NCBI GenBank assembly: GCA_016209685.1
Contig: JACQVQ010000012.1
Span: forward strand, 823 to 64,822
Origin: Planctomycetota bacterium
Lineage (GTDB): Bacteria; Planctomycetota; Brocadiia; Brocadiales; Bathyanammoxibiaceae
Length of the DNA: 64,000 bases
Direction: 5' to 3'
Part shown: positions 1 to 64,000 of the stretch, piece after piece
How the letters are laid out: the number at the start of each line of letters is the position of its first letter
Numbering within the stretch: position 1 is the stretch's first letter
Program-made: the position numbers and the translations under genes
Notes under the pieces: model-generated
The model's database searches: none
What the model saw: the letters and a program-made list of their open reading frames with translations, nothing else
Told to the model about the DNA's origin: nothing

Positions 1-1
1 C

Positions 2-427
2 TTTGTCCTATACTTTGTCACGAATCTCCTGGTGCTCTACGGTTCCAGGATAAGGGAATACTATGCGGATTTAGGCAGTGTGAAATTAGGAAATACGCCC
101 CACGATATGGCCACCGCCCTGTACAAACTCGTATACGGCAGTGCTAAGGTGCCCAAGGAGGCACTACATGAATGTGAGGGCTACAAGGCCTTCTTTGCTA
201 ACGACCCCTCCAGGGCCAGGAGTGAGATAAAAGACCTTAGACAGCTTGACGCTGACATGAGTGGGAGCATTGATGCCAATGAGCTTGAGGCCTTAAGGAG
301 CGGAAGGGTAAAGGTGGGTCTTGGCGATAGGTTTTTAGAGATATTTAGTACCCATCCCAATATGCTCAAGAGGATAGGGTACCTGTCCAGGCTTGGCCCC
401 GTGTATATGGAGAGACGAGGGGCATAG
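2..427 (+). CDS. htpX: HtpX/M48-family zinc metalloprotease, C-terminal part (5' end outside window)
   Basis: Frame is open from the window edge. SRIREYYAD and FSTHPNMLKRIGYL resemble the conserved C-terminal RE..AD and THP....RI segments of HtpX-type peptidases. Confidence 0.65.
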   Translation, partial: FVLYFVTNLLVLYGSRIREYYADLGSVKLGNTPHDMATALYKLVYGSAKVPKEALHECEGYKAFFANDPSRARSEIKDLRQLDADMSGSIDANELEALRSGRVKVGLGDRFLEIFSTHPNMLKRIGYLSRLGPVYMERRGA

Positions 428-443
428 AGGGAAACGATGCCCA

Positions 444-680
444 ATGGCTGTCAAGGCCTACATCCTGGTTGACATAACCACAGGGGTAAAGACCCAGGAA
501 ATCCTGGACGAGTTAAATTCTATTGCTGGGGTAAAGACTGCCGAGGCAGTCTCTGGCCCGCATGACATCGTTGTAGTGGTTGAGACGGCAGACCTAAAGG
601 GCCTTGGCAATCTCGTCCTCTCCAGGGTTAGAACAATAACGGGGGTTACAAAGACTATCACCTGCTGTTGCGTACAGTAG
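444..680 (+). CDS. small stand-alone Lrp/AsnC-type ligand-binding domain protein
   Basis: 78 aa from ATG 444 (MAVKAYILVDITTG...VSGPHDIVVVVE). The pattern fits the AsnC_trans_reg fold. The longer 393 start overlaps the htpX end. Confidence 0.6.
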   Translation: MAVKAYILVDITTGVKTQEILDELNSIAGVKTAEAVSGPHDIVVVVETADLKGLGNLVLSRVRTITGVTKTITCCCVQ

Positions 681-755
681 CTCCGACTTTTTAAGTGCGG
701 AGTAGTTCTGTACCCCTGGCTAGATAGGATATTGAAAACGGCTCATAGAATAGAT

Positions 756-1547
756 ATGAATAGAAGACTCCTACAAGGTGTATTAGTCCTTTTTTGCCTC
801 TTTGCCCTCCCGTCTGGGTGCAAGAAGGATAAGGCGGACAGGGCGAAGGAAGAGCTTAAGGTAGAGAGGAAGAAGCGGGAGGAAAGCTCCGAGAAGTATA
901 AAGAGGTACTGCAGTCCCTCGCAGAAGAGAAGAAACGGGCAGAAAACCTGGAGAGGGTGTTAATGGAGCTGGGGGAGCGGCTGGAAAAGCAGGGTAAACC
1001 ACTCCCTGCAGAGGTTGGCAAACTCAGGGCTAAGGAGAAGGAAAAAGAAAAGAAAGAAGCCGCCGAAAAAGGCGTAGAGAAGTTATTAGAACTGGGGAAT
1101 CAATTCTACTCCAGGGGTAATTACCCTGCCGCCAGAGAGGTCTATTCTTCAGCCCTGGAATTGGGGGTCAATGACCCCACGGTGTACATGAGACTGGGCA
1201 AATGCTGCGTAGAGGCCAAAGAATATGACAAGGCCATTTCCTTTTTAGAAAATGCAGTGGCCCAATTGAAGGAAAAGGGGACGCAAGAGCATCTTTGTTC
1301 ACTATATAACAATCTTGGATGGCTCTACACCGAGAAGAAGAAGTTCAAAGAGGCCGAGAAGACCTATCTGGAGGCCGTAAAACTTGACCCTAAGTATGTC
1401 AATGCCTATTATAATTTGGGACTACTCTATGACTTACATCTAAAAGACGAACTGGGGGCCATTGAATGCTTTGAGAGGTACATAGAGTTAAAGGGGGAAA
1501 GGTCCTCCTCTGTAAAGAAGAGACTTGCGGAAATAAGACAGAGGTGA
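756..1547 (+). CDS. lipoprotein with KE-rich coiled coil and TPR repeats
   Basis: MNRRLLQGVLVLFCLFALPSGC signal plus lipobox from ATG 756. Followed by a charged coil, then a TPR-like pattern (YSSALELG, YNNLGWLY, YYNLGLLY). Confidence 0.7.
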   Translation: MNRRLLQGVLVLFCLFALPSGCKKDKADRAKEELKVERKKREESSEKYKEVLQSLAEEKKRAENLERVLMELGERLEKQGKPLPAEVGKLRAKEKEKEKKEAAEKGVEKLLELGNQFYSRGNYPAAREVYSSALELGVNDPTVYMRLGKCCVEAKEYDKAISFLENAVAQLKEKGTQEHLCSLYNNLGWLYTEKKKFKEAEKTYLEAVKLDPKYVNAYYNLGLLYDLHLKDELGAIECFERYIELKGERSSSVKKRLAEIRQR

Positions 1548-1644
1548 GGGAGAAATCTCTTGACTTTCTTTATTAATCGTGTAAATAAGTAGCCTGAGAA
1601 TATACTGGGGGCACAAAGGGATGAAAGGAGGGTAAGCGAGGAAG

Positions 1645-1794
1645 ATGGAGTTCGCTGATGTAATCTATTGGGTACTAGCTGCGGCCGAAGGGAAAAAGAT
1701 GCCGCCGTTGATACCTCATGTCTATGTAATCCCCATTGTTTTTGTTATTGGCGTGGGAGTAGGTTATTGGTACCGTGGGAAGAAGGCCGGATAA
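1645..1794 (+). CDS. small single-pass membrane protein (49 aa), absent from ORF track
   Basis: Hand translation: MEFADVIYWVLAAAEGKKMPPLIPHVYVIPIVFVIGVGVGYWYRGKKAG, stop TAA at 1792. AGGAGG-type RBS upstream. Paralogous to 1844-1996. Confidence 0.55.
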   Translation: MEFADVIYWVLAAAEGKKMPPLIPHVYVIPIVFVIGVGVGYWYRGKKAG

Positions 1795-1843
1795 TAATTA
1801 CCCCATCTGTTGAATTTTCTGGGAGAAGAAAGGAGGGTATACA

Positions 1844-1996
1844 ATGGATTTTTTAAGTCCAGATAGCCTTGCGTGGTTTCTTGCTGAGGCGCCTGCCAAG
1901 AAGGGTTTTTTGAGCGGGAAGGTTATTATTATAGTCGTAGGGTTATTGCTTGTCGTAGGCGGAATCTACTGGTACCGTAGTCGCGGTGCGAAGTAG
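1844..1996 (+). CDS. small single-pass membrane protein (50 aa), paralog of 1645-1794
   Basis: Hand translation: MDFLSPDSLAWFLAEAPAKKGFLSGKVIIIVVGLLLVVGGIYWYRSRGAK. AGGAGG lies 7 nt upstream of the ATG. Shares the hydrophobic helix plus YWYR-basic tail with its neighbour. Confidence 0.55.
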   Translation: MDFLSPDSLAWFLAEAPAKKGFLSGKVIIIVVGLLLVVGGIYWYRSRGAK

Positions 1997-2056
1997 TTAA
2001 CCGCTTGTTTCTTCAATTCACTCTGGAGGGGCTAAGGGCAGAGAAGTTTTTATCCT

Positions 2057-3709
2057 TTAGTCTGCACACTTTACCACTTCGGTAACCTCCCGGGACTCGG
2101 CAGTCTTCTTTAGTTCCACCCTTGCCTTCTCCAGAGTGTCTAAGAAGTCTTCCCTTGCAAAGTCTTGTCTCCACTTCTCTAGTATAATCCTCCCCCCCAA
2201 TCTTAGCCGCAGGTTCCTGAATTTCCTCCAACTCTGGCGCCTGGCATGTGCAAGACTCTTTTTAAGGAGGGTGCCCAGGGGCATCCTCCTGCCTCTCAGT
2301 AACCCACCAAAGAATTTGCCTAGAAACCGTATCCCCACTTCCAGAGGATAAAGGGGTACCTGGTAGAGGAGTCTAGGGAACATCCACAAGTTGTAAAATC
2401 TATTCACAAGCCTCTCTGTCTGGGACATAAAATCCCCGGGGTCTATGTCTGAGTCTGGTTCAAAACACAACCAGTTCCCGTCGTACTTGTTGTAATTCAC
2501 AAGGCTCAGGGGATAAAGCCTGTTCTCCTCCTTTAATTTCTTTTCCAGCCCCGTCCCTGGTAGCGGAACGGGTTTTACTATCTGGACGGTGTCAATATCG
2601 TTTCTCTTAATGAACTGCCAGAACCTCTCTACCCTTTCCGATATAGACATGTTTAGCTTACACCTGGAATCCTTAAAGGTAGGATAACCCAGTATGAACA
2701 TGCCGTGGATGTAAAAACCGTGTCTCTTGAGGGTCTGGGTATATTCATCCAGTTTCTTTAGATTGAGCCCCTTCTTCATGTTCTTCAGGTCTTCCTCAAT
2801 GGGAGACTCGTAGCCTATGCAAAGTAGCTCTACGCCCGCCTCCCTCATAAGCTCCAGGAGTTCCTCTTCCCTGGCCACGTCCGCCCTGACCTGTACGGAG
2901 AAATGCAGTCTCTGTCCCATCTTCCGTTTATATTCTGTAATCATCTTGCAGAGTTCAGCCGTGCTATCCCTCTCCTGGGCGAAGTTGTCGTCCGTGACGA
3001 AAAAATTCTTGTAGCCATTCTCTGCAGACCTTACTATCTCCTCCATGACGTAACCCGGGGAGCTACTCCTGGTGTGGCCCAGGTGCTGGCTAACGGCACA
3101 GAACTCACAGACAAAGTTGCACCCCCTGGTCCTCCCTAGAGGGATGAGCGTTATGCGGGTCTTCGGGTCCCTTATCAGGCTAAAGTCGGGGTAGGGGAGG
3201 CGGTCAAGGTCCTGGATGGGTGCCCTCCTCGGTGTATACACAATTTTGCCTCCCCTCTCAAAGGATATTCCTGAGACGGTTGAGAGTTCCTTTCCAGAAG
3301 AAATAGCCCTTACTACCTCAGGGAGGATATGTTCCCCCTCCCCCATGACTACCACGTCTACACCAGAGGATAGGGCCTCCTCCACACAGGCATTAATATG
3401 GTTCCCCCCCGCTATCGTAGGAACCCCCAGGCCTTGATAAACAGAGGCCACCTCATAAAGCCTGGGAATGGTAGAAGTAAGTCCCCCGTAAAGGCCCACC
3501 GCGTCTGCCGGACGCTCCTTCTGAATAAGCCTATGGTCCAGTGGGCCACTAAAGTTATTCTCGTCTATTATTTCTACCTTGAATCCCTCCACGGAGGTAA
3601 CTGCGGTCGCCACGCCCACAGCGCCCCTGGGAGGCATTTTTATCCTGCTGTAGACGTTGAAATAGGGAAATTTTGGTATTACTAATCTAAAGAGTTTCAT
3701 CCTACCCAC
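2057..3709 (-). CDS. B12-binding-domain radical SAM protein
   Basis: N-terminal cobalamin-binding-like domain, a CNFVCEFC (CxxxCxxC) radical SAM cluster motif, and a long basic C-terminal extension. Confidence 0.8.
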   Translation of the reverse strand: MGRMKLFRLVIPKFPYFNVYSRIKMPPRGAVGVATAVTSVEGFKVEIIDENNFSGPLDHRLIQKERPADAVGLYGGLTSTIPRLYEVASVYQGLGVPTIAGGNHINACVEEALSSGVDVVVMGEGEHILPEVVRAISSGKELSTVSGISFERGGKIVYTPRRAPIQDLDRLPYPDFSLIRDPKTRITLIPLGRTRGCNFVCEFCAVSQHLGHTRSSSPGYVMEEIVRSAENGYKNFFVTDDNFAQERDSTAELCKMITEYKRKMGQRLHFSVQVRADVAREEELLELMREAGVELLCIGYESPIEEDLKNMKKGLNLKKLDEYTQTLKRHGFYIHGMFILGYPTFKDSRCKLNMSISERVERFWQFIKRNDIDTVQIVKPVPLPGTGLEKKLKEENRLYPLSLVNYNKYDGNWLCFEPDSDIDPGDFMSQTERLVNRFYNLWMFPRLLYQVPLYPLEVGIRFLGKFFGGLLRGRRMPLGTLLKKSLAHARRQSWRKFRNLRLRLGGRIILEKWRQDFAREDFLDTLEKARVELKKTAESREVTEVVKCAD

Positions 3710-3886
3710 CCCTCCCTATATGCTATTGACTTGCTTGTATGATTTTGTTAAATGTTATCCTTCTTTTATGGAAAGCACTGGCCCAATAGTTAACCAGACT
3801 GGGCTAAGAATTTCAACACAATTTTCCTCGTACCAAGAGTTTTTTAAAGTGGGTTATAATGTCAGGATGGAATCAAAGCACGGGCT

Positions 3887-6196
3887 ATGAAAGGACTTGC
3901 ACAGATGCAAAAGTTTAAGTTGTCTGCCATGATGCTACTAGCCCTGGTGGGGCTGTCCGCCTTAGGCGGATTAGGGAGTGCCTTTGCCGGGGTTGCCCAC
4001 GGGACCGGGACCTCCCCGGAGGAATTGCCGAAGCTGTGGTATCTTGCCCCATTAGGTGCCCTCATGGGATTGGTATTCGCCTTCAAATACTACCGGGGGG
4101 TCATGGCCTCTCCCCCGGGGAACAAGCTCATGGTGGAGATAGCAGGCCACGTAAAGGAAGGGGCCTATGCCTACCTGAGGCAACAGTATAAGGTAGTGGC
4201 AGGCATCTTCCTGTTAATGGCCATTGTGTTATCCATATTAGCCTTCGTGCTTGATATACAATCCAGACTGGTACCCTTCGGTTTCCTGTCCGCTGGTACC
4301 CTGTCTGGGTTGGCGGGTTTTCTTGGTATGCGGATTGCCACCCAGGCCAGTTCCCGTACTGCCGAGGCCGCGAGGCACTCACTTAACCGTGGCCTCCAGG
4401 TGGCCCTCCATAGTGGGGCCGTTATGGGGCTAGTGGTAGTGGGTTTGGCCCTTTTAGACCTTTCTCTATGGTTCTTCGTCCTGCGCCACTATACTAATCT
4501 CTCTCTTGACCATATCGTCCTGAGCATGCTCTGCTTCGGCATGGGCGCCAGTTTCCAGGCCCTCTTTGCCAGGGTAGGGGGGGGCATCTACACCAAGGCC
4601 GCTGACGTCGGTGCAGACCTGGTAGGCAAGGTGGAGGCCAACATCCCCGAAGATGACCCCAGAAACCCTGCCGTCATTGCAGATAATGTTGGCGATAACG
4701 TTGGGGACGTAGCGGGCATGGGTGCGGACCTATATGAGTCCTATTATGGTTCTATCCTGGCCGCCAACGCCCTGGGGGTGACTGCTGGTCTTGGGATTAA
4801 GGCCGTAGTCCTGCCCATGTCTCTAGCAGGCCTGGGCGTCATACTATCCATAATAGGCTTTTTTGTGGTGAGGACCCCCGAGCACGTCTCACAAAAGGCC
4901 CTCTTACAGGCCTTTGGTAGAGGGGTTAATCTGAGTTCTTTCCTGATACTAATCGTCTCAGCCGTGCTTATATACGTCCTCGTACCTGAGCACCTTGGCC
5001 TCTGGGGCTCTATCGCCTCGGGGCTTATTGCAGGGGTAATCATTGGCAGAATCACGGAATATTACACCTCGGACGCCTATTCCCCCACAAGAGAGATAGC
5101 TGACTCCGCACTAACGGGCCCCGCTACAGTAATCCTCTCTGGCATATCTAGCGGGATGCTCTCCACTGCCATGGCAGGCGTCACCATTGCCCTGGGGATT
5201 CTGCTGGCCTTCACCTTTGCAGAGGGATTTGCTAACCTCACGTTAGGACTCTATGGCATTGCCATTGCCGCCGTGGGGATGCTCTCCACCCTGGGGATAA
5301 CCCTGGCCACCGATGCCTACGGTCCGGTGGCCGATAATGCGGGGGGTAATGCCCAGATGAGTGGTCTCCCACCAGAAGTAAGGGAGAGGACTGAGATGCT
5401 GGACGCCCTAGGCAATACCACTGCGGCCACCGGGAAGGGTTTTGCCATCGGCTCGGCGGCCCTGACTGCCATGGCCTTGCTGGCCGCCTACGTAGGGGAG
5501 ATTCACGTGGCCTTAGAGAGGGGCGGCGTGGATAAGCTGACCCTCAATGGACGCACCGTTGACGTACATACGGCCAGTTTTATGGACTTTATGGAATACT
5601 ATAACGTAACCCTGATGAACCCCAAGGTGTTGGTGGGTATCATGTTAGGGGCCATGGTATCCTTTGTCTTTAGTGCCCTGGCCATCCGTGCTGTGGGAAG
5701 GGCGGCCCAGAGGATGGTGGAAGAGGTCAGGAGGCAGTTCCGAGAGATAAAAGGTATTATGGAAGGTAAGGCTAAGCCGGATTATGCCGCCTGCGTGGCC
5801 ATCAGCACTAGTGGCGCCCAGAGGGCGATGATGCTCCCAGCCACGCTAGCCATACTTATGCCTGTGGCGGTGGGCCTACTCCTTGGAGTCCCTGCCGTGA
5901 TGGGACTTCTGGTAGGGTCCTTGTCTACTGGTTTTCTGCTGGCCATATTCATGGCCAACTCCGGGGGCGCCTGGGACAATGCGAAGAAGTATATAGAGAG
6001 GGGAGCACACGGTGGGAAGGGATCTCCCGCCCATAAGGCAGCTGTGGTGGGCGATACAGTGGGTGACCCGTTTAAGGATACCGCCGGCCCCTCCCTGAAC
6101 ATCCTTGTCAAGCTTATGGCTATAGTCTCTGTAGTCTTTGCCGGGGTGGTAGTGAGTTATTCGCCAAAGATATCTGCCCTCTTGCATCTGCAATAG
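3887..6196 (+). CDS. hppA: membrane-bound H+(or Na+)-translocating pyrophosphatase
   Basis: 769 aa polytopic protein with GDNVGDVAGMGADLYESY, DNAGGNAQM and GGAWDNAKKYIE signature segments. Confidence 0.95.
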   Translation: MKGLAQMQKFKLSAMMLLALVGLSALGGLGSAFAGVAHGTGTSPEELPKLWYLAPLGALMGLVFAFKYYRGVMASPPGNKLMVEIAGHVKEGAYAYLRQQYKVVAGIFLLMAIVLSILAFVLDIQSRLVPFGFLSAGTLSGLAGFLGMRIATQASSRTAEAARHSLNRGLQVALHSGAVMGLVVVGLALLDLSLWFFVLRHYTNLSLDHIVLSMLCFGMGASFQALFARVGGGIYTKAADVGADLVGKVEANIPEDDPRNPAVIADNVGDNVGDVAGMGADLYESYYGSILAANALGVTAGLGIKAVVLPMSLAGLGVILSIIGFFVVRTPEHVSQKALLQAFGRGVNLSSFLILIVSAVLIYVLVPEHLGLWGSIASGLIAGVIIGRITEYYTSDAYSPTREIADSALTGPATVILSGISSGMLSTAMAGVTIALGILLAFTFAEGFANLTLGLYGIAIAAVGMLSTLGITLATDAYGPVADNAGGNAQMSGLPPEVRERTEMLDALGNTTAATGKGFAIGSAALTAMALLAAYVGEIHVALERGGVDKLTLNGRTVDVHTASFMDFMEYYNVTLMNPKVLVGIMLGAMVSFVFSALAIRAVGRAAQRMVEEVRRQFREIKGIMEGKAKPDYAACVAISTSGAQRAMMLPATLAILMPVAVGLLLGVPAVMGLLVGSLSTGFLLAIFMANSGGAWDNAKKYIERGAHGGKGSPAHKAAVVGDTVGDPFKDTAGPSLNILVKLMAIVSVVFAGVVVSYSPKISALLHLQ

Positions 6197-6197
6197 G

Positions 6198-6262
6198 AGA
6201 ATTCAGTAGTCAGTAGTCAGAATTCAGGATATTCTTTATTCTGAATTCTGTATTCTGAGTTC
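6198..6262. repeat. heptamer-periodic hairpin element (CAGAATT/CAGTAGT flavour)
   Basis: The sequence GAATTCAGTAGTCAGTAGTCAGAATTCAGG is followed by a short loop and then TCTGAATTCTGTATTCTGAG. It lies between the hppA stop and the rsfS 5' end. Confidence 0.8.
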
Positions 6263-6653
6263 CGAGGTTAGAGGTACGTTAGAGCCTAAAGAAATCGCCC
6301 AGCTATTCGCCCAGATAGCCGATAATAAAAAGGCCGAGGACGTCGTCATCCTTGACCTGCGCAGGCTTACTTTCTTTACGGAGTTCTTTGTCATCTGCAG
6401 TGGTATAAATCCCCGGCAACTCCAGGCCATCGTTGATGAGATAGGGAAGGAGGCGAGGGAGCGGGGTCTATCCAAGCTAGCAATAGAAGGCTACCACGAG
6501 GCTAGATGGATACTCCTTGACTACGGCGACGTTATTATGCACCTCTTCAACAAAGAGGCCCGCCATTTTTATGACCTGGAACTCCTCTGGGGCGATGCCC
6601 CCAGGGTAAAGTGTCACCCTGCTAAGACGGCAGGAAAGACAGGCAACAAGTAA
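6252..6653 (+). CDS. rsfS: ribosomal silencing factor RsfS (start codon uncertain, no canonical start in frame)
   Basis: Hand translation: ...EPKEIAQLFAQIADNKKAEDVVILDLRRLTFFTEFFVICSG...WILLDYGDVIMHLF...FYDLELLW, typical RsfS/iojap. Stop TAA at 6651. Not in the ORF track because there is no ATG/GTG/TTG between stop 6216 and the conserved core. Confidence 0.75.
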   Translation: MLSSEVRGTLEPKEIAQLFAQIADNKKAEDVVILDLRRLTFFTEFFVICSGINPRQLQAIVDEIGKEARERGLSKLAIEGYHEARWILLDYGDVIMHLFNKEARHFYDLELLWGDAPRVKCHPAKTAGKTGNK

Positions 6654-6730
6654 CAAGAAACAGGTAACAGGCAACAGGTTACAGGAAAAGAAATTTTTAC
6701 CTGTCCCCTGTTTCCTGTCCCCTGTTTCCT
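6631..6730. repeat. heptamer-periodic hairpin element (AACAGGN flavour)
   Basis: AACAGGC AACAAGT AACAAGA AACAGGT AACAGGC AACAGGT TACAGGA, then CTGTCCC CTGTTTC CTGTCCC CTGTTTC. The left arm encodes the rsfS C-terminal residues. Confidence 0.8.
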
Positions 6731-6776
6731 AATTATTTGACAGGGAGGGGATTATATGCTATGGTTGCGTCTTAAG

Positions 6777-6858
6777 ATTCGGTTGTCGGCTACCAGTCAT
6801 TGGCTGACGGTACTCTGGAAGCCGAAGACCGATGCCTGAGGGCCGAAAACCGAAACCA
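6777..6858. repeat. heptamer-periodic hairpin element (CCGA flavour)
   Basis: ATTCGGT TGTCGGC TACCAGT ... AAGCCGA AGACCGA TGCCTGA GGGCCGA AAACCGA AACCAGA. Confidence 0.7.
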
Positions 6859-6875
6859 GATTTGGAGGTATAACC

Positions 6876-7475
6876 TTGAGAGCCTTGTCTTTACTCCTTT
6901 GCCTCCTTTTCTTCCAGGGGGTATCCCTGGCAGAAGAGCCTGAAAAATCTCCTCCTGAGCTCCCCGCTGTAGAGGCAGGAAAAGATGCTGTAGGGTTTAA
7001 AGATACCGCGGAGGCAGACATCCGTCAAGCTGTAGAAGAAATAGAAAAGGGGGCTGTAGAGGCCCCAGCAAAGCCACCAGTTGCAGAACCACCGGTGAAG
7101 GAGGAAAAGAAGAAACCAGAGGTTATCACCCCAGAGGCGCCTCCAGAGGAAAAGAGGAAAAAGGAGAAGTGGGTAGGTATTGAAGGGGGCTTTGCCCACA
7201 GAGGCGTTACCGTGCACCAGGGAAGCTATACCTTTGTTACTCAGTTTGACGGGGAGATGATAAATAACACAGGTATAAATTATAGTATAGTAAAGTTTGT
7301 ATTCGGTACCTATGATAGTAGGGGACGGGTAATCAAAGAGGAGTCCTTCCATATCATAGATTTTAAGAACGGAGGGATTATGCCCTTCAAGGGCACTGTA
7401 GTGGACGGTTTTAAGGAGATAGCAAGTTTCAAAATAAGACTCAAATCCGGGGTGGCTGCGGCTACGGCTAAATAA
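6876..7475 (+). CDS. secreted protein: signal peptide, PEK-rich linker, C-terminal beta-rich domain
   Basis: TTG start after GGAGG. MRALSLLLCLLFFQGVSLA signal, then a P/E/K linker. The C-terminal part (KFVFGTYDSRGRVI) vaguely resembles FxLYD-type domains. Confidence 0.6.
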   Translation: MRALSLLLCLLFFQGVSLAEEPEKSPPELPAVEAGKDAVGFKDTAEADIRQAVEEIEKGAVEAPAKPPVAEPPVKEEKKKPEVITPEAPPEEKRKKEKWVGIEGGFAHRGVTVHQGSYTFVTQFDGEMINNTGINYSIVKFVFGTYDSRGRVIKEESFHIIDFKNGGIMPFKGTVVDGFKEIASFKIRLKSGVAAATAK

Positions 7476-7493
7476 GGAGGAGGAAAAGGAGTT

Positions 7494-8198
7494 ATGACCA
7501 CCCATAGTGATTCCAGTGAAGAGGCCACTTCGTTATCTCAGCAGGAGATGGAAGGACAGGGTAGTAATCTGGCTCAGGTGGAAGGGTATCCGGACGGTAG
7601 CACTGCCGAGCGTCTGGAGGATGGTGGCAACGGTAAGCCCCGTACCTCAATGGTGCAGGACGAGCCTCAGGTCCCTGGAAAGGGTCCTGAGGAGATAAAG
7701 GTCTTGGTAGAGGCCCTACTCTTTGCCACTGACCAGCCATTGCCACTGAAGAGGTTGGTGGAGATATTGGGGGCTGAAAAGGGGTGCATCTCACAGGCGG
7801 TTGAGCTGCTACGCCAGGAGTATGAATCCACTCAGCGGGCCTTTCATGTGGAAGAGATTGCGGGAGGGTACCAACTCCTATCCAAGCCAGAATACCACCA
7901 GTGGATATGCCTCCTGGAAAAGAAGAATACCGAGAGCAAGCTCTCCCCGGCCGCATTGGAGACGCTGGCTATCATAGCCTATAAGCAACCCATCCTCCGC
8001 GCCGCCATTGAAGCCATTCGTGGCGTAGAATCCAGCCAGATGCTCAGGAGTCTTATAGAAAAAGGGTTGGTAAAGATTGTGGGTAAAGACGAGAGCCTGG
8101 GGCGCCCCCTCCTTTACGGAACCACCAAGAGATTCCTGGAGTACTTTGGTCTAAATTCCCTTAATGCCCTCCCCAGGACACAAGAACTCTCCAGTTAA
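7494..8198 (+). CDS. scpB: segregation and condensation protein B, with acidic N-terminal extension
   Basis: LVEALLFATDQPLPLKRLVEILG, LSPAALETLAIIAYKQPI, GRPLLYGTTKRFLEYFGL match ScpB winged-helix repeats. Strong GGAGG RBS. Confidence 0.85.
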   Translation: MTTHSDSSEEATSLSQQEMEGQGSNLAQVEGYPDGSTAERLEDGGNGKPRTSMVQDEPQVPGKGPEEIKVLVEALLFATDQPLPLKRLVEILGAEKGCISQAVELLRQEYESTQRAFHVEEIAGGYQLLSKPEYHQWICLLEKKNTESKLSPAALETLAIIAYKQPILRAAIEAIRGVESSQMLRSLIEKGLVKIVGKDESLGRPLLYGTTKRFLEYFGLNSLNALPRTQELSS

Positions 8199-8225
8199 AG
8201 ATGAACCTCCTTGCGGAGATGTAGA

Positions 8226-8336
8226 CCAGGGGTCAGGAATTAGAGAAAAGATTGTGTTGTAAATTGTAAATTGGAAATTTTAAATTTAAAATTTTCAATC
8301 TGCATTTTACAATCTCCCCTAACCCCCGCCTCCTGG
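8226..8336. repeat. nested heptamer-periodic hairpin (G-rich outer layer, TTGTAAA inner layer)
   Basis: Outer layer: CAGGGGT CAGGAAT TAGAGAAAAGATT ... CTCCCCT AACCCCC. Inner layer: TTGTAAA TTGTAAA TTGGAAA TTTTAAA ... TTTTCAA TCTGCAT TTTACAA. Confidence 0.8.
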
Positions 8337-8395
8337 AGTAATGGATAACTCCCCCGTACATGAAGTTGTTTATGTTTATGAGTAATGCAAAAGAC

Positions 8396-9487
8396 ATGAA
8401 CCTCCTTGAGCACACCCTCCTGAATATACAATCGATTAATACGGACTCGGGGAGGGAGGCCGGGAAGAGGTTCAAAGAGTTTGCAATACCGCAGGGAAGC
8501 CTGGGTAGGCTGGAAGAGTTGGCCACCTTTTACGCCTCCGTAAGGGGAATACCAGGGAGGGAAATAAGACATAAGGTGGTGTTTGTAATGGCAGGAGACC
8601 ACGGGGTGGCAGAAGAGGGGGTGAGCAGTTTCCCCCAGGAGGTGACCTGCCAGATGGTCAAGAACTTCCTTAGTGGAGGCGCCGCCATAAACGTCCTGGC
8701 CCACCACGCTGGGGCAAGGGTAGTAGTGGTAGATTGCGGTGTGGCAGGGCCCGTTGAATCCGCCATCGTCCATGGTGCTACTGCCGGGCTTAAGATAAAA
8801 AAGATAGGCCACGGTACGGGGAATATTGCCCATGGTCCTGCCATGACCAGGAAAGAGGCCATTAAGGCCCTGGAGGTGGGCATAGAGACCTTGGAGGAGG
8901 AACTGGAAAGGGGCGACGTGGAACTGGTAGCCACGGGTGATATGGGTATAGCCAATACGACTCCCAGTACCGCCATACTCGTGTCCATTACTGGGGTAGG
9001 GGTAGAAGAGGTGGTGGGCAGGGGCACCGGGATAGGGAGTGATGGACTAGCAAGGAAGGCAGAAGTAGTTAAGAGGGCCATAGAGGTCAACCGTCCGGAC
9101 CCGCAAGACCCCCTGGACGTCCTGGCAAAGACGGGCGGGTACGAGATTGGGGCCATTGCGGGCCTCTGTCTAGGAGCATCCCGTCACCGCCTCCCTGTCC
9201 TGCTGGACGGCTTTATCTCCACGGCGGGTGCCCTCCTTGCCTGTGCCTTAGAGCCAAAGGTAAGAGGTTATCTTATGGCCTCTCACCTGTCGGCAGAGAG
9301 GGGACACGCCCTGATGCTTCAAAAATTGGGTTTAAAGCCCATTTTAGACCTGGATATGCGTCTTGGGGAGGGTACTGGGGCCGTCCTGGCCATGCCCCTG
9401 GTAGAAGCCAGTGTCAAGCTCCTCCTTGAGATGGCCACCTTCAGCCAGGCTGGAGTCAGCCGGGCAGATGGTAGGGGCGGTTCGTAA
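8396..9487 (+). CDS. cobT: nicotinate-nucleotide--dimethylbenzimidazole phosphoribosyltransferase
   Basis: PQGSLGRLEELA, MAGDHGV, GDMGIANTTPSTA, LGEGTGA motifs. ATG 8396 preferred over 8360. The last codons are supplied by a REP palindrome. Confidence 0.9.
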   Translation: MNLLEHTLLNIQSINTDSGREAGKRFKEFAIPQGSLGRLEELATFYASVRGIPGREIRHKVVFVMAGDHGVAEEGVSSFPQEVTCQMVKNFLSGGAAINVLAHHAGARVVVVDCGVAGPVESAIVHGATAGLKIKKIGHGTGNIAHGPAMTRKEAIKALEVGIETLEEELERGDVELVATGDMGIANTTPSTAILVSITGVGVEEVVGRGTGIGSDGLARKAEVVKRAIEVNRPDPQDPLDVLAKTGGYEIGAIAGLCLGASRHRLPVLLDGFISTAGALLACALEPKVRGYLMASHLSAERGHALMLQKLGLKPILDLDMRLGEGTGAVLAMPLVEASVKLLLEMATFSQAGVSRADGRGGS

Positions 9488-9499
9488 ACCGCCCCCTAC
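9471..9499. repeat. GTAG-headed REP-like palindrome spanning the cobT stop codon
   Basis: GTAGGGGCGGTTCGTAAACCGCCCCCTAC. It encodes ..GRGGS-stop of cobT. Confidence 0.85.
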
Positions 9500-9500
9500 A

Positions 9501-9568
9501 AAGAATACAGAATTCAGAATATAGAATTCTTTTTATTCTGACTACTGACTTCTGAATTCTGAATACTG
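9501..9568. repeat. heptamer-periodic hairpin element (CAGAATT flavour)
   Basis: AAGAATACAGAATTCAGAATATAGAATTC ... TTCTGACTACTGACTTCTGAATTCTGAATACTG. Confidence 0.8.
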
Positions 9569-9577
9569 TTTATTTAT

Positions 9578-10648
9578 ATGAAACTAGCCCTCATTGGCCT
9601 CCCGAAGTGTGGAAAGACTACGGTGTTTAACGCCGTGGTGGGCACTCATAAAGAAAGGCAGACCCCTGCCCACTCCGCCGTGCAAAATATTGCCATGGTC
9701 AAGGTCCCCGATGAGCGGTTGGATTTCCTCCACAGCCTCTTTCCAGAGAAACGCTGTACCCCTGCCTCCATTGAACTGCTTGAGCTAGTAGGCATATTCC
9801 CCTCACCATGGGAGGTCCATGCAGAGTCTGCTACTGCCCTTGCCCTGCTAAGGGAAATGGACCTCATTGTGGAAGTAATCCGGACGTTTCCCGATGAGAC
9901 AACGCCACACCCCAAAGGCTCCCTTGACCCCGTCAGAGATCTCAGAGATATGGAGCAAGAACTCCTCCTTAACGACCTCCTGTCGGCAGAAAAGAGGATA
10001 GACAAACTCAAAAAGGCCATCACCAAACCCACTCCTACCCAGCAAAAAGATAAGGAGGAGTTGGAGGTACTCCTCAGGTGTAAAGAGGCCCTGGACAAGG
10101 GACAAGACGTCTCTACGTTACCCCTTACCACCACCCAGCAAAAACAGATAAAGGGATTCTGCTTCTTTACAGAAAAACCCAGGCTCGTGGTAGTCAACGT
10201 GGGGGAAAACCAGGTTAATAGAGAATTTAAGGACCTCCCCACCAAGGCCCAGGTACTGGCCTTCTGCGGCAAGTTGGAGTCAGAACTCCTCGGCCTGGAG
10301 GACAAGGAGAGGGCGGAGTTCCAGGGGGCCTGGGGTATATCCGAGCCTGCAGGCCTAAGGCTCCTAAAGGCCTGTTACAAGACCCTCAACCTGGTCTCTT
10401 TTTATACCATGGAAGGGGAGGAGATAAGGGTCTGGTCCATACCCCGCGGAGAAACGGCTCTTACCGCCGCAGGGAAGATCCATTCCGATATAGCCAGGGG
10501 CTTCATTAAGGCCGAGGTAATGAGCTTAGCAGACCTTAAAACCCTGGGTTCCATAAAAGAGGTCAAGGCCCATGGGAAACTCCACGTGGTGGGCAAGGAG
10601 CATATCGTCCAGGACGGTGATATAATTACCTTCCGATTCCATGTGTGA
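9578..10648 (+). CDS. ychF: YchF-type ribosome-binding ATPase/GTPase
   Basis: GLPKCGKTTVFNA P-loop, central coiled insert, C-terminal TGS-like end (HIVQDGDIITFRF). Confidence 0.85.
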   Translation: MKLALIGLPKCGKTTVFNAVVGTHKERQTPAHSAVQNIAMVKVPDERLDFLHSLFPEKRCTPASIELLELVGIFPSPWEVHAESATALALLREMDLIVEVIRTFPDETTPHPKGSLDPVRDLRDMEQELLLNDLLSAEKRIDKLKKAITKPTPTQQKDKEELEVLLRCKEALDKGQDVSTLPLTTTQQKQIKGFCFFTEKPRLVVVNVGENQVNREFKDLPTKAQVLAFCGKLESELLGLEDKERAEFQGAWGISEPAGLRLLKACYKTLNLVSFYTMEGEEIRVWSIPRGETALTAAGKIHSDIARGFIKAEVMSLADLKTLGSIKEVKAHGKLHVVGKEHIVQDGDIITFRFHV

Positions 10649-10656
10649 TAAGAAAT

Positions 10657-10740
10657 AATTACAAATTTCATATTACAAATTTCAAATTTGGAATTTGATT
10701 TTAATTTGTAATTTGCAATCAGAAATTTGCAATTAGATTT
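10657..10740. repeat. heptamer-periodic hairpin element (AATTTCA/TTGCAAT flavour)
   Basis: AATTACA AATTTCA TATTACA AATTTCA AATTTGG AATTTGA TTTTAAT TTGTAAT TTGCAAT CAGAAAT TTGCAAT TAGATTT. Confidence 0.85.
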
Positions 10741-10742
10741 TG

Positions 10743-11987
10743 ATGAAGACCGTAGAGATTATCACCACGGGGAGTGAACTTATACAGGGGGAGGTAACCA
10801 ATACCAATGCCACCTATATCTCTAGGGAACTAACTAGAAAAGGGTTCGGTGTACTCTACCACACCACTGTGGGAGACGAGGTGGTATCTCTAGGCGGGGT
10901 TATTGAAAGGGCCATGGAGAGGGTGGATTTAGTTATAATCACAGGAGGTCTTGGGCCTACCAGGGATGACGTCACCAGGGAGGCCGTGGCCCTGGCCTGC
11001 CACAGAAAATTAGCCCTGAATAAGGAGTCCCAGGCACACATCCAGGAACTCTTCCGTTGCCGCCACCAGGAGATGCCCGAATCCAACCTCCGTCAGGCCC
11101 TACTGCCCGAAGGAGCCACCGTAATCCCCAACGGGATGGGCACCGCCCCAGGCTTTGCCCTCTTCCAGAAGGGTAGAGAGATTATTTGCCTCCCGGGGGT
11201 ACCAGAGGAGATGAAAAAGATGTTCCAGGAATGGGTAATCCCCCACCTGGAGAGGCTAATACCCGGCAAGAGGCATACCCTCCTGAGGAAATTACACGTA
11301 TTTGGCCTCCCCGAGGCCTTGGTGGGAGAAAAGATTGCCTACCTGATGGCACCAGAGGCCAACCCCAGGGCCGGCACAATGGTCCGTGAGGGCATAATCA
11401 CACTCCGTCTCCAGGCAGAGGCAGGGGAGGAGGCCAGGGCAAAAAACATGCTGGATGGGGCCGAGGTGGAGGTACGACGGCTACTGGGGGAGGCCGTCTT
11501 TGGAGTAGAGGATGAGACCCTAGAAGACGCCGCAGCCTCTCTCCTTATGAAGCACGGCCTCACCATTACCGTGGCCGAGTCCTGCACGGGGGGGCTTGTG
11601 TGCGACCTCCTTACTAACGTTCCAGGGATTTCTAAACACCTCCTGGAAGGAGTGGTAGTTTACACAGTGAGGGCCAAGTCCCTCCTCACTGGTCTCCCTG
11701 AAGGACGTATAGAAGAGATGGGCATTGTAACCCCGGAGATAACCAAACTCCTGGCCTCGTCTGTAAGGGAGAGGACCGGGGCAGACATCGGCCTGGCCGT
11801 AACGGGCGTGGCAGGGCCTACAAGCCCAAGTCCCGATATATCCGTTGGGCTGGTATACATCGCCCTTGCCACTAAAAAGGACTGCACCGTAAAAGAATTC
11901 CGCTTCAGTGGGACAAGGAAGTGGATAAAACTCCTCGCCGCCAAACATGCGTTGAATATGGTAAGGGTACGTCTCTTAAAGTGGTAG
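10743..11987 (+). CDS. cinA: CinA-family protein (MoCF-binding domain plus nicotinamide-nucleotide amidohydrolase domain)
   Basis: N-terminal MogA/MoaB-like ITTGSELIQGEVTNTN...ITGGLGPTRDD. C-terminal CinA domain TVAESCTGG...GVAGP. Confidence 0.85.
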   Translation: MKTVEIITTGSELIQGEVTNTNATYISRELTRKGFGVLYHTTVGDEVVSLGGVIERAMERVDLVIITGGLGPTRDDVTREAVALACHRKLALNKESQAHIQELFRCRHQEMPESNLRQALLPEGATVIPNGMGTAPGFALFQKGREIICLPGVPEEMKKMFQEWVIPHLERLIPGKRHTLLRKLHVFGLPEALVGEKIAYLMAPEANPRAGTMVREGIITLRLQAEAGEEARAKNMLDGAEVEVRRLLGEAVFGVEDETLEDAAASLLMKHGLTITVAESCTGGLVCDLLTNVPGISKHLLEGVVVYTVRAKSLLTGLPEGRIEEMGIVTPEITKLLASSVRERTGADIGLAVTGVAGPTSPSPDISVGLVYIALATKKDCTVKEFRFSGTRKWIKLLAAKHALNMVRVRLLKW

Positions 11988-12293
11988 AAAGAAGGGCATG
12001 TTTAAAAGGCATTACACTGCAAAGATATTTAATAGAGGTCTCTGAAAAATGCCCAGCGTGTCATTCTGAACCGCCAAAGGCAGGGAAACTGCACCACGGA
12101 AAATCAACCACTTACGTTCGCTCAAATTGCCTAAATGAGACTTTTTTTAGGGTTGGGCAACAGCCTCTCCATATACTCCACACCGCAATCCGCAATTCCT
12201 GTTTACAATCTCCCCTGGTAGTGTTAATATCCTTCACGGTTTGGGGCCTCAGCCCCCAGGTTGAAAATCTGCCTCGGACGGGGCGAATTCAAA

Positions 12294-13334
12294 ATGAACT
12301 ACACCCTCAGAGAGATATGCACTATAACAGGTGGGACCCTGGTGGGGGACGGCGACACCAGGATAACCGGGGTGGCAAGCCTTGAGGGGGCAAGACAAGG
12401 GGATATTACCTTTGTGAAGGGGGAGGAGTTCATAGAAAAGGCCCTCAAGACCAGGGCCTCTGCCCTCGTGGTCCACAGGGAGATAAAGGAGTTTAAATCC
12501 GCCCCTTCGCTACGCTCAAGGGCAGGCTTGGGCGGACAGATAGTCGTAAAGGACCCCTTCCTTGCATTTGTAAAAATACTGGAGGTCTTCTCGCAGGAGA
12601 GGGGCAAACGTCACAGGGGTATTCACCCCCCGACCCTGGTGGCAAAGACTGCTACTATCGGCAGGGAGGTCTCCATCGGGGCCTACTCTGTTATTGAAGA
12701 GGGGGCCGTGATTGGTGACAGGGCCACCCTCTATCCCATGGTCTATATAGGACACAATACGAAGGTAGGAGAAGATACGCTCATTTATCCCATGGTCTCC
12801 ATCAGAGAAGAGGTCTCCATAGGTAAACGGGTGATAATCCATTCCGGTACTACCATCGGCGGGGACGGCTTCGGCTATTTACAGGTAGAGGGACGCCACG
12901 TAAAGATACCACAGGTAGGCACCATTGAGATTGGAGACGACGTGGAGATAGGCTGTAACGTTACCATAGCCAGGGCAACCCTGGATAAGACGGTAATAGC
13001 CAGGGGGGTAAAGATTGATAACCACTCCCATATTGCCCACAATGTCATTATTGGCGAGGATACCATGCTCATCGCCTACGCCAAGATTGCCGGGGGTGCG
13101 GTGATTGGTAAGAACGTAATGATTGCCGAGGACGTGGGCATTACAGACCACGCCACTATTGGAGATAACTGCGTGATTGGGGGCGGGTCAAACGTCTATA
13201 AGAGCCTACCTCCTGGCTCGGTGGTCTGGGGCTCCCCCGCAAAGCCCATAATGGAAGAAAAGAGGCTTCAAGTCTTGCTCCGTAAATTACCGAAAATGTG
13301 GGAGACATTAAAAAGGTTTGGTAACCTCCGATAA
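12294..13334 (+). CDS. lpxD: UDP-3-O-acylglucosamine N-acyltransferase
   Basis: N-terminal LpxD domain (GDGDTRITGVASLEGARQGDITFV) plus a long left-handed beta-helix of hexapeptide repeats. The 3' end is duplicated in diverged form at 13889-14026. Confidence 0.9.
   Translation: MNYTLREICTITGGTLVGDGDTRITGVASLEGARQGDITFVKGEEFIEKALKTRASALVVHREIKEFKSAPSLRSRAGLGGQIVVKDPFLAFVKILEVFSQERGKRHRGIHPPTLVAKTATIGREVSIGAYSVIEEGAVIGDRATLYPMVYIGHNTKVGEDTLIYPMVSIREEVSIGKRVIIHSGTTIGGDGFGYLQVEGRHVKIPQVGTIEIGDDVEIGCNVTIARATLDKTVIARGVKIDNHSHIAHNVIIGEDTMLIAYAKIAGGAVIGKNVMIAEDVGITDHATIGDNCVIGGGSNVYKSLPPGSVVWGSPAKPIMEEKRLQVLLRKLPKMWETLKRFGNLR
12498..12536. repeat. 39-nt element with inverted termini, in frame within lpxD
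   Basis: TCCGCCC-cttcgctacgctcaagggcaggctt-GGGCGGA encodes SAPSLRSRAGLGG. Its core resembles ccttcggcaggctcagggcag at 15507. Confidence 0.4.
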
Positions 13335-13340
13335 TAAATA

Positions 13341-13562
13341 ATGGAAATATACCTGAGCAGGCATGCAAGAAGGCAAATGAAGTGGAGAAAAATCTCCGAG
13401 GAAGAAATTAAAGACACCGTTCTCCATCCAGAAGAAATAGAAGATTCAATAAAAGGCCGAAAGAATGCATTCAAACGTGTCGGACAAAAATGGCTGAAGG
13501 TGACATTCGTAAAGGAAAATGATAAAATAATCATAATTACGGTAATTGATAAAAACAAATAG
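13341..13562 (+). CDS. DUF4258-family protein (putative toxin component)
   Basis: MEIYLSRHARRQMKWRKISEEEIKDTVLHPE matches the H-A-x-x-R-M-x-x-R-x-I-S N-terminus typical of DUF4258. Confidence 0.65.
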   Translation: MEIYLSRHARRQMKWRKISEEEIKDTVLHPEEIEDSIKGRKNAFKRVGQKWLKVTFVKENDKIIIITVIDKNK

Positions 13563-13570
13563 GAGAAACA

Positions 13571-13816
13571 ATGAAGATTGAATATGACAGAGAAGTAGAT
13601 GCACTTTATATCAGGATACAAGAAAAAGAGGTTTCACGAACCAAAGAAGTCGCAGAGGGCGTAAACCTTGATATAGATGAGGAGGGAAAAATTATAGGTC
13701 TTGAGATTGTAGGTGCTACTGAAAGATACAGCCTGAAGGATATTTTAAACATCTCAACCGAAAACTTGATACTTGAAGAACTCCCCAAGCAAAAAACAGT
13801 AAGCAGTAAGGACTAA
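13571..13816 (+). CDS. DUF2283-family protein (putative antitoxin component)
   Basis: MKIEYDREVDALYIRIQ...NLDIDEEGKIIGLEIVGA matches the DUF2283 pattern. It lies 8 nt after the DUF4258 gene. Confidence 0.65.
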   Translation: MKIEYDREVDALYIRIQEKEVSRTKEVAEGVNLDIDEEGKIIGLEIVGATERYSLKDILNISTENLILEELPKQKTVSSKD

Positions 13817-13818
13817 GC

Positions 13819-13877
13819 AGGATTTCGGATTTGGAATTTATAAATTCACAATTCCAAATTCCAAATTCGCAATTTCT
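13819..13877. repeat. heptamer-periodic hairpin element (GGATTTC/CCAAATT flavour)
   Basis: GGATTTCGGATTTGGAATTTATAAATTCACAATTCCAAATTCCAAATTCGCAATTTC. Confidence 0.8.
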
Positions 13878-13888
13878 CCACAATCCCA

Positions 13889-14026
13889 GTCGTATGGGGC
13901 TCCCCAGCCAAACCTATAATGGAGGAAAAACGACTCCAGGCCCTATTAAAGAAACTGCCAGAGATGCGAGAGACACTGAAGGAGATTGCAAGGGTCTTAA
14001 AGGAAAAAGGGCTTATTGGGAATTAG
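13889..14026 (+). pseudogene. lpxD: displaced 3' end of lpxD (45 codons plus stop, no 5' part)
   Basis: Hand translation VVWGSPAKPIMEEKRLQALLKKLPEMRETLKEIARVLKEKGLIGN-stop aligns with the lpxD C-terminus VVWGSPAKPIMEEKRLQVLLRKLPKMWETLKRFGNLR-stop. Confidence 0.8.
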
Positions 14027-14037
14027 TAATTTTTTTC

Positions 14038-14072
14038 TCTACTCCCTACTCCCTAATCCCTAGCCCCTAGTT
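14038..14072. repeat. C-rich heptamer run (single arm)
   Basis: TTTTTTTCTCT ACTCCCT ACTCCCT AATCCCT AGCCCCT AG. This is the complement of the TAGGGGN ... AGAGAAAAAAA type. Confidence 0.7.
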
Positions 14073-15206
14073 CTACTTCCCCACCCCCACCGGCTCCAGT
14101 ACCTTCCGTACGGTGAACCGCTTGTCTAGCTTGTTCATCTTGTCCACTATGCCGCCGTACTCTAGCTCATCGTAGGGGAGCATGGCGGGGCCGCTGAAGC
14201 CCTGTCTCCTTATCTCGGTGGCCTTCTGGGACACGTTGTTCCTGACCCAGTCCCAGTAGGGGTGGTCAAAGGCGTCGGCAGGCTCGGTAAGCTTCCCGTT
14301 GTGCACGCAGAAGGCCGCACATGTCACCACCACAGGGCCATCAAAATAGGAGATGGTCGTGTTCTGTTTGCATGGCATCATGGGACCGTTGTGACTGCCC
14401 CTCATGGTGCCGGCACAGTAGTGGCCGATACTGAACGGGGAGAGGACTTCTCCCGTGGCGGGGAAGTTGGATTGACACCTGACCAGCATCACAGGGTCGT
14501 CTTTCCCTACGTATTTCCCGGCAATGTTGTGCAGCCTGGTGGTACTGACTGAGGCCGCTATGTCTCCTGTGGTCCTGGACCAGATAGACTCTACCACAAA
14601 CCGGGAATTATCCCGTAAGAGGGCGGCTATGTCATACATCTCCTCCGGGGCGTTGAGTTCTATGACCCTGTCCCCTTTCGTGTGGTTTACGTCCATAATG
14701 ACAAACTTGAAGCCCTTGGCTAGGGAAGGGGCAAGCATAAGGCCGGCACAGTGCATGGGGTCAACAAAGGATAGAAAGAGGGGGAGGTTATAGGCCCCCG
14801 GCTCCGTCTTATCGGCGGCAAAGAAGAGGAAGGACTCGTTGGGTCTCTCCTCAATCTCCATCTCTGCCGTAGAGGGCCCCAGACCTTTTACGTTACCAGA
14901 GAAGGCGTCTTTAAGGAGGTCCTGCCCGGCGCCATAAAGTCCCTGTTCCTTGGCCACCCGTGTACCCGCCTGGAAGGCGTCCCAGGCCATGCGATGCACG
15001 TCTTCATTTAAGGTACCCCTGGTATGGGTAGTAAGTATGGCAATGTCATCTCCCGTAGAACTAATGAATGAATCAATTAGTAGCCCCTTCTTTTTACCGT
15101 TTGTCTCTACAAAATCCCGCACCGCCTGGAGCACCTTTGCGCTGGGTTTTATATGACCTCCAATAGAGCCAATGTCAGCCTTTATCACGCTTAAGGTTAT
15201 TTTCAT
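14073..15206 (-). CDS. fbp: bifunctional fructose-1,6-bisphosphate aldolase/phosphatase (class V FBPase)
   Basis: MKITLSVIKADIGSIGGH N-terminus and overall 377-aa pattern typical of the archaeal/deep-branching bacterial FBP aldolase/phosphatase. Confidence 0.9.
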   Translation of the reverse strand: MKITLSVIKADIGSIGGHIKPSAKVLQAVRDFVETNGKKKGLLIDSFISSTGDDIAILTTHTRGTLNEDVHRMAWDAFQAGTRVAKEQGLYGAGQDLLKDAFSGNVKGLGPSTAEMEIEERPNESFLFFAADKTEPGAYNLPLFLSFVDPMHCAGLMLAPSLAKGFKFVIMDVNHTKGDRVIELNAPEEMYDIAALLRDNSRFVVESIWSRTTGDIAASVSTTRLHNIAGKYVGKDDPVMLVRCQSNFPATGEVLSPFSIGHYCAGTMRGSHNGPMMPCKQNTTISYFDGPVVVTCAAFCVHNGKLTEPADAFDHPYWDWVRNNVSQKATEIRRQGFSGPAMLPYDELEYGGIVDKMNKLDKRFTVRKVLEPVGVGK

Positions 15207-15336
15207 GACTCATCCTCTCTCTAGCCTTGGGTTATACAACAAAAGATTTAGTGTTTTATCCATTAGCTATACTATCGTAAATTTATATATCAAAATCATT
15301 AAAAATCAAGCACCAAAATTTTATGCCAAGAAGAAA

Positions 15337-15364
15337 TTGACAAAGCGATTTTATCGGTTAATCT
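15337..15364 (+). promoter_or_regulatory. possible sigma70-type promoter upstream of the MBL hydrolase gene
   Basis: TTGACA (15337-15342), 16-nt spacer, TAATCT (15359-15364). Confidence 0.35.
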
Positions 15365-15399
15365 AATCAATGGGGTGGCGCCCTAACCAGGGGTCAGGT

Positions 15400-15464
15400 G
15401 TAGCCGCAGTCCGCCTGAGGCGGATTAGCCTGCGAAATGAACGCAACCTAAAGGTTGCGGCTAC
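15400..15464. repeat. composite GTAG...CTAC palindromic element
   Basis: GTAGCCGCA-gt-CCGCCTGAGGCGG-attagcctgcgaaatgaacgcaacctaaaggt-TGCGGCTAC. The inner CCGCCTGAGGCGG hairpin recurs at 42638, 59746 and 61243. Confidence 0.75.
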
Positions 15465-15476
15465 TGATATACCCTT

Positions 15477-16328
15477 ATGGTCAAGAAACAGACCGGCGAG
15501 ACCAACCCTTCGGCAGGCTCAGGGCAGACCCTGCACCGTTCTGGTGCAGGGCAGAGCTTTATAAAATTCCTGGGTACGGCAGGGGCCCGTTTTGTGGTGT
15601 CCACACAGCTAAGGGCCTCCGGAGGGATATGGTTCTCACTGGATGGGGTGAATATCCTCGGTGACCCAGGTCCAGGGTGTCTCGTCCGCTGTACGACAAG
15701 CAGACCGAAGATGAATCCTGCAAGACTTGATGCTATAATATTAACCCACAGGCACCTGGACCACTCTGGTGACGTCAATATCATGATAGAGGCAATGACT
15801 GAGGGCGGCACAAAGAAGAGGGGTGCACTCTTTGCCCCACAACAGGCCCTGGAGGACGACCCTGTGGTCTTTCAGTACGTCAGGAAATTCTTGTCCAGAC
15901 TGGAGGTACTTAAAGAAGGAGGCACTTACCAGTTGGATGGCGTGTCTTTTTCCACTCCCGTCAGACATCAGCACCCTGCGGAGACCTACGGGGTAAATTT
16001 CAAGACCTCGCTGGGGACTATCTCCTGGATGGTAGACACCGCCTTCTTCCCTGAACTGCTAAAACACTACAGGGGAGATGTGCTGATACTCCATTCCGTC
16101 AGATACAAAGACGAAAATGATAAAGAAAAAGGGATTTATCATCTAAACCTGGAGGATATAAAAAATATAGTCAACGAACTCCGGCCCCGTGTCACCCTCC
16201 TTACCCATTTTGGCATGACAATGCTGCGGGCCAGGCCCCATGAGCTGGCAGAGAGGCTTTCAGAAGAGACGGGGTGCAGGGTGATAGCCGCTAGCGATGG
16301 GATGAGGTTTGAATTAACCGGGGTCTGA
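15477..16328 (+). CDS. MBL-fold metallo-hydrolase
   Basis: LTHRHLDHSGD (HxHxDH) motif and FLGTAG N-terminal strand. The first ~25 codons run through the palindrome CCCTGCACCGTTCTGGTGCAGGG (15529-15551). Confidence 0.8.
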   Translation: MVKKQTGETNPSAGSGQTLHRSGAGQSFIKFLGTAGARFVVSTQLRASGGIWFSLDGVNILGDPGPGCLVRCTTSRPKMNPARLDAIILTHRHLDHSGDVNIMIEAMTEGGTKKRGALFAPQQALEDDPVVFQYVRKFLSRLEVLKEGGTYQLDGVSFSTPVRHQHPAETYGVNFKTSLGTISWMVDTAFFPELLKHYRGDVLILHSVRYKDENDKEKGIYHLNLEDIKNIVNELRPRVTLLTHFGMTMLRARPHELAERLSEETGCRVIAASDGMRFELTGV

Positions 16329-16343
16329 AAATCTACTAATAAG

Positions 16344-18704
16344 ATGACTACCCTTCATACATTCCTTGCCGCAGTTACCCTGCCAGAAGAGGGTCTTGGA
16401 CGTGGGGTATCCCACTCACTCCCACATATCTCCATCCCCCACAGTCTGAAACTCCTGTACGGCCTGGTAAAGGCACACCCGCAGTACGTGGTGGCCTTAC
16501 TGCTGATTGCGGCCATAGGCATCATCATAGGGATAGCCGTAGGAGTAGCCAGGGGGCGAGTGAAGAGATTAAGGCGACTGGCCCTCTTTAAACCTGTGTC
16601 CAGACTGGCCCCCACTGACCTGGGCATTGAAAATTATCTGGGCCAGGGGTGTTACATAAGAAGGGAAAGCGACGATACCCTGGCAGGTCTCTTGGAAGAA
16701 GGGGCGTCGGCTATCCTTGTCGTAGGAAAGACAGGCTCAGGAAAGACCCGTGCGGTCTTTGAGGCCCTGAAAGAAGGTAGGGGCAGGGTAACCCTGCCCC
16801 TACACCCTGCCGGGCATGTAGAGGGACATGGCAGGGCCTTGCCCGATAAAGGAAACGAAGACTACTACATACTAGTCCCCAGGCCCAGACTGACTTCCTT
16901 GAGGGAACTCTCGGTGCCTGGGTTGTCCAGGAAAAGGATTGTCTTATTTCTGGACGACCTCCCCAGGTATATCAAGAAACTAGACGCAGCCGGGTTATTC
17001 AGACAAATGGAAGGGAAGGCAAAGGGGTTAGTGCTCCTTGCCACTTGCTCGCCTGATAAGCTTCCACTCCTGGAAAGAGAAGCACCTGAGTTCCTGAGCC
17101 TCTTCAGGCCCAAGAACCGTATCTCCCTGAGGGACCTTGCCCCTGCCGAACAAAAATCCCTTGCCAGTGCCCTGGGCCGTGACGAAACAACCTCCCTGAC
17201 CAACGCAACCCCCGCCTCTCTCACCCTGAATCTGGCCGAAATGAAGGAGCGATACAAAGACTCCGGGGATGCCAGGCTGATTATCCACTCCCTGCTCCTC
17301 CTACACAGTGCATTTATATCTATCTGTCGTGAGTCCCTGGTAAGGGAGGTCTGTGGACGGGTCTTTAACAAGACGTTCTCACGCTCCCAGTGGAGAGGCG
17401 CCTTGAAGGGACTAATTGCCAGGGGCCTTATAGCAAGAGGCATTGCACCCGGCAAAGAGGGCACACTGGAGATTTACGAGGGGTACCTGGAAGAAGGATT
17501 CGTAGACGACTATACCCCCAGGGAAGAGGATACGGACGCCTTGCAGGAAGTCCTGCTCAAATCAAGGGACTGGGAGGGGTTATTTTCCATAGGGGTGTAC
17601 CGCAGTACCAAGGGGCAGTGGGAAAAGGCCCTCCAGGTACTGGAAAGGGCCGTAGAGGTGAACCCCCATTCCGGCGAGATACGCTATCTCCTCGGTGAGG
17701 CCCATCAGCGGACAGGCATGATAGAAAAGGCCCTGGAGGCCTATAAAGAGGTAGTAAGACTGGACAAACGTAATCCGAAGGCCCTCTATGCCCTTGGGAC
17801 TATCTACAATGAGATGTATATGATAAAGGAGGCCGTAGAGGCCCTGAGGCGGGTCGTGCTACTGGACCCTAATCACTACGGCGCCTGTTTCCAGTTAGCC
17901 ATGGCCTTTGAGAAGGCTGGTATGATAGAAGAATGCCTGGCAATGCTCCGGGAGGCCACAAGTATTGACCCTAATTACACCGAGGCCCATCGTTATCTGG
18001 CGGGCCTGTATCAGAAGAGGGGACAGTACGGAGAGGCCCTGCAGGAATACAGGGAGTTAGTCAGGATCAACCCCAACGACGAAGAGTCACACCTTGTACT
18101 GGCTACGGCCTACAATAAAATCGGCAGGGTAAATGAGGCCGTAACAGAGTTAAAGGAACTCATCAGGATAAACCCCGCCAATCTCAAGGCCCATTACACC
18201 CTGGCCCTAATCTACTATAAGAAAGGCATGCTGGAGGAGGCCATTAAGGAGTTCAAAGACGTGCTCATCCTTAACCCTGAGGACCACACTACACGTTCAA
18301 ATCTTGCCCTGGCCTACTCCAAGAAGAACCTGTTAGATGAGGCCATAGAGGAATACAAAGAGATTCTACGCCTGAGACCCCAGGAGATAGGGGCCTGCTA
18401 CAACCTGGCCCAGACCTACGAGAAGAAAGGGTACAGGGAGGAGGCCGTGGCAAGGTATAAAGAGGTGATTGGGCTTAACCCGGAACATGCCGAGGCCCAC
18501 TATAGGCTGGCCTTGATCAATCTAAAGGGTGAGTTGCTGGAAGAGGCCATGCATGGGTTCAGAGAGGTGATAAGGCTAAGGCCCACCCACGCCATGGCAC
18601 ACGGCCAGCTCGCCATGATTTACCAGAAGATTGGTCTCACGACAGAGGCAAGGAAGGAATACAGGTTGTACGAACGACTAAAGGCCCCCACAACCAGGGG
18701 CTAG
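16344..18704 (+). CDS. membrane-anchored P-loop NTPase with C-terminal TPR array (STAND-like architecture)
   Basis: One predicted TM helix (YVVALLLIAAIGIIIGIAVGVA), Walker A VVGKTGSGKTR, Walker B-like IVLFLDDLP, a helical middle region, then about 10-11 TPR units. Confidence 0.75.
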   Translation: MTTLHTFLAAVTLPEEGLGRGVSHSLPHISIPHSLKLLYGLVKAHPQYVVALLLIAAIGIIIGIAVGVARGRVKRLRRLALFKPVSRLAPTDLGIENYLGQGCYIRRESDDTLAGLLEEGASAILVVGKTGSGKTRAVFEALKEGRGRVTLPLHPAGHVEGHGRALPDKGNEDYYILVPRPRLTSLRELSVPGLSRKRIVLFLDDLPRYIKKLDAAGLFRQMEGKAKGLVLLATCSPDKLPLLEREAPEFLSLFRPKNRISLRDLAPAEQKSLASALGRDETTSLTNATPASLTLNLAEMKERYKDSGDARLIIHSLLLLHSAFISICRESLVREVCGRVFNKTFSRSQWRGALKGLIARGLIARGIAPGKEGTLEIYEGYLEEGFVDDYTPREEDTDALQEVLLKSRDWEGLFSIGVYRSTKGQWEKALQVLERAVEVNPHSGEIRYLLGEAHQRTGMIEKALEAYKEVVRLDKRNPKALYALGTIYNEMYMIKEAVEALRRVVLLDPNHYGACFQLAMAFEKAGMIEECLAMLREATSIDPNYTEAHRYLAGLYQKRGQYGEALQEYRELVRINPNDEESHLVLATAYNKIGRVNEAVTELKELIRINPANLKAHYTLALIYYKKGMLEEAIKEFKDVLILNPEDHTTRSNLALAYSKKNLLDEAIEEYKEILRLRPQEIGACYNLAQTYEKKGYREEAVARYKEVIGLNPEHAEAHYRLALINLKGELLEEAMHGFREVIRLRPTHAMAHGQLAMIYQKIGLTTEARKEYRLYERLKAPTTRG

Positions 18705-18711
18705 GGAATAG

Positions 18712-18739
18712 GTAGGGGCACGTTGCAACGTGCCCCTAC
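18712..18739. repeat. GTAG-headed REP-like palindrome
   Basis: GTAGGGGCACGTTGCAACGTGCCCCTAC, a perfect 28-nt palindrome. Confidence 0.9.
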
Positions 18740-18760
18740 CCCAAACCAACCCATCTAACT

Positions 18761-19090
18761 ATGTTGAAAAGTGTGGCATATATACTCAAAAAACTGGACG
18801 AAGGCTGGGGGAAGCTGAGGCGGTTCTACCTGGTCCACTACCGAGAGGACCACGTCCAGAGGCATCTGACGCTCAGGAGGGGAGAGTGCAGGCGGTGTGG
18901 GAGCTGTTGCCGTCTCATGTTCAGATGCCCACACCTGGGGGGAGAAAACCAGTGTAACATATATACCTGCCGCTACAAACAGTGCATAGCCTTCCCCATT
19001 GACGACCGAGACCTCAAATACCTCCGCCATACCTGTGGGCACCATTTTGTAAATTCAAGAGAAGTGGAAAAGGCCGAAGCAGTAAGATGA
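18761..19090 (+). CDS. YkgJ-family cysteine-cluster protein (CxxCxxCC)
   Basis: CRRCGSCCRLMFRCPHL....C.IY..R...C..FP pattern. Confidence 0.7.
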   Translation: MLKSVAYILKKLDEGWGKLRRFYLVHYREDHVQRHLTLRRGECRRCGSCCRLMFRCPHLGGENQCNIYTCRYKQCIAFPIDDRDLKYLRHTCGHHFVNSREVEKAEAVR

Positions 19091-19752
19091 GACTCCCCAT
19101 CTCCAGATACGGTCTGAGAGAGGTATCCCTCTTCGCCTCCCTCTTATCCCTGCTGTTTTTACTATCCCTTTCTTTCCTTTCCCCTATCTCCTTAAAAATA
19201 GTAGGCCCCCTCTTCCTCATGGCCATTGCCTTTGTCTTTTACTTCTTCCGCGACCCGGAGCGGCCAATCCTTAGAGACGAAAGGAAGCTCCTTGCCCCTG
19301 CCGACGGCCGGGTGACGGAGATAGCCTTAGTAGAAGAAAAGGAGTTTCTCCATAAAGAGGCCACAAAGATTAGCATCTTCATGTCCCTCTTTGACGTCCA
19401 TATAAATCGTATACCATGTAGCGGTAGGGTGGAGTACCTCAGGCACCAGGATGGGCGTTTCCTGGATGCACGCAGGAAGGAGGCCTCCCTGGAGAACGAG
19501 TGTAATTTTATCGGGTTAGTAGCGGACGGCGGCAGGCGTTTCCTCGTGAAACAGGTGGCGGGTATAATTGCCAGACGGATTGTGTGCCCACTCTCTGCCG
19601 GAGACCATCTGGAACAGGGACAGCGCTTCGGCATGATAAAATTTGGCTCCCGGGCAGAGGTCTTTATCCCCAAAGGAATACCATGCAAGGTACTGGTAAA
19701 GGAAGGACAAAAGGTAAAGGCCGGGCTAACCGTCCTGGCTGAACTGGGTTAA
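19087..19752 (+). CDS. psd: phosphatidylserine decarboxylase family protein (short form)
   Basis: FFRDPERP, APADGRVTEI, ISIFMSLFDVHINRIPCSG, VKQVAGIIARRIV, FGSRAEVF motifs. ATGA overlap with the upstream gene. Confidence 0.85.
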   Translation: MRLPISRYGLREVSLFASLLSLLFLLSLSFLSPISLKIVGPLFLMAIAFVFYFFRDPERPILRDERKLLAPADGRVTEIALVEEKEFLHKEATKISIFMSLFDVHINRIPCSGRVEYLRHQDGRFLDARRKEASLENECNFIGLVADGGRRFLVKQVAGIIARRIVCPLSAGDHLEQGQRFGMIKFGSRAEVFIPKGIPCKVLVKEGQKVKAGLTVLAELG

Positions 19753-19757
19753 AACCT

Positions 19758-19784
19758 GTAGGGGCGAACGGCCGTTCGCCCCTA
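19758..19784. repeat. GTAG-headed REP-like palindrome (GCGAACGGCCGTTCGC core)
   Basis: GTAGGGGCGAACGGCCGTTCGCCCCTA. The same unit occurs at 20600 and 53272. Confidence 0.9.
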
Positions 19785-19836
19785 TGCGGTTGAACACGTT
19801 TAACCCCTACGGTAGTAGATAAGACAGGAGGTTAAA

Positions 19837-20598
19837 ATGAGGCTGGCAGACAAAATAGCCCTCGTTACGGGGGGTGGGACGGGGATAGGCAGGGCCATAG
19901 CTACGGTCTTCTCAAAAGAGGGTGCCAGGGTGGCCATCACTGGCAGGAGGAAGGGATTACTGGAGGAGACACTCTCTAAATTGGGCCAAAAGGGCAAGAA
20001 GGCCATTTCCATCCAGGGAGACGTCTCCAAGGCCAAGGATGCAAAAAGGATGGTAGCGGAGACGGTTAAGGCCTTTGGGGGGCTAAACATCCTGGTCAAC
20101 AATGCGGGCGTGGTGTATAAGGACGGTGGTACTACGGAGTGCCAGGAGGAAGGATGGGACGTAACCCTTAATATTAATGCCAAGGGCATATATCTGATGA
20201 GTAAGTTTTCGGTGCCAGAGTTAGTGAAGACCAGGGGGAACATTGTGAATATAGCCTCTACCCTGGGGCTTGTGGGCTCCAGGTGGGCTATAGCTTATGG
20301 CGCCTCAAAAGGGGCGGTGGTCAGCCTGACTAGGGGCATGGCACTGGATTTGGCCCCAAAAAAGGTAAGGGTGAACTGCATCTGCCCGGGGGCAGTGGAC
20401 ACCCCAATGTACCAAAGTTGGATCGGGAAGTATGGGAACCCCAGGGAGGTAGAAAAAAAGATGCTGGAAGACTATCCACTCACCAGGGTGGGTAGGCCGG
20501 AGGACGTTGCCTATGCGGTCCTCTACCTGGCCTCTGACGAGGCAAGCTGGGTTACTGGTGTTGCCCTTCCTGTGGATGGAGGGGCTACGGCGAAATAA
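19837..20598 (+). CDS. SDR-family oxidoreductase (FabG-like)
   Basis: TGGGTGIGRAIA cofactor motif, NNAG, YGASKGAV catalytic motif. Confidence 0.85.
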   Translation: MRLADKIALVTGGGTGIGRAIATVFSKEGARVAITGRRKGLLEETLSKLGQKGKKAISIQGDVSKAKDAKRMVAETVKAFGGLNILVNNAGVVYKDGGTTECQEEGWDVTLNINAKGIYLMSKFSVPELVKTRGNIVNIASTLGLVGSRWAIAYGASKGAVVSLTRGMALDLAPKKVRVNCICPGAVDTPMYQSWIGKYGNPREVEKKMLEDYPLTRVGRPEDVAYAVLYLASDEASWVTGVALPVDGGATAK

Positions 20599-20599
20599 A

Positions 20600-20627
20600 G
20601 TAGGGGCGAACGGCCGTTCGCCCCTAC
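20600..20627. repeat. GTAG-headed REP-like palindrome (GCGAACGGCCGTTCGC core)
   Basis: GTAGGGGCGAACGGCCGTTCGCCCCTAC, starting 1 nt after the SDR stop. Confidence 0.9.
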
Positions 20628-20635
20628 AATACAAT

Positions 20636-20695
20636 AGACCATAGACTAAAAATCCAAAGTCCATAGTCTAAAGTCCTTAGTCCAAAGTCTAAAGA
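20636..20695. repeat. heptamer-periodic element (AAAGTCY flavour)
   Basis: ATAGACC ATAGACT AAAAATC CAAAGTC CATAGTC TAAAGTC CTTAGTC CAAAGTC TAAAGAG. Confidence 0.75.
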
Positions 20696-20696
20696 G

Positions 20697-21395
20697 ATGT
20701 TTACAGGCATAATAGAACACATGGGTAGGGTCAAGGAACTGAGGCGGGCAGGGGAGGGTAGTCTGCTCGTCCTGGAGTTGGGAGCTATGACTAAAGAGGT
20801 CAAGCCAGGGGAAAGCATCTCCGTGGAGGGGGTATGCCTTACGGTAACGGGGCTAAAAGGGGAGCAGGCCAGTTTTGACGTCTCTCAGGAGACGCTCAAA
20901 CGTTCCACCCTCGGAGAGCTAAGGGTTGGACAGGGGGTGAACCTTGAGAGGTCCCTCAAGGTGGGCGAACGTATGGGGGGACACTTTGTACAGGGACACG
21001 TGGACGGTACCGGTACCATCCAGAAAAAGGAGGAACACCCAGGACAGTGCACCATGTGGTTCACCGTATCAAAGGAACTGGCGGAGAACATGATTGAGAA
21101 GGGCTCTGTGGCAGTGGACGGGATAAGCCTTACTGTGGTTGAGGTAAAAGATACAAGTTTCTCGGTAGCCCTCATCCCCTTCACCCTCACCAATACTACG
21201 CTGGGCCTCAAAAAGGTGGGGGATAGGGCCAATATTGAGGCAGACATCCTGGGCAAATGGGTAAAGAGACTTTATGGGACAATGCTTGCCCCGAACCAGG
21301 GCGGTTCAGGGCTTGCGGAAAAGGGTGGCCCTGCCCCTGGCAAGGAACAGGGCGGAATTACGATGGAATTCCTGAAGGACAAGGGGTTTGAATAA
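20697..21395 (+). CDS. ribE: riboflavin synthase, with ~35-aa Gly-rich C-terminal extension
   Basis: MFTGIIEHMG start, two lumazine-binding repeats (GESISVEGVCLTV / GSVAVDGISLTV). Confidence 0.9.
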   Translation: MFTGIIEHMGRVKELRRAGEGSLLVLELGAMTKEVKPGESISVEGVCLTVTGLKGEQASFDVSQETLKRSTLGELRVGQGVNLERSLKVGERMGGHFVQGHVDGTGTIQKKEEHPGQCTMWFTVSKELAENMIEKGSVAVDGISLTVVEVKDTSFSVALIPFTLTNTTLGLKKVGDRANIEADILGKWVKRLYGTMLAPNQGGSGLAEKGGPAPGKEQGGITMEFLKDKGFE

Positions 21396-21409
21396 CAGGT
21401 ACACTTGAA

Positions 21410-21838
21410 GTGGCAGAGACAGTTTCTATAGAAAGGCTTAAAGAATACTTTAGCAAGAGGCAAGACGTGGCCTTCGCCTTCCTGTTCGGTTCGCAGGCCA
21501 GGGGCGTGGCAACTAAACTGTCAGACGTTGACATTGCCGTATATTTTTATCCGAAAAGGAGACATCCACTGGAATACGAGAAAGATGTCTTCTACCCCTC
21601 TGAGGATGAGATACATACAGACCTTGAGCGGCTACTAAAGAGGGAAGTAGAGTTACTAATTTTAAACAGGGTATCTTCAACAATCACCGCAAGTGCTATA
21701 AGGGGTATACCCCTGGTGATAAGTGATTGGGGGCTATACCTTGATTTCATGCTGGCCGTAACAAGAGTAGCAGAAGACTTCATGGACCTTGTGATAAACG
21801 ATTATAAAGAGAAGACCTCCGTTGAAAAGAGAAGTTGA
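21410..21838 (+). CDS. mntA: MntA-type nucleotidyltransferase (antitoxin of a HepT/MntA module)
   Basis: GTG start. FLFGSQARGVATKLSDVDIAV (GSxxxG...DxD) minimal nucleotidyltransferase motif. Confidence 0.75.
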   Translation: MAETVSIERLKEYFSKRQDVAFAFLFGSQARGVATKLSDVDIAVYFYPKRRHPLEYEKDVFYPSEDEIHTDLERLLKREVELLILNRVSSTITASAIRGIPLVISDWGLYLDFMLAVTRVAEDFMDLVINDYKEKTSVEKRS

Positions 21839-22265
21839 ATTTAGGCTCATAAAACATATAACTTTTCTGGAAAAGGAGCTGGAGGATTATAAAATCTTCC
21901 AAAACCTTTCATGGAAAGAGTATTCCGAGGAAAGAAGCAAACGAAGGGATGTAGAAAGATGGATTGAAAACATCCTAAACTCGTCCATAGATATTGCCAG
22001 GATAATCTTAACCTCGGAGGGGAAAACACCACTTGCAGATACATATAAAGATATTGTTCGTTCCCTTCTTGTCGTGCCAGGTTTTGATGAAGCACTTATG
22101 AATAATCTTTCCGAATGGACACCGCTAAGGAATGTCATTTCCCATGAATATTTGGATATTAGATGGTCTTCAATAAAAAAGTTTATAAGTGAAACCGAAC
22201 CCCTATATAAGAACTTTCTTGGGCAGGTCAAGAAGTACCTAGAGAGGCAATTACTAGCCGAGTAG
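21822..22265 (+). CDS. hepT: HepT/DUF86 HEPN-domain toxin
   Basis: RNVISHEY (Rx4HxY) HEPN motif. Overlaps the nucleotidyltransferase gene by 17 nt. Confidence 0.75.
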   Translation: MKREVEFRLIKHITFLEKELEDYKIFQNLSWKEYSEERSKRRDVERWIENILNSSIDIARIILTSEGKTPLADTYKDIVRSLLVVPGFDEALMNNLSEWTPLRNVISHEYLDIRWSSIKKFISETEPLYKNFLGQVKKYLERQLLAE

Positions 22266-22271
22266 TGGAGT

Positions 22272-23228
22272 ATGAGTAAGGTCATCGGTATAACCATGGG
22301 AGACCCCTGCGGAGTGGGGCCTGAGGTGGTACTTAAGGCTATATCCCTGCTGCCCCCGGGTTATGAGCCTCTGGTGATAGGTTCTGGTGAGGTACTGCAA
22401 CGTACCGCCGAGGGCTTGGGCCTTAAACCTGACTGGAAAGAGAGGGTGAAGGTCTTGGACCTGGCTAATTTTGACCCTGGTAAGACGTCCTTGAGAGAGC
22501 CTAATCCCGAGGCAGGGAGGGCCTCTCTTGAGTACGTCCTCAAGGGGATAGAACTTGCCCTGAAGGGTGAGATAGGCGCCCTGGTTACTGGGCCCATAAG
22601 CAAGGAGGCCCTCCACCTTGCAGGCTATCCGTACCCCGGACATACAGAGATTTTAAAGGAAAAGACGGGTGCCCCCAGGGTAACCATGATGATGGTAGTG
22701 GGAGACTTCAGGGTATCCTTCGTAACCATCCACGTCCCCCTGAAGGAGGTGCCAAGGCTCCTTTCTCCTGAGAGGGTACTGGCAACCATAAAGCTGACCC
22801 ATAATGGATTAAAGGAATGGTTTCACGTAGAAAGACCCAGGATAGGCGTATGTGCCCTTAACCCACACGCAGGGGAGGGGGGCTGTTTCGGCTCTGAGGA
22901 AGGAGAGGTTATACTGCCTGCCATCAGGGCGGCCCAGGAGGCAGGTATTAACTGTAGCGGGCCTATCCCGGCAGACGTGGCCTGTCATAAGGCCCATGAG
23001 GGAGAGCTGGAGGTGGTGGTGGCCCTCTACCACGACCAGGGGACTATTGCCATAAAGCTCCTGGGGTTCTTTAGCGGTGTCAACCTTACCCTGGGCCTCC
23101 CCATCGTACGGACCTCCCCCACACATGGCACTGCCTTTGACATTGCAGGGAAGGGCCTTGCCCAACCGGGTTCCATGCTGGAGGCCATCAAGCTGGCGGC
23201 CCGCCTCAAAGTAGGGGGTAGGGGATAG
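22272..23228 (+). CDS. pdxA: 4-hydroxythreonine-4-phosphate dehydrogenase
   Basis: GITMGDPCGVGPE, LNPHAGEGG, YHDQG, TSPTHGTAFDIAG motifs. The last codons (KVGGRG) lie in a heptamer element. Confidence 0.9.
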   Translation: MSKVIGITMGDPCGVGPEVVLKAISLLPPGYEPLVIGSGEVLQRTAEGLGLKPDWKERVKVLDLANFDPGKTSLREPNPEAGRASLEYVLKGIELALKGEIGALVTGPISKEALHLAGYPYPGHTEILKEKTGAPRVTMMMVVGDFRVSFVTIHVPLKEVPRLLSPERVLATIKLTHNGLKEWFHVERPRIGVCALNPHAGEGGCFGSEEGEVILPAIRAAQEAGINCSGPIPADVACHKAHEGELEVVVALYHDQGTIAIKLLGFFSGVNLTLGLPIVRTSPTHGTAFDIAGKGLAQPGSMLEAIKLAARLKVGGRG

Positions 23229-23346
23229 GAACTAGAATTAAGAATTCAGAAGTCAGAATTCAGTAGCCAGGATAAAGAACGGTCGTCCCAAATTCTGAAT
23301 TCTGACTACTGACTTCTGTATTCTTTCCCTGGCCCCTAACCCCTAA
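23211..23346. repeat. nested heptamer-periodic hairpin (G-rich outer layer, CAGAATT inner layer)
   Basis: GTAGGGG GTAGGGG ATAGGAA CTAGAAT TAAGAAT TCAGAAG TCAGAAT TCAGTAG CCAGGAT AAAGAAC GGTCGTC CCAAATT CTGAATT CTGACTA CTGACTT CTGTATT CTTTCCC TGGCCCC TAACCCC. Confidence 0.85.
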
Positions 23347-23352
23347 TTGATT

Positions 23353-24303
23353 ATGGCTACTATTACCTTTCCAGGTACACCATCTGCCTTGAAGGTCCTC
23401 CTGAAAGAGAGGGGGCTTAGACCCAGAAAGCACCTGGGGCAAAACTTCCTGGTTGACCAGAACCTCCTCAGGGTGATAGTTGAAAAGGCGGCCGTGGAGG
23501 ACAGGGATATTATCCTGGAGGTGGGCAGTGGGACAGGTCTCCTTACGAGACACCTTGCCGAGAGGGCCCACAGGGTGCTTGCCGTGGAGATAGACCCACG
23601 ACTGTACGGCCTGACCCTGGAACTCCTCCAGGGTTATGCGAACATACACTTCTTAAACAAGGACGTGCTCAAGACAAAGACCACCATTGACCATGAGGTA
23701 GAGGCCGTGATTATCCGCTGGCTTAGGGAAGAAGAGGGGTTAAGGCTAAAGGTGGTGTCAAACCTCCCTTACTCTATAAGTACACCCTTTATAATAGCTA
23801 TCCTGACAGGGGGATTGCCCGTAGAATGCATGGTGCTCACCCTGCAGAGGGATATTGTGGACAGGCTACTGGCCCGCCCTGGTACCAAGGAATACGGGGT
23901 GCTATCCGTGATAGCACAATTATTTTCGGACGTGGAACTCCTGAGGCAGTTGCCCCCAGAGGTATTCTGGCCGGTGCCCCAGGTGGAGTCCGCCATAGTA
24001 AGGATGACGGTCAGGAGGGAAAGGGTACTTGAACGGATTCCGGACCTTCCGCTATTCAAGCGGTTAGTGAGGTGCGTCTTTCAGAGCCGTAGAAAGACCT
24101 TAATAAACAGTCTCCTCAAGCTGGGCCTGCCTTCCCTGAGCAAGGAGGCTGTGATGGACGTCCTTAAGGGGCTGGGACTGGAGCCCCGTATAAGAGGGGA
24201 GGCGCTGGACCCGGAGGGCTTCACTGCCCTTTTAAGGGAGATTCATCTCCTCAAAGGCAGCAGTACCGCCAAACGTCAAGGAGGGAAAGATGTTAGAAGT
24301 TAA
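23353..24303 (+). CDS. rsmA: 16S rRNA (adenine1518/1519-N6)-dimethyltransferase
   Basis: LGQNFLVDQNLL and EVGSGTGLLT SAM-binding motifs, NLPYSIST. Confidence 0.9.
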   Translation: MATITFPGTPSALKVLLKERGLRPRKHLGQNFLVDQNLLRVIVEKAAVEDRDIILEVGSGTGLLTRHLAERAHRVLAVEIDPRLYGLTLELLQGYANIHFLNKDVLKTKTTIDHEVEAVIIRWLREEEGLRLKVVSNLPYSISTPFIIAILTGGLPVECMVLTLQRDIVDRLLARPGTKEYGVLSVIAQLFSDVELLRQLPPEVFWPVPQVESAIVRMTVRRERVLERIPDLPLFKRLVRCVFQSRRKTLINSLLKLGLPSLSKEAVMDVLKGLGLEPRIRGEALDPEGFTALLREIHLLKGSSTAKRQGGKDVRS

Positions 24304-24781
24304 AGAGGCCGACCTGCCAGCAATAGGCAAGAAATTCACAATAGAAACGGCGGCAGAGGAAACCATAGTGGTAATTATACGCCTTACCGGAGAAAGGGAG
24401 GTATATCGCTTTCTCAAAGGCAAGGAAGAACCAGAGTCTGTAACCACTCTCACCGAGGAAGAGGCCAGGACTATCGGGAACATCCTGGCAGGGGCCTACT
24501 TTGAGCCTGTACACGAGAAGGCGGTGGAATTGGTAATGAAGCAACTCTCCATGGAGTGGATAAAGGTGGAGGAGGATTCCCCCCTGGCTAACAAGACCAT
24601 CGGCGAGGTGGGCATCAGGAAGAAGACGGGGGTATCGGTTATCTCCATACTCAGAGACGCCAAATACATACCCAACCCCCTCCCAAGTGAGGCTATGCAC
24701 GTGGGGGACACCCTTGTTGTATTGGGCAGTAGCGAGCAGATGAAAAAATTCCTGAGTTTTATTGGCAAGTCCAGAGAATAA
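24290..24781 (+). CDS. KhtT-like cation/proton antiporter regulatory subunit (TrkA-C domain)
   Basis: N-terminal LPAIGKKFTIET...REVYRF segment plus a C-terminal TrkA-C-like domain (IGEVGIRKKTGVSVISILRD). Directly precedes a CPA2 transporter. Confidence 0.7.
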   Translation: MLEVKEADLPAIGKKFTIETAAEETIVVIIRLTGEREVYRFLKGKEEPESVTTLTEEEARTIGNILAGAYFEPVHEKAVELVMKQLSMEWIKVEEDSPLANKTIGEVGIRKKTGVSVISILRDAKYIPNPLPSEAMHVGDTLVVLGSSEQMKKFLSFIGKSRE

Positions 24782-24827
24782 TAAGCCCATTTTCCCCCAG
24801 TAGCAGGGCGACGGGGAACCGAATCCA

Positions 24828-25991
24828 ATGGAAGTCTCCACAACACTATTTGAGATGGGCCTTACGTGCCTGGTGCTCTTCCTGAGCGGGCTGCTGGCCA
24901 AGAAGGTAAAACTCTCCCTCATCCCCCTCTATATCCTTGCCGGGCTGGCTATATCCAGGTTCGTCAAGCCTACCATCATAATGGAATTCATGTCCACAGT
25001 GGGACTAATCCTCCTCCTCTTCCTCATCGGCCTTGAGTTTACGCTGGAGAGCTTCCTCAAGAATCGGAAGAAAATCCTGGCAGGGGGGCTATACGACCTT
25101 GCCCTGAACTTCCCGGTGGGTCTGGTGATTGGCCTCCTGCTGGGTTTTGACTGGCTCTGTTCCCTCTTCCTGGCAGGGATAATCTACGTGAGCAGTTCGG
25201 CCATTATCTGTAAGGGTGTGGTGGAACTAAAACGCTCTGCCAACCCTGAGACGGAGTGCCTCCTGGGGATACTCGTTTTTGAAGACCTCTTTATTGTCCT
25301 CTACCTGGCCATCCTATCAAGTGCGATTGCAAACGGCGGGACGGAGCTATTCCCTGTAGGATTAGCCGTGTTCAAGGCAGTGGGGTTCTGTGCCGCCCTG
25401 ATAATTATAGCAAAGGTCTTCAAAAAGTACATAGAAATGGCACTGGACATAGAATCCACCGAACTCTTTGCCCTGTTGATATTTGCCATCGTAATACTAA
25501 CTGCCACAAGCGCCGAGGCCATGGGCCTCTCTATAGCCATCGGGGCCTTCCTGGCGGGGCTAGTTATCTCTGAGACCAGCCAGAAAGCCAGGGCCCTGGA
25601 GGTAGTCGCCCCCCTCCAGTACCTCACCGTGGCCATCTTTTTTGTGTCCTTCGGATTAACCTCACAACTCACAAACCTTAAAGAGATATACCCCGTGGCC
25701 ATTCTCCTGGTGGTGGCCTCCGTACCCTTGAAGCTCCTGACTGGTTTCTTTGCGGGAAAGGGCTACGGTCTAAGCCGCCGGGCCCAGTGGAGGCTGGGGC
25801 TGAGCCTCCTGCCTCGGGGCGAATTCTCCGTCGTCCTGGCCACCGTAGCCATGGGTATAACGGCAACACACCCCCCTGTAAATGCCGTCACCACCCTCTA
25901 CGTCCTTATAATTGCCGTCCTGGGCTCAATCGCCATGAAGTATGCCGATGCCTTTGCTAAGTGGGTGGAAGAGAAGAAGACAATGGTGTAG
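24828..25991 (+). CDS. CPA2-family cation:proton antiporter
   Basis: 387 aa polytopic protein with a Na_H_exchanger-like pattern (LLLFLIGLEF, GAFLAGLVISE). Confidence 0.8.
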   Translation: MEVSTTLFEMGLTCLVLFLSGLLAKKVKLSLIPLYILAGLAISRFVKPTIIMEFMSTVGLILLLFLIGLEFTLESFLKNRKKILAGGLYDLALNFPVGLVIGLLLGFDWLCSLFLAGIIYVSSSAIICKGVVELKRSANPETECLLGILVFEDLFIVLYLAILSSAIANGGTELFPVGLAVFKAVGFCAALIIIAKVFKKYIEMALDIESTELFALLIFAIVILTATSAEAMGLSIAIGAFLAGLVISETSQKARALEVVAPLQYLTVAIFFVSFGLTSQLTNLKEIYPVAILLVVASVPLKLLTGFFAGKGYGLSRRAQWRLGLSLLPRGEFSVVLATVAMGITATHPPVNAVTTLYVLIIAVLGSIAMKYADAFAKWVEEKKTMV

Positions 25992-25994
25992 AAT

Positions 25995-26393
25995 ATGGAC
26001 CAAAAGATGAGAACCGAGGTCAAGAACTGGTTAGATTCTGCTCAATATGATTTAGATACTGCCGAACACATGTTCGCTACTGGCAGGTATATCTACACGG
26101 TCTTCATGTGCCATCTCGCCCTGGAGAAGGCGCTTAAGGCAAAAGTTGAAGAAATAACTGGCAAAACACCACCCAAAACCCACGACTTAGGGTATCTTGT
26201 GGGAATTGCCGGGTTATTGCCCGATAAAGACATAGAAGAGTTCCTGGTAGAAATTAGTAATCTCAGTATTGTTACAAGATACCCAGGAGACTTCCAAAGG
26301 ATGCTCAAGGATTTTTCATTGGAAAAGACTGAATCTATTTTGATAAGGACAAGAGAGGCCTTTCAATGGATAAAGAAATCCATAGCATTATAA
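25995..26393 (+). CDS. HEPN-domain protein (toxin-like partner of the adjacent MNT)
   Basis: WLDSAQYDLDTAEHMF....CHLALEKALKA...THDL...TRYPGD pattern of classical HEPN (PF05168-like). Confidence 0.75.
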   Translation: MDQKMRTEVKNWLDSAQYDLDTAEHMFATGRYIYTVFMCHLALEKALKAKVEEITGKTPPKTHDLGYLVGIAGLLPDKDIEEFLVEISNLSIVTRYPGDFQRMLKDFSLEKTESILIRTREAFQWIKKSIAL

Positions 26394-26689
26394 CTGAATA
26401 TAGGAGAAAACTTGAGACCTCGGGGATAAAGGTTAAAAAGATTATCCTTTATGGCTCCTATGCCTCTGGGGAGGCCAGGGAGGACAGTGACATAGACTTG
26501 GTGGTGGTCTCCAATGACTTTAAAGAGATGGACTTGTGGGAGAGGTTATGTCTTCTGGGACGTGCCCGAATAGGGATAACTAGACCTATGGAAATACTGG
26601 GCTTCACTGAGAAAGAGTTTGAGGCAGAACATAGTGGTACTTTTGTCGGGGATGAGGTAAAGGCCAAAGGGATAGAATGCCTTGAGTAA
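26366..26689 (+). CDS. minimal nucleotidyltransferase (MNT)
   Basis: ILYGSYASGEAREDSDIDLVVV motif. Overlaps the HEPN gene by 28 nt. Confidence 0.8.
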   Translation: MDKEIHSIITEYRRKLETSGIKVKKIILYGSYASGEAREDSDIDLVVVSNDFKEMDLWERLCLLGRARIGITRPMEILGFTEKEFEAEHSGTFVGDEVKAKGIECLE

Positions 26690-27446
26690 GAGGCCAGAAA
26701 TCCTTGAAGGTGCTTCGCTACAATACGCACCAGAAAATGAACTGGGCGTCGTCTTCTTGTTTTCACAATTGGCCAAAAAATTACGTATTAAGGTTGAGCG
26801 GATTAGACCTGGATTCCCAGACTGTATTGCCTACCAGAAGACCGCCCATGGTGAAAAAAAGATAAGGATAGAATTTGAATTCCGTTCAAGCAGTTTTAAG
26901 GGCCATAACCATTCACGTAAAGGATGCGACTGGATAGTCTGCTGGGAACACAATTGGCCGGGTGTGCCAGATAGCATAAGAATCGTTGAACTTAGAAAGT
27001 ATTTCGGAGTGGGTTTTAATGTGTGGATTCAACCTGTCTTGGGTAAGGAACAACAAAAATGGCTTTCCGGTCGTGATATAACTAATTGGGGGCTCTCCAA
27101 ACGTGCCCGGAAAGATGACTTACTATTGATGTATCACACCACACCTGAAAAATGCATAAAAGATGTCTTTGTCCTTGCTAGTAGTAAATTGCAGCTTGGC
27201 AAGGCAGGATGGAGAAAAGGTACAGCTAATTTTGGTTTCATTAAGCGGGTATGCTGGCTTGATAGCCCTGTGTTTTTGGAGGACCTGCGTCAACACAGAG
27301 TTCTCAAGACCTCTTACTTTGTCAGGAGCAGGATGCAAGGCAACGTTAACGCAACTGAATACTGGCCGTACCTCTATGAGATGATTATCAAAAGAAACCC
27401 AAGTATAAAAGGGAAACTCGGGAAATATGCCCCGGATAGGATATAA
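26682..27446 (+). CDS. uncharacterised two-domain protein: PD-(D/E)xK-like N-terminal domain fused to an EVE/PUA-like C-terminal domain
   Basis: TTG start overlapping the MNT stop by 8 nt. N-terminal part: ENELGVVFLF...GFPDCIAY...IRIEFEF...CDWIVCWEHNW. C-terminal part: DDLLLMYHTTPEKCIKDVFVLAS...LEDLRQHRVLKTSYFVRSRMQGNVNATEYW. Confidence 0.45.
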   Translation: MSKRPEILEGASLQYAPENELGVVFLFSQLAKKLRIKVERIRPGFPDCIAYQKTAHGEKKIRIEFEFRSSSFKGHNHSRKGCDWIVCWEHNWPGVPDSIRIVELRKYFGVGFNVWIQPVLGKEQQKWLSGRDITNWGLSKRARKDDLLLMYHTTPEKCIKDVFVLASSKLQLGKAGWRKGTANFGFIKRVCWLDSPVFLEDLRQHRVLKTSYFVRSRMQGNVNATEYWPYLYEMIIKRNPSIKGKLGKYAPDRI

Positions 27447-27500
27447 TATTGCGAATCTTTCTATACCTTAAATCTGTACCTAAAGGAGGAGTAAATAGAA

Positions 27501-27794
27501 ATGAAATATACAGCGATAATCCGAAAAAGCAGACTTGAATATGTAGCGGTATGTCTGGAACTTAACGTTTCTGCCCGTGGTGAAGACCTTGTGGATGTAG
27601 AGAAAAATCTTAGAAAGGCGATAGAGTTGTATCTGGTAGATACAAAAGAGCATCCGGAGACTGCTGTATCTCCAATTTCCACCGAAGAACTCATTGAGTT
27701 TCTGAAGGATACAGAGCCTGAATGGTATAGGGGACCAGAAGAAGGTCTAATTCTCAGACCGCTTGAGGTTCACGAGGTTCCCTCTTATGCCTAA
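27501..27794 (+). CDS. hicB: HicB-family antitoxin
   Basis: MKYTAIIRKSRLEYVAVCLELNVSARGEDLVDVEKNLRKAIELYL, a UPF0150/HicB-like fold pattern. Confidence 0.65.
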   Translation: MKYTAIIRKSRLEYVAVCLELNVSARGEDLVDVEKNLRKAIELYLVDTKEHPETAVSPISTEELIEFLKDTEPEWYRGPEEGLILRPLEVHEVPSYA

Positions 27795-28026
27795 AGTGCC
27801 TTCAATGTCCAGCAAGGAACTCGTGCGGTTGCTGGAAAGCGGCGGAACAGTATTTGTTAGACAAGGGGCAACTGACCACGCAATATATTCAAGGATTGTT
27901 GAGGGACGGAGATACTCCGCCCCTGTACAAATGGGGAAGAAAACGTTAGACCCAGTTTATTGTAAAAGGGTTCTGAGACAATTAAAATTCACAGATGAAG
28001 AAATAGAGAAACTTCTGTCCGCCTGA
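27787..28026 (+). CDS. hicA: HicA-family mRNA interferase toxin
   Basis: From ATG 27787: MPKVPSMSSKELVRLLESGGTVFVRQGATDHAIY. Overlaps the hicB stop by 8 nt. Confidence 0.6.
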   Translation: MPKVPSMSSKELVRLLESGGTVFVRQGATDHAIYSRIVEGRRYSAPVQMGKKTLDPVYCKRVLRQLKFTDEEIEKLLSA

Positions 28027-28037
28027 CTCAAATCAGA

Positions 28038-28799
28038 ATGGAAATCGTTTCCTTACTCCTCTCCACCCTCCTCCTCCGCCCCTATGTATTTATTTTCTTG
28101 GGCCTGCACCTACTGGCAGGGGGGTTACAACTTGGGCTTAAGAGGATAATTGTCTTCACCCTCCTTGCCTATCTTATCGCATTCACTTCCGAGTATAGCT
28201 CCACCCGTAACGGGATACCCTACGGCCCTTACATCTATACAGGGGAGACCCATGGGAAGGAGCTTTACATCTCCAACGTCCCCTTCATGGACTCCCTTTC
28301 CTACTCCTTCCTGGCCTATTTCAGCTATTCCCTGGCCCTGCTGCTGGTGTCCCAAGTGTCAAGGAAGGGGTGGAGGTTTGAACTGATAGCCCCCCCCTGG
28401 CACTCCAGGGGGGTACTTTTTCTTGCGGCCACATTAATGATGCTCCAGGACGTGGTGGTAGACCCAGTGGCCCTTAGGGGTTCTCAGTGGTTCCTCGGAC
28501 AGATATTCTATTACCCGGACGAGGGGATATACTTTGGGGTACCGCTGTCCAATTTTCTTGGATGGTTCGTGGTGGGGCTGGCAATCATATACTGCTTTCA
28601 GAGGCTTGACCAGAAGATGGGATGGGCAATGCCCTGGGCCGAAAATGCCCTTATGGGACCGGCCTGTTACTTCGTCAATATGCTCTTTATTTTATTCGTA
28701 ACCTTCTATATTGGGGAATACCTGCTGGGGCTGGTGAGCCTTGCCATCTTCGGCCCCCTTTTCTACCTCACTCTGAGAAAAGTCCTACACACCCCTTAA
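28038..28799 (+). CDS. DUF422/carotenoid-biosynthesis-protein-family membrane protein
   Basis: Polytopic. FTSEYSSTRNGIPYGPYIY and YFGVPLSNFLGWF resemble conserved PF04240 segments. Confidence 0.5.
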   Translation: MEIVSLLLSTLLLRPYVFIFLGLHLLAGGLQLGLKRIIVFTLLAYLIAFTSEYSSTRNGIPYGPYIYTGETHGKELYISNVPFMDSLSYSFLAYFSYSLALLLVSQVSRKGWRFELIAPPWHSRGVLFLAATLMMLQDVVVDPVALRGSQWFLGQIFYYPDEGIYFGVPLSNFLGWFVVGLAIIYCFQRLDQKMGWAMPWAENALMGPACYFVNMLFILFVTFYIGEYLLGLVSLAIFGPLFYLTLRKVLHTP

Positions 28800-28823
28800 T
28801 CCCCTCTTTTTAGAGGGGACACA

Positions 28824-28872
28824 CCCCTACCCCCTAATCCCTACCCCCTAATCCCTACCCCCTACCCCCTAG
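28824..28872. repeat. C-rich heptamer run (single arm), preceded by CCCCTCTTTTTAGAGGGG hairpin
   Basis: CCCCTAC CCCCTAA TCCCTAC CCCCTAA TCCCTAC CCCCTAC CCCCTAG. Overlaps the moaA stop. Confidence 0.8.
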
Positions 28873-29906
28873 CCACCTATCCGGCACATGACGGCCTCGC
28901 CTGTACCAGGGTGCTCGGCAGGCTTCAGGACGGCGGCCTCCAGGAAGGCCCTCTTTATAGCCTCTGGTGTGGGATTACCCCTGAGGATGGCCCTTATGTC
29001 CACCTCGCCCCCAGCCAGGAGGCATGCCCTAAGTTTGCCATCTGAGGTGAGCCTGAGGCGGTTGCAGTCCCCACAGAAGGGCTGACTTACGGGAGAGATG
29101 AAGCCCAGGGTGCCTACGGCCCCCTTCAGTCTGTAAAGTCTGGCAGGTCCACGTAGGGGCAGTAGGGACAGGTCCCGCCCAAAAGATGGCGGATTTTCAA
29201 CTTTAGACCTGTCCCTATTGGACGGACCTAAAGGTCTGTTCCTACCTACAGGTATTAATTCCCCAAGACGGCTTATCCTTTCCATGACCTCTTTGCTGGG
29301 CACGAACTTGCGCTCTTCAATCATCCTGCATCCGAAGGCCATATACTCTATGAACCTCACCTCCAGTGGTTTCTCCAGGCTCATACGGGCAAACTCTTCT
29401 ACCTCATCCTCATTGGTGCCCCGCATAACTACCATATTTACCTTTGTCTCCTGGAACCCCACGTGCAGTGCCTCCTCTATGCCCTGGAGGACGTCTGAGA
29501 TGGAGCCCCCCCCTGTAATCTGGCGGAAGCGGTCTGCCCTGAGGCTGTCCAGGCTGACGTTCAACCGCATGAGACCCGCCTCCTTTAGGACGGCGGCATA
29601 TTGTCTCAAGAGGACGCCGTTGGTAGTCATGGCCAGGTCTTCTATCCCAGGGATTTTACTCAGGGAGGCAACGAGACGTTCTACGTTTCTCCTCGTGAGG
29701 GGTTCGCCACCTGTCAGCCTGATACTCCGTATGCCCAGTTCGGCACCGTACTTTACTACAGTGGCTATCTCCTCAAAGCTAAGGATATCCTTACGCTCCA
29801 GATGAGGGACACCCTGGGAGGGCCTACAGTAGACGCAGGAGAGGTTGCAGAGGTCTGTTACCGAGACCCTTAGACGTGTTACATTTCTTTGAAAGCGGTC
29901 CTGCAT
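28869..29906 (-). CDS. moaA: GTP 3',8-cyclase (molybdenum cofactor biosynthesis protein A) with ~30-aa internal insertion
   Basis: CNLSCVYCRP radical SAM motif, GGEPL, C-terminal FCGDCNRLRLTSDGKLRACL cluster. Confidence 0.9.
   Translation of the reverse strand: MQDRFQRNVTRLRVSVTDLCNLSCVYCRPSQGVPHLERKDILSFEEIATVVKYGAELGIRSIRLTGGEPLTRRNVERLVASLSKIPGIEDLAMTTNGVLLRQYAAVLKEAGLMRLNVSLDSLRADRFRQITGGGSISDVLQGIEEALHVGFQETKVNMVVMRGTNEDEVEEFARMSLEKPLEVRFIEYMAFGCRMIEERKFVPSKEVMERISRLGELIPVGRNRPLGPSNRDRSKVENPPSFGRDLSLLPLRGPARLYRLKGAVGTLGFISPVSQPFCGDCNRLRLTSDGKLRACLLAGGEVDIRAILRGNPTPEAIKRAFLEAAVLKPAEHPGTGEAVMCRIGG
29160..29255. repeat. two tandem REP-like palindromes in frame inside moaA
   Basis: Minus strand reads GTAGGAACAGACCTTTAGGTCCGTCC, then TAGGGACAGGTC-(CCGCCatcttttGGGCGG)-GACCTGTCCCTAC. 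Encodes GRNRPLGPSNRDRSKVENPPSFGRDLSLLPL. Confidence 0.75.
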
Positions 29907-29915
29907 TTTTAGACA

Positions 29916-29969
29916 AAGAATTCAGAATACAGGATTCTGAATTCTGCATTCTGAACGCTGAATTCTGGG
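29916..29969. repeat. heptamer-periodic hairpin element (CAGAATT flavour)
   Basis: AAAGAATTCAGAATACAGGATTCTGAATTCTGCATTCTGAACGCTGAATTCTGGG. Confidence 0.8.
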
Positions 29970-29970
29970 T

Positions 29971-31263
29971 TCAATACCCATGCCCCCCGCCGTGTCCGTC
30001 GTATCCACCACCATGCCCACCACCACTGCCATGACCACCCCCACCGTGTCCATCGTATCCACCACCTCCATGTCCGTCGTATCCCCCACCATGACCACCA
30101 CTACCACTGCCATGACTACCGCCTCCGTGACCACCAGGGATGCCCATCCTGGCAGAACTTGCTGGTTCTGCCAGCCCCTGGGGGATAAAGCGATAGACCC
30201 ACACATGGGCCTCGTCGCTCCTGAAGACCGGCTGGAAGTAGCTGAGTCCCTGCCCATGACCTGTACTGAGTGGAAGGAGTTTGAGTATGAGCGCCTCCTT
30301 CATATCAGTGTTTCCATAATCCCCCAGATACCAGAGGGCGTAGTACTTTGGGAATATCTGGGCATAGTAGGAGGTGATGCCGCTATTCTTTATCCACTGG
30401 TTTATAAAGGACATATCTCCGGCCACGCCTGTTACTGACATGGGCTTGATATTCTTTGACTCTAGTTTCAAATCTGCCTCTGCGAGACGGCTCATGGCAT
30501 TTATCTCCTGGAAGTCTTCAGAACTCACCAGGATGTAGACTGGCCTGTCTGCCGGGGTTAATAGCCCCAGTATCTCCTTTGCCTCGGTCTCTTTGGAGCA
30601 GAAGAACCTGGCCATATCTTTAGTCTTCGTGTCATCCTCAAGACCTTCCCTGTCCTTAATCCACTTAAGGAGGTAATCCAGGGTGGCCCTCTCGTGTCTG
30701 CCCTTAGGCACAGAGAGGCCCTTCAAGAGCCCCATGCTAGGCTTGGAGGTCAAGGGTTCCCTTCCAGTGAACAACTTTACCCTCTTCCCATGATGCCACC
30801 AGCAGAGGACTAGAGAGTCCCTCTCCGTATTATTCTTTATAAAGTCATAGGCCTTGAGCCAGGCAGGAGAGGCAAAGGATACCTGCTTCCCCGAGGAGAC
30901 CTCTGAATAATCTGTGTAGTAAATAAGGGGCTCGTACGCCTCCCCCCCGGAACGATACCTGAGGCGGTACTCTACGGCCATCAGAGAATCCTTGGGCAGG
31001 GTAATAGTGCTTTCGTCGGGAGTGGCCCCGCCACCTTCCCTGGTGATGGCAAGGTCTGAAGTCAACCTCTTCTCATATTTTATCACCTTCTCAACAGGCA
31101 CTACTGAGGTAGGGAGGAGGATCTGTGTGAAATTTTCCGGGGCAACCTCTTCTACCTTTATGTACTCGTAAAGGCTCTGGGCTAAGACCACTTGAGGCAA
31201 AGACAAGCTAAGCCCCATAAGAAACAGTAGACAGCAGAATATCTTCATAGGTTTGGTTATCAT
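29971..31263 (-). CDS. secreted protein of unknown function with C-terminal Gly/His-rich repeat tail
   Basis: Signal peptide MKIFCCLLFLMGLSLSLPQVVLAQ. The last ~55 aa are GGHGGGSHGSGSGGHGGGYDGHGGGGYDGHGGGGHGSGGGHGGGYDGHGGGHGY. Confidence 0.7.
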   Translation of the reverse strand: MITKPMKIFCCLLFLMGLSLSLPQVVLAQSLYEYIKVEEVAPENFTQILLPTSVVPVEKVIKYEKRLTSDLAITREGGGATPDESTITLPKDSLMAVEYRLRYRSGGEAYEPLIYYTDYSEVSSGKQVSFASPAWLKAYDFIKNNTERDSLVLCWWHHGKRVKLFTGREPLTSKPSMGLLKGLSVPKGRHERATLDYLLKWIKDREGLEDDTKTKDMARFFCSKETEAKEILGLLTPADRPVYILVSSEDFQEINAMSRLAEADLKLESKNIKPMSVTGVAGDMSFINQWIKNSGITSYYAQIFPKYYALWYLGDYGNTDMKEALILKLLPLSTGHGQGLSYFQPVFRSDEAHVWVYRFIPQGLAEPASSARMGIPGGHGGGSHGSGSGGHGGGYDGHGGGGYDGHGGGGHGSGGGHGGGYDGHGGGHGY

Positions 31264-31323
31264 AAAAAATATACTAGCATTTTAGTTGGGATAAAGACAA
31301 GTCCTTTTTATGGAGGGCAAAGA

Positions 31324-31410
31324 CCAGGGGTTAGAGATTAGGGGCTAGGGATCAGGGAATAAGAACTAGAGAAAAAGATTGCCAACCCCTAATCCTTAGT
31401 CTCTAACGCC
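31324..31410. repeat. heptamer-periodic hairpin (TAGGGGN flavour with AGAGAAAAAGATT junction)
   Basis: GGGGTTA GAGATTA GGGGCTA GGGATCA GGGAATA AGAACTA GAGAAAA AGATTGC CAACCCC TAATCCT TAGTCTC TAACGCC. Confidence 0.85.
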
Positions 31411-31420
31411 CAATTTACCG

Positions 31421-31450
31421 TTGACAGAAAAACTTACCCTGCGTTACAAT
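31421..31450 (+). promoter_or_regulatory. near-consensus sigma70-type promoter for tRNA-Pro
   Basis: TTGACA (31421-31426), 18-nt spacer, TACAAT (31445-31450), about 95 nt upstream of the tRNA. Confidence 0.6.
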
Positions 31451-31462
31451 GCGTCTGGCCTG

Positions 31463-31546
31463 AGTGAAGACAGTAGGTAGCAAACAGCTCACAGGCATAA
31501 TGGTTTCCCCTGCCTACTGTCTACTGTATTCTGTCTACTGTTTCAG
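31463..31546. repeat. heptamer-periodic hairpin in the tRNA-Pro leader (CAGTAGN flavour)
   Basis: GAAGACA GTAGGTA GCAAACA GCTCACA ... CCCTGCC TACTGTC TACTGTA TTCTGTC TACTGTT. Confidence 0.7.
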
Positions 31547-31547
31547 T

Positions 31548-31626
31548 CGGGGCGTGGCGCAGCTTGGCTTAGCGCGCTTGCTTGGGGTGCAAGAGGTCAG
31601 CGGTTCAAATCCGCTCGCCCCGACCA
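31548..31626 (+). tRNA. tRNA-Pro (anticodon GGG), CCA encoded
   Basis: Manual cloverleaf: acceptor CGGGGCG/CGCCCCG, D stem GCGC/GCGC, anticodon stem CTTGC/GCAAG with loop TTGGGGT, T arm AGCGG-TTCAAAT-CCGCT, discriminator A plus CCA. Confidence 0.9.
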
Positions 31627-31632
31627 GTTTTT
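31602..31632 (+). repeat. direct repeat copy 1 (tRNA-Pro 3' end, att-like)
   Basis: GGTTCAAATCCGCTCGCCCCGACCAGTTTTT, identical to 32140-32170. Confidence 0.9.
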
Positions 31633-31648
31633 CCTAAAATGACTTTGA

Positions 31649-31909
31649 ATGCGCCGGTGCGACAAACTTTTAGAGCGAATCTTGCATGGCACATCTGATG
31701 CAAATGTCCCCTTTACTGAGATGTGTCAACTGCTGTGCAAGTTGGGATTTGAGGAACGGATTCGGGGCAGTCATCATATCTTCACTAAGGAAGGCGTAGA
31801 AGAAATCTTAAACTTACAACCCAAAGGTGCAAAGGCTAAACCTTATCAGGTCAAGCAGGTTCGTAACCTGATTTTAAGGCACAAATTGGGAGGTACAGAA
31901 GGTGATTAA
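31649..31909 (+). CDS. hicA: HicA-family toxin
   Basis: DKLLERILHGTSDANVPFTEMCQLLCKLGFEERIRGSHHIF matches the HicA/YcfA pattern (GSHH). Confidence 0.75.
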   Translation: MRRCDKLLERILHGTSDANVPFTEMCQLLCKLGFEERIRGSHHIFTKEGVEEILNLQPKGAKAKPYQVKQVRNLILRHKLGGTEGD

Positions 31910-32111
31910 GTATGAGGTCATCATATATTGGAGTGGCGAAGACCAGGCATTTATCGCCGAAGTTCCTGAGTTGCCAGGATGTGCTGCAGATGGGGCAACG
32001 TATCAAGAGGCCCTGGCCAACGTAGAGGTGGTCATTAAAGAGTGGATTGAGACCGCCAAGGAATTGGGGCGTCCGATTCCTGAACCTAAAGGTCGCTTGA
32101 TGTTTTCGTAA
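31902..32111 (+). CDS. hicB: HicB-family antitoxin
   Basis: GTG start overlapping the hicA end. YEVIIYWSGEDQAFIAEVPELPGCAADGATYQEALANVEVVIKEWIE is a typical HicB/UPF0150 sequence. Confidence 0.8.
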   Translation: MIKYEVIIYWSGEDQAFIAEVPELPGCAADGATYQEALANVEVVIKEWIETAKELGRPIPEPKGRLMFS

Positions 32112-32139
32112 TTTTGGTGGAAGGTTTCACCTTAGGGTG

Positions 32140-32170
32140 GGTTCAAATCCGCTCGCCCCGACCAGTTTTT
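32140..32170 (+). repeat. direct repeat copy 2 (orphan tRNA-Pro 3' end, att-like)
   Basis: GGTTCAAATCCGCTCGCCCCGACCAGTTTTT, with no upstream tRNA body. Confidence 0.9.
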
Positions 32171-32217
32171 TCTTCGCATGGGAGCCAGGCAAAGGAAAAT
32201 TAACACCTGGAGAAGTA

Positions 32218-32418
32218 ATGGGCAAAGTTAGAGAAAGATTTCTTGTGGACCGAAGAGGCAGAAAGACTGCCGTAGTCCTTCCAATAAAGGACTATGAGCG
32301 ACTACTTGAAGACCTTCACGACCTGTCTGTGGTGGCTGAGCGTCGGCATGAACCCACAATTAGTCTTGAGGAATTAAAGCGCAGACTCAAGGCGGATGGG
32401 CTCATACAAGCCTTGTAG
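32218..32418 (+). CDS. Phd/YefM- or RelB-like antitoxin, apparently orphan
   Basis: From ATG 32218 after GGAGA: MGKVRERFLVDRRGRKTAVVLPIKDYERLLEDLHDLSVV...ISLEELKRRL. No toxin ORF follows. Confidence 0.5.
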   Translation: MGKVRERFLVDRRGRKTAVVLPIKDYERLLEDLHDLSVVAERRHEPTISLEELKRRLKADGLIQAL

Positions 32419-32444
32419 GGTGCGTTTCAACGCACCATTTTTTA
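32418..32444 (+). terminator. rho-independent-type terminator formed by a REP unit
   Basis: GGTGCG-TTTCAA-CGCACC stem-loop followed by ATTTTTT. Part of GTAGGGTGCGTTTCAACGCACC (32415-32436). Confidence 0.6.
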
Positions 32445-32477
32445 AAAAATGCCTGATTATAGCCGTGCATATTAGAT

Positions 32478-32499
32478 GGTGCGTTACCACGTACCCTAC
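32478..32499. repeat. inverted second REP unit of a doublet
   Basis: The reverse complement reads GTAGGGTACGTGGTAACGCACC. It pairs with the unit at 32415-32436 across a 41-nt A+T-rich spacer. Confidence 0.75.
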
Positions 32500-32512
32500 A
32501 GACTAAGAAATC

Positions 32513-32570
32513 ATTGTAAATTGTAAATTAGAAATTTAAAATTTGAAATTTACAATTTCCAATTTACAAT
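32513..32570. repeat. heptamer-periodic hairpin element (TTGTAAA flavour)
   Basis: ATTGTAAATTGTAAATTAGAAATTTAAAATTTGAAATTTACAATTTCCAATTTACAAT. Confidence 0.85.
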
Positions 32571-32609
32571 TCTTTTCCCCTTCCCATACTGCTTCCTGCC
32601 TGCTACCCC

Positions 32610-34154
32610 CTACCCCTCCCTTGGCGTCATCACTGACTTGAAGAACCCCAGGTGGGGTTCCTTGTAGGAATGAAGCCCGTGTACCCCTCCCTCGGCCTGG
32701 GCGGAGGGGCTACGGGTCTCAAACCTTAAAGTGCCGTTATAGAGGGCCTCGTGTAGGTCTGAGATGGTGCGACAGCCCAGGTCCTGGAGGGCGTGTTTCA
32801 GGCTCTGCATAAAGTACTCCATGAGGTCCACCACAGAACCCCTATCCACTACTGCCCCGGAGACCCCCTGGGCTACCTTGATTTTGTCCTCTTCAGAGAA
32901 ATACCTCTTGGCCCCGCCTTCCTTCATGGCCTCAAGGGAGGCCATCCCCCGGTATCTCTTCAGCCTCACGCCACCCTCGTAGAAATACTCCCCCGGGGCC
33001 TCGGTGGTCCCTGCCAGTAAGGCCCCAAGCATCACGGCGCTTGCCCCTAAGGACAGTGCCTTGGCAACATGGCCCAGGTTGGATACGCCCCCATCTGCCA
33101 TCACGGGGACGTTGCCGTAGCCCCTGGCAAATTTGGCGCAGTGGTAGACCGCCGAACCCTGGGCCCTGCCCACGGCCAGGGTCTCCTGGGTAATACATAT
33201 ACTCCCACTGCCCATGCCTATCCTGAGGGCGTCCGCCCCCGCATCAATAAGGCTCTTACACTGACGGGCCGTTACCACATTGCCCCCTATTACCTCCACC
33301 TGGGGGTACTTCTTTTTGATGTATTTAATCATGTCAATCTGGAAGACGCTGTCCCCTTGGGAGGCGTCTATTACCACCACGTCCACCCCGGCCTTCGCCA
33401 GTTCTTCCAGCCTCTCCCTGTCCTCCTCCTTGGTAGAGAGGGCCGCCCCTACCAGGAGCTGTTTCGTGGCATTTTTTGAGGCGTTAGGAAAGTCTTCATT
33501 CTTGAGTAGGTCCGTACGGCTCATGAGGGAGACCAATCTGCCCTCTTTATCTACTATGGGGAGCTTACCCTTCTTACACTCCTTCAGGATGCGGTTGCCG
33601 TCCTGAAGGGTCATACCTACCTGGGCGGTGACCAGCTCTCTGGTCATGACCTCCTTGAGTTTGCGCTGGCGATTGGTCTCAAAACATATATCCCTATGGG
33701 TAACTATGCCTATGAGCTTAGAACCAGTCCTGCCATCCTCGGTAATGGGTATCCCCGAAAAGCCGTAGGTCTTTTTAATCTTGTCTATGTCAGCAATGGT
33801 ATTATCCGGGCCCAGGACTACGGGGGCGGTGATAAAGCCGTTCTCAAACCTCTTTGCCAGCCTGACGTGTTTGACCTGCTCCTCTATCGTATTGTTATAA
33901 TGGATGATGCCTATACCCCCGCACAGGGCCATGTAGATGGCCATCTTGGACTCGGTAACGGTATCCATCGGGGAACTCACTATGGGTCTCTTCAGTTTTA
34001 TGTTCCTGGTGAGGCGTGTCTCTAAATCCACCTCGTCTGCACCAAAATCAATGTGCCCTGGCAAGAGGATAAAATCACTGTAAGTAAGACCTCCCCTGTT
34101 CTCAAAGAAGGTCTCTGCACTAAACCCGTTCCCACTATTATTTTCTAATAGCAT
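32610..34154 (-). CDS. guaB: IMP dehydrogenase
   Basis: GIGIIH, tandem CBS insert, [13 protein letters not shown] catalytic loop, GGVSN. Confidence 0.95.
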
Positions 34155-34281
34155 ATCTTTACACTCCTTTGCCCAGCTATCGGCAGTCTTTCATGCCAGG
34201 CTGGGGACAGAGCCCCAGCCCTATATTCCTTACCGATATAGCCCAGGTGCTCCGACACCTGGGTCTGAAGGCCGAGAATAT

Positions 34282-36567
34282 TTATAACATACTATAGGGG
34301 TCTATATCTATGGTAATCCTTACGCCTCCAGTAGTACCACCAGGGATTCCCTCCAGGAGTTCTTTTATTGCCTCACTGTGGGGGGACCTGAGACTCAACT
34401 GCCAGCGGAATTGGTTCTTGATTCTAGGAATAGGGGCTGGGGCGGGACCTACCACCTCCACCCCTGGGGTGGTAACCTTTGTCAGTAGTCCGCCTGGGAT
34501 GGATGCCACCTGCCTCAATGCCTCAGCCAGCTTTTGGGCCCTATCCTTCACCCTCTCTTCTTTCTGCCCTACAAGGACTATCCTGGCCATATAACCAAAA
34601 GGAGGATAACCCAGTTCCCTGCGGTACTCCAGTTCCCTATCAGCAAAACCCTCATAATCATGGGCGGCCGCCGCCAGGATGGCATACTGTCTGGGGTTAA
34701 AGGTCTGGACTACCACCCTGCCTCCCTTTGGACCTCTCCCCGCCCGGCCTGCTACCTGGGCCAGGAGCTGGAAGGTCCTCTCCACGGCCCTGAAGTCGGG
34801 CAGATTCAATATGGTATCGGCCGATATGACCCCCACCAGGGTAACGTTGGGGAGGTCTAGCCCCTTGGCAATCATCTGAGTACCTACAAGAATCTGAACC
34901 TCCCCCCGCTCAAAAGATTTGAGGGCCTTCGCATGGGCGTTCCTCCCCTTCATGGAGTCACTATCCATCCTCAGGGCCTTGTACCCGGGGAAGTAGCGGC
35001 CCATCTCCTCCTCAATCCTCTCCGTACCCAACCCAAAATAATTCAGCCTCGCCCCGGCGCACTCCGGGCAATTCTCCTGTGGCTTGACTTCATAGAAACA
35101 GTAATGGCAGATGGTGCTATGCTGTCTCTTGTGATACGTCAGGGGTATGTCGCACCTTTTACATCTCAAGACATACCCACACCTTGGACAGCTCACGAAG
35201 GGAGAAAAACCCCTCCGGTTCAGGAAGAGGAGGGCCTGCTCTCCCTTTGAGAGGCACTCCTTCATGTAGAGCTCCAGTCTGCGGGATATGAGCCTCGTAT
35301 GCCTCCCTTCGTGGAAGCCCTCCTTCATGTCCACTATCTCTACCCGTGGCAAGGGACGCTGCCCAATCCTCTGGCTGAGGATTGCCCTCTGGTACCTCCC
35401 CATCAGGGCGTTAAAATAGGTCTCCAGTGAGGGCGTTGCAGAGCCCAGGATGACCACTGCCCCTTCCTCTCTTGCCCTCATAAGGGCCACTTCTCTGGCA
35501 TGATAACGTGGAGAGGTCTCCTGCTTATAAGTTACCTCATGCTCCTCATCCACCACGATGAGACCCAGGTTCTCTACCGGGGCAAAGACCGCCGAACGTG
35601 CCCCAATCACCACCCTGGCCTTCCCTCCTCTTATGGCCTGCCACTGGTCGTAACGCTCGGCCCCGGTAAGGTGGCTGTGCAGTACCGCTATTATGTTACC
35701 AAAACGCCCACCATAGCGTTCTATGGCCTGGGGGGTAAGGGATATCTCAGGCACCAGGACTATTGCCCCACGCCCCAGGGCTAACACCTCTTCTATGGCC
35801 CTCAGGTACACCTCTGTCTTCCCACTGCCTGTAACCCCCTGGAGGAGTACGGTGGGGGCGACCGGCCGGTCGCCCCTACACAGAGAGAACTGTGTCTTTA
35901 TAAGGCTAAGGGCCTGCCCTTGTTCGGAGGTGAGTTCGGGTTTCGGCCTTTGGCTTTCAGAGATGGACAGACCTGAAGGTCTGTCCCTACACTCGGGCTG
36001 TTCGTATATCTCTACAAGCCCCTTACTGGAGAGGCTATTTAATCCACCCAGGTTACAGCCGCTCTGGCGGGAAAGTTCCTTCAGAGGTATGCCGTTATTA
36101 GACTCCAGGAGTACTTCAAGGGCCCTGGCCTGCCTTGGGGCCTTTTTTCTGAGACCTTCCAGCGCCTCCAGGATGAGAACCCTATCTTTTGTAAGCCTGA
36201 GGGCCTTAAGGGTCTGTAGGGCCCCTCCTCTGGCAGACTTGCGCTCCCCCTTTACGGCCGCCGGAAGGGCCGCTTCCATAGCCTCCCCCCAGGTACAACG
36301 ATAGTACCTGGCTATCTCCCGGGTGAGACGTAACATCTTCTCCCCCAGTAGGGGCTGGTGGTCCAGTACCTCTTTTATTTCCTTGAGTTCCATGGCTACA
36401 GGGGCGTCTGGAAAACCCACACAGTAGCCATTCACCAGCCTATGCCCGAGGGGCACCCTTACCCGGCTTCCTATCCTTAGCTCAGGCACAAGGGTGTCGG
36501 GGACCTTATAATGTAAGGTCTTGTCAAGAGGGGCGTTAACCACCACCTCTGCATAGTTATGATACAC
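34282..36567 (-). CDS. priA: primosomal protein N' (replication restart helicase)
   Basis: LLQGVTGSGKTEVY Walker A, VVDEEHE, Cys-rich zinc module CPRCG...CKRC...CHYC...CPEC. Confidence 0.95.
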   Translation of the reverse strand: MYHNYAEVVVNAPLDKTLHYKVPDTLVPELRIGSRVRVPLGHRLVNGYCVGFPDAPVAMELKEIKEVLDHQPLLGEKMLRLTREIARYYRCTWGEAMEAALPAAVKGERKSARGGALQTLKALRLTKDRVLILEALEGLRKKAPRQARALEVLLESNNGIPLKELSRQSGCNLGGLNSLSSKGLVEIYEQPECRDRPSGLSISESQRPKPELTSEQGQALSLIKTQFSLCRGDRPVAPTVLLQGVTGSGKTEVYLRAIEEVLALGRGAIVLVPEISLTPQAIERYGGRFGNIIAVLHSHLTGAERYDQWQAIRGGKARVVIGARSAVFAPVENLGLIVVDEEHEVTYKQETSPRYHAREVALMRAREEGAVVILGSATPSLETYFNALMGRYQRAILSQRIGQRPLPRVEIVDMKEGFHEGRHTRLISRRLELYMKECLSKGEQALLFLNRRGFSPFVSCPRCGYVLRCKRCDIPLTYHKRQHSTICHYCFYEVKPQENCPECAGARLNYFGLGTERIEEEMGRYFPGYKALRMDSDSMKGRNAHAKALKSFERGEVQILVGTQMIAKGLDLPNVTLVGVISADTILNLPDFRAVERTFQLLAQVAGRAGRGPKGGRVVVQTFNPRQYAILAAAAHDYEGFADRELEYRRELGYPPFGYMARIVLVGQKEERVKDRAQKLAEALRQVASIPGGLLTKVTTPGVEVVGPAPAPIPRIKNQFRWQLSLRSPHSEAIKELLEGIPGGTTGGVRITIDIDPYSML
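35961..35990. repeat. REP-like palindrome in frame inside priA
   Basis: Minus strand reads GTAGGGACAGACCTTCAGGTCTGTCC and encodes CRDRPSGLS in the linker before the helicase core. Same family as 50788 and the moaA insert. Confidence 0.75.
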
Positions 36568-36640
36568 CTTCTGCCTCCCGGACTTTTAAAAAATCTTAGC
36601 ATACCTATCAGGCTGTGTCAATTGAGAGGGAGTTCCCTAT

Positions 36641-36794
36641 TTAGGGGGTAGGGGCAAGAATTCAGAAGTCAGAATTCAGTAGTAGGTGATGGATTATAGA
36701 CTAAAAGGAAAGTCCAAAGTCTTCAGTAGCTAGTATCCTGACTACTGACTTCTGTATTCTTTACCTAGTCCCTAGCCCCCTGACCCCTGGTCCT
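36641..36794. repeat. three-layer nested heptamer-periodic hairpin (22 units)
   Basis: TTAGGGG GTAGGGG CAAGAAT TCAGAAG TCAGAAT TCAGTAG TAGGTGA TGGATTA TAGACTA AAAGGAA AGTCCAA AGTCTTC AGTAGCT AGTATCC TGACTAC TGACTTC TGTATTC TTTACCT AGTCCCT AGCCCCC TGACCCC TGGTCCT. Confidence 0.85.
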
Positions 36795-36798
36795 TATT

Positions 36799-38289
36799 TT
36801 AGAGTGCAGAGAGGGCCGTTACAGCCCCTTTGATGACCCCTACCAGGGGAGTGGGATAGATACCCAGGGCGATGATGGTAACTCCCAGCACCAGTAGCAC
36901 CAGCTTCCCAAACAGTGAGCCTACAGGCTCCTCCATAGGGGCAAAACGCCCTGGTAACGCATACATCCTGAGCATCAGCCCAAGATAGTAGTACAGTGAC
37001 ACGGCAGAGTTTAATACCGCTATAACGGCAAGACCCACAAAACCCGCATTCACCGCCGCACCAAAGAGGTAAAGCTTTCCAATGAAACCTGCCGTAAGGG
37101 GTATGCCTGCCAGAGAGAGGAGGCATATAGAGAGGATGGCGGCCTGAACGGGCTGGGTGTAGCCTAAAGAGGTGTAATCCTCCGCCTTGAGCCTCTCCCC
37201 TTCGCCTGCGGTGGTGCCACCGCCTGCCCTGGTCAGGGAGGCAATACACCCGAAGGCCGCAAGCCCCATGACTGCATAAAAGGCGGAATACAGCAGGATG
37301 GCCTCCATGCCCCTGGTACTAAGGGCAATAAAGGCCACCAACAGGTAGCCTACGTGGGCAATGCTTGAGTAGGCAAGCATCCTCTTTACGTTCTTCTGCA
37401 GGAGGGCGGCCACGTTCCCCAGGGTCATACTCAGGACGGCCAATACCCACAGTATCCCTACCCATTGACTGGAGACCTGGATAAAGGGATTGTTGAATAG
37501 TCTAAGGATAAGGGCAATGACGGCAATCTTACTCCCTGTGGAGAGGAGTCCCGTTATGGGGGTGGGTGCCCCTTCATACACGTCAGGGGCCCACATGTGG
37601 AAAGGTACCATGGCAATCTTGAAACCCAGACCAACCATCATCAAGGCAATGCCTATCTGCAGTAGGGGCAATTCGTGAATTGCCCCTGCCCCACCCAGGC
37701 CACCCAGTATGGACTCCATCTTACTGAAACTGATGGTCCCGGTAGCCCCATAGACCAGGGCAATACCAAAGAGTAGGAAACCACTGGCGAATGCCCCCGT
37801 GAGGATATATTTTATGGCCGCCTCGGTAGATACCCACTTATCCCTCTGAGAGCCTACCAGCATGTACATGGAGATGGAAAGGAGTTCCAGGCTCAGGAAC
37901 ATCATCAACAAATCCATGCTGGATACCAGGAGCATCATCCCCAGCGTGGCAAAGAGGACCAGGGGGTAGTATTTCCCTCCATCTACCCTTGTGTTCTCCA
38001 CGTAGCTAAGGGATATTGCCATGGTAATCATGGCAATAAGGATAAATAATATGTTAAAGAAGGTAGTATAGCCGTCCACGGCCAGCAGGGAACTCTCGTA
38101 AGGGATCCCCCTGCCCCACTGCATAAGGCTCCTGATGAGGGCTATGTGCAGGCCCACCAGACAGGTGGCGAATACCATACGGGGACTCCTTGAAAAGACC
38201 TCCACCAGCAGGGCCAGTATGGCAAAGAGGGCCACTATTAACTGGGGCATGGTACTGTCTATGTTAACGGCTGGAAAGGTTATCTCCAT
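36799..38289 (-). CDS. nuoN: NADH-quinone oxidoreductase subunit N
   Basis: 496-aa antiporter-like polytopic protein, in last position of the nuoA-N order. Confidence 0.9.
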   Translation of the reverse strand: MEITFPAVNIDSTMPQLIVALFAILALLVEVFSRSPRMVFATCLVGLHIALIRSLMQWGRGIPYESSLLAVDGYTTFFNILFILIAMITMAISLSYVENTRVDGGKYYPLVLFATLGMMLLVSSMDLLMMFLSLELLSISMYMLVGSQRDKWVSTEAAIKYILTGAFASGFLLFGIALVYGATGTISFSKMESILGGLGGAGAIHELPLLQIGIALMMVGLGFKIAMVPFHMWAPDVYEGAPTPITGLLSTGSKIAVIALILRLFNNPFIQVSSQWVGILWVLAVLSMTLGNVAALLQKNVKRMLAYSSIAHVGYLLVAFIALSTRGMEAILLYSAFYAVMGLAAFGCIASLTRAGGGTTAGEGERLKAEDYTSLGYTQPVQAAILSICLLSLAGIPLTAGFIGKLYLFGAAVNAGFVGLAVIAVLNSAVSLYYYLGLMLRMYALPGRFAPMEEPVGSLFGKLVLLVLGVTIIALGIYPTPLVGVIKGAVTALSAL

Positions 38290-38290
38290 A

Positions 38291-39865
38291 TCATTTCTCA
38301 GTTTTCAGTTCTCGGTCTTCAGTTATCTGACAACTGGCAACTGACAACCGATTCTTAGGTATCTCCTTCTGGGCCAGCTTCTTTTCGGCCCTCACCAGCA
38401 GGGCCGATGCCGAAGGCTCTATCCTGTCTAGTAGAATCTTGGGATACACCCCTATCAGGACCACCAGTATGGCAGGGATGGTCAGGGTCACCGTCTCCAT
38501 GAAAGAGAGGTCGTACCAGGTCCTTGTCCTCTCAGGGGCAGGCCCGAACATCACCCGCCAGAACATCCACAGGAGATACGCCGCGGTAAGCACCACCACA
38601 AAGCTGGCCGCTACGCCATAAATGACGTTCACCCTGAAGGCCCCCAGGAAGATGAGAAATTCTCCCACAAAGTTAGAGAGCCCGGGTATACCCACGGACG
38701 CCAGGGTAAAGAACATAAAGAACCCCCCCATGAGGGGCATGTCCCTCCATACGCCTCCCATCTGGGAGATGTCCTTAGTGCGGCTCCTCTTATGGAGCAT
38801 CCCCACTATGATAAATAATGCCCCACTGGAAAGGGCTATGGATACCATCATCAGGATTGCCCCTTCTATCCCCTGGAGGTTCAGTACGAATATGCCCAAG
38901 ATTATTAGTCCCACGTGGCTGACACTAGAATAGGCAATCAGCCTCTTGATGTCATCCTGGACGGTGGCTATCAGCGCACCATAGAGGTTGGCCAGGAGGG
39001 CCAGCATCACCACCAGCGGGGCATAGCTGGCGGAAAAGTCGGGGAATAATGGCAAGAAGAACCTCAAGAAGGCATAGGCCCCTGTCTTTATCAAGAGGCC
39101 CGTTATGTCCACTGCCCCAGAGATGGGCGCCTCGGCGTGGGCATCGGGGAGCCACGTGTGGAAGGGCACCAGGGGCGACTTTACGGCAAAGGCCACAAAG
39201 AAGGCGAACCCCATGGGGAGAAGGGCATAGGCCGGTATTGAGGTCTCATAGAGTTGGACAATGTCAAAGGTATACGTGCCAGTCTGGGCGTGGTGGAAGA
39301 AGTACAGGGAAAGGATGGCCACCAGCATGAGTAGGCTTCCACCCATGGTGTATATAATAAGCTTTATCGTAGCGTAGCGTCTGTTCTCGCCTCCCCATAG
39401 GCCGATAAGGAAATACATTGGCACCAGCATTATCTCCCAGAAGACGTAGAACAGTAACAGGTCCATGCTGAGGAATATCCCCAGGAGACCCGCCTCCATG
39501 AGGAGGATAAACCCTGAGAAGAGTCCGGGACGCCTCTCCACCTCCCCCCACGAGCTCAAGAGTGCCAGGAATACCATGAAGGTGGTAATGAGCACCATAA
39601 AGAGGCTTATGCCATCCACCCCAAGGCTGTAGCCGGCCCCCAAATCGGGTATCCAGTCCCTGCGCTCCGCAAACTGCATCCCCGCCGAGGCGGGATTGAA
39701 GGCCCTGAAAAGGGCAAGAGATAAGAGTAGGTTCACCCCTGCTACAAGGAGGGCCAGGACCCTGGGAAAGAAATCATCCGCCCAGGGGATGAGGAATATC
39801 AGCCCTGCCCCTATCGCTGGCAATAAGATTAGTATAGATAAGACTGGCCAGTGCGTTATGTCCAT
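38291..39865 (-). CDS. nuoM: NADH-quinone oxidoreductase subunit M (C-terminal tail encoded by a heptamer element)
   Basis: FHTWLPDAHAEAP motif, 524 aa. The last ~19 codons (NRLSVASCQITEDRELKTEK) lie in the repeat at 38295-38350. Confidence 0.9.
   Translation of the reverse strand: MDITHWPVLSILILLPAIGAGLIFLIPWADDFFPRVLALLVAGVNLLLSLALFRAFNPASAGMQFAERRDWIPDLGAGYSLGVDGISLFMVLITTFMVFLALLSSWGEVERRPGLFSGFILLMEAGLLGIFLSMDLLLFYVFWEIMLVPMYFLIGLWGGENRRYATIKLIIYTMGGSLLMLVAILSLYFFHHAQTGTYTFDIVQLYETSIPAYALLPMGFAFFVAFAVKSPLVPFHTWLPDAHAEAPISGAVDITGLLIKTGAYAFLRFFLPLFPDFSASYAPLVVMLALLANLYGALIATVQDDIKRLIAYSSVSHVGLIILGIFVLNLQGIEGAILMMVSIALSSGALFIIVGMLHKRSRTKDISQMGGVWRDMPLMGGFFMFFTLASVGIPGLSNFVGEFLIFLGAFRVNVIYGVAASFVVVLTAAYLLWMFWRVMFGPAPERTRTWYDLSFMETVTLTIPAILVVLIGVYPKILLDRIEPSASALLVRAEKKLAQKEIPKNRLSVASCQITEDRELKTEK
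38295..38350. repeat. heptamer-periodic hairpin element (TCAGTTN flavour) inside the nuoM 3' end
   Basis: TCTCAGT TTTCAGT TCTCGGT CTTCAGT TATCTGA CAACTGG CAACTGA CAACCGA. Confidence 0.8.
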
Positions 39866-39874
39866 TTCACGCCT

Positions 39875-41803
39875 CTAAAAAATATACAAATACCCCATTA
39901 TCACTACTGCCCCCGCTACCATAAACAGGGCGTACCACCTTACCAGCCCCGTCTGGAGTCTGGGTACAATCTCCCCGCCTCCTAATACAAGGCCAGCCAA
40001 TCCCCTTACCGTCATATCCAGCACGGAGGTATCCACTGCCTGCCAGAAGAAATTGGCCGCTCCCATGAATCTATCCACAAAGACCACCTGATAAATCTTA
40101 TCAAAGTACCACCCATTAGAAAGGAAGTCGTACACACCGCTCAGGGTCTGCCGTAACCTCCCTGGGGCCTCTCTACCTTCAGGTGAAACATAGAAGTAAT
40201 AGGCCAGAATTATTCCTAACATGGCCACCATAGAAGATACAGTCATCAGCATAATCCCCAGCCTGGAGGAATCCCCCCCTCCGTCAGTATGATGCGCCGG
40301 TGGAAAGACAGGGGCAAGGAAGGAGCTTATCCTGTCCGCACCACCCAGGGCATGGGGTACACCCATGTAGCCTCCCACCGCCGCCAACACGGCCAGGAGC
40401 ATGAGGGGGATGGTCATCACCGGGGCCGGATGATGTACCTCCTCCACGTGCGGGTCCCACCTCTTTTCACCCAGAAAGGCATTAAAGAAGAGCCTGAAAC
40501 AATAGAACGCCGTAAGGCCGGCAGTAACTACCATTATTAGCCACAGGAGCACCCCCCCATTGGTAAAGGAGGCCTCCAGTATGGCATCCTTGCTGAAGAA
40601 GCCTGCAAGGCCAGGTATGCCAGCCATGGCCAGCGCCCCCACCAGGAAGGTCCAGAAGGTAGCGGGGATATGGCCCTTAAGCGCCCCCATCCGCCTTATG
40701 TCCATCTCCTCATGGAGGGCATGGATGACCGCCCCTGCCCCAAGGAACAAGAGGGCCTTGGCAAAGGCATGGGTAAGGAGGTGGAAGATGGCCGCCGCCG
40801 GCGCACCAACCCCTAACCCAATGAACATGTGGCCGAGCTGACTGACCGTGGAGTAGGCAAGTATCCTCTTTATATCGTTATTCACCAAGGCAATGGTGGC
40901 AGAGATGACGGCAGTAAGGAGGCCAATAACCGCCACCGTAGACATGGCCGTGGGGGAGAGTTGGAATATAGGATAACACCTGGCCACCAGGTAGACGCCC
41001 GCAGTGACCATTGTGGCGGCGTGGATGAGGGCACTCACTGGGGTGGGCGCCTCCATGGCATCGGGCAGCCACGTGTGGAGAGGCACCTGGGCCGACTTGC
41101 CTACTGCCCCGCCAAATATGAGGAGGGCTATCCAGGTGGCCATGACAGGCGTCAGCACCTCATGGGCCCTGGGCAAGACCTCTCCAAAATATATGCTCTT
41201 AAACTGGACAAAGACCAGCATTATCCCCAGGGTAAAGAAGAAGTCTCCAAAACGAGTAACCACAAACGCCTTCAGCCCTGCCCTGGCCGCCGACTGCTTA
41301 TGATACAGGAAGCTTATCAGTAAATAGGAACACGTCCCCACGCCCTCCCAGCCTATGTAGAGCACCAGGAAATTCCCCGCCAGTACCAGGAGGAGCATAA
41401 AGAAGACAAACAGGTTCAGGTAGAAGAAATACCTGGCAAAACTCTCGTCCCGGCTCATGTACCCCACAGAGTAGACGTGTATCAGGAAGCTTACCCCGGA
41501 GACCATGGTAATCATGACCATTGATAAGGGGTCAAGGAGCAGGTCTATCGGTGCACTGAAGTCCCCGGAGGGTATCCAGTTGTACATGCACAACTCTATG
41601 TGCCGCTGTTCAACGGGGAGCTTCAGGAAGGAATTAAAGAGGAGTAGAGACAGGACGGCGGCAAGCCCTATACTGCCGCAGGCCACGATGCTTACGACAA
41701 AGTTGCTCACCTGCCTCCCCAGGAGGCAATTGAAGAGCGCCCCGGCGAGGGGTAAGGCAGGTACTAGCCACAGCTTGCTGAAGAGACCTGTCGCCTCTAC
41801 CAC
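39875..41803 (-). CDS. nuoL: NADH-quinone oxidoreductase subunit L
   Basis: HTWLPDAMEAPTPVSALIHAATMV motif. Start placed at GTG 41803 (GTGGTAG overlap with the nuoK stop), not at the ORF-track ATG 41953, which overlaps nuoK by 157 nt. Confidence 0.9.
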   Translation of the reverse strand: MVEATGLFSKLWLVPALPLAGALFNCLLGRQVSNFVVSIVACGSIGLAAVLSLLLFNSFLKLPVEQRHIELCMYNWIPSGDFSAPIDLLLDPLSMVMITMVSGVSFLIHVYSVGYMSRDESFARYFFYLNLFVFFMLLLVLAGNFLVLYIGWEGVGTCSYLLISFLYHKQSAARAGLKAFVVTRFGDFFFTLGIMLVFVQFKSIYFGEVLPRAHEVLTPVMATWIALLIFGGAVGKSAQVPLHTWLPDAMEAPTPVSALIHAATMVTAGVYLVARCYPIFQLSPTAMSTVAVIGLLTAVISATIALVNNDIKRILAYSTVSQLGHMFIGLGVGAPAAAIFHLLTHAFAKALLFLGAGAVIHALHEEMDIRRMGALKGHIPATFWTFLVGALAMAGIPGLAGFFSKDAILEASFTNGGVLLWLIMVVTAGLTAFYCFRLFFNAFLGEKRWDPHVEEVHHPAPVMTIPLMLLAVLAAVGGYMGVPHALGGADRISSFLAPVFPPAHHTDGGGDSSRLGIMLMTVSSMVAMLGIILAYYFYVSPEGREAPGRLRQTLSGVYDFLSNGWYFDKIYQVVFVDRFMGAANFFWQAVDTSVLDMTVRGLAGLVLGGGEIVPRLQTGLVRWYALFMVAGAVVIMGYLYIF

Positions 41804-42099
41804 TTGAGCACCTCCATCTCGTCCACGTCCAGTGTGGCCCGGTTCCTGAACACGAGCAAGACTATGGAAAGGGCCACGGCGATCTCTACGGCCGCTATGA
41901 CCATGGCAAAGAGGACAAAGACCTGACCATCCAGGGAGCCTGTCTGACGGCAAAAGGATACAAAGGCCAGCCCTGCCCCATTAATCATGAGCTCTATACA
42001 CATAAGGAGGACTATGACATTCCTGCGGGTCAGGAAGCCTATCACCCCTATCCCAAAGAGGACAACCCCTACCATTAAGTACTGGTCAGCCGCTAGCAT
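41797..42099 (-). CDS. nuoK: NADH-quinone oxidoreductase subunit K
   Basis: 100 aa, three TM helices, position between nuoJ and nuoL. Confidence 0.9.
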   Translation of the reverse strand: MLAADQYLMVGVVLFGIGVIGFLTRRNVIVLLMCIELMINGAGLAFVSFCRQTGSLDGQVFVLFAMVIAAVEIAVALSIVLLVFRNRATLDVDEMEVLKW

Positions 42100-42127
42100 C
42101 TATTCCTCACCATTACATTCATAATGT

Positions 42128-42628
42128 TTATTTCTTTATCCCTGAGAGCAGGGCTACGCCTACCACGGCCACCAGCAGTAGAATGCCTGTAAGCTCCACG
42201 GGTAAGAGGTATTGGGTGTAGAGTACACCCCCCAGGGACTTGATACTCCCAAAGTCTGGCGGCACCGTTGCTACCTTAGGGGTCAGACTGCTTGCCCTGT
42301 TAACGACATAAATCAATTTCATCAAAAAGAATACGGCCACCAGCAGCCCCGTACACCATAGTAGCCCCGGACGGAAACGCTGTATCTCCGTCTTCTCATA
42401 CTTCAGCATCATAACCACAAAGAGGAACAACACCATTATCGCCCCTACGTAAAGTATTACCTGTACCACGGCCAGGAACGGGGCACTGAGCATGGCGTAC
42501 ATCCAGGCCACGGCGAGCAGGGTAACTATCAGCGAGAGGACGCTGTACATGACCTTCCTCTGCAGGATAACTGAGCCTGCCGAGGCCACCGCCAATATTG
42601 CCGCTATGTAAAAGAATAGATTTTCCAT
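42128..42628 (-). CDS. nuoJ: NADH-quinone oxidoreductase subunit J
   Basis: 166 aa membrane protein in nuoJ position. Confidence 0.85.
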   Translation of the reverse strand: MENLFFYIAAILAVASAGSVILQRKVMYSVLSLIVTLLAVAWMYAMLSAPFLAVVQVILYVGAIMVLFLFVVMMLKYEKTEIQRFRPGLLWCTGLLVAVFFLMKLIYVVNRASSLTPKVATVPPDFGSIKSLGGVLYTQYLLPVELTGILLLVAVVGVALLSGIKK

Positions 42629-42637
42629 TAAACCTTT

Positions 42638-42650
42638 CCGCCTGAGGCGG
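42638..42650. repeat. CCGCCTGAGGCGG mini-hairpin between nuoI and nuoJ
   Basis: The same 13-mer occurs at 15410. Variants at 59746 and 61243. Confidence 0.7.
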
Positions 42651-42668
42651 ATTGAACCTTTGAACTTT

Positions 42669-43244
42669 TTATAGTCCTAACGGGTTCGCCTCCATAGGCC
42701 CCTGGCCCGGGGCGTTGAGACTGCGTTGACAACCTGGAAGAGGCATCTCCTTAACAAGCTGTTCCTTGCGGTAAAGCAGGTCCTCCCTGCTGAACCCTGG
42801 CTCCGGGCTCTTCCCTGTGTCCATATAGAGGGCGTCCACGGGGCAGGCCTCTTCACACATCCCACACCAGCAACACCTGGTTACATCTATCTCAAAACTC
42901 ACGGGATACTTTTCAATGGCAGGGTCAGGATGTTCTCCAGCCACGATATGGATGCACTGTACCGGGCAGACGGTCTCACACAGCATACAGGCCACGCACC
43001 TCGGGGAACCATCTGGACGGGCGTTGATGCGGTGCCGTCCCCTCCATCTCCTGGACAACGGCACTTTCTCCTCCGGGTACTGTACGGTTACTGCCGCCGG
43101 CACCTCCGGGTACTTCCCAAGCAGATGGGCAATGTGGAAGTACATGTTATAAATGAAATGGCGGGAGGTTATCCATAACCCCTTTGCTATCTCAAAGAAG
43201 TAGAAACTCTCCTTGGTAGTCAGATTGTGGCCAACTATCTTCAT
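42669..43244 (-). CDS. nuoI: NADH-quinone oxidoreductase subunit I
   Basis: Two ferredoxin-type motifs: CVACMLCETVCP and CCWCGMCEEACP. Confidence 0.9.
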   Translation of the reverse strand: MKIVGHNLTTKESFYFFEIAKGLWITSRHFIYNMYFHIAHLLGKYPEVPAAVTVQYPEEKVPLSRRWRGRHRINARPDGSPRCVACMLCETVCPVQCIHIVAGEHPDPAIEKYPVSFEIDVTRCCWCGMCEEACPVDALYMDTGKSPEPGFSREDLLYRKEQLVKEMPLPGCQRSLNAPGQGPMEANPLGL

Positions 43245-43312
43245 CTTTTATCCTTAACCCTATGTGTCATTCTGAGCGAAGCGAAGAATCTGGTCTTTTA
43301 AGAGGTCTCCCT

Positions 43313-44392
43313 TTAAAAGACATATTTTATTAGCCCCGTGACCACTATATTAACGAGGGCCAGGGGGACCATAAATTTCCAGCCAAAGGCCATGAGCTGG
43401 TCGTAGCGGAACCGGGGCAACGTCCACCTGACCAGGAGCATGAACCAGCAGAAGAACAACACCTTCAGACCAAAGGCCGAGACCTGGAGGAGGACTACGA
43501 GGAGGTGTGGCAGGGGGATGGTAAACAGTCCGGGAATGAATATCCCTTGATTACTGAGAAAAGGTATCTGCCATCCTCCAAAATAAAGGGCCGTTACCAC
43601 CCCCGCCACCGATATAACCTCTATAAATTCACCCATCCAGAATGCACCGAACTTCATGCCGCTGTACTCGGTGAAGTAACCAATAATTTCAGACTCGCTC
43701 TCTGGCAGGTCAAAGGGGACACGCTTGGTCTCCGCCATGGCGGCAGTAAAGAATAGGATGAACCCCAGGGGCTGGGCCACTATCCCCCAGTAGGGTATGA
43801 CCCCCAGGACGTACTGCCCCTGTCCCCTTACTATATCGTCTAACTCTATTGAGCCATAGGCCATGACGACTCCGACGATGGAGAGGCCCAGGGCAAGTTC
43901 ATAGGAGATGAGCTGGGCCGCCGCCCTGATACTCCCTAGCAGGGAATACTTGTTCTCGGAAGACCAGCCGGCCAACACCACGCTGTAGAAGCCGAGTCCG
44001 CCGAAGGCCACGATGAAGAGTATCCCCACGTTAAGGTCTGCTATCTGCAGGGGGATATCCCTCCCGGCGATATGGAGCGTATCCCCAAAGGGAATCACTG
44101 CAAAGACCACCAGGGCCGTAAAAAGGGCCAGGAAGGGGGCCAGGGTATGAATGAAGGCGTCCCCTGCCGGGGGCACCCAGTCCTCTTTTGTGAGCATCTT
44201 GATAGTATCGGCTATGGGATGGAATAACCCAAATATCCTGAACCCCAGGACGTCTGCACGGTTTGCCCCTATGCGATCCTGCATCACTGCGCTCTGCTTC
44301 CTCTCTGCCCAACTCAGGATGGCCGCCACGTTTAAGACAAAGCCAAAGACTATGGCAATCTTTAACAGGGTTATAATTACGTCCAGACACAT
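43313..44392 (-). CDS. nuoH: NADH-quinone oxidoreductase subunit H
   Basis: 359 aa polytopic. AERKQSAVMQDRIGANR and FDLPESESEIIGYFTEYSG motifs. Confidence 0.95.
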   Translation of the reverse strand: MCLDVIITLLKIAIVFGFVLNVAAILSWAERKQSAVMQDRIGANRADVLGFRIFGLFHPIADTIKMLTKEDWVPPAGDAFIHTLAPFLALFTALVVFAVIPFGDTLHIAGRDIPLQIADLNVGILFIVAFGGLGFYSVVLAGWSSENKYSLLGSIRAAAQLISYELALGLSIVGVVMAYGSIELDDIVRGQGQYVLGVIPYWGIVAQPLGFILFFTAAMAETKRVPFDLPESESEIIGYFTEYSGMKFGAFWMGEFIEVISVAGVVTALYFGGWQIPFLSNQGIFIPGLFTIPLPHLLVVLLQVSAFGLKVLFFCWFMLLVRWTLPRFRYDQLMAFGWKFMVPLALVNIVVTGLIKYVF

Positions 44393-44409
44393 ATACTCTA
44401 TTCCTTCTC

Positions 44410-46029
44410 TCAGGACTTGCCCTCAGGGAGGGTCAGTTTTATCCCCTGAGGACCTATCTTCTGGTAACTAAGCCCGGTAAAGGGGGCGACCTCCCTGGCC
44501 ATGTCCTTAAAGACCTCCTCTGCATACTTGTAAGAGGGGTAAGACCCCAGTCTCTTCCCAAGCCTGGTGAATATCTCCCAATCCGCCTGGGCCTCTCCCA
44601 ACGGTTCCAGGGCCTTGTTTATCCTCTGCAGTCGGCCCTGATAGTTAGTGAACGTCCCTTCCTTTTCCACAAAAGTGGCGCCCGGCAGGATTACGTGGGC
44701 GAGCTTGCAACTGGCGTTAAAGTTGGTCCCCTGGAATATCAATAACTCTGCCCTGGAGAGGGCCTCCTCGGCCTTTTCGCCTATATACTTGACGGGGTCG
44801 CTACCGACCAGATAAAGGGCCTTTATCTCACCCGTCTTAACCTTCTCCATCATGGCCTCTGCCGAAAGACCCGTACCGCTAAGCCCCAATAGCTCAGCAC
44901 CCCTGGTATTAGGATGTCTATCGGCCTTAAGGAGTAACTTGTCGCCTTCGCCCTTATCAAGACCCGGGAGTTTGAAGTCAATATTGGTTACCTTGAGGAC
45001 ACAGCTAAAGAGACACTTAAGAGCATAAAGGTCCTCATTGGTGAGGTGTGGCGAGGGTATTACGCCAATGGCAGAGGGGCCATACCTCTCTACTACGGTC
45101 TTTAACCCACTGGCCGTCTCCCTCAGGACGGTATCCCAGTCGCTCTTAACGAAATCTTCGCCCTTCTTCAGGGCTGGCGTGGTGAGCCTGTCTATGCTGT
45201 CTATAAAGGAGTATCCCCAGCGGCCCACGTCGCAGAGCCATATCTTGTTGACGTCGTTATTCTCCCTGGGCGTCAGTCTGAATACCCTCTGCCCCTTTAT
45301 CCCATCGAAACTGCGGAGGGTAAAATGGACTACTGCGTTACAGCCGTTAGAACACCCAGGACATATAGTGTCCACCTTACATAAGAGCCACGACCTGCAC
45401 TTGAAGCGGAAGTCCTTTGCCGTGAGGGCGCCTACGGGGCAGATATCTGCCAGATTTCCCTGATAGTTGTGCTCAATCTTCTTGCCAGGATAGGTCCCTA
45501 TCTCGGAATGGTCTCCCCTGTTAAAGATTCCCAGGTTTTCTTCCCCGGCCACCTCTTTGCAGAACCTTACGCACCTGCTGCATACCACGCACCTCTCGGA
45601 ATCCAGCACCATCGTTGCCCCCAGGTCAACTACCTTATGTTTTTTCACCTTATAGTCTTTGAACCTGCTGGGCTGACGACTGTGGCGGAAGTAGTAGTCC
45701 TGGAGCTTGCATTCTCCGGCCTTGTCGCAGATTGGGCAGTCCAGGGGGTGGTTTATAAGGATAAACTCCAGTATGCTCTTACGGGCCTCCTCTACCTTGG
45801 GGGTACCGGTAAAGACTACCATGTTGTCCCTGACCGCATTGGAACAGGAGGTAACCAATTTGGGGGCATCCTTAACCTCCACCAGACACATCCTGCAGGC
45901 ATCCACCTTGGTAAGCCTGGGGTGGTAACAGAAGTGCGGGATGGAGATACCCAGCTTCTTGGCCGCATCCAGGATGGTAGTACCCTGGTCTACGGTAACC
46001 TGTTGGTCATCAATGGTAAGGGTAGGCAT
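44410..46029 (-). CDS. nuoG: NADH-quinone oxidoreductase subunit G (short form, 539 aa)
   Basis: N-terminal 2Fe-2S ferredoxin fold (CYHPRL...CRMCLVEV), a His/Cys 4Fe-4S region, CPICDKAGEC, CVVCSRCVRFC. Confidence 0.9.
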   Translation of the reverse strand: MPTLTIDDQQVTVDQGTTILDAAKKLGISIPHFCYHPRLTKVDACRMCLVEVKDAPKLVTSCSNAVRDNMVVFTGTPKVEEARKSILEFILINHPLDCPICDKAGECKLQDYYFRHSRQPSRFKDYKVKKHKVVDLGATMVLDSERCVVCSRCVRFCKEVAGEENLGIFNRGDHSEIGTYPGKKIEHNYQGNLADICPVGALTAKDFRFKCRSWLLCKVDTICPGCSNGCNAVVHFTLRSFDGIKGQRVFRLTPRENNDVNKIWLCDVGRWGYSFIDSIDRLTTPALKKGEDFVKSDWDTVLRETASGLKTVVERYGPSAIGVIPSPHLTNEDLYALKCLFSCVLKVTNIDFKLPGLDKGEGDKLLLKADRHPNTRGAELLGLSGTGLSAEAMMEKVKTGEIKALYLVGSDPVKYIGEKAEEALSRAELLIFQGTNFNASCKLAHVILPGATFVEKEGTFTNYQGRLQRINKALEPLGEAQADWEIFTRLGKRLGSYPSYKYAEEVFKDMAREVAPFTGLSYQKIGPQGIKLTLPEGKS

Positions 46030-46041
46030 CTTCTTAGCTTA

Positions 46042-46068
46042 GTAGGGGCGGGGTTACCCTGCCCCTAC
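46042..46068. repeat. GTAG-headed REP-like palindrome spanning the nuoF stop codon
   Basis: GTAGGGGCGGGGTTACCCTGCCCCTAC. On the minus strand it supplies ..KVGAG-stop of nuoF. Confidence 0.8.
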
Positions 46069-47313
46069 TTTAATGTAGTCCTCAAACTCTTGTCTAAATT
46101 TGGTAACAAAGCTGAGGGCCGGCCCCACGGCCGCATCCCCCAAGGGGCAGAGGGTACGACCCCTTATACCATTAGCTATACTTACTATGGTGTCCAGGTC
46201 TGCACTCTCCCCTTCCCCTTTCTCAATCCTCTTGATTATCTTTGCCATCCAGCCCGTACCTTCCCGGCATGGGGTACACTTGCCACAGGACTCGTGTGCG
46301 TAGAAGCACATGAGTACCCTGAGGGTCTTGACTAAATCCGTGTCCTCGTCCATCACTATGACTGCCCCTGAACCCATCATACTGCCAATCTTGGCCAGGT
46401 TGGCGTACTCCATGGGGACGTCTATCTCTTCCGGCTTCAAGACCGGTGCAGAGGCGCCTCCGGGGATTACCGCCTTGAGCTTCTTGTCTCCCCGTATCCC
46501 GCCTGCATGTTTGTAAATAATCTCTCTGAGGGGCGTACCCATGGGTAGCTCATAAATCCCCGGTTTCTTGACATGACCGCTGACGGGGAAGAGTTTTACC
46601 CCTCCTCCTATCCCGGGCGCCCCCAGGCCGTTAAACCACTCCCCGCCGTTCTTGACTATGTGGGGGATAGCGGCAATGCTCTCTACGTTATTTATAACCG
46701 TTGGCCCCTGGAAGAGACCCACTATGGCCGGGAACGGGGGTTTCATCCTGGGCTGACCTTTCTTGCCTTCAAAGGACTCCAGCAACCCCGTCTCCTCCCC
46801 GCATATATAGGCCCCTGCCCCACGGTGGACTACCATGTCCAGGTCAAAACCCATCCCCAGTATATTCTTCCCGAGGTAACCCTTGGCATAGGCCTCATTA
46901 ATGGCCCCCTCCAGCCTCTCTATGGACTTTACATATTCCCCACGGACGTATATGCCTGCCCAGTGGATACCCACGGCGAAGCAGGTGATTATGGCCCCCT
47001 CCACCACTGCATGGGGGTCGCACTCCATAATTGGTCTGTCCTTATAAGTACCTGGCTCTCCTTCATCGGCATTGATAACTAGATATTTGGGCTTGGGGGC
47101 CTCTTTGGGGATGAAACTCCACTTCTTCCCTACAGGGAAGCCCGCCCCGCCCCTGCCCTTAAGGCCCGACTTATCCACCTCCTGGATAATCTGCTCTGGC
47201 TTCATCTCCGTCAGGGCCTTCTTCATGGCCTCGTAGCCCCCATCCTGGATATACACCCCCAGGGAGTGGGCATTCTTCTTCCCAAAATTCTTGCTCAATA
47301 TCGGTTTGGGCAT
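46054..47313 (-). CDS. nuoF: NADH-quinone oxidoreductase subunit F
   Basis: [20 protein letters not shown] site, [12 protein letters not shown] 4Fe-4S motif. Confidence 0.95.
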
Positions 47314-47315
47314 GG

Positions 47316-47789
47316 TTATTTTAATTTCGTTAGTAGTTCGTCTACCTTTTTAGTAGTAAGATTTTCATGAAAGTCATCATTAACCTGCAGGACAGGGGCA
47401 GTGCCACAGTAGCCCAGGCACTCCACCGTTGAGAGGGTAAATTTCTTGTCCGGGGTGGTCTCCCCCGCCCCTATCTGGAGCTTATCCTTGAGGTGTTCAA
47501 GGATGTCTTCTGCCCCTAGGAGGGTACAGGATATATTGGTGCACAGTTGGAGGTGGTACTTGCCCAGGGGTTTGGCCGCATACATGGTGTAGAAGGTAAG
47601 CACCTCGTGTACCCTTACAAGGGGGACTCCGAGGAGCTTTGCCACGTACTCCTCCACCTCCGGAGTAATAACGGAGAACTCCTTCTGGGCCAGCCACATG
47701 GTGGGTAACAGGGCGGCACCCTTCTCTGGATACTTAGCCAGGATTGCCTTAAACTTTTCCTTTGTCTTCTCTGAGAACGCTACTGTCAT
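47316..47789 (-). CDS. nuoE: NADH-quinone oxidoreductase subunit E
   Basis: Thioredoxin-like 2Fe-2S protein: LQLCTNISC...ECLGYCGTAP. Confidence 0.9.
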   Translation of the reverse strand: MTVAFSEKTKEKFKAILAKYPEKGAALLPTMWLAQKEFSVITPEVEEYVAKLLGVPLVRVHEVLTFYTMYAAKPLGKYHLQLCTNISCTLLGAEDILEHLKDKLQIGAGETTPDKKFTLSTVECLGYCGTAPVLQVNDDFHENLTTKKVDELLTKLK

Positions 47790-47796
47790 GGCTAAA

Positions 47797-47870
47797 TCAG
47801 GGACCAGGGGACAGGGAACAGGGACTAGGGAAAAAGATTACTGACCCCTGATCCCTGACCTCTGACCCCT
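47797..47870. repeat. heptamer-periodic hairpin between nuoD and nuoE (CAGGGRN flavour with GGGAAAAAGATT junction)
   Basis: CAGGGAC CAGGGGA CAGGGAA CAGGGAC TAGGGAA AAAGATT ACTGACC CCTGATC CCTGACC TCTGACC CCT. Confidence 0.85.
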
Positions 47871-47875
47871 ATTTC

Positions 47876-49084
47876 TTATCTATCACACTCTCCACCAATC
47901 ATATTGACTGAACCAAAAGTAGGGACTATGTCGGCCACCATCCCACCGTTAACCAGCCTTGAGACGCCCGACATTATCATAAAACACGGCGGCCTGCATC
48001 TCAGCCTGTACGGCCTGCCACTGCCATCGCTAATCACATAGAAACCAAGCTCACCGTTAGCACCCTCCACTGCCTGATATACCTCACCCTTGGGGGGCAT
48101 GATGCCGTGTCCGTTCATGAAGAGTTTGAAATGATTTATCAAGGACTCCATCTTGCCGTAGACGTCTTTCTTGGAGGGGAAGGTTATCCTTGGGTCGTCT
48201 ATCTTTATTGGACCGGGGGGCATGCTGAACAGGGCCTGCTCGCATATCCTCATGGACTGCTGTATCTCCTCCATCCTTACCAGGTAACGGTCGTAGTTAT
48301 CGCCATTGGTCCCTACCGGCACCTCAAAGTTCATCTTGTCGTACACCATGTAAGGCTGGGCCTTCCTGACGTCATAGGCCACCCCGGTAGAGCGGAGGCA
48401 TGGGCCAGTAAAGCCATAAGACATGGCTTCATCAGCAGTTATAGCCCCTACCCCCTTCGTTCTGTCCACAAATATACGGTTCTTTGTCAGGAGGCCATGA
48501 ATCTCCTGTAATACCTCTCTGGTCACCTTGAAGGCCTCCAGTGTCCTACCCTGGAAGCCCTCGGGCAGGTCGTCTTTTACCCCACCAATCCTTACATAGC
48601 TTGGGGTTACTCCCCTACCGCCGGCAACCTCCTCTATAAGTTTCCAGAGCATCTCCCTGGCCTTTATCATGTATAGGAATGCCGTTATGGCCCCCAGTTC
48701 CATGGCTGAGGCACCTACATTAGTAAGGTGGTCGGTAATACGGCATATCTCACTCATGATTACCCGTATATATTTGCATCGCTCCGGCACGTCCACCCCG
48801 AAGAGTTTTTCCACGGCCATGGCATAGCCAAAATTATTAATGAGGGGAGAGACGTAGTTGAGTCTGTCGGTATAGATAATGGCCTGGTGATAGGTACGGT
48901 TCTCGCAGGTCTTCTCAAAGCCCCTATGGAGGTAGCCTATTTCCACGTCACTGCTAACCACCGTCTCCCCGTCCAGTTCCAGGAACATCCTGATCGTCCC
49001 GTGCATGGCGGGGTGGGAGGGCCCCATGTGGAGCGTCATCTCCCTGATGTTCAATTCCCTGGCTAAGGTGGCCGTCTTTTCCAT
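47876..49084 (-). CDS. nuoD: NADH-quinone oxidoreductase subunit D
   Basis: MGPSHPAMHGTIRM N-terminal motif and C-terminal IGGECDR. Confidence 0.95.
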   Translation of the reverse strand: MEKTATLARELNIREMTLHMGPSHPAMHGTIRMFLELDGETVVSSDVEIGYLHRGFEKTCENRTYHQAIIYTDRLNYVSPLINNFGYAMAVEKLFGVDVPERCKYIRVIMSEICRITDHLTNVGASAMELGAITAFLYMIKAREMLWKLIEEVAGGRGVTPSYVRIGGVKDDLPEGFQGRTLEAFKVTREVLQEIHGLLTKNRIFVDRTKGVGAITADEAMSYGFTGPCLRSTGVAYDVRKAQPYMVYDKMNFEVPVGTNGDNYDRYLVRMEEIQQSMRICEQALFSMPPGPIKIDDPRITFPSKKDVYGKMESLINHFKLFMNGHGIMPPKGEVYQAVEGANGELGFYVISDGSGRPYRLRCRPPCFMIMSGVSRLVNGGMVADIVPTFGSVNMIGGECDR

Positions 49085-49103
49085 ATTATTTATTTTTGGC
49101 AGG

Positions 49104-49601
49104 TCAGTTTTTAGGACCTATTAAGGGCTGACGCCCGGTCAGTGGATAATCCTTCCTGAGGGGATGGCCTTCAAACTGTTCGTAGAGGAGTATCCTCTTC
49201 AAGTCGGGATGTCCGTCAAACCTTATGCCGAACATATCCCAGCACTCCCTCTCCAGCCAGTTGGCCACTGCCCACAGGGGGGTGAGGGAGTCAATGGTAG
49301 GGTCTGCCTCTGTCAGCGGTGCCTTTATCCTTACCCTGTGGTTGTACTTTATAGAGTAGAGGTGATAAACCACCTCAAAACGCTCCGTCTTAGGCGGGTT
49401 ATTCATCTGCAAATAATCCACCGCCGTCAGGTCCATGAGGAAATTGTAGGAGAGGTCCGGGGACTCCTTCAGGAAGCGGCAGATATCCACAACATCAACC
49501 CTCTTTACTACTGCCGTATCATCACCCCTGAAGGAGTGGGTATCTATAATAGAAGCAGGAAACCGCTCTCTTAATTTTTTTAGGGTAAGACTTTCTTCCA
49601 T
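49104..49601 (-). CDS. nuoC: NADH-quinone oxidoreductase subunit C
   Basis: ERECWDMFGIRFDGHPDLKRIL motif. Start placed at ATG 49601 (MEESLTLKKL), because the ORF-track start 49661 lies inside an inserted repeat. Confidence 0.85.
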   Translation of the reverse strand: MEESLTLKKLRERFPASIIDTHSFRGDDTAVVKRVDVVDICRFLKESPDLSYNFLMDLTAVDYLQMNNPPKTERFEVVYHLYSIKYNHRVRIKAPLTEADPTIDSLTPLWAVANWLERECWDMFGIRFDGHPDLKRILLYEQFEGHPLRKDYPLTGRQPLIGPKN

Positions 49602-49602
49602 C

Positions 49603-49740
49603 ACAACTCTTGCTTCTGATTCTGTATCCAACTTTGTGTAGCGTGCGACCTCGTGTCGCACGATTTTTCCATTTAATCACCGTGCGAGGCAAGCTCGCAC
49701 GCTACATCTTCGTTACAACTCTTGCTTCTGATTCTGTATC
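49603..49740. mobile_element. MITE-like palindromic element between nuoB and nuoC, flanked by a 26-nt direct duplication
   Basis: Direct repeats ACAACTCTTGCTTCTGATTCTGTATC at 49603-49628 and 49715-49740. Terminal inverted repeats TGTAGCGTGCGA (49637-49648) and TCGCACGCTACA (49695-49706). Confidence 0.75.
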
Positions 49741-50186
49741 TTTTCCTGGAGCTTCATAATCCCATCCAGGACGGTTTCGGGTCTGGGCGGACAGCCAGGG
49801 ATATAGACGTCCACGGGGACTATAGTATCTATCCCCTGTACCGTAGCATAGTTATCGTAAGGTCCCCCTGAACAGGTACAGCCGCCAAAGGCCACCACCC
49901 ACTTAGGCTCGCACATCTGCTCCCACACCCTCTTGAGTATGGGGGCCTGCTTGTGGCTAATCGTCCCCACCACAAAGAGGACGTCTGCCTGGCGGGGCGA
50001 AAACCTCGGCAGTCCTGCCCCAAAGCGGTCTATATCGTAATGGCTTGCCGCCGTGGCCATGTACTCCATCCCACAGCAGGCGGTCACGAAGGGGTAGAGG
50101 AACAGGGAATACTTCCTGGCCCACCCAAGTACCTTATCCGTTCTGGTCAGGACTACGCTCTCGCCCAAGGCGGATTCTATCGCCAC
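49713..50186 (-). CDS. nuoB: NADH-quinone oxidoreductase subunit B
   Basis: CCGMEYMA, GGCTCSGGPY, GCPPRPE cluster-N2 motifs. Confidence 0.95.
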   Translation of the reverse strand: MAIESALGESVVLTRTDKVLGWARKYSLFLYPFVTACCGMEYMATAASHYDIDRFGAGLPRFSPRQADVLFVVGTISHKQAPILKRVWEQMCEPKWVVAFGGCTCSGGPYDNYATVQGIDTIVPVDVYIPGCPPRPETVLDGIMKLQEKIQNQKQEL

Positions 50187-50533
50187 TCTAAAGCCCCTTC
50201 CCTCCAGGCGTATAGAAGCCCCACCGCAAGGATGGCGGTGAAGACCATCATCTCCAGTAGCCCAAAAAGGGCCAGCTTATCAAAAAGCACTGCCCAGGGA
50301 TAAAAGAACACCACCTCAACGTCGAAGACAAGGAAAAGGACTGCCAGGAGGTAGAATTTTACAGGGAATGCGACCCTTGCAGGCCCCGAAGGCTCCATCC
50401 CGCATTCAAAGGGCAAGGCCTTTACGGGGGTGAGTCTCTTGGGCCCCAGTATTGAGGTCAGAAATATTAGTAACCCTGCGATAAAGGCTGCAGTAAAGAA
50501 AGTAAGTGCAACGGCTAGCCCGTATCCCTCCAT
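50177..50533 (-). CDS. nuoA: NADH-quinone oxidoreductase subunit A
   Basis: 118 aa, three TM helices, PFECG motif. Overlaps nuoB by 10 nt. Confidence 0.9.
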   Translation of the reverse strand: MEGYGLAVALTFFTAAFIAGLLIFLTSILGPKRLTPVKALPFECGMEPSGPARVAFPVKFYLLAVLFLVFDVEVVFFYPWAVLFDKLALFGLLEMMVFTAILAVGLLYAWREGALEWR

Positions 50534-50550
50534 GGCAGTCTCTTACGACT

Positions 50551-50631
50551 GCGGTACTACCGCCCGTCAGAAGTGGCCCTCCGCCACACAGGGGGTGCTA
50601 CCGCTCTTTCGTCGTCAGGCGGTACTACCGC
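50551..50631. promoter_or_regulatory. three copies of a 13-nt palindrome in the nuoA leader (candidate operator array)
   Basis: GCGGTACTACCGC at 50551-50563 and 50619-50631 (both perfect). A degenerate copy GGGGTGCTACCGC lies at 50592-50604. Confidence 0.4.
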
Positions 50632-50655
50632 CTCTCCTTTCAGTGTGAGGCAAAC

Positions 50656-50683
50656 ACTATACAAAATTTTTTATTGAAGTCAA
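50656..50683 (-). promoter_or_regulatory. candidate sigma70-type promoter of the nuo operon
   Basis: Minus strand reads TTGACT (50683-50678), 16-nt spacer, TATAGT (50661-50656), about 120 nt upstream of the nuoA ATG. Confidence 0.45.
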
Positions 50684-50737
50684 ATGTTTTTTGGGGTGTC
50701 AATTCAATCTCAAGCGTGTCATTCTATTTAATATGAC

Positions 50738-50787
50738 CTGGGGCTTAGGGGCCAGGGATTAGGGGCTAGGGGTTAGGGAAAAAGAAT
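50738..50787. repeat. G-rich heptamer run ending in GGGAAAAAGAAT
   Basis: CTGGGGC TTAGGGG CCAGGGA TTAGGGG CTAGGGG TTAGGGA AAAAGAA. Confidence 0.8.
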
Positions 50788-50967
50788 GTAGGGACAGACC
50801 TTTAGGTCTGTCCATTATTATTTCCCCTCTAGAAAGAGGGGATAAAGGGGTGTGTACTTTACCCTGCACCCTTGTGGTGCAGGGCCTACCCCCTAGTTCA
50901 TGTAGGGTGCGTTGTAACGCACCATTTATATTTTCCCGTTCTCAACTAGCGGTGCGTCCAGACGCAC
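50788..50967. repeat. cluster of five different palindromic REP-type units
   Basis: GTAGGGACAGACCTTTAGGTCTGTCC (50788); CCCCTCTAGAAAGAGGGG (50824); CCCTGCACCCTTGTGGTGCAGGG (50862); GTAGGGTGCGTTGTAACGCACC (50902); GGTGCGTCCAGACGCAC (50951). Confidence 0.8.
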
Positions 50968-50976
50968 TTCACTTTA

Positions 50977-51084
50977 CTTTCCAAAAAGTTCAGGAGTAAG
51001 ACAATAATAGCCACCTTCACGGGAGGGCCGACCATGGAGACGGTAGTGGAGGTATTGGCCCAGTATCAAGTGCCCAACTATTAG
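50977..51084 (+). pseudogene. 35-codon fragment of an ADP-forming acetyl-CoA synthetase gene
   Basis: Hand translation LSKKFRSKTIIATFTGGPTMETVVEVLAQYQVPNY-stop. 92 of 105 nt are identical to the reverse complement of 55302-55406 inside the intact gene. Confidence 0.8.
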
Positions 51085-51788
51085 CCACCTAATGCCTTCA
51101 TCCAACCTTCACCGATTTTTATATTAGCCTTCATCTCCTCCTGTCTCATTTCCTGCTCCAACTCCGTCAGCTTTGTCAGAGTTGAACGTACCATGTTTGT
51201 GCGAACCTTCTGCCCTTCTATGGCCTCTAGAAAACTCGCAACGTCTCTCCCGTATCCTAACAACCCCTCTCTATGCTTCCCATACGAGCTAATGAAGGCC
51301 TCTGTGGATTCCTTCCGCTTCTCGGCCAGTTCCACAAGCTTTTGGAAGGCATCGTCCCTTTTTTTCTGCATCTCTATTTGGCGGGCTATGTACACCTTCC
51401 TCTCATCTTCACCCCCAGCCTTTCGTGCACGTCTTTCGGCTTCCACTACCTGGGTACAATAATAGTGCTGCGAAATGTCAAGATATAAGAGGGTTCTATC
51501 GGCAAGCCTCTCCTCTGGAGACGACTTTACACCAATTTGTCCAGAGGCACCCGCATAGCCTCCCCCAAGGCTTACCTCCACACCGAGTCGGGTTTCTTTT
51601 ACATATCTTTTGCATTTCCCCCACATAGCGGATTCTCCGAGCCGTTTGGCAATATTAAACGTTATCCACCAGCTTAAAGCGGTCTCTTCCTCTACAGGCT
51701 TAGACAACGACCACAAATAATCTTTTGGCAAATTACTTCTTTCTACTGGTAATTGCAAGAATTTTTCAGGTATAATTATCCGCCCCAT
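51081..51788 (-). CDS. hypothetical protein with charged coiled-coil C-terminal half
   Basis: 235-aa ORF with no motif I recognise. Its stop overlaps the stop of the acd fragment. Confidence 0.5.
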   Translation of the reverse strand: MGRIIIPEKFLQLPVERSNLPKDYLWSLSKPVEEETALSWWITFNIAKRLGESAMWGKCKRYVKETRLGVEVSLGGGYAGASGQIGVKSSPEERLADRTLLYLDISQHYYCTQVVEAERRARKAGGEDERKVYIARQIEMQKKRDDAFQKLVELAEKRKESTEAFISSYGKHREGLLGYGRDVASFLEAIEGQKVRTNMVRSTLTKLTELEQEMRQEEMKANIKIGEGWMKALGG

Positions 51789-51857
51789 AGAATCCTCCCA
51801 ATCCCCCCTTTGGAAAAGGGGGAGGTAGGGGGGATTGAACGCTGGACTCCATAAAAA

Positions 51858-52616
51858 TCAAGGCCCTCTGCCCAATCTAATCGCACCCTTTGAATAACTG
51901 GGTACGAGGTCGTAGATTCCCACCCGGCCGCAGAAGTCAACATCTCTTTTCATACCTAGTTCTATGAGGTGTCTGCCGTGGGTGGAGTCAAGGAGGGCCT
52001 GGTGGGGGTTGTCCTTGTAGTGGAGATAGGTAACATGGGCAAGGCGGGCGGAATCTGGTAGGGGCGTATGGCCATACGCCCCTACAAGCCTGTGTATCAG
52101 CATCCCCCCGCAGACGACGTCCTCCAGGGATACCTCCCCGTTAGTCCCGGAGAGGGCCAGGTGTACGTCCTCCCCCTTTGTGACCAGGTATTCTGCTACT
52201 GCCGGAAGGTTGAGGAGGCTGCAAATAAGCACCTCTTTTGGCTTCCCTAAACGTGTAATGGTGTTCAAATTTTTGGTGCAATTAGTGGTGGTGAAGAGGA
52301 TATCTTTGCCCTCTACTACCTCACGGGGATACTCCAGTGGTGAATTCCCCAGTTGGAACCCCTTTATCCTCAGCCCTCCCCTCTCGCCCCCGAGGATTAC
52401 CCTGTCACGTCCCAACTCCCTGGCCTTCTGCAGACACCCCCTCACAGAGGCAAAGGGGTATATGGCCCTGCACCCCTGGGAGAGGGCATGGGTAATGGTA
52501 GAACAGGCCCTGAGGACGTCTATGACCACGACCCTCGCCCCATTCCAATAGGTAAGGGCGGGTTTAAAACCCGCCCCTACCAGTTCCGAAGGGTTGAAAG
52601 TGAGGGTTATTTTCAC
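51858..52616 (-). CDS. comB: 2-phosphosulfolactate phosphatase (ComB) family protein
   Basis: VVVIDVLRACSTITHALSQGCRAIYPF matches the ComB N-terminal signature. Start placed at GTG 52616, because the longer ORF runs into a heptamer element. Confidence 0.7.
   Translation of the reverse strand: MKITLTFNPSELVGAGFKPALTYWNGARVVVIDVLRACSTITHALSQGCRAIYPFASVRGCLQKARELGRDRVILGGERGGLRIKGFQLGNSPLEYPREVVEGKDILFTTTNCTKNLNTITRLGKPKEVLICSLLNLPAVAEYLVTKGEDVHLALSGTNGEVSLEDVVCGGMLIHRLVGAYGHTPLPDSARLAHVTYLHYKDNPHQALLDSTHGRHLIELGMKRDVDFCGRVGIYDLVPSYSKGAIRLGRGP
52552..52580. repeat. REP-like palindrome in frame near the comB 5' end
   Basis: Minus strand reads GTAGGGGCGGGTTTTAAACCCGCCCTTAC and encodes VGAGFKPALT. 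Confidence 0.75.
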
Positions 52617-52627
52617 GCCTTTTAAAC

Positions 52628-52803
52628 AGGGGATAGGGACAGTAAGCAGAAATCCAAATGCCAAAATCCAAATGCCTAATGAAGTCCAAAATCCAAATTC
52701 CAAATTTGACATTTAGGCTTTGACATTTGGATTTCATTTGAACTTTGGACTTTGGCATTTTGCATTTCTAATCCTGCCTACTGCCTACTATTTCTAGCCC
52801 CTA
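52628..52803. repeat. nested heptamer-periodic hairpin (G-rich/CAGTAGG outer layer, AAATCCA/AAATGCC inner layer), ~25 units
   Basis: AAATCCA AATGCCA AAATCCA AATGCCT AATGAAG TCCAAAA TCCAAAT TCCAAAT TTGACAT TTAGGCT TTGACAT TTGGATT TCATTTG AACTTTG GACTTTG GCATTTT GCATTTC. Confidence 0.85.
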
Positions 52804-53229
52804 CACCTTGGCCAGCTTCTCTTGCAGGAGTTTCTTGAAGGTATCAAACCTGGCCTTGATGTACTCAAAGACCTGCTCATTCATGCCAGCTTCAAAGACC
52901 CTGATTGAGAGCCTTAAGACGGCCCTGCCTTCTTTTATCTTCCTGGGACGGAAGCAGACCTTTGACCTCTCGGCCATATTCACGAATTCCAACAGGTTCT
53001 CAATAACGTAGTCATACGTGCGCTCTGGCACAAATACCCAGCTATAGAAGTCGTAAAAAGGCATGTCGGCATGTTTCTCACAGGAGAGATATTGAGGGCT
53101 ACTACCCAGCCTGGAGGACTGGTATTTCCAGGTTATCTGTTCCACGCCTGACTCCTCCCCCCAGGAAAACTCCTCCTCCGTTACGTCCATCCCCAGGGGC
53201 TCGGCCCATCTCTTCAGTTCGTCGTACAT
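52801..53229 (-). CDS. hypothetical protein
   Basis: 142-aa ORF in an operon-like position between the DRTGG protein gene and comB. No recognised motif. Confidence 0.5.
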   Translation of the reverse strand: MYDELKRWAEPLGMDVTEEEFSWGEESGVEQITWKYQSSRLGSSPQYLSCEKHADMPFYDFYSWVFVPERTYDYVIENLLEFVNMAERSKVCFRPRKIKEGRAVLRLSIRVFEAGMNEQVFEYIKARFDTFKKLLQEKLAKV

Positions 53230-53271
53230 TTGATTATTATCCTATAATACCCGACAGAACAAAACCAGTCC

Positions 53272-53299
53272 GTAGGGGCGAACGGCCGTTCGCCCCTAC
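53272..53299. repeat. GTAG-headed REP-like palindrome (third copy of GCGAACGGCCGTTCGC unit)
   Basis: GTAGGGGCGAACGGCCGTTCGCCCCTAC. Confidence 0.9.
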
Positions 53300-53303
53300 C
53301 CGG

Positions 53304-54419
53304 CTACTGTCTACCCCTCAGTCCCAGCTTCTCGTAAAAAAGGGGGAAGTCTATCTCCCTGTTTACCACCTCGCGTATCCTCGGCAGTTTGGCCTCGCTC
53401 CACCTCTGGAGATGGCTGGAGAGGCTGTCACAGGTCTCCACGGCCGTGGCGGTATCCACCTTTACTACTATCACGGGGATGCGGTTCTCCCTGGCACGGC
53501 TGAGGATGGACTCACTGGGATAGAACCCCCCTGTAAGGATGAGGCATCTGGTCGGGGTCTCCAGTGCCGCCAGTTGTATGTCGCTCCTGTCACCACCCGT
53601 AATGACCGCCTTATTAGCCACCCTGCGGAAGTACTTGAGTGCGCTCTCCACGTTCATAGCCCCCACCATTATATGCTCCACCAGTTCCTCTCCACCTGAG
53701 GCGGATTCCTCCCCGCAAAGGACTTCCCCTTCCAGTACCTTTACTAACTCACGTATGGGTACTGCCCCTATCAGCGGGTCCTTTGGGATTACCCCCAGGG
53801 TATCTATCCCTTTAGATTTAAGATAGGGCGTCACCACCTCCTTTATATGTCTCACCTTGGCAGGCGGGATGAGGTTAAAAATCACACCCAAGAGCTTATC
53901 CTCCAATACCTCCCTGGCGTGTAGAAAGGCATCTAAGGTCTCCAATGTGTCCCCAAATTTATCCACCAGTACGACCCTCCCCCTGGTCTCTGCCACAAAA
54001 TCTACCATTGAAAGACCCACCGTGGTGCCGCTATCCAGCCCCCCTAAGGCATGGACCAGGAGGATATCCTTATCTCTGGAAAGTCTATTGAAGTTCTCCA
54101 TAACCTTCTGTCTCACCAGCGGCTTCTTAGCCGGGGGTCCACCTGTAGTGGATGCCGCTTCTCTCAAGAGACCACTAAGTACCTCCTCAGTAATCACCAC
54201 CGGGCATATTGAGTCCAGGGGTTCTTCTGTTGCAATGGCCCTCTTGAGAAAGACCGCATCTTCGTCCACAAGGACGCCCTCCACCCTGGTGGGTAAGGCC
54301 CCGAGGGGTTTAAAGAACCCCATCCTGAAGCCATCCTCTTTGAACCTCAGCCCTACCCCCAGCCATATCAGACTCTTGCCTGAGAATTCTGTAACAGAAC
54401 CTATAACTACGGGGATCAT
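53304..54419 (-). CDS. phosphotransacetylase-N-terminal-like protein (P-loop-like AAA_26 plus DRTGG domains)
   Basis: SGKSLIWLGVGLRFKEDGFRMGFFKPLG N-terminus and AVITGGDRSDIQLAA DRTGG motif. No catalytic PTA domain. Confidence 0.7.
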   Translation of the reverse strand: MIPVVIGSVTEFSGKSLIWLGVGLRFKEDGFRMGFFKPLGALPTRVEGVLVDEDAVFLKRAIATEEPLDSICPVVITEEVLSGLLREAASTTGGPPAKKPLVRQKVMENFNRLSRDKDILLVHALGGLDSGTTVGLSMVDFVAETRGRVVLVDKFGDTLETLDAFLHAREVLEDKLLGVIFNLIPPAKVRHIKEVVTPYLKSKGIDTLGVIPKDPLIGAVPIRELVKVLEGEVLCGEESASGGEELVEHIMVGAMNVESALKYFRRVANKAVITGGDRSDIQLAALETPTRCLILTGGFYPSESILSRARENRIPVIVVKVDTATAVETCDSLSSHLQRWSEAKLPRIREVVNREIDFPLFYEKLGLRGRQ

Positions 54420-54437
54420 TTTCGCCTCCTTGGAGGA

Positions 54438-54500
54438 ATTGTAAAATGAAGATTGAAAATTTTAAATTTAAAATTTCCAATTTTCAATTTTCAATTTTAT
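54438..54500. repeat. heptamer-periodic hairpin element (TTGAAAA/TTTTCAA flavour)
   Basis: ATTGTAAAATGAAGATTGAAAATTTTAAATTTAAAATTTCCAATTTTCAATTTTCAATTTT. Confidence 0.8.
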
Positions 54501-56594
54501 TTAACCTGGCGCCAGTGTTATCCTGGCATCAATGGCTACGGTGCCTCCGGGTAAGACGGCCAGGGGGTTTATGTCTAACTCCAGTATCTCGGTGAAATCC
54601 ATGACCAGTTGGGAGAGCCTCTGAAGGGCCTCTACCACGGCCTTCAGGTCCACCGGACGCTCTCCCCTGGCACCCTTCAGTACGGCGTAGGCCCTCGTCT
54701 CCTTTATCATCTCCCATGCCTCCGCATCGGTGATGGGCGCCACCCTGAAGGAGACGTCTCTTAGTACCTCCACGTATATCCCACCGAGGCCGAACATGAG
54801 TAGAGGTCCAAACTGAGGGTCTTTCACGGCGCCCAGGATGACCTCCTTTCCTCCCCTCACCATCTCCTGTACAAAGGCCCCATGGATATGGGCCTCTGGC
54901 ATCCTCTTCCTCACCCTTTCCATCATCTCCTCAAAGGCCCTCCCCGCCTCTTCCGGGCTGTTGAGGCCCAGTCTCACCCCACCTACGTCTGATTTGTGGA
55001 GGATATCGGGAGAGGCGACCTTTAGCACCACTGGACAACCCACCTCCTGGGCCGTCCTGACGGCCGAATCCTTATCGGTAACAAGGAAACTCCTGGGCAG
55101 TGAAAACCCATAGGCGGCGATGACCTGTCTTGCCTCCGCCTCCGCCAGGTTAAGGTGCCCCTCCTGTCGGGCCTTCCGTAATACCTCTTCCACCGTCCGC
55201 CTGTCTCCGCTAAAGTCCAATGGACGCTCCGTAGACCTTTCCATCCACTGTCTCTGGAGGTGCATGGCCTCCAGCACGGCTACTGCCCTCTCGGGAAAGG
55301 GATAATTAGGCACCTGATGCTGGGCTAGTACCTCCACTGCCGTCTCCATGGTCGGCCCCCCCATGAAAGTGGCTATTACTGTCTTACTCCTAAACTTCTT
55401 GGAAAGTTCTCCAACCACCCTGGCCACCTCCTCCCCCTTTATGACTGCCTGAGGGGCATTTATGGCAATCACCCCCTGTACGCCTTCGTCCTTGAGTACC
55501 TTTTCCATGGCCACACGATATATGTCTTCCTTAACGCCCCCCGTAATATCCACGGGGTTATATAAACTGGCAATAGGGGGGAGACATGCCCTCAGGCTAT
55601 CTACGGTCTCTCTGGAGAAGGAGGCCATGCGTAGGCTGGAACGTTCAACGGCATCGGCGGCCAGGATGGCTGGCCCACCCGCATTGGAAAAGATGGCCAC
55701 CTGAGGCCCCACGGGAATCTCCTGGGTGCTCAAGGCATGGGCTACGCCGAAGAGGTCTTCCAGGGTCTCTGCCCTCAGGATACCTGACTGTTTGAAAGCG
55801 GCCCTGAAGGCGTTGTCCGAGCCGGCGAGACTGCCTGTGTGAGAGCCTACGGCCCTGGCACCCGCTCCTGTGCTCCCTGACTTGATGATAACCACAGGCT
55901 TCTTCCTGGTCACCCGCCTTGCTACCTCCATAAAGGCCCTGCCGTCCTTTATCCCTTCTATGTAGCCGAGGATTACCCGGCACTCCGGGTCATCAGCGAA
56001 GGCCTCCAGGAGGTCCACCTCGCTTATGTCCATATTGTTCCCCATACTTACAAACTTGGAGAAGCCCATGTGTTGGGTCTGCGCCCAGTCCAGGATGGCG
56101 GTACAGATGGCCCCAGACTGGGAGAAGAAGGCGATGTCACCCCTTGGGGGAGGATTGGCGGCAAAGGTGGCATTGAGTCTTTGATAGGTGTTAATCACCC
56201 CAAGACAGTTAGGACCTATGACCTTGATACGGTGACTCCTTGCCAGCCTGGCTAGTTCCCTCTCCCTTTCGGCCCCCTCCCTGCCGCTCTCCTTAAAACC
56301 ACCGCTTATTATAACGGCGGAGTCTATGCCCTTCTGTCCACACTCATCTATGGCCTGGAGGCAGAGTTCGGCGGGGAGTACCAGTACTGCCAGTTCCACG
56401 CTATCCTCTACCGCCTTCACACCAGGGTAGGCCTTCAGGCCCAGGATACTGTCTGCCTTGGGGTTGATTGGATAGACCTTTCCCGGGAAGCCGTACTGGA
56501 GGATATTCTTTAAGATGCCGTGTCCGAGTTTGTATTCCTCCCTGGCCGCCCCTATTACTGCTATGGAGCGTGGCTGGAAGAAGTGTTCTAGCAT
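54501..56594 (-). CDS. acd: ADP-forming acetyl-CoA synthetase (fused CoA-binding/ligase and ATP-grasp domains)
   Basis: 697 aa. N-terminal PRSIAVIGA...GFPGKVYPINPK CoA-binding domain, a succinyl-CoA-synthetase-like middle region, and a C-terminal ATP-grasp (VVLKVASPDILHKSDVGGV). Confidence 0.85.
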   Translation of the reverse strand: MLEHFFQPRSIAVIGAAREEYKLGHGILKNILQYGFPGKVYPINPKADSILGLKAYPGVKAVEDSVELAVLVLPAELCLQAIDECGQKGIDSAVIISGGFKESGREGAERERELARLARSHRIKVIGPNCLGVINTYQRLNATFAANPPPRGDIAFFSQSGAICTAILDWAQTQHMGFSKFVSMGNNMDISEVDLLEAFADDPECRVILGYIEGIKDGRAFMEVARRVTRKKPVVIIKSGSTGAGARAVGSHTGSLAGSDNAFRAAFKQSGILRAETLEDLFGVAHALSTQEIPVGPQVAIFSNAGGPAILAADAVERSSLRMASFSRETVDSLRACLPPIASLYNPVDITGGVKEDIYRVAMEKVLKDEGVQGVIAINAPQAVIKGEEVARVVGELSKKFRSKTVIATFMGGPTMETAVEVLAQHQVPNYPFPERAVAVLEAMHLQRQWMERSTERPLDFSGDRRTVEEVLRKARQEGHLNLAEAEARQVIAAYGFSLPRSFLVTDKDSAVRTAQEVGCPVVLKVASPDILHKSDVGGVRLGLNSPEEAGRAFEEMMERVRKRMPEAHIHGAFVQEMVRGGKEVILGAVKDPQFGPLLMFGLGGIYVEVLRDVSFRVAPITDAEAWEMIKETRAYAVLKGARGERPVDLKAVVEALQRLSQLVMDFTEILELDINPLAVLPGGTVAIDARITLAPG

Positions 56595-56617
56595 GGCTGT
56601 CGGGACCTCCTACCTCT

Positions 56618-56715
56618 GAATGCGGAGTGCGGAATGCAGAATGCGGAATTAAATTCCGCACTCCGCACTCCCCATTCCGCACTCGGAACGCATTCCGAAT
56701 TCCGCACTTTGAATG
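56618..56715. repeat. heptamer-periodic hairpin element (GAATGCG flavour), 14 units
   Basis: GAATGCG GAGTGCG GAATGCA GAATGCG GAATTAA ATTCCGC ACTCCGC ACTCCCC ATTCCGC ACTCGGA ACGCATT CCGAATT CCGCACT TTGAATG. Confidence 0.9.
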
Positions 56716-57645
56716 TTACAGTTCCCTCACTTTTATCCTGGGCACGAGTCTCTCTACGTCCTCCTTGTGGCAGAGTTCGGTGCCGGGGGAAAGTGTGGCG
56801 GCAGTGCCTGCGGCGGTAGCAAATACGGCGGCCTCCTTTAGAGACCTCCCCTGTGACAGGCTCAGCACCAGCCCCGCAAGGGCAGAGTCTCCAGCGCCAA
56901 CGGCACTGATTACCCTTACCCTCGGTGGGATACAATGGACGGCAATCCCCTCACTGACCAGGACCAGCCCCTTTTCTCCAAGTGTTACAACCACAATCTC
57001 TACCCCTGCCCCATTAAGTCCCCTTGCAACGGAGAGGATATCACTCAGGCCCTTTACATCCCTCCCTGCCAGCCTGCTCAATTCATGGATATTGGGTTTA
57101 ATGACGTGGGGTTTGGCCTCAAGACCCAACCTCAGGGGTTCGTCATCGGCATCCAGTACGGCCTTACCCCCCTGATTGACGACTACTTTTATGAACTGGG
57201 CATAAATATTGGGGGTTATACACCTGGGGAGACTACCCCCCATGACTACAAAGCTGGGGGCTGGACACAGACGTGCAACCTTGTTGTAAATGGCGGCCAC
57301 GTCCTGGGGTCTCACCTCCGGGCCAGGGGCCCTGAGGAGCATCTGCTTTTTAGTTGAACAATCCTTTACTATGATATTGGTACGGACCTCCTCAGCTATC
57401 GTGATAAAATCGCAGGTAATACCCTCATTGATAAGGCGTCCCTGGAGTTCAAGCCCGCTAAACCCCCCCACAAGGCCCAGGGCAATGCTCTGGCCGCCCA
57501 GTTCTTTTATGGCCCTGGAGACGTCTATGCCCTTCCCACCCGCATAGGTTGCCTCGACCTTTATGCGGTTCAGGTCATCAAATTTTAATTCTTCTACAAA
57601 GACCGCCCTATCAAGGGCAGGGTTGAGGGTAACCGTGTATATCAT
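56716..57645 (-). CDS. PfkB-family sugar-phosphate kinase (1-phosphofructokinase-like)
   Basis: MIYTVTLNPALDR N-terminus, GGKGIDVSRA, C-terminal AVGAGDS motif. ATG 57645 preferred over TTG 57654. Confidence 0.8.
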   Translation of the reverse strand: MIYTVTLNPALDRAVFVEELKFDDLNRIKVEATYAGGKGIDVSRAIKELGGQSIALGLVGGFSGLELQGRLINEGITCDFITIAEEVRTNIIVKDCSTKKQMLLRAPGPEVRPQDVAAIYNKVARLCPAPSFVVMGGSLPRCITPNIYAQFIKVVVNQGGKAVLDADDEPLRLGLEAKPHVIKPNIHELSRLAGRDVKGLSDILSVARGLNGAGVEIVVVTLGEKGLVLVSEGIAVHCIPPRVRVISAVGAGDSALAGLVLSLSQGRSLKEAAVFATAAGTAATLSPGTELCHKEDVERLVPRIKVREL

Positions 57646-57671
57646 AAGAATCAAACCGTTGAAAGGTTCAC

Positions 57672-57815
57672 CTGATTACTGATTGCTGATTAGAGCTTAC
57701 ACCTGGGTACGTAGGCTTTCAAGTGCAAAAAGGGGGCTAGGGATTAGGGAAATCCAAATTCCAAAGCTCAAATGTCGAAAATCAGCAATCAGCTATCAGG
57801 AATCAGCAAGCTGAC
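57672..57815. repeat. heptamer-periodic hairpin (CTGATTR arms) enclosing G-rich and AAATCCA units
   Basis: CTGATTACTGATTGCTGATTAGAGC ... GGGGCTAGGGATTAGGGAAATCCAAATTCCAAAGC ... AATCAGCAATCAGCTATCAGGAATCAGCAAG. Confidence 0.75.
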
Positions 57816-57996
57816 TGCGACAGCTTATCCATTTCCTTGCCCTCCTTTGCTACACGAAATGCGATTGAGGGCTACAAAAAATGTAGGTTTTATGTGGGGC
57901 GCATCTGGATACCCCCACATACCTCCCAACAAAATCAGTCTTACAAAGTACCTAAGCCCCTTTGCCACAAAGAGATATTTTATATACTGGCCTGCA

Positions 57997-58024
57997 GTAG
58001 GGTCAATTCGCGAATTGCCCCTAC
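57997..58024. repeat. GTAG-headed REP-like palindrome
   Basis: GTAGGGTCAATTCGCGAATTGCCCCTAC. Confidence 0.75.
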
Positions 58025-58038
58025 CTTTATCTTCCTTT

Positions 58039-58053
58039 TGGCACGCCATTTGT
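58039..58053 (+). promoter_or_regulatory. possible sigma54 (-24/-12) promoter upstream of the response regulator gene
   Basis: TGGCACG-ccat-TTGT, against the consensus TGGCACG-N4-TTGC. Lies about 110 nt upstream of ATG 58162. Confidence 0.3.
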
Positions 58054-58161
58054 TAATTTTGCTGGTGGAACACACTTAGGTTAGAAAAAATCTTGCTGTC
58101 CACACCTTAATCTGGTAAAAGTGGCGTGTTACAAGGCACCATTGAGAAAAAGGAGAAACTG

Positions 58162-58626
58162 ATGATAACATCCAATAATAAAAATACACCCGCTACAAAA
58201 AAGATACTTATCGTAGACGACGAAGAGCCTATAAGGTTTGCGTTAAGCACTATCCTTACAGAGCATGGCCATGAAGTAGACGCATGTGAGACCGGGGGGG
58301 CGGGCCTGGAGAAGTTGATGGAGAAGGCCTATAACCTCATACTCCTGGACTATAACCTTCCGGACATGGATGGCCTGAGGGTGGCCCAGAGGGCAAGGGA
58401 GCTAGATAAAGACGTAAGCATAGTCTTCATTAGTGCCTATGGGACCACAGACGTCATCCTGAGGGCAGTAAGGCTAGGAGCCTTTGATTTTATTGAGAAA
58501 CCAATTCATAGCGAGGAACTCTTCTCTTCCATAGACCGTTGGGCTACCAGCCGCAAAGAGGCAGTGGAAAAGACACTGGAAAAGGTAAGAAAGGCCCTTA
58601 CTGCCGACTTAAACCCAGTCCCTTAA
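58162..58626 (+). CDS. single-domain response regulator (CheY-like receiver)
   Basis: KILIVDDEEPIR...LILLDYNLPDMDG...ISAYG receiver motifs. ATG 58162 follows AGGAGA. Confidence 0.85.
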   Translation: MITSNNKNTPATKKILIVDDEEPIRFALSTILTEHGHEVDACETGGAGLEKLMEKAYNLILLDYNLPDMDGLRVAQRARELDKDVSIVFISAYGTTDVILRAVRLGAFDFIEKPIHSEELFSSIDRWATSRKEAVEKTLEKVRKALTADLNPVP

Positions 58627-58650
58627 AGGCAGGAGAAAGTAGGAAGTCAA

Positions 58651-59730
58651 ATGATTGCTGCTCAGGAGTTAAGAATTGATTCCGGTGTGCTGGTAACGGC
58701 ACTTACAACCGGGGGTACCTTTATAAGGGTGGTAGTCCCGGAGAGCAACAAGGTCCTGTACCAGAACGAAGAGCTCCAGAAGATATTCCCCGATGCCCTT
58801 CAGCGCCCCTGCTACCATTTCTGGGGTAGGACGTCACACTGTGAACCCTGCCTCTCCGGGGAGGCCATAAAGTGTAACGCCCGTCAGGCGGCGACCGTCC
58901 ATACCCCAAAAGGGGTAACCTTCGCCTGCTTCGCCCACCCCTTCGTCCAACAGGCGGACGGCACCCGTGCCGCCCTGGAGATATTCAGGGACATAACCAG
59001 GGAGAGGGCGCTGGAGCATGCGGTGGAAAAGACCAAACTCCGCCTGCTGGAGGCCCAGAATATGGCCACAGTAGGTAACCTGGCCGGTACCTTTGTCCAT
59101 GCCGTCCGCAACCCGCTTGCAGGCATCGTCCTCTACGTGGACATGCTCCTTAGAAAGGTAGATAGCAACAACTTTGACCAGAAGACCTTAAAGGAGAGCC
59201 TCCTCCGCATAAAGGATTCTGCCGCTAAGTGTGAAGAGGTGACCAAGAACCTGCTGAAGCTGGCCAAGTCTCATAAGGTAGAACTAAAACCAGTAAACCT
59301 GAAAGAGGTCGTAGACCAGGGTCTCCACGTAGTCTCTCCCAAGATAGCCCACAAGAACGTTGACGTTGTGAGGACACTCCCTGACGACCTCCCGGCAATT
59401 ATGGGAGACTTTGCACAACTCCAGGTAGTCTTCATCAATCTCTTCTCCAATGCCCTGGATGCCATGACCTCCTCTGGTACCCTGACCGTACAGGGTGTGG
59501 CCTCCGATTCTGCCGTAGAGGTCAAGGTTGCCGACACGGGCTGTGGTATATCCAAGGAGAACCTGCCCAACCTCTTTAAGGACTTCTTTAGCACAAAGGG
59601 AGACAAGGGCACAGGGCTGGGCCTTACCCAGTCCAGGAGGATTATCCAGACCCATAACGGCAACCTGACCGTGGATTCGGAAGTAGGTAAAGGGACGACT
59701 GTCATCATAAAGTTACCTTACAAGAAATAG
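58651..59730 (+). CDS. cytoplasmic sensor histidine kinase with Cys-rich PAS-like domain
   Basis: CYHFWGRTSHCEPC motif in the PAS-like domain, H-box FVHAVRNPLAGI, ATPase G-boxes DTGCGI and GTGLGL. Confidence 0.85.
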   Translation: MIAAQELRIDSGVLVTALTTGGTFIRVVVPESNKVLYQNEELQKIFPDALQRPCYHFWGRTSHCEPCLSGEAIKCNARQAATVHTPKGVTFACFAHPFVQQADGTRAALEIFRDITRERALEHAVEKTKLRLLEAQNMATVGNLAGTFVHAVRNPLAGIVLYVDMLLRKVDSNNFDQKTLKESLLRIKDSAAKCEEVTKNLLKLAKSHKVELKPVNLKEVVDQGLHVVSPKIAHKNVDVVRTLPDDLPAIMGDFAQLQVVFINLFSNALDAMTSSGTLTVQGVASDSAVEVKVADTGCGISKENLPNLFKDFFSTKGDKGTGLGLTQSRRIIQTHNGNLTVDSEVGKGTTVIIKLPYKK

Positions 59731-59731
59731 A

Positions 59732-59769
59732 GTAGGGGCACGTTGTCCGCCTTAGGCGGATGCCCCTAC
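59732..59769. repeat. 38-nt composite REP (GTAG head, nested CCGCC..GGCGG hairpin)
   Basis: GTAGGGGCACGTTGTCCGCCTAAGGCGGATGCCCCTAC. Confidence 0.9.
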
Positions 59770-59792
59770 ATTAAAGGCCCGTAGGAGAAAAC

Positions 59793-61226
59793 ATGCCAAA
59801 GGAAACCAGTCCAGGGCCAGAAAAGGCTGACAAAAAGCTGGACACGCCTTCCATCATTGATGAACCGACCTCACTCTACAACCATAGATTCCTGATGGAT
59901 GCCACCTCCCTGGAATTTACGAAGGCCCAAAAGCAGGGGCTGGCCCTCTCCCTCATCCTCTTGGATATAGACGATTTCCAGACAATCACTAACGACCTTG
60001 GCCCTGCCGCAGGCGATAAGGTACTGGTAGAAGTAGCAAAAATCATAAAGAATTCCACCCGTGACGTGGACATCGTTGGTAGGTGCGGGGGGGAGAAATT
60101 CTGCGTCCTCTTGCCCAATACCCATCTCAAAAGGGCTACGGCTGGGGCCGAAAGGGTCCGCAATCTAATAATCTCACGCGTCTTTAAGGAAGGACAGGTG
60201 TCGTTTAACATTACGGTCAGTCTAGGAGTCAGTTGCATATCAGAGGTAGACACCGCCTCTGCCAAGGATTTACTTGAACATGCCGATATGAGACTCTATG
60301 CAGATAAACAGCGTGGCAGAAACCGTGTGCTATACAAAAAAGACACCCTTGGGGAAAACCTCACCCCGGGGCAAAGAGAAGCGACCGCCAGCCCCAGCGC
60401 CACCGCCCCATCCATACCTGCCTCTCCCACCCCCAGCCGCACGCCGAGCGCCGCTCTGATGCAATACGGGGCAAAGACCTTGAGCGCCCTCTATATCCAA
60501 TCTATAAGGGCACTGGTAAACGCCCTGGAGCTAAAGGACGGTTATACTGCTACCCATTCCTACATGGTGTCACATTATTCTGCAGCCCTTGCTACTAAAT
60601 TTGGATTGCCACAAGACATGGTGGAGGTTATCAGGACCGCCGGTCTGCTCCACGACGTGGGTAAGGTAGGCGTACCGGACGGTGTACTCAAGAAAAACGG
60701 CCCCCTCTCTAACGAGGAGTTTACCGTAGTAAAAACACACCCGGTGTTATCAATCAAGGTCCTTAATGACCTGGTATTCCTCCGTAAGGAACTTGAGATA
60801 GTCCGCTACCACCAGGAAAAATACGATGGGACTGGTTACCCTTACGCCCTCAAGGGAGACAACATACCCCTCGGGGCAAGGATACTGGCCATCTGCGACA
60901 CCTTTGAGGCGATGACGGCCAACAGACCCTACAGGAAGGCCCTCCCCGTGGAGACGGCCGTAGCGGAACTTAAGAAATGCGCCGGTACACAGTTTGACCC
61001 AAAGCTGGTAAAGGTCTTTATAGATTCATTACCTGAGATATTAAGTGCCCGTCAGATATACCTGGAAGGATTAAGAAAGACTGTGGCCCTGCCCCAGTTC
61101 TCCAGCCAGCCCTGCACCGTTCTGGTGCAGGGCCAGCCCTCCGTCAGTATGGCTGGGGGTCAGGCGAGTCCTCCCTCAGATACTAAGGGAGAGGGCATAG
61201 TGACATCAGCCCCCGCCACCAACTGA
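59793..61226 (+). CDS. GGDEF (degenerate GGEKF) plus HD-GYP domain protein, putative c-di-GMP phosphodiesterase
   Basis: RCGGEKFCVLL in the GGDEF domain, a P/S/T/A linker, HDVGKVGVPD and HQEKYDGTGYP HD-GYP motifs. The C-terminal tail crosses the palindrome CCCTGCACCGTTCTGGTGCAGGG. Confidence 0.85.
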   Translation: MPKETSPGPEKADKKLDTPSIIDEPTSLYNHRFLMDATSLEFTKAQKQGLALSLILLDIDDFQTITNDLGPAAGDKVLVEVAKIIKNSTRDVDIVGRCGGEKFCVLLPNTHLKRATAGAERVRNLIISRVFKEGQVSFNITVSLGVSCISEVDTASAKDLLEHADMRLYADKQRGRNRVLYKKDTLGENLTPGQREATASPSATAPSIPASPTPSRTPSAALMQYGAKTLSALYIQSIRALVNALELKDGYTATHSYMVSHYSAALATKFGLPQDMVEVIRTAGLLHDVGKVGVPDGVLKKNGPLSNEEFTVVKTHPVLSIKVLNDLVFLRKELEIVRYHQEKYDGTGYPYALKGDNIPLGARILAICDTFEAMTANRPYRKALPVETAVAELKKCAGTQFDPKLVKVFIDSLPEILSARQIYLEGLRKTVALPQFSSQPCTVLVQGQPSVSMAGGQASPPSDTKGEGIVTSAPATN

Positions 61227-61232
61227 ACTATG

Positions 61233-61270
61233 GTAGGGGCATCCGCCTCAGGCGGACAACGTGCCCCTAC
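61233..61270. repeat. 38-nt composite REP, inverted copy of 59732-59769
   Basis: GTAGGGGCATCCGCCTCAGGCGGACAACGTGCCCCTAC, the reverse complement of the upstream copy with one loop difference. Confidence 0.9.
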
Positions 61271-61375
61271 ATTTGAATAACAGAGTGGCGTATTGCAATA
61301 TAATTGACAAAAAGGATGAAACCCTTATAGATTGGCCACGTTTAGGCATCTTAGGGACTGGGGATCACTCTATTT

Positions 61376-61406
61376 GTACAAGGGCGACCCGCCGGGTCGC
61401 CCCTAC
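61376..61406. repeat. REP-like palindrome
   Basis: GTACAAGGGCGACCCGCCGGGTCGCCCCTAC. Confidence 0.7.
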
Positions 61407-61426
61407 AGAGACTCCCACGGCTTATC

Positions 61427-61549
61427 TTTTGTGTCTTTCAGAGCACGTTCTAGCGTGCGAGATGTAGCGTGCTAGCTTGCCTGGCACGCTTTGCCTGACA
61501 CGTTTTGGCGTGCGAGACGAGCTCGCACGCTACAGTTTTTGTGTCTTTC
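61427..61549. mobile_element. second MITE-like palindromic element, flanked by a 13-nt direct duplication
   Basis: Direct repeats TTTTGTGTCTTTC at 61427-61439 and 61537-61549. The internal TAGCGTGCGAG ... CGTGCGAGACGAGCTCGCACGCTACA shares its right end with the nuoB/nuoC element. Confidence 0.7.
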
Positions 61550-61563
61550 GGAGGTTACCTGGT

Positions 61564-63846
61564 ATGATGAAAGAGACGATAAGCAGACAGGTTAAGAAAA
61601 GTATCATCCTGAAACAACTCGCACTGACTATCCCGTTAAACGCCCTTTTCGTAGCCCTCCTGGTCCTGGGGTTTTATACCGTATTTACACTGAGGGGGGA
61701 CGCAACAGGCATAAATTATGCAGGTCAGCTACGCTCCCGCTCTCATGAACTGGCCTTACAAATCACTGAATACCCTGCCCTGCAGGGGGGTGCAAGGGAT
61801 GGTGCCCGCAGTGCCATACTTGGCCAGATGGATGAATTTGAGAAGATTTTGTACGGCCTGAGAGACGGCAATAAGGCCTTGGGCCTTAGGGGTTTCAAGA
61901 TGCCCCCAAAAGGGGCGGATTTTAGTTACAATGACCCCTGGTGGCAATTTGATAGACACGTTGAAAACTATAACCGGAGGATGAAGCCTTTAATCCTGCA
62001 CGTCCTGGAATCCCCTAACCAGGAAGAGGCAAAGGAGTCCCTTAAGATATATAGTAAAAATGTCTCTGCCTTCGTAGGTGATTCGGACAGCACGGTACGT
62101 CTGCTGCAATCGTTGTCGGAAAAAAAGATATCATGGTTCAAGAATACAGAGTTTGTACTCCTGGGCCTGTTTCTGGGTATATTAGGGGGTTCTTTCTTTC
62201 TGTCCACAGTCTTCATACAAAGACCATTTCTGGACGTACTTAAAGGGACTACGGCCTTCAGCCGTGGGGACCTAAACTACAGGATACCTGTTAGACGCAG
62301 GGACGAGATGGGCATCCTGGCCAGTAGCTTTAACGATATGGCTACGGCCCTTAAAAGTAAGGTGGCGGAGGTACAGGCCACCCGTGACTTACTCAATGAG
62401 GTGTTAGGTGGCATAGGCTGTCTTGTAAGGATTGTAGACCCTAAGGCACACAGGGTAACTTTTCAGAGTAAATCTCTACAGGCCATCTACCCCGAGGGGT
62501 TAAAACGTCATTGCTACACCATATTGGGGAGAGAGACGGCATGTGAACGCTGTACCAGTACGGAGGCTATTGAAAAGAGGAAGGATTTCTGCAAAGAAGA
62601 GGAGGCGGCCACCGGGGGTGTCTTTTACGAGATACATTCCTTCCCCTTTCCTAACCCCGATGGCAGTATAACTAGTGCCATTGAGGTGATAAGAGACATT
62701 ACGGCCCGTAAGAAGGCGGAATGGGAAGTCCAGACGAGCCAGAACCTGGTCAACGAGGTGTTAGGTAGCATAGGCTGTTTTGTAAGGATAGTAAACCCTA
62801 AGACTCACAAGGTAATCTTTCAAAATAGACCCCTGGAGGCCGTCTACCCCCAGGGGCTGGAACGTCATTGCTACACCTTATTGGGGAGTGAGACGCCGTG
62901 TGAACGCTGTACCAGCATGGAGGCTATTGAAAAGAGGAAGGATTTCTGCAAAGAGGAGGAGGCGGCCAATGGGGGTGTCTTTTACGAGATACATTCCTTC
63001 CCCTTCCCCAACCCAGATGGCAGTATAACTACTGCCATTGAGGTGATAAGGGATATTACGTCTCGCAAGAAGATGGAGGGGGAGTTGGAGGACTCCAGGA
63101 TGCGACTGCTGGAGTCTCAAAAGATGGTCACCGTTGGGAACCTTACCCTCGGTATAGCCCATCATATAAATAATCCCCTGTCAGGGATAAACATGTCTGC
63201 CGACATCCTCCTTAAAGAGATAGATGGGGCAAAAGAGTGTGTCCATTCAGAAGACCTTATAAGCCACCTGAGGAGGATAAAAGAGGCAGGGGGGCGTTGT
63301 GAGATGGTGATGAAAGACCTCCTCAATATATCCAGGTTGCCCAAATTAAGGAAACTACCTACTCACGTGAACGAGGCCGTGGAGCACGCCCTAAACGTGA
63401 TGGTTCCTCAACTGGAACTTTCAAAAATCAAGCTGGTAAAAGAGCTTTCTGATACGGCCCCCAAGATCCTTGGCAGTCGTAGCCAGTTGGAAACGGTGTT
63501 TATGAACATCATCTCTGGTGCCATAAACGAGATGCCTGAAGGGGGTACGCTGACTGTCAGGACGGAGTACCTCTCCAGTGAAGACAAGGTTGAAGTAACC
63601 ATCGCAGATACAGGCCGTGGAATCAATAAAAATGACTTACCCTCACTCTTTGACCCCTACTTTATCCTCAAGATTCGGCCATCTATTAAGGGTACGGGGC
63701 TGGAGCTATCCCTTGCCCAGTTGACTGTTCAATCCCATGGGGGCACCATAGAGGCAGATTCAGAGGAGGGGAAGGGTACGACCTTCGGGGTGAAACTACC
63801 TGCCTGTAAGGAGACCAGCCCGGCGGGAGTAGGGAGTAGGGGGTAG
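61564..63846 (+). CDS. membrane sensor histidine kinase (PilJ/NarX-like periplasmic domain, HAMP, two Cys-rich PAS modules, HisKA, HATPase)
   Basis: ATG 61564 follows GGAGG. INYAGQLRSRSHELA sensor box, HAMP (RRDEMGILASSFNDMA), duplicated PAS, H-box IAHHINNPLSGI, DTGRGI and GTGLEL. Confidence 0.85.
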   Translation: MMKETISRQVKKSIILKQLALTIPLNALFVALLVLGFYTVFTLRGDATGINYAGQLRSRSHELALQITEYPALQGGARDGARSAILGQMDEFEKILYGLRDGNKALGLRGFKMPPKGADFSYNDPWWQFDRHVENYNRRMKPLILHVLESPNQEEAKESLKIYSKNVSAFVGDSDSTVRLLQSLSEKKISWFKNTEFVLLGLFLGILGGSFFLSTVFIQRPFLDVLKGTTAFSRGDLNYRIPVRRRDEMGILASSFNDMATALKSKVAEVQATRDLLNEVLGGIGCLVRIVDPKAHRVTFQSKSLQAIYPEGLKRHCYTILGRETACERCTSTEAIEKRKDFCKEEEAATGGVFYEIHSFPFPNPDGSITSAIEVIRDITARKKAEWEVQTSQNLVNEVLGSIGCFVRIVNPKTHKVIFQNRPLEAVYPQGLERHCYTLLGSETPCERCTSMEAIEKRKDFCKEEEAANGGVFYEIHSFPFPNPDGSITTAIEVIRDITSRKKMEGELEDSRMRLLESQKMVTVGNLTLGIAHHINNPLSGINMSADILLKEIDGAKECVHSEDLISHLRRIKEAGGRCEMVMKDLLNISRLPKLRKLPTHVNEAVEHALNVMVPQLELSKIKLVKELSDTAPKILGSRSQLETVFMNIISGAINEMPEGGTLTVRTEYLSSEDKVEVTIADTGRGINKNDLPSLFDPYFILKIRPSIKGTGLELSLAQLTVQSHGGTIEADSEEGKGTTFGVKLPACKETSPAGVGSRG
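62401..63114 (+). repeat. tandem duplication (2 x 357 nt) of a PAS-module coding segment
   Basis: Unit 1 starts at GTGTTAGGTGGCATAGGCTGT (62401) and unit 2 at GTGTTAGGTAGCATAGGCTGT (62758). Long near-identical stretches follow (GAACGCTGTACCAG...GAGGCTATTGAAAAGAGGAAGGATTTCTGCAAAGA). Confidence 0.9.
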
Positions 63847-64000
63847 GGACCAGGAATTGCGGATTTCGGATTGCGGAATGTGGATTTAAAAATTCGCAAT
63901 TCCAAATTTATAGTGAACTCTACGTAGTTCACTATTCGCAATTCTTCTACACCCAACCCTCTACACTCTAGTCCTTAGCCCCCAGTTTCTACTACCCATC
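63846..64000. repeat. heptamer-periodic nested hairpin element running to the window edge
   Basis: GTAGGGA CCAGGAA TTGCGGA TTTCGGA TTGCGGA ATGTGGA TTTAAAA ATTCGCA ATTCCAA ... ATTCGCA ATTCTTC TACACCC AACCCTC TACACTC TAGTCCT TAGCCCC. Confidence 0.8.

Follow-up and report, generated by a model that had tools for sequence, protein, structure and literature searches.

Palindromic arrays of degenerate heptanucleotides at gene junctions in a Brocadiales-type planctomycete

In most prokaryotic genomes that have been surveyed, tandem repeats with seven-nucleotide units are the commonest category of long simple sequence repeat (Mrazek 2007, as summarised in PMC4679880). Xanthomonas genomes each contain 70-75 convergent pairs of GGGAATC arrays, capable of forming stem-loops (Rehm et al. 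2015, PMC4692102). The DNA studied here is a window of 64,000 nucleotides, the whole stretch that was analysed. Its initial annotation noted many hairpins with arms of degenerate heptamers, and cited the STRR repeats of heterocystous cyanobacteria as the only precedent. We agree that heptanucleotide repeats of STRR type are the proper precedent. The accompanying claim, that no standard feature class explains the elements, is not supported, since heptanucleotide repeats are known and include the paired convergent arrays of Xanthomonas. Most likely, the elements belong to this known bacterial repeat class (STRR/LSSR type), as a dense form with many flavours that expanded in this lineage. As the initial annotation suspected, the host is not cyanobacterial. 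It is a Brocadiales-type planctomycete, near 'Ca. Hypogeohydataceae', from groundwater.

Heptamer elements in the window

Periodicity was scored by counting regions in which identity at lag k reaches 70% or more across 35 nt. At k = 7, there are 16 such regions in the 64-kb window. None was found for k = 4-6 or 8-12 at this strict setting, and 20 dinucleotide shuffles contained no period-7 region. Looser thresholds gave 20-28 regions at k = 7, and 0-2 at other lags. Intergenic DNA has a lag-7 identity of 0.377, coding DNA one of 0.244; identity at lag 14 was 0.346. Hence, the 7-nt register is real. Tandem Repeats Finder reported approximately 45 rows of period 7 or 14 between 6198 and 63886. 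Together, heptamer elements occupy about 23 loci (Table 1), and window positions upstream of 6198 are element-free. Units parsed by eye at 10657, 23211, and 56618 were correct as read. Conversely, the statement that nearly every intergenic gap is occupied was too strong; of the 43 gaps that measure 25 nt or more, 19 have an element. Even so, density is high. The window has 20 period-7 regions per 64 kb, relatives have 0-2 per ~20 kb, and unrelated genomes have 2 per 1.26 Mb.

Table 1. Heptamer elements, their positions in the window, and folding scores (z) against dinucleotide shuffles.
Element	Position	Type and setting	z	Detail
A	6198..6268	CAGTAGT/CAGAATT hairpin	-3.6	begins 1 nt past H+/Na+-pyrophosphatase stop codon; extends into rsfS start region
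B	6636..6735	CAGGNAA hairpin	-5.4	5' arm overlaps final rsfS codons and stop codon
C	8216..8392	177-nt insertion, scpB-cobT junction	-5.2	outer G-rich arms 8222-8253 and 8317-8345; inner AT-rich TTGTAAA hairpin 8254-8316; flanks (8199-8215, 8393-8410) are a direct duplication of cobT start
D	9498..9572	CAGAATT hairpin, cobT-ychF junction	-5.2	GTAG-headed palindrome upstream (9471-9500), spanning cobT stop codon
E	10653..10738	AAATTTC/TTGCAAT hairpin, fills ychF-cinA gap	-2.4 (+ strand)	minus strand -26.7 kcal/mol
F	13790..13880	CAGTAAG then GGATTTC/GAATTCC hairpin	-3.9	overlaps 3' end of DUF2283 gene
G	14027..14076	single C-rich array (TAGGGAN on minus strand), no hairpin		at stop codon of FBP aldolase/phosphatase gene
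H	20634..20696	single AAAGTCY array		GTAG palindrome immediately upstream (20600-20627); array ends at riboflavin synthase gene start
I	23211..23346	composite hairpin, units grading from TAGGGGN to CAGAATT, pdxA-ksgA	-7.2	pdxA stop codon within third unit
J	28822..28881	single CCCCTAN array between convergent genes
K	29915..29972	CAGAATT hairpin, fills HaoB-like gene-moaA gap	-3.9
L	31325..31412	G-rich YAGGGRN hairpin, divergent intergenic region	-4.4	apex motif TAGAGAAAAAGATT
M	31506..31545	single CTGTCTA array		abuts 5' end of tRNA-Pro (31548-31626)
N	32509..32575	AT-rich TTGTAAA hairpin, convergent genes, guaB side	-4.4
O	36641..36795	composite TAGGGGN/CAGAATT hairpin, AAAGTCC apex	-4.5	begins 3 nt past nuoN-like gene stop codon
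P	38289..38352	CAGTTNT/CTGACAA hairpin	-3.2	within 3' end of nuoM-like gene
Q	47795..47875	CAGGGAN hairpin, fills nuoD-nuoE gap	-4.4
R	50737..50782	single G-rich array, terminal TAGGGAAAAAGAAT		followed by cluster of small hairpins up to ~50960
S	52640..52790	AAATCCA/AAATGCC hairpin, outer CAGTAAG/CTGCCTA units	-5.9
T	54437..54507	AT-rich hairpin at ADP-forming acetyl-CoA synthetase gene stop codon	-3.2
U	56612..56712	GAATGCG hairpin, pfkB-acetyl-CoA synthetase gene junction	-5.7
V	57672..57812	CTGATTA (57672-57695) and AATCAGC (57775-57812) arms, ~100 nt apart, divergent intergenic region	-4.5	reverse polarity; G-rich array between arms
W	63820..64000	GGGAGTA then GGATTGC arrays, histidine kinase gene end		truncated by window end; partner arm partly within window

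Two inverted arrays form a hairpin, 40-160 nt long, at 17 of the ~23 loci, and five further loci are single arrays (G, H, J, M, and R). Folding scores of 16 hairpins lie between -3.2 and -7.2; element E is the weakest. We conclude that the inverted arms are real. Note that sense and antisense fold energies showed no bias, either for window elements or for hairpins found in a metagenome scan. This suggests that the elements act at the level of DNA, not through a single RNA strand.

Elements lie at, or just past, stop codons, and often fill entire operon junctions. As tabulated, approximately 18 of 23 start 0-25 nt past the stop codon of an open reading frame of at least 100 aa. The same is true for 73% of 37 metagenome hairpins, compared to 6.7% of random positions. 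Several elements terminate 0-8 nt upstream of the next start codon.

The metagenome scan located more than 120 loci with CAGAAGT/CAGTAGT/CAGAATT (CAGWAKT) arrays, on contigs ranging from 28 to 70% GC. Slippage alone leaves so wide a spread of one unit unexplained. The contigs include HIP1-rich ones (L105, L148, L173, and L184), which we take to be cyanobacterial; some of the arrays there are in hairpin form. At 46 loci, a hairpin has the array as its 5' arm. An Acidobacteriota-like contig, L209, has 12 heptamer regions, of multiple flavours, within 12.3 kb. Given these cases and the convergent pairs in Xanthomonas, the idea that the inverted-arm, multi-flavour design is distinctive is not supported.

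Relatives and copying between loci

The arrays are identical across six independent assemblies of one population (the NCBI genome assembly and five Logan assemblies), with no differences in unit number. Thus, arrays are invariant within the sampled population. Between genomes, presence and absence differ. Relatives cover the junctions of nine window elements, and only four of the nine recur in any relative. L007 shares ~77-82% nucleotide identity with the window. It has a longer orthologous copy of A, and a copy of E that is 84% identical and one unit shorter. Elements B, C, and D are missing, and the genes there abut or overlap. At the C site, L007 has one copy of AGATGAACCTCCTTG with no gap and, at the D site, 8 nt separate the stop codon from the next start codon. 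L008 has none of the elements, and its genes either side of the E site overlap. Elements T and U are missing in L087-L091, which space pfkB, ACS, and the DRTGG gene by 1-31 nt. Clear target duplications are limited to two sites: C, with 13-17 nt, and E, with ~9 nt. Judged by these comparisons, the elements behave as insertions.

Slot contents also turn over. Element T is common to the window and L215; L214 and L087-L092 have other hairpins instead, or none. What occupies the T slot varies among genomes, between a heptamer hairpin, a GTAG palindrome, and a TCCGC hairpin. The U slot of L214, whose ACS protein is 97% identical to that of the window, shares the non-repeat flanks and has a different heptamer flavour. 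For element T, in the single pair available (window and L215), a clustered patch of changes in one arm is matched by a complementary patch in the other, with a 7-nt offset. This is possibly a templated change.

Recurrence of six flavours at unlinked loci was borne out, and distant loci also have irregular blocks in common. Elements I and O have right arms with ~94% identity across 48 irregular nucleotides; by this comparison, element O is a copy of element I. Elements C, N, and T are one family (D2), with the apices of C and T matching at 21 of 22 nt. Similarly, L, Q, and R have a common apex, TAGGGAAAAAGAT.

Candidate origins

We consider it an even chance that the elements are palindromic insertions, with arms of degenerate tandem heptanucleotide arrays, that spread by copy-and-paste, slippage, and template switching, and form REP-like 3' stem-loops. 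Array length would change, up or down, by 7-nt replication slippage. Intrastrand (quasi-palindrome) template switching would maintain arm complementarity. Template switching between loci would carry copies to new junctions, or replace old ones; a dedicated transposase would be unnecessary, and target duplications of variable length would be expected. Apparently, the elements are mobile, as judged indirectly from sequence comparison. Insertions would persist chiefly 3' of genes because they do least harm there. When transcribed, the elements would most likely act in a REP-like manner, by analogy, as 3' or inter-cistronic stem-loops. These may alter the stability of mRNA 3' ends, the extent of read-through, or how the next gene is translated. 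Several observations count against this explanation. The 5' arm is more purine-rich in 16 of 18 window hairpins and, among metagenome loci, the 5' position goes to the CAG or G-rich arm in 46 versus 5. A neutral, DNA-level model does not predict such fixed polarity, which hints at selection or a directional mechanism. The wide GC range of contigs with CAGWAKT arrays, and the retention of the S and T flavours in L215, also weigh against it.

Selection is central to an alternative that we think unlikely. The elements could be RNA pads for a single-strand binder with a ~7-nt footprint (of cold-shock-domain or S1 type), or bidirectional terminators or attenuators, with repeats kept for 3'-end formation or translation control of the next gene. 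Locations directly past stop codons, and the ends close to start codons, agree with this. So does arm composition; a purine/G-rich 5' arm and a pyrimidine-rich 3' arm are the expected A-tract/hairpin/U-rich design, readable from either side. Several metagenome spacers (e.g. L142) have a GC hairpin and, after it, a run of T. Furthermore, binding of S1, Csp, or CsrA has been proposed for TAACTGA repeats (MacGregor 2015, PMC4679880). Element S has a same-flavour orthologous copy in L215, which retains the flavours of both S and T although its ACS protein is only 86% identical to that of the window. This retention, together with the persisting hairpin at the T slot, fits a selected function. However, sense and antisense stability show no bias, so nothing indicates that G-U pairs are tolerated on the transcribed strand. 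The heptamer hairpins were not picked up by a consensus terminator scan, the elements have no Rfam match, and the flavours are too unlike for one sequence-specific binder. In close relatives, gaps of merely a few nucleotides suffice at most of the same junctions.

It is more doubtful still that the elements are REP/REPIN derivatives, mobilised by a RAYT (Y1/HUH) transposase, with arrays being iterated REP heads (GTAGGGG, GTAGTCA, GTAGCTA) from repeated GTAG cleavage and joining. Perfect GTAG-headed palindromes are abundant in the window (e.g. GTAGGGGCGAACGGCCGTTCGCCCCTAC), and some are inside genes, as also described for GTAG REPs (PMC3733652). They adjoin heptamer arrays at D and H; in L214, they take the place of such an array in the same slot. 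Several flavours have GTAG in every unit, and related Brocadiales have RAYT-type Y1_Tnp genes, with small hairpins of the same kinds on either side. Conversely, most flavours are GTAG-free (CAGAATT, CAGAAGT, TTGTAAA, AAATCCA, GAATGCG), the window has no RAYT gene, and the L087 protein at the RAYT position is unrelated to RAYT. Y1 transposition, in the IS200/IS605 family, is not known to leave a target duplication; the 13-17 nt duplication at site C conflicts with this. Finally, many unrelated organisms carry CAGWAKT arrays.

Growth of each array, and its inverted partner, in place by local slippage, without copying between sites, is improbable. Units do drift gradually along arrays; those of element I pass stepwise through TAGGGGG, TAGGAAC, TAGAATT, and CAGAAGT. 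Orthologous copies differ by whole units, and polymerase slippage has been proposed for heptamer repeats (Mrazek 2007, as summarised in PMC4679880). Nevertheless, the idea is already weakened by three observations. Distant loci have long irregular blocks in common, as well as apex motifs that are not periodic; junctions in relatives are a few nucleotides, or the genes overlap, at most sites, leaving no seed for growth; and the U slot has wholly changed flavour between genomes with 97%-identical ACS proteins. As an explanation of the arrays, an artefact of assembly or sequencing has next to no probability and is refuted: while short-read assemblies are often broken or confused by repeat arrays, and many metagenome matches lie at contig ends, the six assemblies are identical and different genomes carry elements at orthologous positions.

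Comparison with known repeat systems

Like the LSSR/STRR repeats, as summarised in PMC4679880, the elements are tandem 7-nt units, mainly intergenic, plentiful in some lineages and near-absent in others, with period 7 alone enriched. The CAGWAKT arrays of the HIP1-rich, presumably cyanobacterial, contigs extend the likeness. Unlike the STRR repeats of heterocystous cyanobacteria, those studied here belong to a planctomycete. Window loci are mostly paired inverted arrays, with many flavours and unit drift within one array, and none of the named LSSR/STRR units (CCCCAGT, TTGGTCA, CAACAGT) forms an array in the window. The TAACTGA repeats of marine Beggiatoaceae, cyanobacteria, and Bacteroidetes (MacGregor 2015, PMC4679880) are also intergenic heptamer arrays near start codons, with one unit found across distant phyla. 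However, they comprise 169 direct sets versus one inverted, and a single unit, which forms no array in the window.

MITEs, too, are short non-coding insertions with inverted ends, varying in presence among relatives. By contrast, window elements have no fixed-length target duplication or conserved ends, and the entire element is a repeat array, rather than terminal repeats flanking a core. REP/REPIN elements with RAYT (PMC3733652, PMC3337134) are similarly intergenic, with some intragenic copies. They form 60-150 nt hairpins from two inverted halves, occupy gene 3' ends and operon interiors, and vary strongly in copy number among relatives. REP-type, GTAG-headed true palindromes co-occur with the heptamer elements. 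Even so, REP halves are short palindromes conserved within a family, whereas window arms are 7-nt periodic and not self-complementary, and mostly of GTAG-free flavours, with no RAYT gene found alongside.

The Xanthomonas GGGAATC and Nostoc GGGGA(C/T)T repeats (PMC4692102) are likewise G-rich heptamer arrays, mostly between co-oriented genes and no more than 50 bp from gene ends, with stem-loop capable convergent pairs in Xanthomonas. The TAGGGGN/TAGGGAT flavour of the window is similar in composition. Published cases have one flavour per genome, versus at least six in the window. That work also stresses four-unit G-quadruplexes, whereas most window flavours are without G runs, and PMC4692102 does not describe the slot turnover and inter-locus copying of the window elements. 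New here are the lineage of the host, the density of the elements and their many flavours, the turnover of slots, and the fixed polarity of the arms.

Heptamer arrays and their host

Tandem Repeats Finder reported ~45 rows of period 7 or 14 in the window, between 6198 and 63886. We also scanned, at each lag k, for regions in which identity over 35 nt reached 70% or more. The stricter setting identified 16 regions in the window for k = 7, and none for k = 4–6 or 8–12; 20 dinucleotide shuffles of the window gave no lag-7 regions. Looser settings identified 20–28 regions for k = 7, compared with 0–2 for other lags. Hence, the 7-nt periodicity described in the initial annotation is real, and the three arrays parsed there by eye (10657, 23211, and 56618) were all read correctly. 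The comparison it suggested, between intergenic and coding DNA, bore this out: lag-7 identity in the window was 0.377 and 0.244, respectively (at lag 14, identity was 0.346). In total, there are ~23 loci, referred to as elements A to W. Note that the claim of an array in nearly every gap was too strong, since 19 of the 43 gaps that measure 25 nt or more are occupied by elements.

Each locus had also been expected to fold into a long hairpin. This holds for 17 of the ~23 loci, where two inverted arrays form an imperfect hairpin of 40–160 nt, and fails for five single arrays. Against dinucleotide shuffles, 16 of the 17 hairpins had z-scores of -3.2 to -7.2. For element E, the plus strand reached only -2.4, and the minus strand folds at -26.7 kcal/mol. 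The locus at 63820 is truncated at the end of the window. Matches within arrays range from 67 to 100% and units drift along an array. The arrays are degenerate more than simple, which may set them apart from the near-perfect iteration of one unit in long simple sequence repeats (LSSRs; Mrazek 2007). The arrays are unchanged in an NCBI assembly and in five Logan assemblies of the same population, so they are not assembly artefacts. Since unit number is constant across these six assemblies, we reject hypervariable contingency loci. A separate difference lies in the FBP aldolase/phosphatase gene, where 25 nt are missing from an otherwise 99.7%-identical NCBI contig (L001), a deletion that would cause a frameshift.

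The nearest genomes are Planctomycetota/Brocadiales. The YchF protein shares 88% identity with its counterpart in groundwater 'Planctomycetota bacterium nzgw511', and 66% with that in a Brocadiales genome. For the ADP-forming acetyl-CoA synthetase (ACS), identity to the protein of 'Ca. Hypogeohydataceae bacterium YC41' is 84%. The closest named family, 'Ca. Hypogeohydataceae', was proposed to accommodate anammox-related bacteria from aquifers (bioRxiv 10.1101/2023.04.27.538623). Elements sit at housekeeping-gene junctions: pyrophosphatase/rsfS, those of scpB, cobT, ychF, and cinA, pdxA/ksgA, and nuoD/nuoE. Others neighbour nuoM-like and nuoN-like genes, or pfkB, ACS, and a gene for a DRTGG-domain protein. 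At the gathering score, the sole Rfam 15 match in the window was a tRNA-Pro, and the elements match no known RNA family. The table lists feature positions.

Three genes have peculiarities of their own. In the rsfS-like frame, the stretch from the preceding in-frame stop to the conserved N-terminus lacks ATG, GTG, and TTG; the start of the frame seemingly lies in, or adjoins, element A, and a rare start codon is possible. Within a sensor histidine kinase gene, 357 nt are duplicated in tandem (1.9 copies, 87% identical). The 3' end of a HaoB-like gene has repeats with periods of 9, 12, and 24 nt, of the CCACCACC type when read on the plus strand.

Positions of repeat elements and associated features (window coordinates unless a contig is named)
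Feature	Position	Remark
Heptamer elements, starts	A 6198, B 6636, C 8216, D 9498, E 10653, I 23211, L 31325, N 32509, O 36641, Q 47795, R 50737, S 52640, T 54437, U 56612	
Single arrays	14027, 20634, 28822, 31506, 50737	
G-rich TAGGGGN flavour	14027, 23211, 28822, 31325, 47795, 50737	
GTAG-headed perfect palindromes	19758-19789, 20600-20631, 53272-53303	consensus GTAGGGGCGAACGGCCGTTCGCCCCTAC
GTAG palindrome variants	9471-9500, 18705-18735, 59733-59770, 61233-61260	that at 9471 spans cobT stop codon
Intragenic GTAG palindromes	16777-16803, 35852-35883, 52058-52089	first in TPR gene, second in priA
Dispersed short hairpins	3952, 15406, 42633, 53687, 59742	TCCGCCTGAGGCGGA
Dispersed short hairpins	15529, 50862, 61110	CCCTGCACC..GGTGCAGGG
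Small-hairpin cluster	50783-50960	
RAYT-type Y1 transposase genes	L092:699-1373(-), L093:1099-1773(-), L216:88-651, L217:125-790	related Brocadiales
tRNA-Pro	31548-31623	Rfam 15
rsfS-like frame	6243-6662	
Deletion in contig L001	14215-14239	FBP aldolase/phosphatase gene
HaoB-like gene	29971-31263 (-)	repeats at 29972-30133
Histidine kinase duplication	62393-63072	
Nested inverted array pairs	L104:1811-2994	metagenome contig

Insertion, copying, and exchange

The initial annotation had proposed comparing orthologous junctions in related genomes. The outcome was divided: elements A, E, S, and T recur in some relatives, and B, C, and D are absent from the nzgw511 contig (L007). This contig shares gene order with window positions 1–12012, at ~77–82% nucleotide identity, and contains A and E. 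At the position of B, it has ordinary sequence; at C, scpB abuts cobT; at D, the stop codon is 8 nt from the next start codon. A second relative's contig (L008) lacks all of the elements, and has overlapping ychF and cinA genes. In five further contigs (L087–L091), encoding ACS proteins 80–84% identical to that of the window, the pfkB-ACS gap is 2 nt and the gap from ACS to the next gene is 1–31 nt, where the window has elements U and T. Such empty sites indicate that the heptamer elements are insertions. The 64 kb window has 20 period-7 regions. Relatives have 0–2 per ~20 kb, and 1.26 Mb of unrelated genomes contained 2. These densities point to a burst of elements in the window lineage. Duplicated flanks were seen at C (13–17 nt of the cobT start) and E (~9 nt), and comparison of flanks found no clear duplication at D, I, O, or U. 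Hence, there is no fit to a transposase with a fixed stagger.

Elements at different loci can be closely alike. Elements I and O have right arms that are ~94% identical across 48 irregular nucleotides. Elements C, N, and T form one family, with a 21/22-nt apex common to C and T, and the apex TAGGGAAAAAGAT recurs in L, Q, and R. Slots, the gene junctions where an element may sit, also differ in content. Four states were seen for the pfkB/ACS slot. The window has a GAATGCG hairpin. Contig L214, with a 97% identical ACS protein and the same non-repeat flanks, has a (GTAGCTA)n...(CTACTGN)n hairpin. In contig L215, with an 86% identical ACS protein, small palindromes are clustered over 406 nt, and more distant relatives have no gap. 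In the ACS/DRTGG slot, the window and L215 share an AT-rich hairpin, L087 and L088 have a TCCGC hairpin, and L214 has, in place of heptamer hairpin T, a GTAG palindrome. From these alignments, we infer that elements are copied between loci and that slots turn over. Element S retains its flavour (the recurrent unit class of an array) in L215. Compared with its L215 counterpart, element T of the window has a patch of clustered differences in its 5' arm; a second patch, complementary to the first and displaced by one heptamer, lies in its 3' arm. In this single pairwise comparison, the patches look like templated change. The 406-nt gap of L215 itself holds four TCCGCC hairpins.

Anatomy, placement, and likely origin

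Read in the 5'-arm sense, most units are of two kinds. The first consists of YAG followed by four bases (CAGAATT, CAGTAGT, CAGAAGT, CAGGGGA, TAGGGGG, CAGGTAA, CAGCAAT, and AAGTCCA), and the second ends in GAAT or AAAT (TGCAAAT, TTGGAAT, CGGAATG, and CCAAATG). Flavour can change gradually within an array, as in element I (TAGGGGG, TAGGGGA, TAGGAAC, TAGAATT, AAGAATT, CAGAAGT). The composite elements I, O, and C have G-rich outer units, and inner units that are AT-rich or CAGAATT; most flavours have no G runs. Arms differ from each other by whole units and by point changes. Although many units begin CAG or TAG, we reject YAG-N4, with its HutP-like NAG spacing, as a universal denominator. It is absent from the AT-rich, AAATCCA, and GAATGCG flavours of the window, and from many metagenome arrays. 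Nor did we find a conserved core between arms; spacers are 3–91 nt and mostly unrelated, and only those of L094 and L121 are shared.

The hairpins are polar. The purine-richer arm is 5' in 16 of 18 window hairpins, and stem pairs have G on the 5' side in 97 cases, against 49 for the reverse. Because a palindrome reads alike on both strands, this polarity is a property of the element, not of strand choice. An exact scan of metagenome contigs, for three CAGWAKT units followed by CAG, located at least 120 loci in contigs of 28–70% GC. Among the matches listed, the array was the 5' arm of a hairpin at 46 loci and the 3' arm at 5. Four contigs among these matches (L105, L148, L173, and L184) are rich in HIP1, which marks cyanobacteria, and we take them to be cyanobacterial. 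Another, L209 (68% GC), has 12 multi-flavour regions in 12.3 kb, and its closest named homologues (~60–65% identity) are in Pyrinomonadaceae/Acidobacteriota. Other flavours were not significantly shared between the window and metagenome contigs (5 unit classes, compared with 2.3 expected). Contig L104 has two nested inverted array pairs (GTGACGG/CGTCACC and CTGACTT/CAGAAGT) around a ~740-nt core, resembling a larger unit with heptamer-array ends. L117 (12.3 kb, GC 0.43) is very repeat-dense, with 16 period-7 regions and repeats of period 6, 8, and 9.

Placement is also biased. Among the matches listed, 73% of 37 metagenome hairpins begin 0–25 nt past the stop codon of an ORF of at least 100 amino acids, compared with 6.7% of random positions. 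Likewise, by our tabulation, ~18 of 23 window loci start within this interval, and at several the first units enclose the stop codon. Sense and antisense RNA folds are, on average, equally stable in window and metagenome hairpins. Hence, nothing points to selection acting on a single transcribed strand, and we reject RNA-level selection of this kind. Canonical intrinsic terminators are rejected too: a consensus scan of 5001–25000, for a GC-rich stem, 3–8 nt loop, and T run, flagged no heptamer hairpins. It flagged GTAG palindromes and assorted short stem-loops, most inside genes.

Most likely, the elements are palindromes that spread, at the DNA level, by copy and paste. Their arrays would grow by 7-nt slippage, template switching would contribute to growth of the element, and the products would serve, or be tolerated, as 3' stem-loops. 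This does not explain polarity, placement at stop codons, or recurrence of CAGWAKT across very different organisms. These three observations keep alive a second reading, which we consider improbable, that heptamer-array hairpins are one undescribed class, spanning phyla, with rules of its own and made or used by conserved machinery with a 7-nt footprint. Under those rules, elements would lie within ~25 nt past stop codons, keep a fixed polarity (CAG/G-rich array 5', CTG/C-rich array 3'), swap entire hairpin modules at a given slot, and undergo bursts in individual lineages. The machinery may be a single-strand binding or nicking protein. Were this so, comparing loaded with unloaded sisters (the window genome and nzgw511 or YC41; loaded and unloaded Pyrinomonadaceae) would open to direct test the old question of the preference of bacterial repeats for 7 nt.

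The window genome is a natural experiment. Because it is heavily loaded, and its sisters with the same gene order are sparse, the inserted, empty, and replaced states of slots can be read off directly. Three results are joined: insertion behaviour of the REP type, a strong preference for the stop-codon side, and an arm polarity not expected from neutral slippage. On the practical side, the elements are a probable cause of breaks in short-read assemblies of anammox-related genomes from aquifers. They can pass for small ORFs in annotation or lengthen gene ends, and may affect expression of core operons (nuo, pdxA-ksgA).

Comparison with known repeat classes

The initial annotation regarded the family as outside any standard class. 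Its observation is confirmed and its interpretation was right in part, but the elements belong to a known, poorly understood class. Heptanucleotide repeats rank among the commonest long tandem repeats of bacteria. LSSRs are tandem repeats of 5–11 nt units, longer than chance would give in the genome that carries them, and the window has 16–28 lag-7 regions against none in its 20 shuffles. The STRRs of heterocystous cyanobacteria are, like the window arrays, tandem heptanucleotides in intergenic DNA. Their units are CCCCAGT (STRR1), TTGGTCA (STRR2), and CAACAGT (STRR3). No dimer of these occurs in the window, only one chance 11-mer, and the host is Planctomycetota/Brocadiales rather than cyanobacterial. 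Convergent paired arrays, forming an inverted repeat as at the 17 window hairpins, are known from Xanthomonas, with 70–75 convergent GGGAATC pairs per genome (PMC4692102). The G-quadruplex heptamer repeats of Xanthomonas and Nostoc (Rehm 2015) have GGGNATC or GGGGAYT units and four or more G tracts. The units GGGAATC, GGGGACT, and GGGGATT form no arrays in the window, although it does have the G-rich flavour TAGGGGN. In Beggiatoaceae and other phyla, TAACTGA repeats lie upstream of start codons (PMC4679880). No published heptamer unit that we compared occurs as an array in the window. Literature searches for CAGAAGT and other units, and for heptamer repeats in anammox bacteria, returned no relevant match. 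Polymerase slippage has been proposed as the cause of heptamer repeats (Mrazek 2007, in the account given by PMC4679880); the literature we found on them offers no mechanism for the 7-nt register and no tested function.

MITEs carry a target-site duplication of fixed length in each copy, unlike the heptamer elements, with 13–17 nt at C and ~9 nt at E. The likeness to REPs and REPINs is in niche and size; both have inverted halves forming one long hairpin, are intergenic, and vary in copy number among relatives. However, a REP unit is an imperfect palindrome of 20–40 nt tagged with GTAG (or CGTC), and REPs flank a cognate RAYT gene in their genome. The arms of heptamer elements show no self-complementarity, and most flavours have no GTAG. 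RAYT-type Y1 transposase genes were found only in relatives, including 'Ca. Avalokitesvara rifleensis'; 64 kb of the present genome was covered. Small hairpins flank these genes, and also interrupt that of L092. One such hairpin, GACAGACC-TTTA-GGTCTGTC, recurs in the window near 50790. In L087, the RAYT position is occupied by a gene for a 231-aa protein; this protein has no similarity to RAYT, and we reject it as a hidden RAYT. Further short dispersed hairpin families in the window are partly intragenic. The GTAG-headed palindromes, by their consensus, look like REP elements, and those inside genes recall intragenic REPs of replication and repair genes (PMC3733652). These true GTAG-headed palindromes co-occur with the heptamer elements, and swap with them in slots.

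Follow-up and report, generated by a model that had tools for sequence, protein, structure and literature searches.

We found that lpxD in a 64-kb stretch of DNA from an uncultivated bacterium of the anammox order Brocadiales (64,000 nucleotides, hereafter the window) is followed by a second, different lpxD end, with a predicted toxin-antitoxin (TA) pair lying between the two. Comparison with related genomes shows that the gene presently ends on an imported tail and that its native tail sits unused behind the cassette. The explanation that we favor, and to which we give about an even chance, is that a small, recombinase-free TA cassette integrated in the 3' end of lpxD by a single-crossover, homology-guided event and was kept there by addiction.

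The lpxD gene (12294–13334, forward strand) encodes a 346-aa UDP-3-O-acylglucosamine N-acyltransferase, which matched the Pfam LpxD and Hexapep families and the LpxD structures of P. aeruginosa and E. coli (E 6e-58). It is a hybrid, native to ~13259 and foreign in its last 25 codons. Its end (copy 1) is composed of a native left part (13221–13259; codons 0–12, VVWGSPAKPIMEE) and a right part with 40% G+C that forms the substitute tail (13260–13334; KRLQVLLRKLPKMWETLKRFGNLR and a stop codon). The DUF4258 gene (13341–13562; 73 aa) begins 6 nt past the lpxD stop and is separated by 8 nt from the DUF2283 gene (13571–13816; 81 aa), after which a spacer (13817–13888) holds an AAATTCC/GGATTTC heptamer hairpin. 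The second lpxD end (copy 2) consists of a left part (13889–13927; codons 0–12) and a right part (13928–14026) with the displaced native tail (KRLQALLKKLPEMRETLKEIARVLKEKGLIGN and a stop codon). All of these features read on the forward strand. The lpxD-fbp intergenic space contains a native CTACTCC heptamer array (14039–14069), identical in sequence in L197, and leads to the right-hand conserved flank, fbp (14073–15206, reverse strand, convergent with lpxD), which encodes a class V fructose-1,6-bisphosphate aldolase/phosphatase (Pfam FBPase_3, E 1e-160). Relative to the relatives with an empty site, the inserted block is 668 nt long (13260–13927) and contains, in order, the foreign lpxD tail, the DUF4258 gene, the DUF2283 gene, the spacer and the opening 13 codons of an lpxD end that is not native, so that the left part of copy 2 is a fragment of lpxD counted within the block. 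The layout corresponds to "lpxD 3' fragment + TA + spacer", circularly permuted. The insertion point is within VVWGSPAKPIMEEKR, the block in which conservation of the lpxD 3' region is highest. The switch between native and foreign sequence falls at 13248–13262 in copy 1 and at 13916–13930 in copy 2, and both copies look chimeric.

An earlier reading made from the letters of the window (the sequence-only reading) had claimed that a second, diverged lpxD end lies downstream of the gene, and the alignment bore this out with a register corrected by 3 nt, in which 13221 (GTG GTC TGG, VVW) pairs codon for codon with 13889 (GTC GTA TGG). In this register 27 of 31 residues are identical over codons 0–30; this is the best ungapped match in the real 2 kb 3' of lpxD, whereas the maximum over 300 shuffles was 10/31, and tblastn gave the second end an E-value of 5e-14, so that a chance resemblance is excluded. 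The similarity sets in abruptly at codon 0, the preceding 12 codons being unrelated between the copies. As had been described, the first residues (VVWGSPAKPIMEEKRLQ) are identical in both copies and differ synonymously, but the counts given then (about nine differences in 16 codons) need revision: 11 of the first 17 codons differ, every one synonymously. The 39-nt zone of the two copies is 82% identical, with a longest identical run of 11 nt (TGGGGCTCCCC). Sorted by codon position (first, second, third), the differences between copies within one genome are 0, 0 and 7 for codons 0–12 of the window and 2, 0 and 14 for codons −18 to 12 of L092. Since the differences are almost only in third positions, the copies diverged as working genes in different lineages.

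Each half of each copy has its own affinities. The left part of copy 1 has 0–1 mismatch in 39 nt against the empty-site genome L003, compared with seven against copy 2. The left part of copy 2 differs from window copy 1, L003 and L002 at 7–9 of 39 nt (8 in L003), all synonymous and in third positions, and is closer to the more distant lineages L004 and L005 (4/39). The right part of copy 1 is far from every natural tail (20–28/60 nt over codons 13–32) and from every natural Brocadiales tail (28–36/72 nt over codons 13–36), and this foreign tail differs by 1–3/60 nt among insertion-bearing genomes. The right part of copy 2 is nearest to the tail of L002 (8/60 nt), and over its last 38 nt and the flank beyond them it is near-identical to L003 and L197. 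The two tails of the window differ from each other at 33/72 nt. Both the third-position bias and the distance of the in-frame tail from all natural tails agree with the earlier view that these are independently evolved ends and not a fresh duplication.

Comparison with empty sites, which had been proposed as the way to learn which C-terminus is ancestral, settles the matter for the downstream one. In L003 and L006, lpxD has a copy-2-type tail and is followed by fbp, and lpxD of L002, L004, L005 and L007 has the same tail type. Because lpxD in the sister genomes L003 and L002, and in all other Brocadiales, continues directly into a tail of the copy-2 type, the downstream copy is the displaced native end, and the in-frame tail came with the cassette. 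Against L001, L002 and L003, lpxD is 92–95% identical in nucleotides up to 13259 and then the identity breaks off, and fbp is 94–96% identical; the window flanks differ by 5–7% from the empty-site sister genomes (93–95% identity). Among 80 species-level lpxD loci fetched, the duplicated lpxD end was found in the window type and the L001 type only, and the surrogate-type tail occurred in L001 only among the 50 closest of these 80. With empty sites, a native-type tail downstream and a foreign tail in frame, the data support the claim that an element integrated into the 3' end of lpxD carrying its own replacement end. By the TA genes and the tail, the window groups with L092, L090 and L086, while by the copy-2 end and the intergenic flank it groups with L003 and L197; this incongruence between element and flank indicates transfer of the element between lineages. 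No source lineage turned up for the foreign tail: a 44-aa tail query retrieved a single protein (P0121), itself another displaced copy 2.

The segment between the two ends had been called visibly A+T-richer, and indeed G+C amounts to 36.6% in the TA genes and 37.4% across 13260–13927, whereas the lpxD body has 53.7% and fbp 54.9% (background, 52–55%). The heptamer hairpin noticed at the same time is present at 13822–13873 (DNA fold, −10.8 kcal/mol; z = −3.3), but it is not specific to the element and belongs to a genome-wide class of heptamer arrays, with period-7 arrays at ~25 intergenic sites within the window. We rejected the hairpin as an element-specific or att site because heptamer arrays are ubiquitous and a second copy of it was found neither in the window nor in the first 80 loci. 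A promoter and terminator scan returned nothing beyond shuffle expectation, and a tblastx self-comparison of the window revealed no other gene-end duplication. Terminal inverted repeats are absent from the insert ends, and the duplication instead covers at least 39 nt of a gene end; the insert has neither the terminal inverted repeats nor the short target-site duplication of a transposon, insertion sequence or MITE.

Pfam confirmed both members of the DUF4258/DUF2283 pair reported between the lpxD ends, the former as PF14076 (E 7e-11, above the gathering score) and the latter as PF10049 (E 7e-19). The DUF4258 family has been placed among the BECR-fold TA toxins (PMC11980606; bioRxiv 10.64898/2026.08.28.747851), and the table of the review lists it with gene order A/T and unknown function (PMC11980606). 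We regard the first gene as a predicted BECR-fold RNase-type toxin and the second as its predicted antitoxin; a search by sequence gave no relative of the toxin with a solved structure. The pair resembles BECR or RelE/ParE-related type II TA systems in consisting of two small genes with DUF2283 almost always downstream, and departs from the A/T order of the review in that the toxin comes first. A toxin search returned 214 homologues. Of the 80 metagenome loci that were retrieved with the toxin, 77 have DUF2283 immediately 3' of the toxin homologue, and the other three contigs stop within ~45 nt of the toxin gene. With small, adjacent, co-directional, tightly spaced genes and a toxin of a recognized family, the pair is predicted to be a type II TA module; it lies 6 nt behind lpxD and is probably co-transcribed with it. 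Direct repeats flank 21 of 48 related TA loci, versus 8 of 240 random controls, a strong enrichment. A generalization across these related loci was rejected, since the repeats at distant loci resemble interspersed non-coding repeats and L113, a relative at a T2SS locus, is without a repeat. Homology between cassettes at different loci starts ~10 nt before the toxin ATG, and the spacers read shared no common downstream site; spacer sequence is conserved neither from variant to variant nor from locus to locus.

Pfam called no recombinase gene within ~4–6 kb on either side in the identical public contig, and none of the variant contigs carries a recombinase or extra cargo (24 contigs read; the L001-type toxin alone is listed in 35 blocks of the collection). 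The insert holds the TA pair only, in line with the earlier statement that no recombinase remains. The search for the cassette elsewhere, suggested at the same time, succeeded in part: metagenome contigs carry it, but nothing matched among the viral contigs, which were searched with a protein and with two DNA patterns, or among phage and plasmid records. A recent insert of a related cassette (769 nt, see below) is also without a recombinase gene, which suggests that such a gene was never present in cis. Of the features of a site-specific integrative element, the locus shows a target restored by an element-borne end, a displaced native end and an empty site in relatives; it shows neither an integrase nor an identical att core.

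Six structural variants of the insert occur in other samples, and the element is decaying. In the fullest form (L093, L092), the TA pair is flanked on each side by an lpxD arm of ~180–270 nt that extends from codon −19 to 14 nt beyond the stop; L093 represents the full form and the other variants are subsets of it. The window form is derived, by a 95-nt deletion after the tail and replacement of the spacer: a longer tail (...SNLLKQKAE and a stop) plus the 95 nt is present in L001, L093 and L200, in which ~80 nt lie between the in-frame stop and the cassette without a counterpart after copy 2. The spacer of other variants (L086, L090, L092, L093, L197) consists of TAGTGCC heptamers and a 57-nt lpxD fragment. 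The right junction falls at codon −19 in L092, L093 and L197, at codon 0 in the window and at codon 7 in L001, and the left part of copy 2 also varies (window versus L092, 7/39 nt). Erosion elsewhere includes deletion of the toxin and palindromic inserts. An extra 131 nt in the toxin gene of L082 includes an N-run and was set aside as a scaffolding artefact.

The closest relative of the TA pair (77% identity for the toxin, 80% for the antitoxin) provides a sister case at an unrelated gene. In L094, a 769-nt insert lies upstream of a JAB/MPN (JAB-peptidase) gene and brings a substitute foreign 5' end, with a target repeat of 76 nt plus 49 nt that have diverged; the insert contains no recombinase gene. 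The empty site in L198 has flanks 99.7% identical to those of L094, and protein P0122 confirmed the native N-terminus of the JAB protein. L198 matches the repeat copies of L094 at 73–76 of 76 nt, and the repeat has 1–3 mismatches to the target, one of them polymorphic in empty sites. The JAB-locus insert is evidently recent. At the same locus L099, a single contig of 980 nt, reads from the spacer through the foreign 5' end, the 76-nt repeat and the leader into the toxin start again, and the repeat at this head-to-tail junction carries a hybrid SNP pattern. This junction indicates a tandem or circular form, which recombination between the repeats would have made.

In the explanation that we favor, a single Campbell-type crossover would have joined chromosomal lpxD to a small TA-bearing DNA, probably a circle of ~0.8 kb or a tandem-repeat intermediate, with the lpxD 3' fragment as its only homing arm. 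Integration would have relied on host homologous recombination and not on an element-encoded integrase, and it would regenerate a complete essential gene because the gene end is part of the homing arm. Ordinarily, the direct repeats on either side would permit loop-out; cells that lose the TA pair are expected to pay for it by post-segregational toxicity, so the insertion would persist. Ordinary recombination in the flanks may then have spread it among related Brocadiales populations. It would by now be eroding, with the tail shortened by a deletion and the spacer replaced in the window, and with toxin deletion and palindromic inserts elsewhere. Several observations weigh on this account. No free circle or head-to-tail junction of the lpxD element itself was found in the contigs read. 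The present identity in the lpxD switch zone (82% over 39 nt, longest run 11 nt) makes a poor RecA substrate, so the first event would have taken place where identity was higher, or by another route, and the variation of the left part of copy 2 between variants requires later allelic exchange or gene conversion. The near-identity of the JAB repeat to its target is as compatible with a simple target duplication as with a Campbell event. Extended beyond lpxD, the account leads to a broader proposal that we offer tentatively, as possible though doubtful: DUF4258/DUF2283 pairs with a host gene-end homing arm of 100–270 nt may constitute a minimal recombinase-free mobile class, which would rely on host homologous recombination to alternate between an integrated state and a tandem or circular one, always regenerate the target gene, even an essential one, with a substitute end and escape loop-out through addiction.

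The substitution of a gene end has a precedent in E. coli K-12, in which e14 (and phage 21) in icd leaves the icdC pseudogene (PMC13626634, citing Hill, Gray and Brody 1989); the two icd ends differ mostly synonymously, and excision recombines them into a chimeric gene (PMC13626634). There, too, the element supplies the substitute 3' end of a housekeeping gene and the displaced native end lies at its far side, so the idea of a replacement end at a protein gene holds for lpxD without being new in itself. Unlike e14, which is ~15 kb long and has its own integrase/excisionase and a defined att core, the lpxD unit measures 0.67–0.83 kb, carries a TA pair only, without a recombinase or an identical core, and has a sister that uses an unrelated gene. 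Islands and prophages that target tRNA or tmRNA genes likewise integrate in a conserved gene 3' end and restore it with an element-borne copy, but they employ tyrosine integrases and short identical cores in RNA genes, neither of which is seen in the lpxD insert. A second precedent comes from restriction-modification complexes, for which "insertion with long target duplication" has been described (Nobusato et al. 2000; Furuta, Abe and Kobayashi 2010, PMC2853133); these are addiction-type modules without a mobility gene between direct repeats longer than 30 bp, variable in length, that match a single-copy target at the empty site, with a proposed life cycle of invasion, tandem amplification through the repeats and release (PMC2853133). 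The JAB case fits this closely, with its 76-nt repeat, empty site and head-to-tail junction, and both loci have a predicted addiction module without mobility genes between repeats longer than 30 bp (at lpxD, at least 31 codons in the window and ~180 nt in L092 and L093; at the JAB locus, 76 nt plus the diverged 49 nt in L094). The cargo differs, being type II TA and not restriction-modification, as do the host, an uncultivated member of the Brocadiales, and the repeats, which are gene ends. Moreover, one repeat copy is partly foreign, unlike in a pure target duplication; at lpxD, each copy matches the single-copy target over part of its length and the remainder is foreign.

We weighed four other explanations. 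Foreign linear DNA could have entered by one-sided homologous recombination (homology-facilitated illegitimate recombination), a process reportedly described in natural transformation in 2002, by de Vries and Wackernagel and by Prudhomme et al. The donor would have had the TA pair directly 3' of its own divergent lpxD, and the fragment "lpxD tail + TA + spacer" would have joined homologously on the left, in VVWGSPAKPIMEEKR, and illegitimately on the right, upstream in the recipient lpxD, thereby duplicating recipient DNA. Foreign DNA captured through just one homologous anchor, in a conserved part of a gene, matches this process: the left switch point falls within the best-conserved block of the lpxD 3' region, the right junction differs between variants (codon −19, 0 or 7), and the JAB 76-nt repeat is near-identical to the target, as duplicated recipient DNA would be, only the TA-adjacent part being foreign. 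Yet the copies should then be identical left of the crossover, and 16 of 93 nt differ within one genome, nearly all synonymously; the varied right junctions may also be later deletions, L093 having the full form and the others subsets. This process usually gives deletions at the illegitimate end, whereas duplications of comparable size are seen at both independent loci, and it does not predict the L099 junction, though later unequal crossing-over could make one. To our knowledge, no report presents it as a route that TA cassettes take repeatedly and that regenerates an essential gene. On balance we hold this route to be unlikely, but not negligible. TA pairs often outlive their elements, and the insert could instead be the remnant of a site-specific element (a prophage or island) with a substitute lpxD 3' end in attP whose integrase and cargo were deleted later. 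The e14-like architecture (hybrid gene, element, displaced 3' fragment) and the deletion ongoing across the variants speak for a remnant; the lack of a recombinase gene or extra cargo on the contigs read for every variant type, a longest shared run of 11 nt in place of an identical att core, and the viral, phage and plasmid collections without matches speak against it. In addition, the sister cassette, a unit of 769 nt that has no integrase, recently entered an unrelated gene, and a single att-specific enzyme would not serve both lpxD and the JAB gene, which leaves a remnant improbable.

The remaining two explanations fare worse. A tandem duplication of the lpxD 3' end in situ whose copies later diverged, whether or not the TA pair was inserted separately, would explain the direct repeats around the cassette, and restriction-modification genes provide a documented case of insertion with long target duplication. 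The two tails, however, differ at 33/72 nt, whereas the window differs by 5–7% from its empty-site sisters. The in-frame tail is therefore too far from the natural tails to be an in-situ duplicate, its divergence is biased to third positions, which is unexpected of an unconstrained duplicate, and the ~80 nt after the in-frame stop in L001, L093 and L200 lack a counterpart after copy 2. Empty sites at 93–95% flank identity effectively refute such a duplication, and we give it next to no credence. Equally hard to credit is an integron-type gene cassette at a secondary site, with the hairpin as attC. TA pairs are common as integron cassettes, the hairpin is 3' of the antitoxin gene, and the direct repeats at 21/48 related TA loci (8/240 random controls) would fit; however, inspection by eye found no RYYYAAC...GTTRRRY ends in 13817–13888, the hairpin is one of the ~25 heptamer arrays of the window, with an unrelated spacer in its place in other variants, and no downstream site is shared in the spacers read across loci. 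The substitute lpxD tail would also be left unexplained.

Chromosomal TA pairs act like mobile cassettes yet usually lack a mobility gene, and how they move has long been a loose end. Two independent loci with empty and occupied states, and once a head-to-tail junction, offer a concrete, testable route, in which a gene-end fragment would serve as the homology arm, host recombination would integrate the cassette and addiction would block reversal. If the minimal mobile class is real, TA cassettes would truly propagate themselves and reshape the ends of core genes, and would not be passive cargo. In studied LpxDs, the C-terminal helix is the ACP-binding, trimer-forming part; the lpxD locus shows that this helix, in an essential lipid A enzyme, can be swapped for one ~45% different in DNA sequence, and the N-terminus of the JAB peptidase has likewise been exchanged, so that selfish cassettes may be a source of sudden variation at core-gene ends. 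For annotation, short "orphan" ORFs of this kind are displaced gene ends, as with the right part of copy 2, which is also readable as a 35-codon ORF from an ATG at 13919 (13919–14026). ORFs of this type are annotated as 32-aa or 61-aa genes in public contigs.

The duplicated lpxD end belongs to a locus of a member of the Brocadiales, the anammox order of Planctomycetota. Here lpxD (12294-13334, plus strand), which has the Pfam LpxD and hexapeptide repeat domains and matches solved LpxD structures (E 6e-58), is followed six bases past its stop codon by a DUF4258 gene (73 codons, 13341-13562) and, after eight bases, by a DUF2283 gene (81 codons, 13571-13816). A 72-nt spacer with a heptamer-repeat hairpin (13822-13873) then leads to the second lpxD end (copy 2, 13889-14026), beyond which lie a CTACTCC heptamer array (14039-14069) and fbp (FBPase_3, 14073-15206), convergent with lpxD. 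DUF4258 is classified, by prediction, as a BECR-fold toxin family (PMC11980606; bioRxiv 10.64898/2026.08.28.747851). The toxin-antitoxin (TA) function of the DUF4258/DUF2283 pair is predicted, as is the activity of the hybrid LpxD. All sequences came from metagenome assemblies; the best LpxD match (96%) belongs to the MAG RIFCSPHIGHO2_12_FULL_52_36, and the public contig DBJWYT010000035 carries the same sequence as the window.

The sequence-only reading had started the in-frame copy of the repeat (copy 1) at 13224, 3 nt off; the right register is 13221 against 13889, with both copies opening VVWGSP. In this register the likeness that had been claimed is not due to chance, as 27 of 31 residues are identical compared with at most 10 of 31 in 300 shuffles. 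The opening stretch does encode the same protein with synonymous changes only (first 17 codons, 11 of them differing), and the intervening block is A+T-rich as described, with 37.4% G+C between the switch points (~13260 and ~13928) vs 52-55% around it. The 12 codons upstream of the repeat are unrelated between the two copies. Nearly all differences between the copies of one genome fall at third codon positions (2, 0 and 14 at the three positions in L092, a related cassette-bearing contig; 0, 0 and 7 in the window). Since this bias is seen within single genomes, the two copies evolved apart as functional genes in separate lineages.

To decide which end is ancestral, we collected 80 lpxD loci (one for each species) and inspected the LpxD tails in the 50 closest of them. 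Among these loci the duplication was present only in the window and in L001, and every Brocadiales tail read except that of L001 was of the downstream-copy type (...KKLPEMRETLKE...). Relatives with an empty site, for which the earlier reading had called, do exist: L003 (LpxD 95% identity) and L006 are plain. In the L003 alignment, 12153-13259 corresponds to L003 4355-5439 and 13889-15321 to L003 5401-6831, with an overlap of 39 nt. L002 (92%) has a downstream-type tail followed by an unrelated membrane-protein gene. Given these empty sites and tail types, 13928-14026 is therefore the displaced native tail and 13260-13334 arrived with the cassette, as had been proposed. The in-frame tail differs from every natural tail at 20-28 of 60 nt over codons 13-32 (28-36 of 72 nt over codons 13-36) and at only 1-3 of 60 nt among the insertion-bearing genomes, and the displaced tail differs from that of L002 at 8 of 60 nt (codons 13-32). 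Because the window flanks differ by only 4-8% from those of L001, L002 and L003 and an in-situ duplicate cannot diverge that far, the imported tail stems from another lineage; duplication in situ is essentially excluded.

The lpxD-fbp gap also holds unrelated genes in relatives with untouched lpxD, namely a 227-aa membrane protein gene on the minus strand (L002 1444-2127) and a 197-aa lipoprotein-like ORF (L004 5010-5603), and is therefore a variable, recurrent insertion spot. A 2-nt deletion in the L003 lpxD tail (5437-5440, …ATGGAAG--AAGCG…) frameshifts the last 30 codons and may be an assembly error, the contig coverage being ~5x.

Left of the switch point (codons 0-12), 38 of the 39 nt of copy 1 agree with L003. 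Copy 2 departs there from both L003 and L002, with 8-9 differences in the 39 nt, every one synonymous, and resembles more distant lineages (4 of 39 differ from L004 and L005). These relationships swap right of ~13260/13928. Both copies thus look chimeric, and the swap shows that what is foreign is a contiguous block, 13260-13927. Read as a circle, this block consists of a single 3' fragment of lpxD, then the TA pair and a spacer.

The same cassette, which the earlier reading had suggested searching for elsewhere, was found in other samples. The fullest form, L093 (Logan SRR21677143), has a long surrogate tail (...GNLPKQKAE-stop), 95 nt, the TA pair, a TAGTGCC-heptamer spacer and a long copy 2 that begins 19 codons further upstream in lpxD. 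L092, L090, L086 and L091 (Logan; Hainich groundwater, ENA) combine the window's 95-nt deletion past the tail with a long copy 2. The L001 type, whose toxin is listed in 35 blocks of the collection, keeps the long tail and has lost the spacer and the first 7 codons of copy 2. In L197 (GCA_038068475.1) the toxin gene is mostly deleted and broken by a ~150-nt palindromic insert, and the antitoxin gene has an 8-nt deletion; L200 (Logan SRR22387823) has a related insert directly after the toxin gene. In these two decayed variants the MITE-like sequence (…GTCATTGCGAGCGAAGCGAAGCAATCTC…GAGATTGCTTCGGGGCTTCGCCCCTCGCAACGAC…) occupies L197 470-650 and L200 1086-1147. Judged from the other variants, the window form is derived, with its tail shortened, spacer replaced and copy 2 shortened.

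Tail and TA pair place the window nearest to L086 (99.2%), L090 and L092. The final part of copy 2 and the intergenic flank agree instead with those of L003 and L197, and another flank type is shared by L001, L090 and L092. The displaced copies diverge among variants with a third-position bias (3, 3 and 14). Together, this conflicting grouping and bias indicate recombinational spread, or repeated integration, among related populations. The reading frame of the displaced tail is intact from an internal Met or further upstream in every variant (13919-14026; L103 3488-3586; L197 1021-1206), and is annotated by gene callers as a gene of 32-61 aa. We explain its third-position bias by recombination with functional alleles, and the tail could conceivably be a retained micro-ORF.

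A second and cleaner insertion was found through P0006 (toxin 77%, antitoxin 80% identity), the TA relative nearest to the window's pair among those at other loci than lpxD. Its pair lies on contig L094, with a PALP gene on one side and a JAB/MPN peptidase gene on the other, and each side of the pair has a copy of the JAB 5' end; the two copies are 96% identical over 76 nt, and the 49 nt ahead of these are ~45% diverged. The empty site (protein P0122, contig L198) aligns on both sides at 99.7%, L198 1-1565 with L094 4377-5941 and L198 1490-2678 with L094 6635-7823, and the insertion is recent. The 769-nt insert consists of a 58-nt leader, the TA pair, a 127-nt spacer and a foreign JAB 5' end, and no recombinase gene lies within it. 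What was the native N-terminus (MLRLEQGQMDKIK) is now the start of a truncated fragment, and the intact JAB gene carries a foreign one (LLKLNKDLVDEIK) of a type found in other Brocadiales. On L099 (ENA ERZ4903125 k141_3983371, 834-980), the foreign JAB 5' end is followed by the 76-nt repeat and then by a second leader and toxin start; SNPs in the repeat form a hybrid pattern, and this second leader has a SNP of its own. Such a head-to-tail junction, here on a single 980-nt contig, would be expected of a tandem array or of a circle arising by recombination between the repeats, and it indicates one of these forms.

The data agree with our proposal that a tiny TA-bearing DNA would integrate by a single, Campbell-type crossover performed by host recombination, with a fragment of a host gene end as its sole targeting device; the target gene would be regenerated because the homology arm contains the gene's end, and the TA pair would oppose loss by loop-out. 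We give this model about an even chance. Its main rival, capture of linear donor DNA via one homologous anchor and an illegitimate join, accounts for the near-perfect 76-nt repeat at the JAB locus but leaves the synonymous divergence of the left parts of the lpxD copies and the L099 junction unexplained, and we consider it possible though clearly less probable. A circle of the lpxD element itself was not seen. Descent from a decayed integrase-bearing element is now unlikely, as no variant has an integrase gene, an identical core is absent, and the sister cassette, a 769-nt unit, has an unrelated gene as its target. Integron-cassette insertion is essentially excluded.

With its substitute 3' end, the lpxD cassette has the architecture known from the icd gene of E. 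coli, where e14 (or phage 21) inserts and icdC is the fragment (PMC13626634); tRNA-targeting islands have this architecture too, but their integrase and core are missing here. As a repeat-flanked addiction module inserted without a recombinase, the cassette is also like the "insertion with long target duplication" that Kobayashi's group described for restriction-modification genes, for which a cycle of amplification and release was proposed (PMC2853133). Unlike in these systems, the cargo is a TA pair alone, the target can be an essential gene, and the repeats are gene ends, one partly foreign, so that the termini of core genes are replaced.

A 14-mer that ends at the toxin ATG (GATAATAAATAATG; L092 1030-1043, window 13328-13341) recurs immediately behind the stop codon of the displaced copy in L092 (1775-1788) and L090. 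At that place it is absent from the window, and L001 has at least its first 11 nt; a similar ATAATAATG precedes the toxin gene at a T2SS locus (L113). The 14-mer may have been left as a footprint by the primary insertion, or it may belong to the homology arm. At ~12500-12525 (lpxD codons ~70-77), LpxD of the window and of L001 is longer by eight residues, PSLRSRAG, than that of L002 (…EFKSALGGQ…). These residues are encoded by G+C-rich sequence and look like translated repeat elements, but no second copy was found in the window. Synteny with L001-type genomes (L102-L109) stops exactly at the lpxD start codon (window 12293, L001 6000), with cinA upstream in the window vs a divergent PALP/ThiS pair in L001-type contigs.

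Comparing 700 nt upstream with 700 nt downstream of each related DUF4258/DUF2283 pair, we found flanking direct repeats at 21 of 48 metagenome loci (from the series L117-L196), vs 8 of 240 positions chosen at random. Away from lpxD and JAB, these repeats have the look of interspersed non-coding or hairpin elements (e.g. L165, L142/L143, L192, L195). Period-7/14 tandem arrays, apparently intergenic, occur at ~25 sites across the window, with a unit sequence that varies by site and often as two inverted arrays with hairpin potential (e.g. 6203-6262, 6639-6730, 9502-9562, 10657-10737, 20634-20694, 23234-23324, 28823-28879, 29918-29967, 32526-32571, 47798-47870, 52650-52768, 54452-54499, 56618-56684 and 63825-63886). 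This class includes the 13822-13873 hairpin, the 14039-14069 array and the TAGTGCC spacer of the L092-type variants. At 62393-63072, a 357-nt tandem duplication (1.9 copies, 87% identical; ~72% for the translation of one frame) apparently falls within a coding region that resembles a PAS/histidine kinase.

Follow-up and report, generated by a model that had tools for sequence, protein, structure and literature searches.

GTAG-tagged palindromic repeats nested in frame within the moaA gene of a groundwater planctomycete

The window (the whole stretch of DNA analysed here, 64,000 nt long) is part of contig C11 in a 2.02-Mb assembly of 14 contigs, and its host is a groundwater planctomycete. It contains the molybdenum-cofactor gene moaA (GTP 3',8-cyclase; 28869-29906, minus strand), which appears in the list of open reading frames as an intact frame of 345 aa and is present in one copy in the genome. 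The Pfam domains Radical_SAM (residues 14-174) and Mob_synth_C (residues 252-332) were both found above cut-off, the protein matched S. aureus MoaA in the PDB (1TV7, E 2e-54), and the nearest named matches were MoaA proteins of Candidatus Brocadiales or Brocadiaceae MAGs. The radical-SAM CxxxCxxC motif, the C-terminal three-Cys cluster and the GG end are all in place, and the residues concerned (C20/C24/C27, C278/C281/C295 and the terminal G344-G345) are invariant in 29 orthologs. At 28800-28880, a heptamer array (GGGGTAG / GGGATTA repeats) has the TAG stop of moaA as its first unit. After it comes a second repeat type, CCCCTCTAAAAAGAGGGGATTAAGGGGTGTG, and the moaA loop of another strain, P0014, contains a relative of this second element in frame, as PLPPFEKGGLKGDF. 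The spacer upstream of the gene (29907-29970) is made of CAGAATT/CAGAATG heptamers, which together form a long palindrome. The next gene upstream (29971-31263, minus strand), named HaoB_nitrify (PF27869) in relatives, encodes a Gly/His/Tyr-rich tail at its end (HGGGSHGSGSGGHGGGYDGHGGGG...) that could bind metal.

The moaA gene carries 31 extra codons (codons 221-251; 93 nt at 29154-29246, minus strand), which encode the peptide GRNRPLGPSNRDRSKVENPPSFGRDLSLLPL. An earlier note on this DNA had described a palindromic repeat insertion in frame in moaA and had placed it after the radical-SAM core, ahead of the C-terminal cluster region, and both statements held: the segment sits in the linker that joins the core to the C-terminal domain, as seen from the Pfam domains and from the alignment with S. 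aureus MoaA. On the coding strand, the layout reads CCT GTAG, GTAGGAACAGACCTTTAGGTCCGTCC, AATAG, GGACAGGTC TAAA, GTTGAAAATCCGCCATCTTTTGGGCGG, GACCTGTCC CTAC, TGCCCCTAC, GTGG. The first unit, GTAGGAACAGACCTTTAGGTCCGTCC (29220-29245, minus strand), is a GTAG-footed palindrome that is identical to its family consensus GTAGGGACAGACCTTYAGGTCTGTCC at 24 of 26 positions. The stem has lost two of its nine pairs, which indicates that the unit is decaying. As the earlier note had stated, it belongs to the same family as an intergenic copy at 50788-50813 (plus strand), which has the consensus sequence. The second unit is a double-foot palindrome, GTAGGGACAGGTC...GACCTGTCCCTAT (29162-29218, plus strand), whose 15-nt arms were 93% complementary in an inverted-repeat search. 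Both units have a 5' GTAG foot and the second has a 3' CTAT/CTAC foot as well. The two units are inverted relative to each other with their GTAG feet pointing outward, so that the arrangement is an inverted REP dimer plus two further pieces rather than the two tandem units described previously. The transcript of the second unit in that description had omitted 13 nt (TAAAGTTGAAAAT).

The two further pieces are a nested module and a remnant. A 27-nt hairpin, GTTGAAAATCCGCCATCTTTTGGGCGG (29175-29201, minus strand), occupies the second unit's loop and encodes VENPPSFGR. This inner CCGCC...GGCGG hairpin is a separate module that recurs elsewhere in the genome, with a copy at C3:164889 (one mismatch) and identical copies at C4:12686 and C10:63568; a genome scan gave 19 matches, about a dozen of which had the CCGCCAT..TTT.GGCGG core. 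Where the module lies in a REP loop, it adjoins the 3' arm. An exact scan of GTDB genomes returned six matches, all in Brocadiales or Planctomycetota MAGs, and a wider distribution of the exact module is not supported by such matches. Next to the second unit are 9 nt, GTAGGGGCA (29153-29161, plus strand; TGCCCCTAC on the coding strand), which correspond to the 3' end of a REP type other than that of the two units and are the remnant of an earlier REP of the GTAGGGGCAC type, whose CTAC provides the conserved Leu-Arg codons of MoaA (CTA CGx). On the basis of the orientation and anatomy of its units, the insert consists of an inverted pair of REPs, the module nested in it, and what is left of the earlier element.

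We made a census of REPs in which a hairpin comes after a GTAGG[GA][AG]C[AG]G head. About 132 loci of several subfamilies were found in the 2.02-Mb genome; they have the traits of the GTAG-tagged REP superfamily, namely an unpaired 5' GTAG foot and a short (20-40 bp) multi-copy palindromic stem-loop. The 26-nt family of the first moaA unit accounts for about 12-14 loci; this copy number, the complementarity of the arms of the second unit and the RNA fold given below set the repeat apart from a chance pattern. Doublets of the GGACAGACC family, to which the moaA units belong, were identified at C2:91869 and C11:349834, and a doublet with the same 27-nt nested module as in moaA at C13:128847. All three, and the moaA insert, show the arrangement of a REPIN, a recurring unit in which a short spacer separates REPs of opposite orientation (Bertels and Rainey 2011, PMC3116915). 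A second module that nests in REP loops, the small hairpin TCCGCCYMAGGCGGA, was observed at many loci of the genome and in strain L017 (P0011), where the moaA REP contains it as TCCGCCCCAGGCAGA.

REPs lay in open frames (40 codons or more in both directions) at 35 of the 132 loci (26.5%), compared with 72.5% of random positions; they are thus still chiefly extragenic, although a large minority is intragenic. Ten hosts were validated with Pfam as real genes, with domains that extend across the REP or lie beside it: an amidohydrolase, a molybdopterin oxidoreductase, QueC, YdjC, Der, ThiE, a pseudouridine synthase, PriA, a P-type ATPase and LeuRS. ClpB (C5:57646) was a false positive of the detector, the sequence being native to ClpB, and was left out. 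Only stop-free frames of the palindromes are in use, and the encoded peptides, CRDRPSGLS among them, recur. In the window, priA contains two in-frame REPs: one of the unit-1 family (35965-35990, minus strand), which encodes CRDRPSGLS and has Pfam PriA domains on both sides, and one of another family, GTAGGGGCGACCGGCCGGTCGCCCCCAC (35852-35879, minus strand), which encodes CRGDRPVAPT. We also observed a REP, GTAGGGGCAGGGTAACCCTGCCCCTAC (16777-16803; peptide GRGRVTLPLH), in a 791-codon open frame whose product by eye resembles a P-loop protein, with TPR-like repeats towards the C-terminus. Another observation concerns an RluD-type pseudouridine synthase of G000 (C8:232754-232860) with two to three consecutive REP-derived segments (VGAGLKPARTGAGVTPAQDEGAGLKPAPT).

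The loop was compared with that of other MoaA proteins. The alignment with S. aureus MoaA runs from residues 2-220 (6-229 in 1TV7) and resumes at residue 255 (238 in 1TV7), leaving about 26 more residues here; S. aureus has eight residues where the insert sits. Outside the small-genome family to which the window belongs, the loop from ...GELIPV to RGPA has 3-4 residues in Brocadia, Kuenenia, Scalindua, Wunengus and Loosdrechtia. The lineage-specific difference of about 30 aa that the earlier note had predicted for an ortholog alignment was therefore found. Inside the family, the loop is hypervariable and occupied in most members, whereas one member, P0020 (323 aa), has a MoaA without the extension.

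The moaA DNA of 17 orthologs was then compared, and four strains whose flanks are 94-98% identical formed a series. The loop contains one REP in G003 (MoaA of 326 aa), the REP dimer in G002 (333 aa), and the dimer with the 27-nt module and the 9-nt remnant in the present genome (345 aa); the G002 doublet is otherwise identical and lacks the module. P0002 (L016; 354 aa) has the same loop as the present genome with 24 nt inside the loop of the module and 3 nt more. Its 24-nt piece, CCTTCGGCAAGCTCAGGACAAGCC (peptide SLRQAQDKP), lies within the 27-nt module and thereby gives three nesting levels in one loop. The steps between alleles (21, 27, 9, 24 and 3 nt) are each divisible by three, and all 11 loop alleles with repeats keep the reading frame and contain no stop codon. 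The alleles show that GTAG REPs in the moaA loop grow by dimerization and nesting without breaking the frame. Such a pattern in eleven alleles is expected if the insert is translated, whereas splicing or ribosomal bypass would not need it; it is this pattern that suggests to us translation of the insert. An intein, an intron and a translational bypass were considered and rejected given the 31-aa size, the in-frame and stop-free alleles, and the lack of an Rfam match in the insert (a scan of 28800-30000 at E<=1 gave two chance-level matches, neither within it).

With regard to the order of events, P0011 and P0012 have a full REP, GTAGGGGCACGGCACGCCGTGCCCCTAC, at the spot of the remnant, in the form GTAGGGGCA(C)...GTGCCCCTAC. 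The end of this REP and the remnant of the present genome have the junction ...CCCCTAC/G (slash, junction) in common, which suggests that the older REP was resident first and was then largely overwritten. A maximum-likelihood tree of the moaA flanks of six close strains was near-star (one inner node, 87/95), so that the order would have to be read from the remnant. No truly empty moaA site was found within the genus.

It should be noted that the source, a metagenome-assembled genome, is rich in short repeats and that strain mixtures were present in the source samples, circumstances under which a repeat could be collapsed into moaA by the assembler. Nevertheless, related in-frame alleles are given by independent ENA, NCBI and Logan assemblies, the exact MoaA protein was found on two contigs, and the contig itself is 362 kb long. 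A gene heading for loss does not fit either: dN/dS of the moaA flanks was 0.05-0.21 in nine comparisons, which included pairs differing in REP content, and the catalytic residues are intact. We therefore consider it extremely unlikely that the insert arose during assembly or that the gene is on its way out, and a reading of moaA as a decaying pseudogene was ruled out on the same values and residues. Taken with the invariant Cys and GG residues and the single copy, the substitution pattern shows a constrained gene whose function appears to be kept.

The structural check of the insertion site agreed with a loop. The AlphaFold2 model of MoaA (mean pLDDT 79, pTM 0.79) matched 2FB2 and 1TV7 outside the insert with TM values of 0.77-0.82; residues 223-251 were modelled as coil with pLDDT <50, between strands 217-219 and 256-260. 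The insert is accordingly rendered by AlphaFold as a disordered loop. These results bear on the question of whether the hairpins have been co-opted, either as mRNA structure at the domain boundary (ribosome pausing or transcript stability) or as a functional peptide linker. The RNA of the 105-nt insert stretch has a strong predicted structure (-45.7 kcal/mol, z = -3.9 vs shuffles), the insert falls exactly at the domain junction, and the loop is occupied in most family members, all of which would speak for such a role. However, the sequence, the length and even the repeat family vary between near-identical strains, the first unit is decaying, the peptide is given no structure in the model, and both P0020 and the other Brocadiales families with their 3-4 residue loop do without any extension. 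Hence, co-option appears very unlikely.

The resident elements also differ in kind between strains. L021 and L007, which both belong to another genus, are 98.7% identical in the moaA flanks, but the former carries a GGACAGACC dimer and the latter a GGGGCGGGG-type REP; L003 and L017 are 97.8% identical and again differ in REP family. G008 has another clean REP type, and P0014 a non-GTAG element (CCCCTC...GGGGG...AAGGGG). Replacement of REPs by those of other families at one site, between near-identical strains, is shown by these allele sequences.

A second reading of this turnover is that the linker is a reused docking site, at which a RAYT-type enzyme or REP-to-REP conversion swaps cassettes at a retained GTAG/CTAC foot; the changes would then be directed rather than independent indels that have passed a filter. 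Several observations point in this direction. The differing REPs of L021 and L007 both start after an identical left junction, CCTT/GTAGGG (slash, junction), and the right foot CTAC of moaA coincides with the conserved Leu-Arg codons, CTAC being present at the right-foot position even in the REP-free moaA of P0013. In der, the REP takes the place of a native 21-nt stretch, which in REP-free relatives ends in CCCTAC, identical to the 3' foot of the REP. Each of the two PriA sites is occupied by a different REP type in the present genome, G002 and G010, and other genera have none. The composite of doublet and module was found again at C13:128847, and REPINs at conserved extragenic positions have been reported to change with the predominant RAYT (REPORTH preprint, 10.1101/2024.10.14.618302). 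On the other hand, a single junction is shared per moaA strain pair, the other being displaced by 12-18 nt. Moreover, the REP dimer of the amidohydrolase gene, which is recent as judged from two congeneric genomes in which the site is empty (net gain 57 nt), was inserted where neither GTAG nor CTAC is present in the empty site. A similar pattern could also arise if REPs attract further REPs and the alleles seen are the survivors in a permissive loop of a rare kind. Anchoring at the GTAG/CTAC foot would thus be partly supported, by der and the right foot of moaA, and we consider the docking reading as a whole less likely than not. If it applied, the moaA linker and the two PriA sites might be reusable docking sites, and smaller modules might enter REP loops site-specifically, giving a 'Russian doll' that nests within itself, is bound to the reading frame and changes much more rapidly than the gene around it; we offer this picture only tentatively.

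Candidate enzymes for REP movement are encoded in the genome. Three loci scored above cut-off for PF01797 (Y1_Tnp). Two ORFs that are distinct from these loci or overlap them, at C8:85489-86079 and C11:254021-254416, have the motifs NH[VL]H, WQ and YIINNP. Their scores with the NCBIfam model NF047646 (REP_Tyr_transpos) were 58.6 and 68.1 bits, below the 80-bit equivalog cut-off. TnpA_REP subclass 2.4, which equals Bertels group 4, is characterized by NH[IFV]H, WQ and YIxNNP in a Y1 HUH protein and by double-foot REPs with 5' GT[AG]G and 3' C[TC]AC feet, and its tnpA_REP genes may contain REPs in frame (Quentin, Siguier, Chandler, Fichant 2018, PMC6006769). Both ORFs agree with this motif set, and the RAYT-like Y1 transposases of the genome themselves carry an in-frame REP, a signature of the subclass. 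The REPs that flank the RAYT genes or lie in frame within them are of the GGGGCGGTTCGCGAACC and GGGGCAGGTTTGAAACC types; no GGACAGACC-type REP was found beside a RAYT gene in the genome. Different REP classes are known to flank orthologous RAYT genes (Nunvar et al. 2013, PMC3686654). Two further Y1_Tnp-like ORFs were observed at C13:65094-65660 (DHVH/WQ/YIHYNP) and C9:115480-115989 (DHQH/WQ/YILDNP), and no GTAG-headed REP of the census lay within 600 nt of either.

We consider that the moaA insert is best explained as a whole as a composite of the genome's own GTAG-tagged REPs, carried as a tolerated and translated passenger, with a probability of roughly 0.85. A REPIN-like inverted dimer of the GGACAGACC family would have landed in an older REP of the linker and replaced most of it, and the 27-nt hairpin module would have been added later, within the second unit's loop. 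Movement and replacement of the hairpins may take place on single-stranded DNA, through RAYT-type Y1 (HUH) enzymes or through recombination or conversion among REP copies, and an existing REP or CTAC foot might favour the next event. Selection on the indispensable single-copy moaA would then keep only stop-free alleles with lengths divisible by three, in a permissive loop, and we propose from this that the insert is translated, disordered and roleless; the peptide would be a disordered surface excursion and a neutral passenger with regard to enzyme function.

The data suggest that selfish hairpins have deeply invaded a compact (2 Mb) genome, lying in frame in moaA, priA, der, leuS, queC, thiE and further core genes, which they do not disable. 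The moaA locus would represent a rare natural time series of REP dynamics under a strict reading-frame filter, with the states of one REP, a dimer, a dimer with a module, a further insert, and another REP family in strains that are ~99% identical. A few defined alleles of this gene make both the movement or replacement of REPs and their anchoring at the GTAG/CTAC foot testable. In addition, it should be considered in annotation that a loop found in only one lineage of MAG proteins can stem from repeats rather than from functional innovation.

Finally, the insert can be compared with systems described before. Like the Rickettsia palindromic elements (RPEs), the units here appear to be selfish palindromes that housekeeping genes tolerate in frame and that are translated into additional peptide at the protein surface. 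RPE-1 has a length of roughly 100-150 bp, and RPEs are, to our knowledge, confined to Rickettsia. The RPEs of R. conorii end in CGTC (Di Nocera 2013, PMC3733652), whereas the units here are 26-29 nt long and have a GTAG foot, and membership of the RPEs was rejected on this foot motif. Of the resemblance drawn in the earlier note, the behaviour as translated selfish hairpins thus appears to stand and kinship does not; the insert is analogous to RPEs without being a member of the family. The same note had held that such an insertion is not normal for REPs. Intragenic GTAG REPs had, however, been catalogued in 2013, as singles and dimers that encode 20-30 aa, often in replication/repair genes, and GTAG REPs were reported in the PVC superphylum, Planctomycetes included (Di Nocera, De Gregorio and Rocco 2013, BMC Genomics 14:522, PMC3733652); in-frame cases in tnpA_REP followed in 2018 (PMC6006769).

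The REPs of the 2013 catalogue share with those in moaA the 5' GTAG foot, the short GC-rich stem-loop, inverted dimers and a position wholly inside ORFs of known proteins, and PriA is a replication/repair host here. In contrast to those cases, the host here belongs to Brocadiales, the target is moaA, three layers are nested (the dimer, the 27-nt module and 24 nt in a sister strain), and strain alleles show stepwise growth and replacement of REP families at one site. The likeness to subclass 2.4 extends to the RAYT motifs and the double-foot REPs, with the difference that the moaA GGACAGACC family adjoins no RAYT gene in this genome. With the REPINs and the REPORTH analysis, the moaA case has in common an inverted REP pair as the unit and a conserved position at which the resident REP type changes. 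The REPINs of those studies, however, are extragenic, come from Pseudomonas and go with group 2/3 RAYTs, whereas the moaA element lies inside an essential coding sequence, so that each change must keep the reading frame. Given the precedents of Di Nocera 2013 and Quentin 2018, the moaA insert represents a known type of event, to which our analysis makes a modest addition: an unusually complete allele series and a clear case of REP-family replacement within an essential coding sequence.
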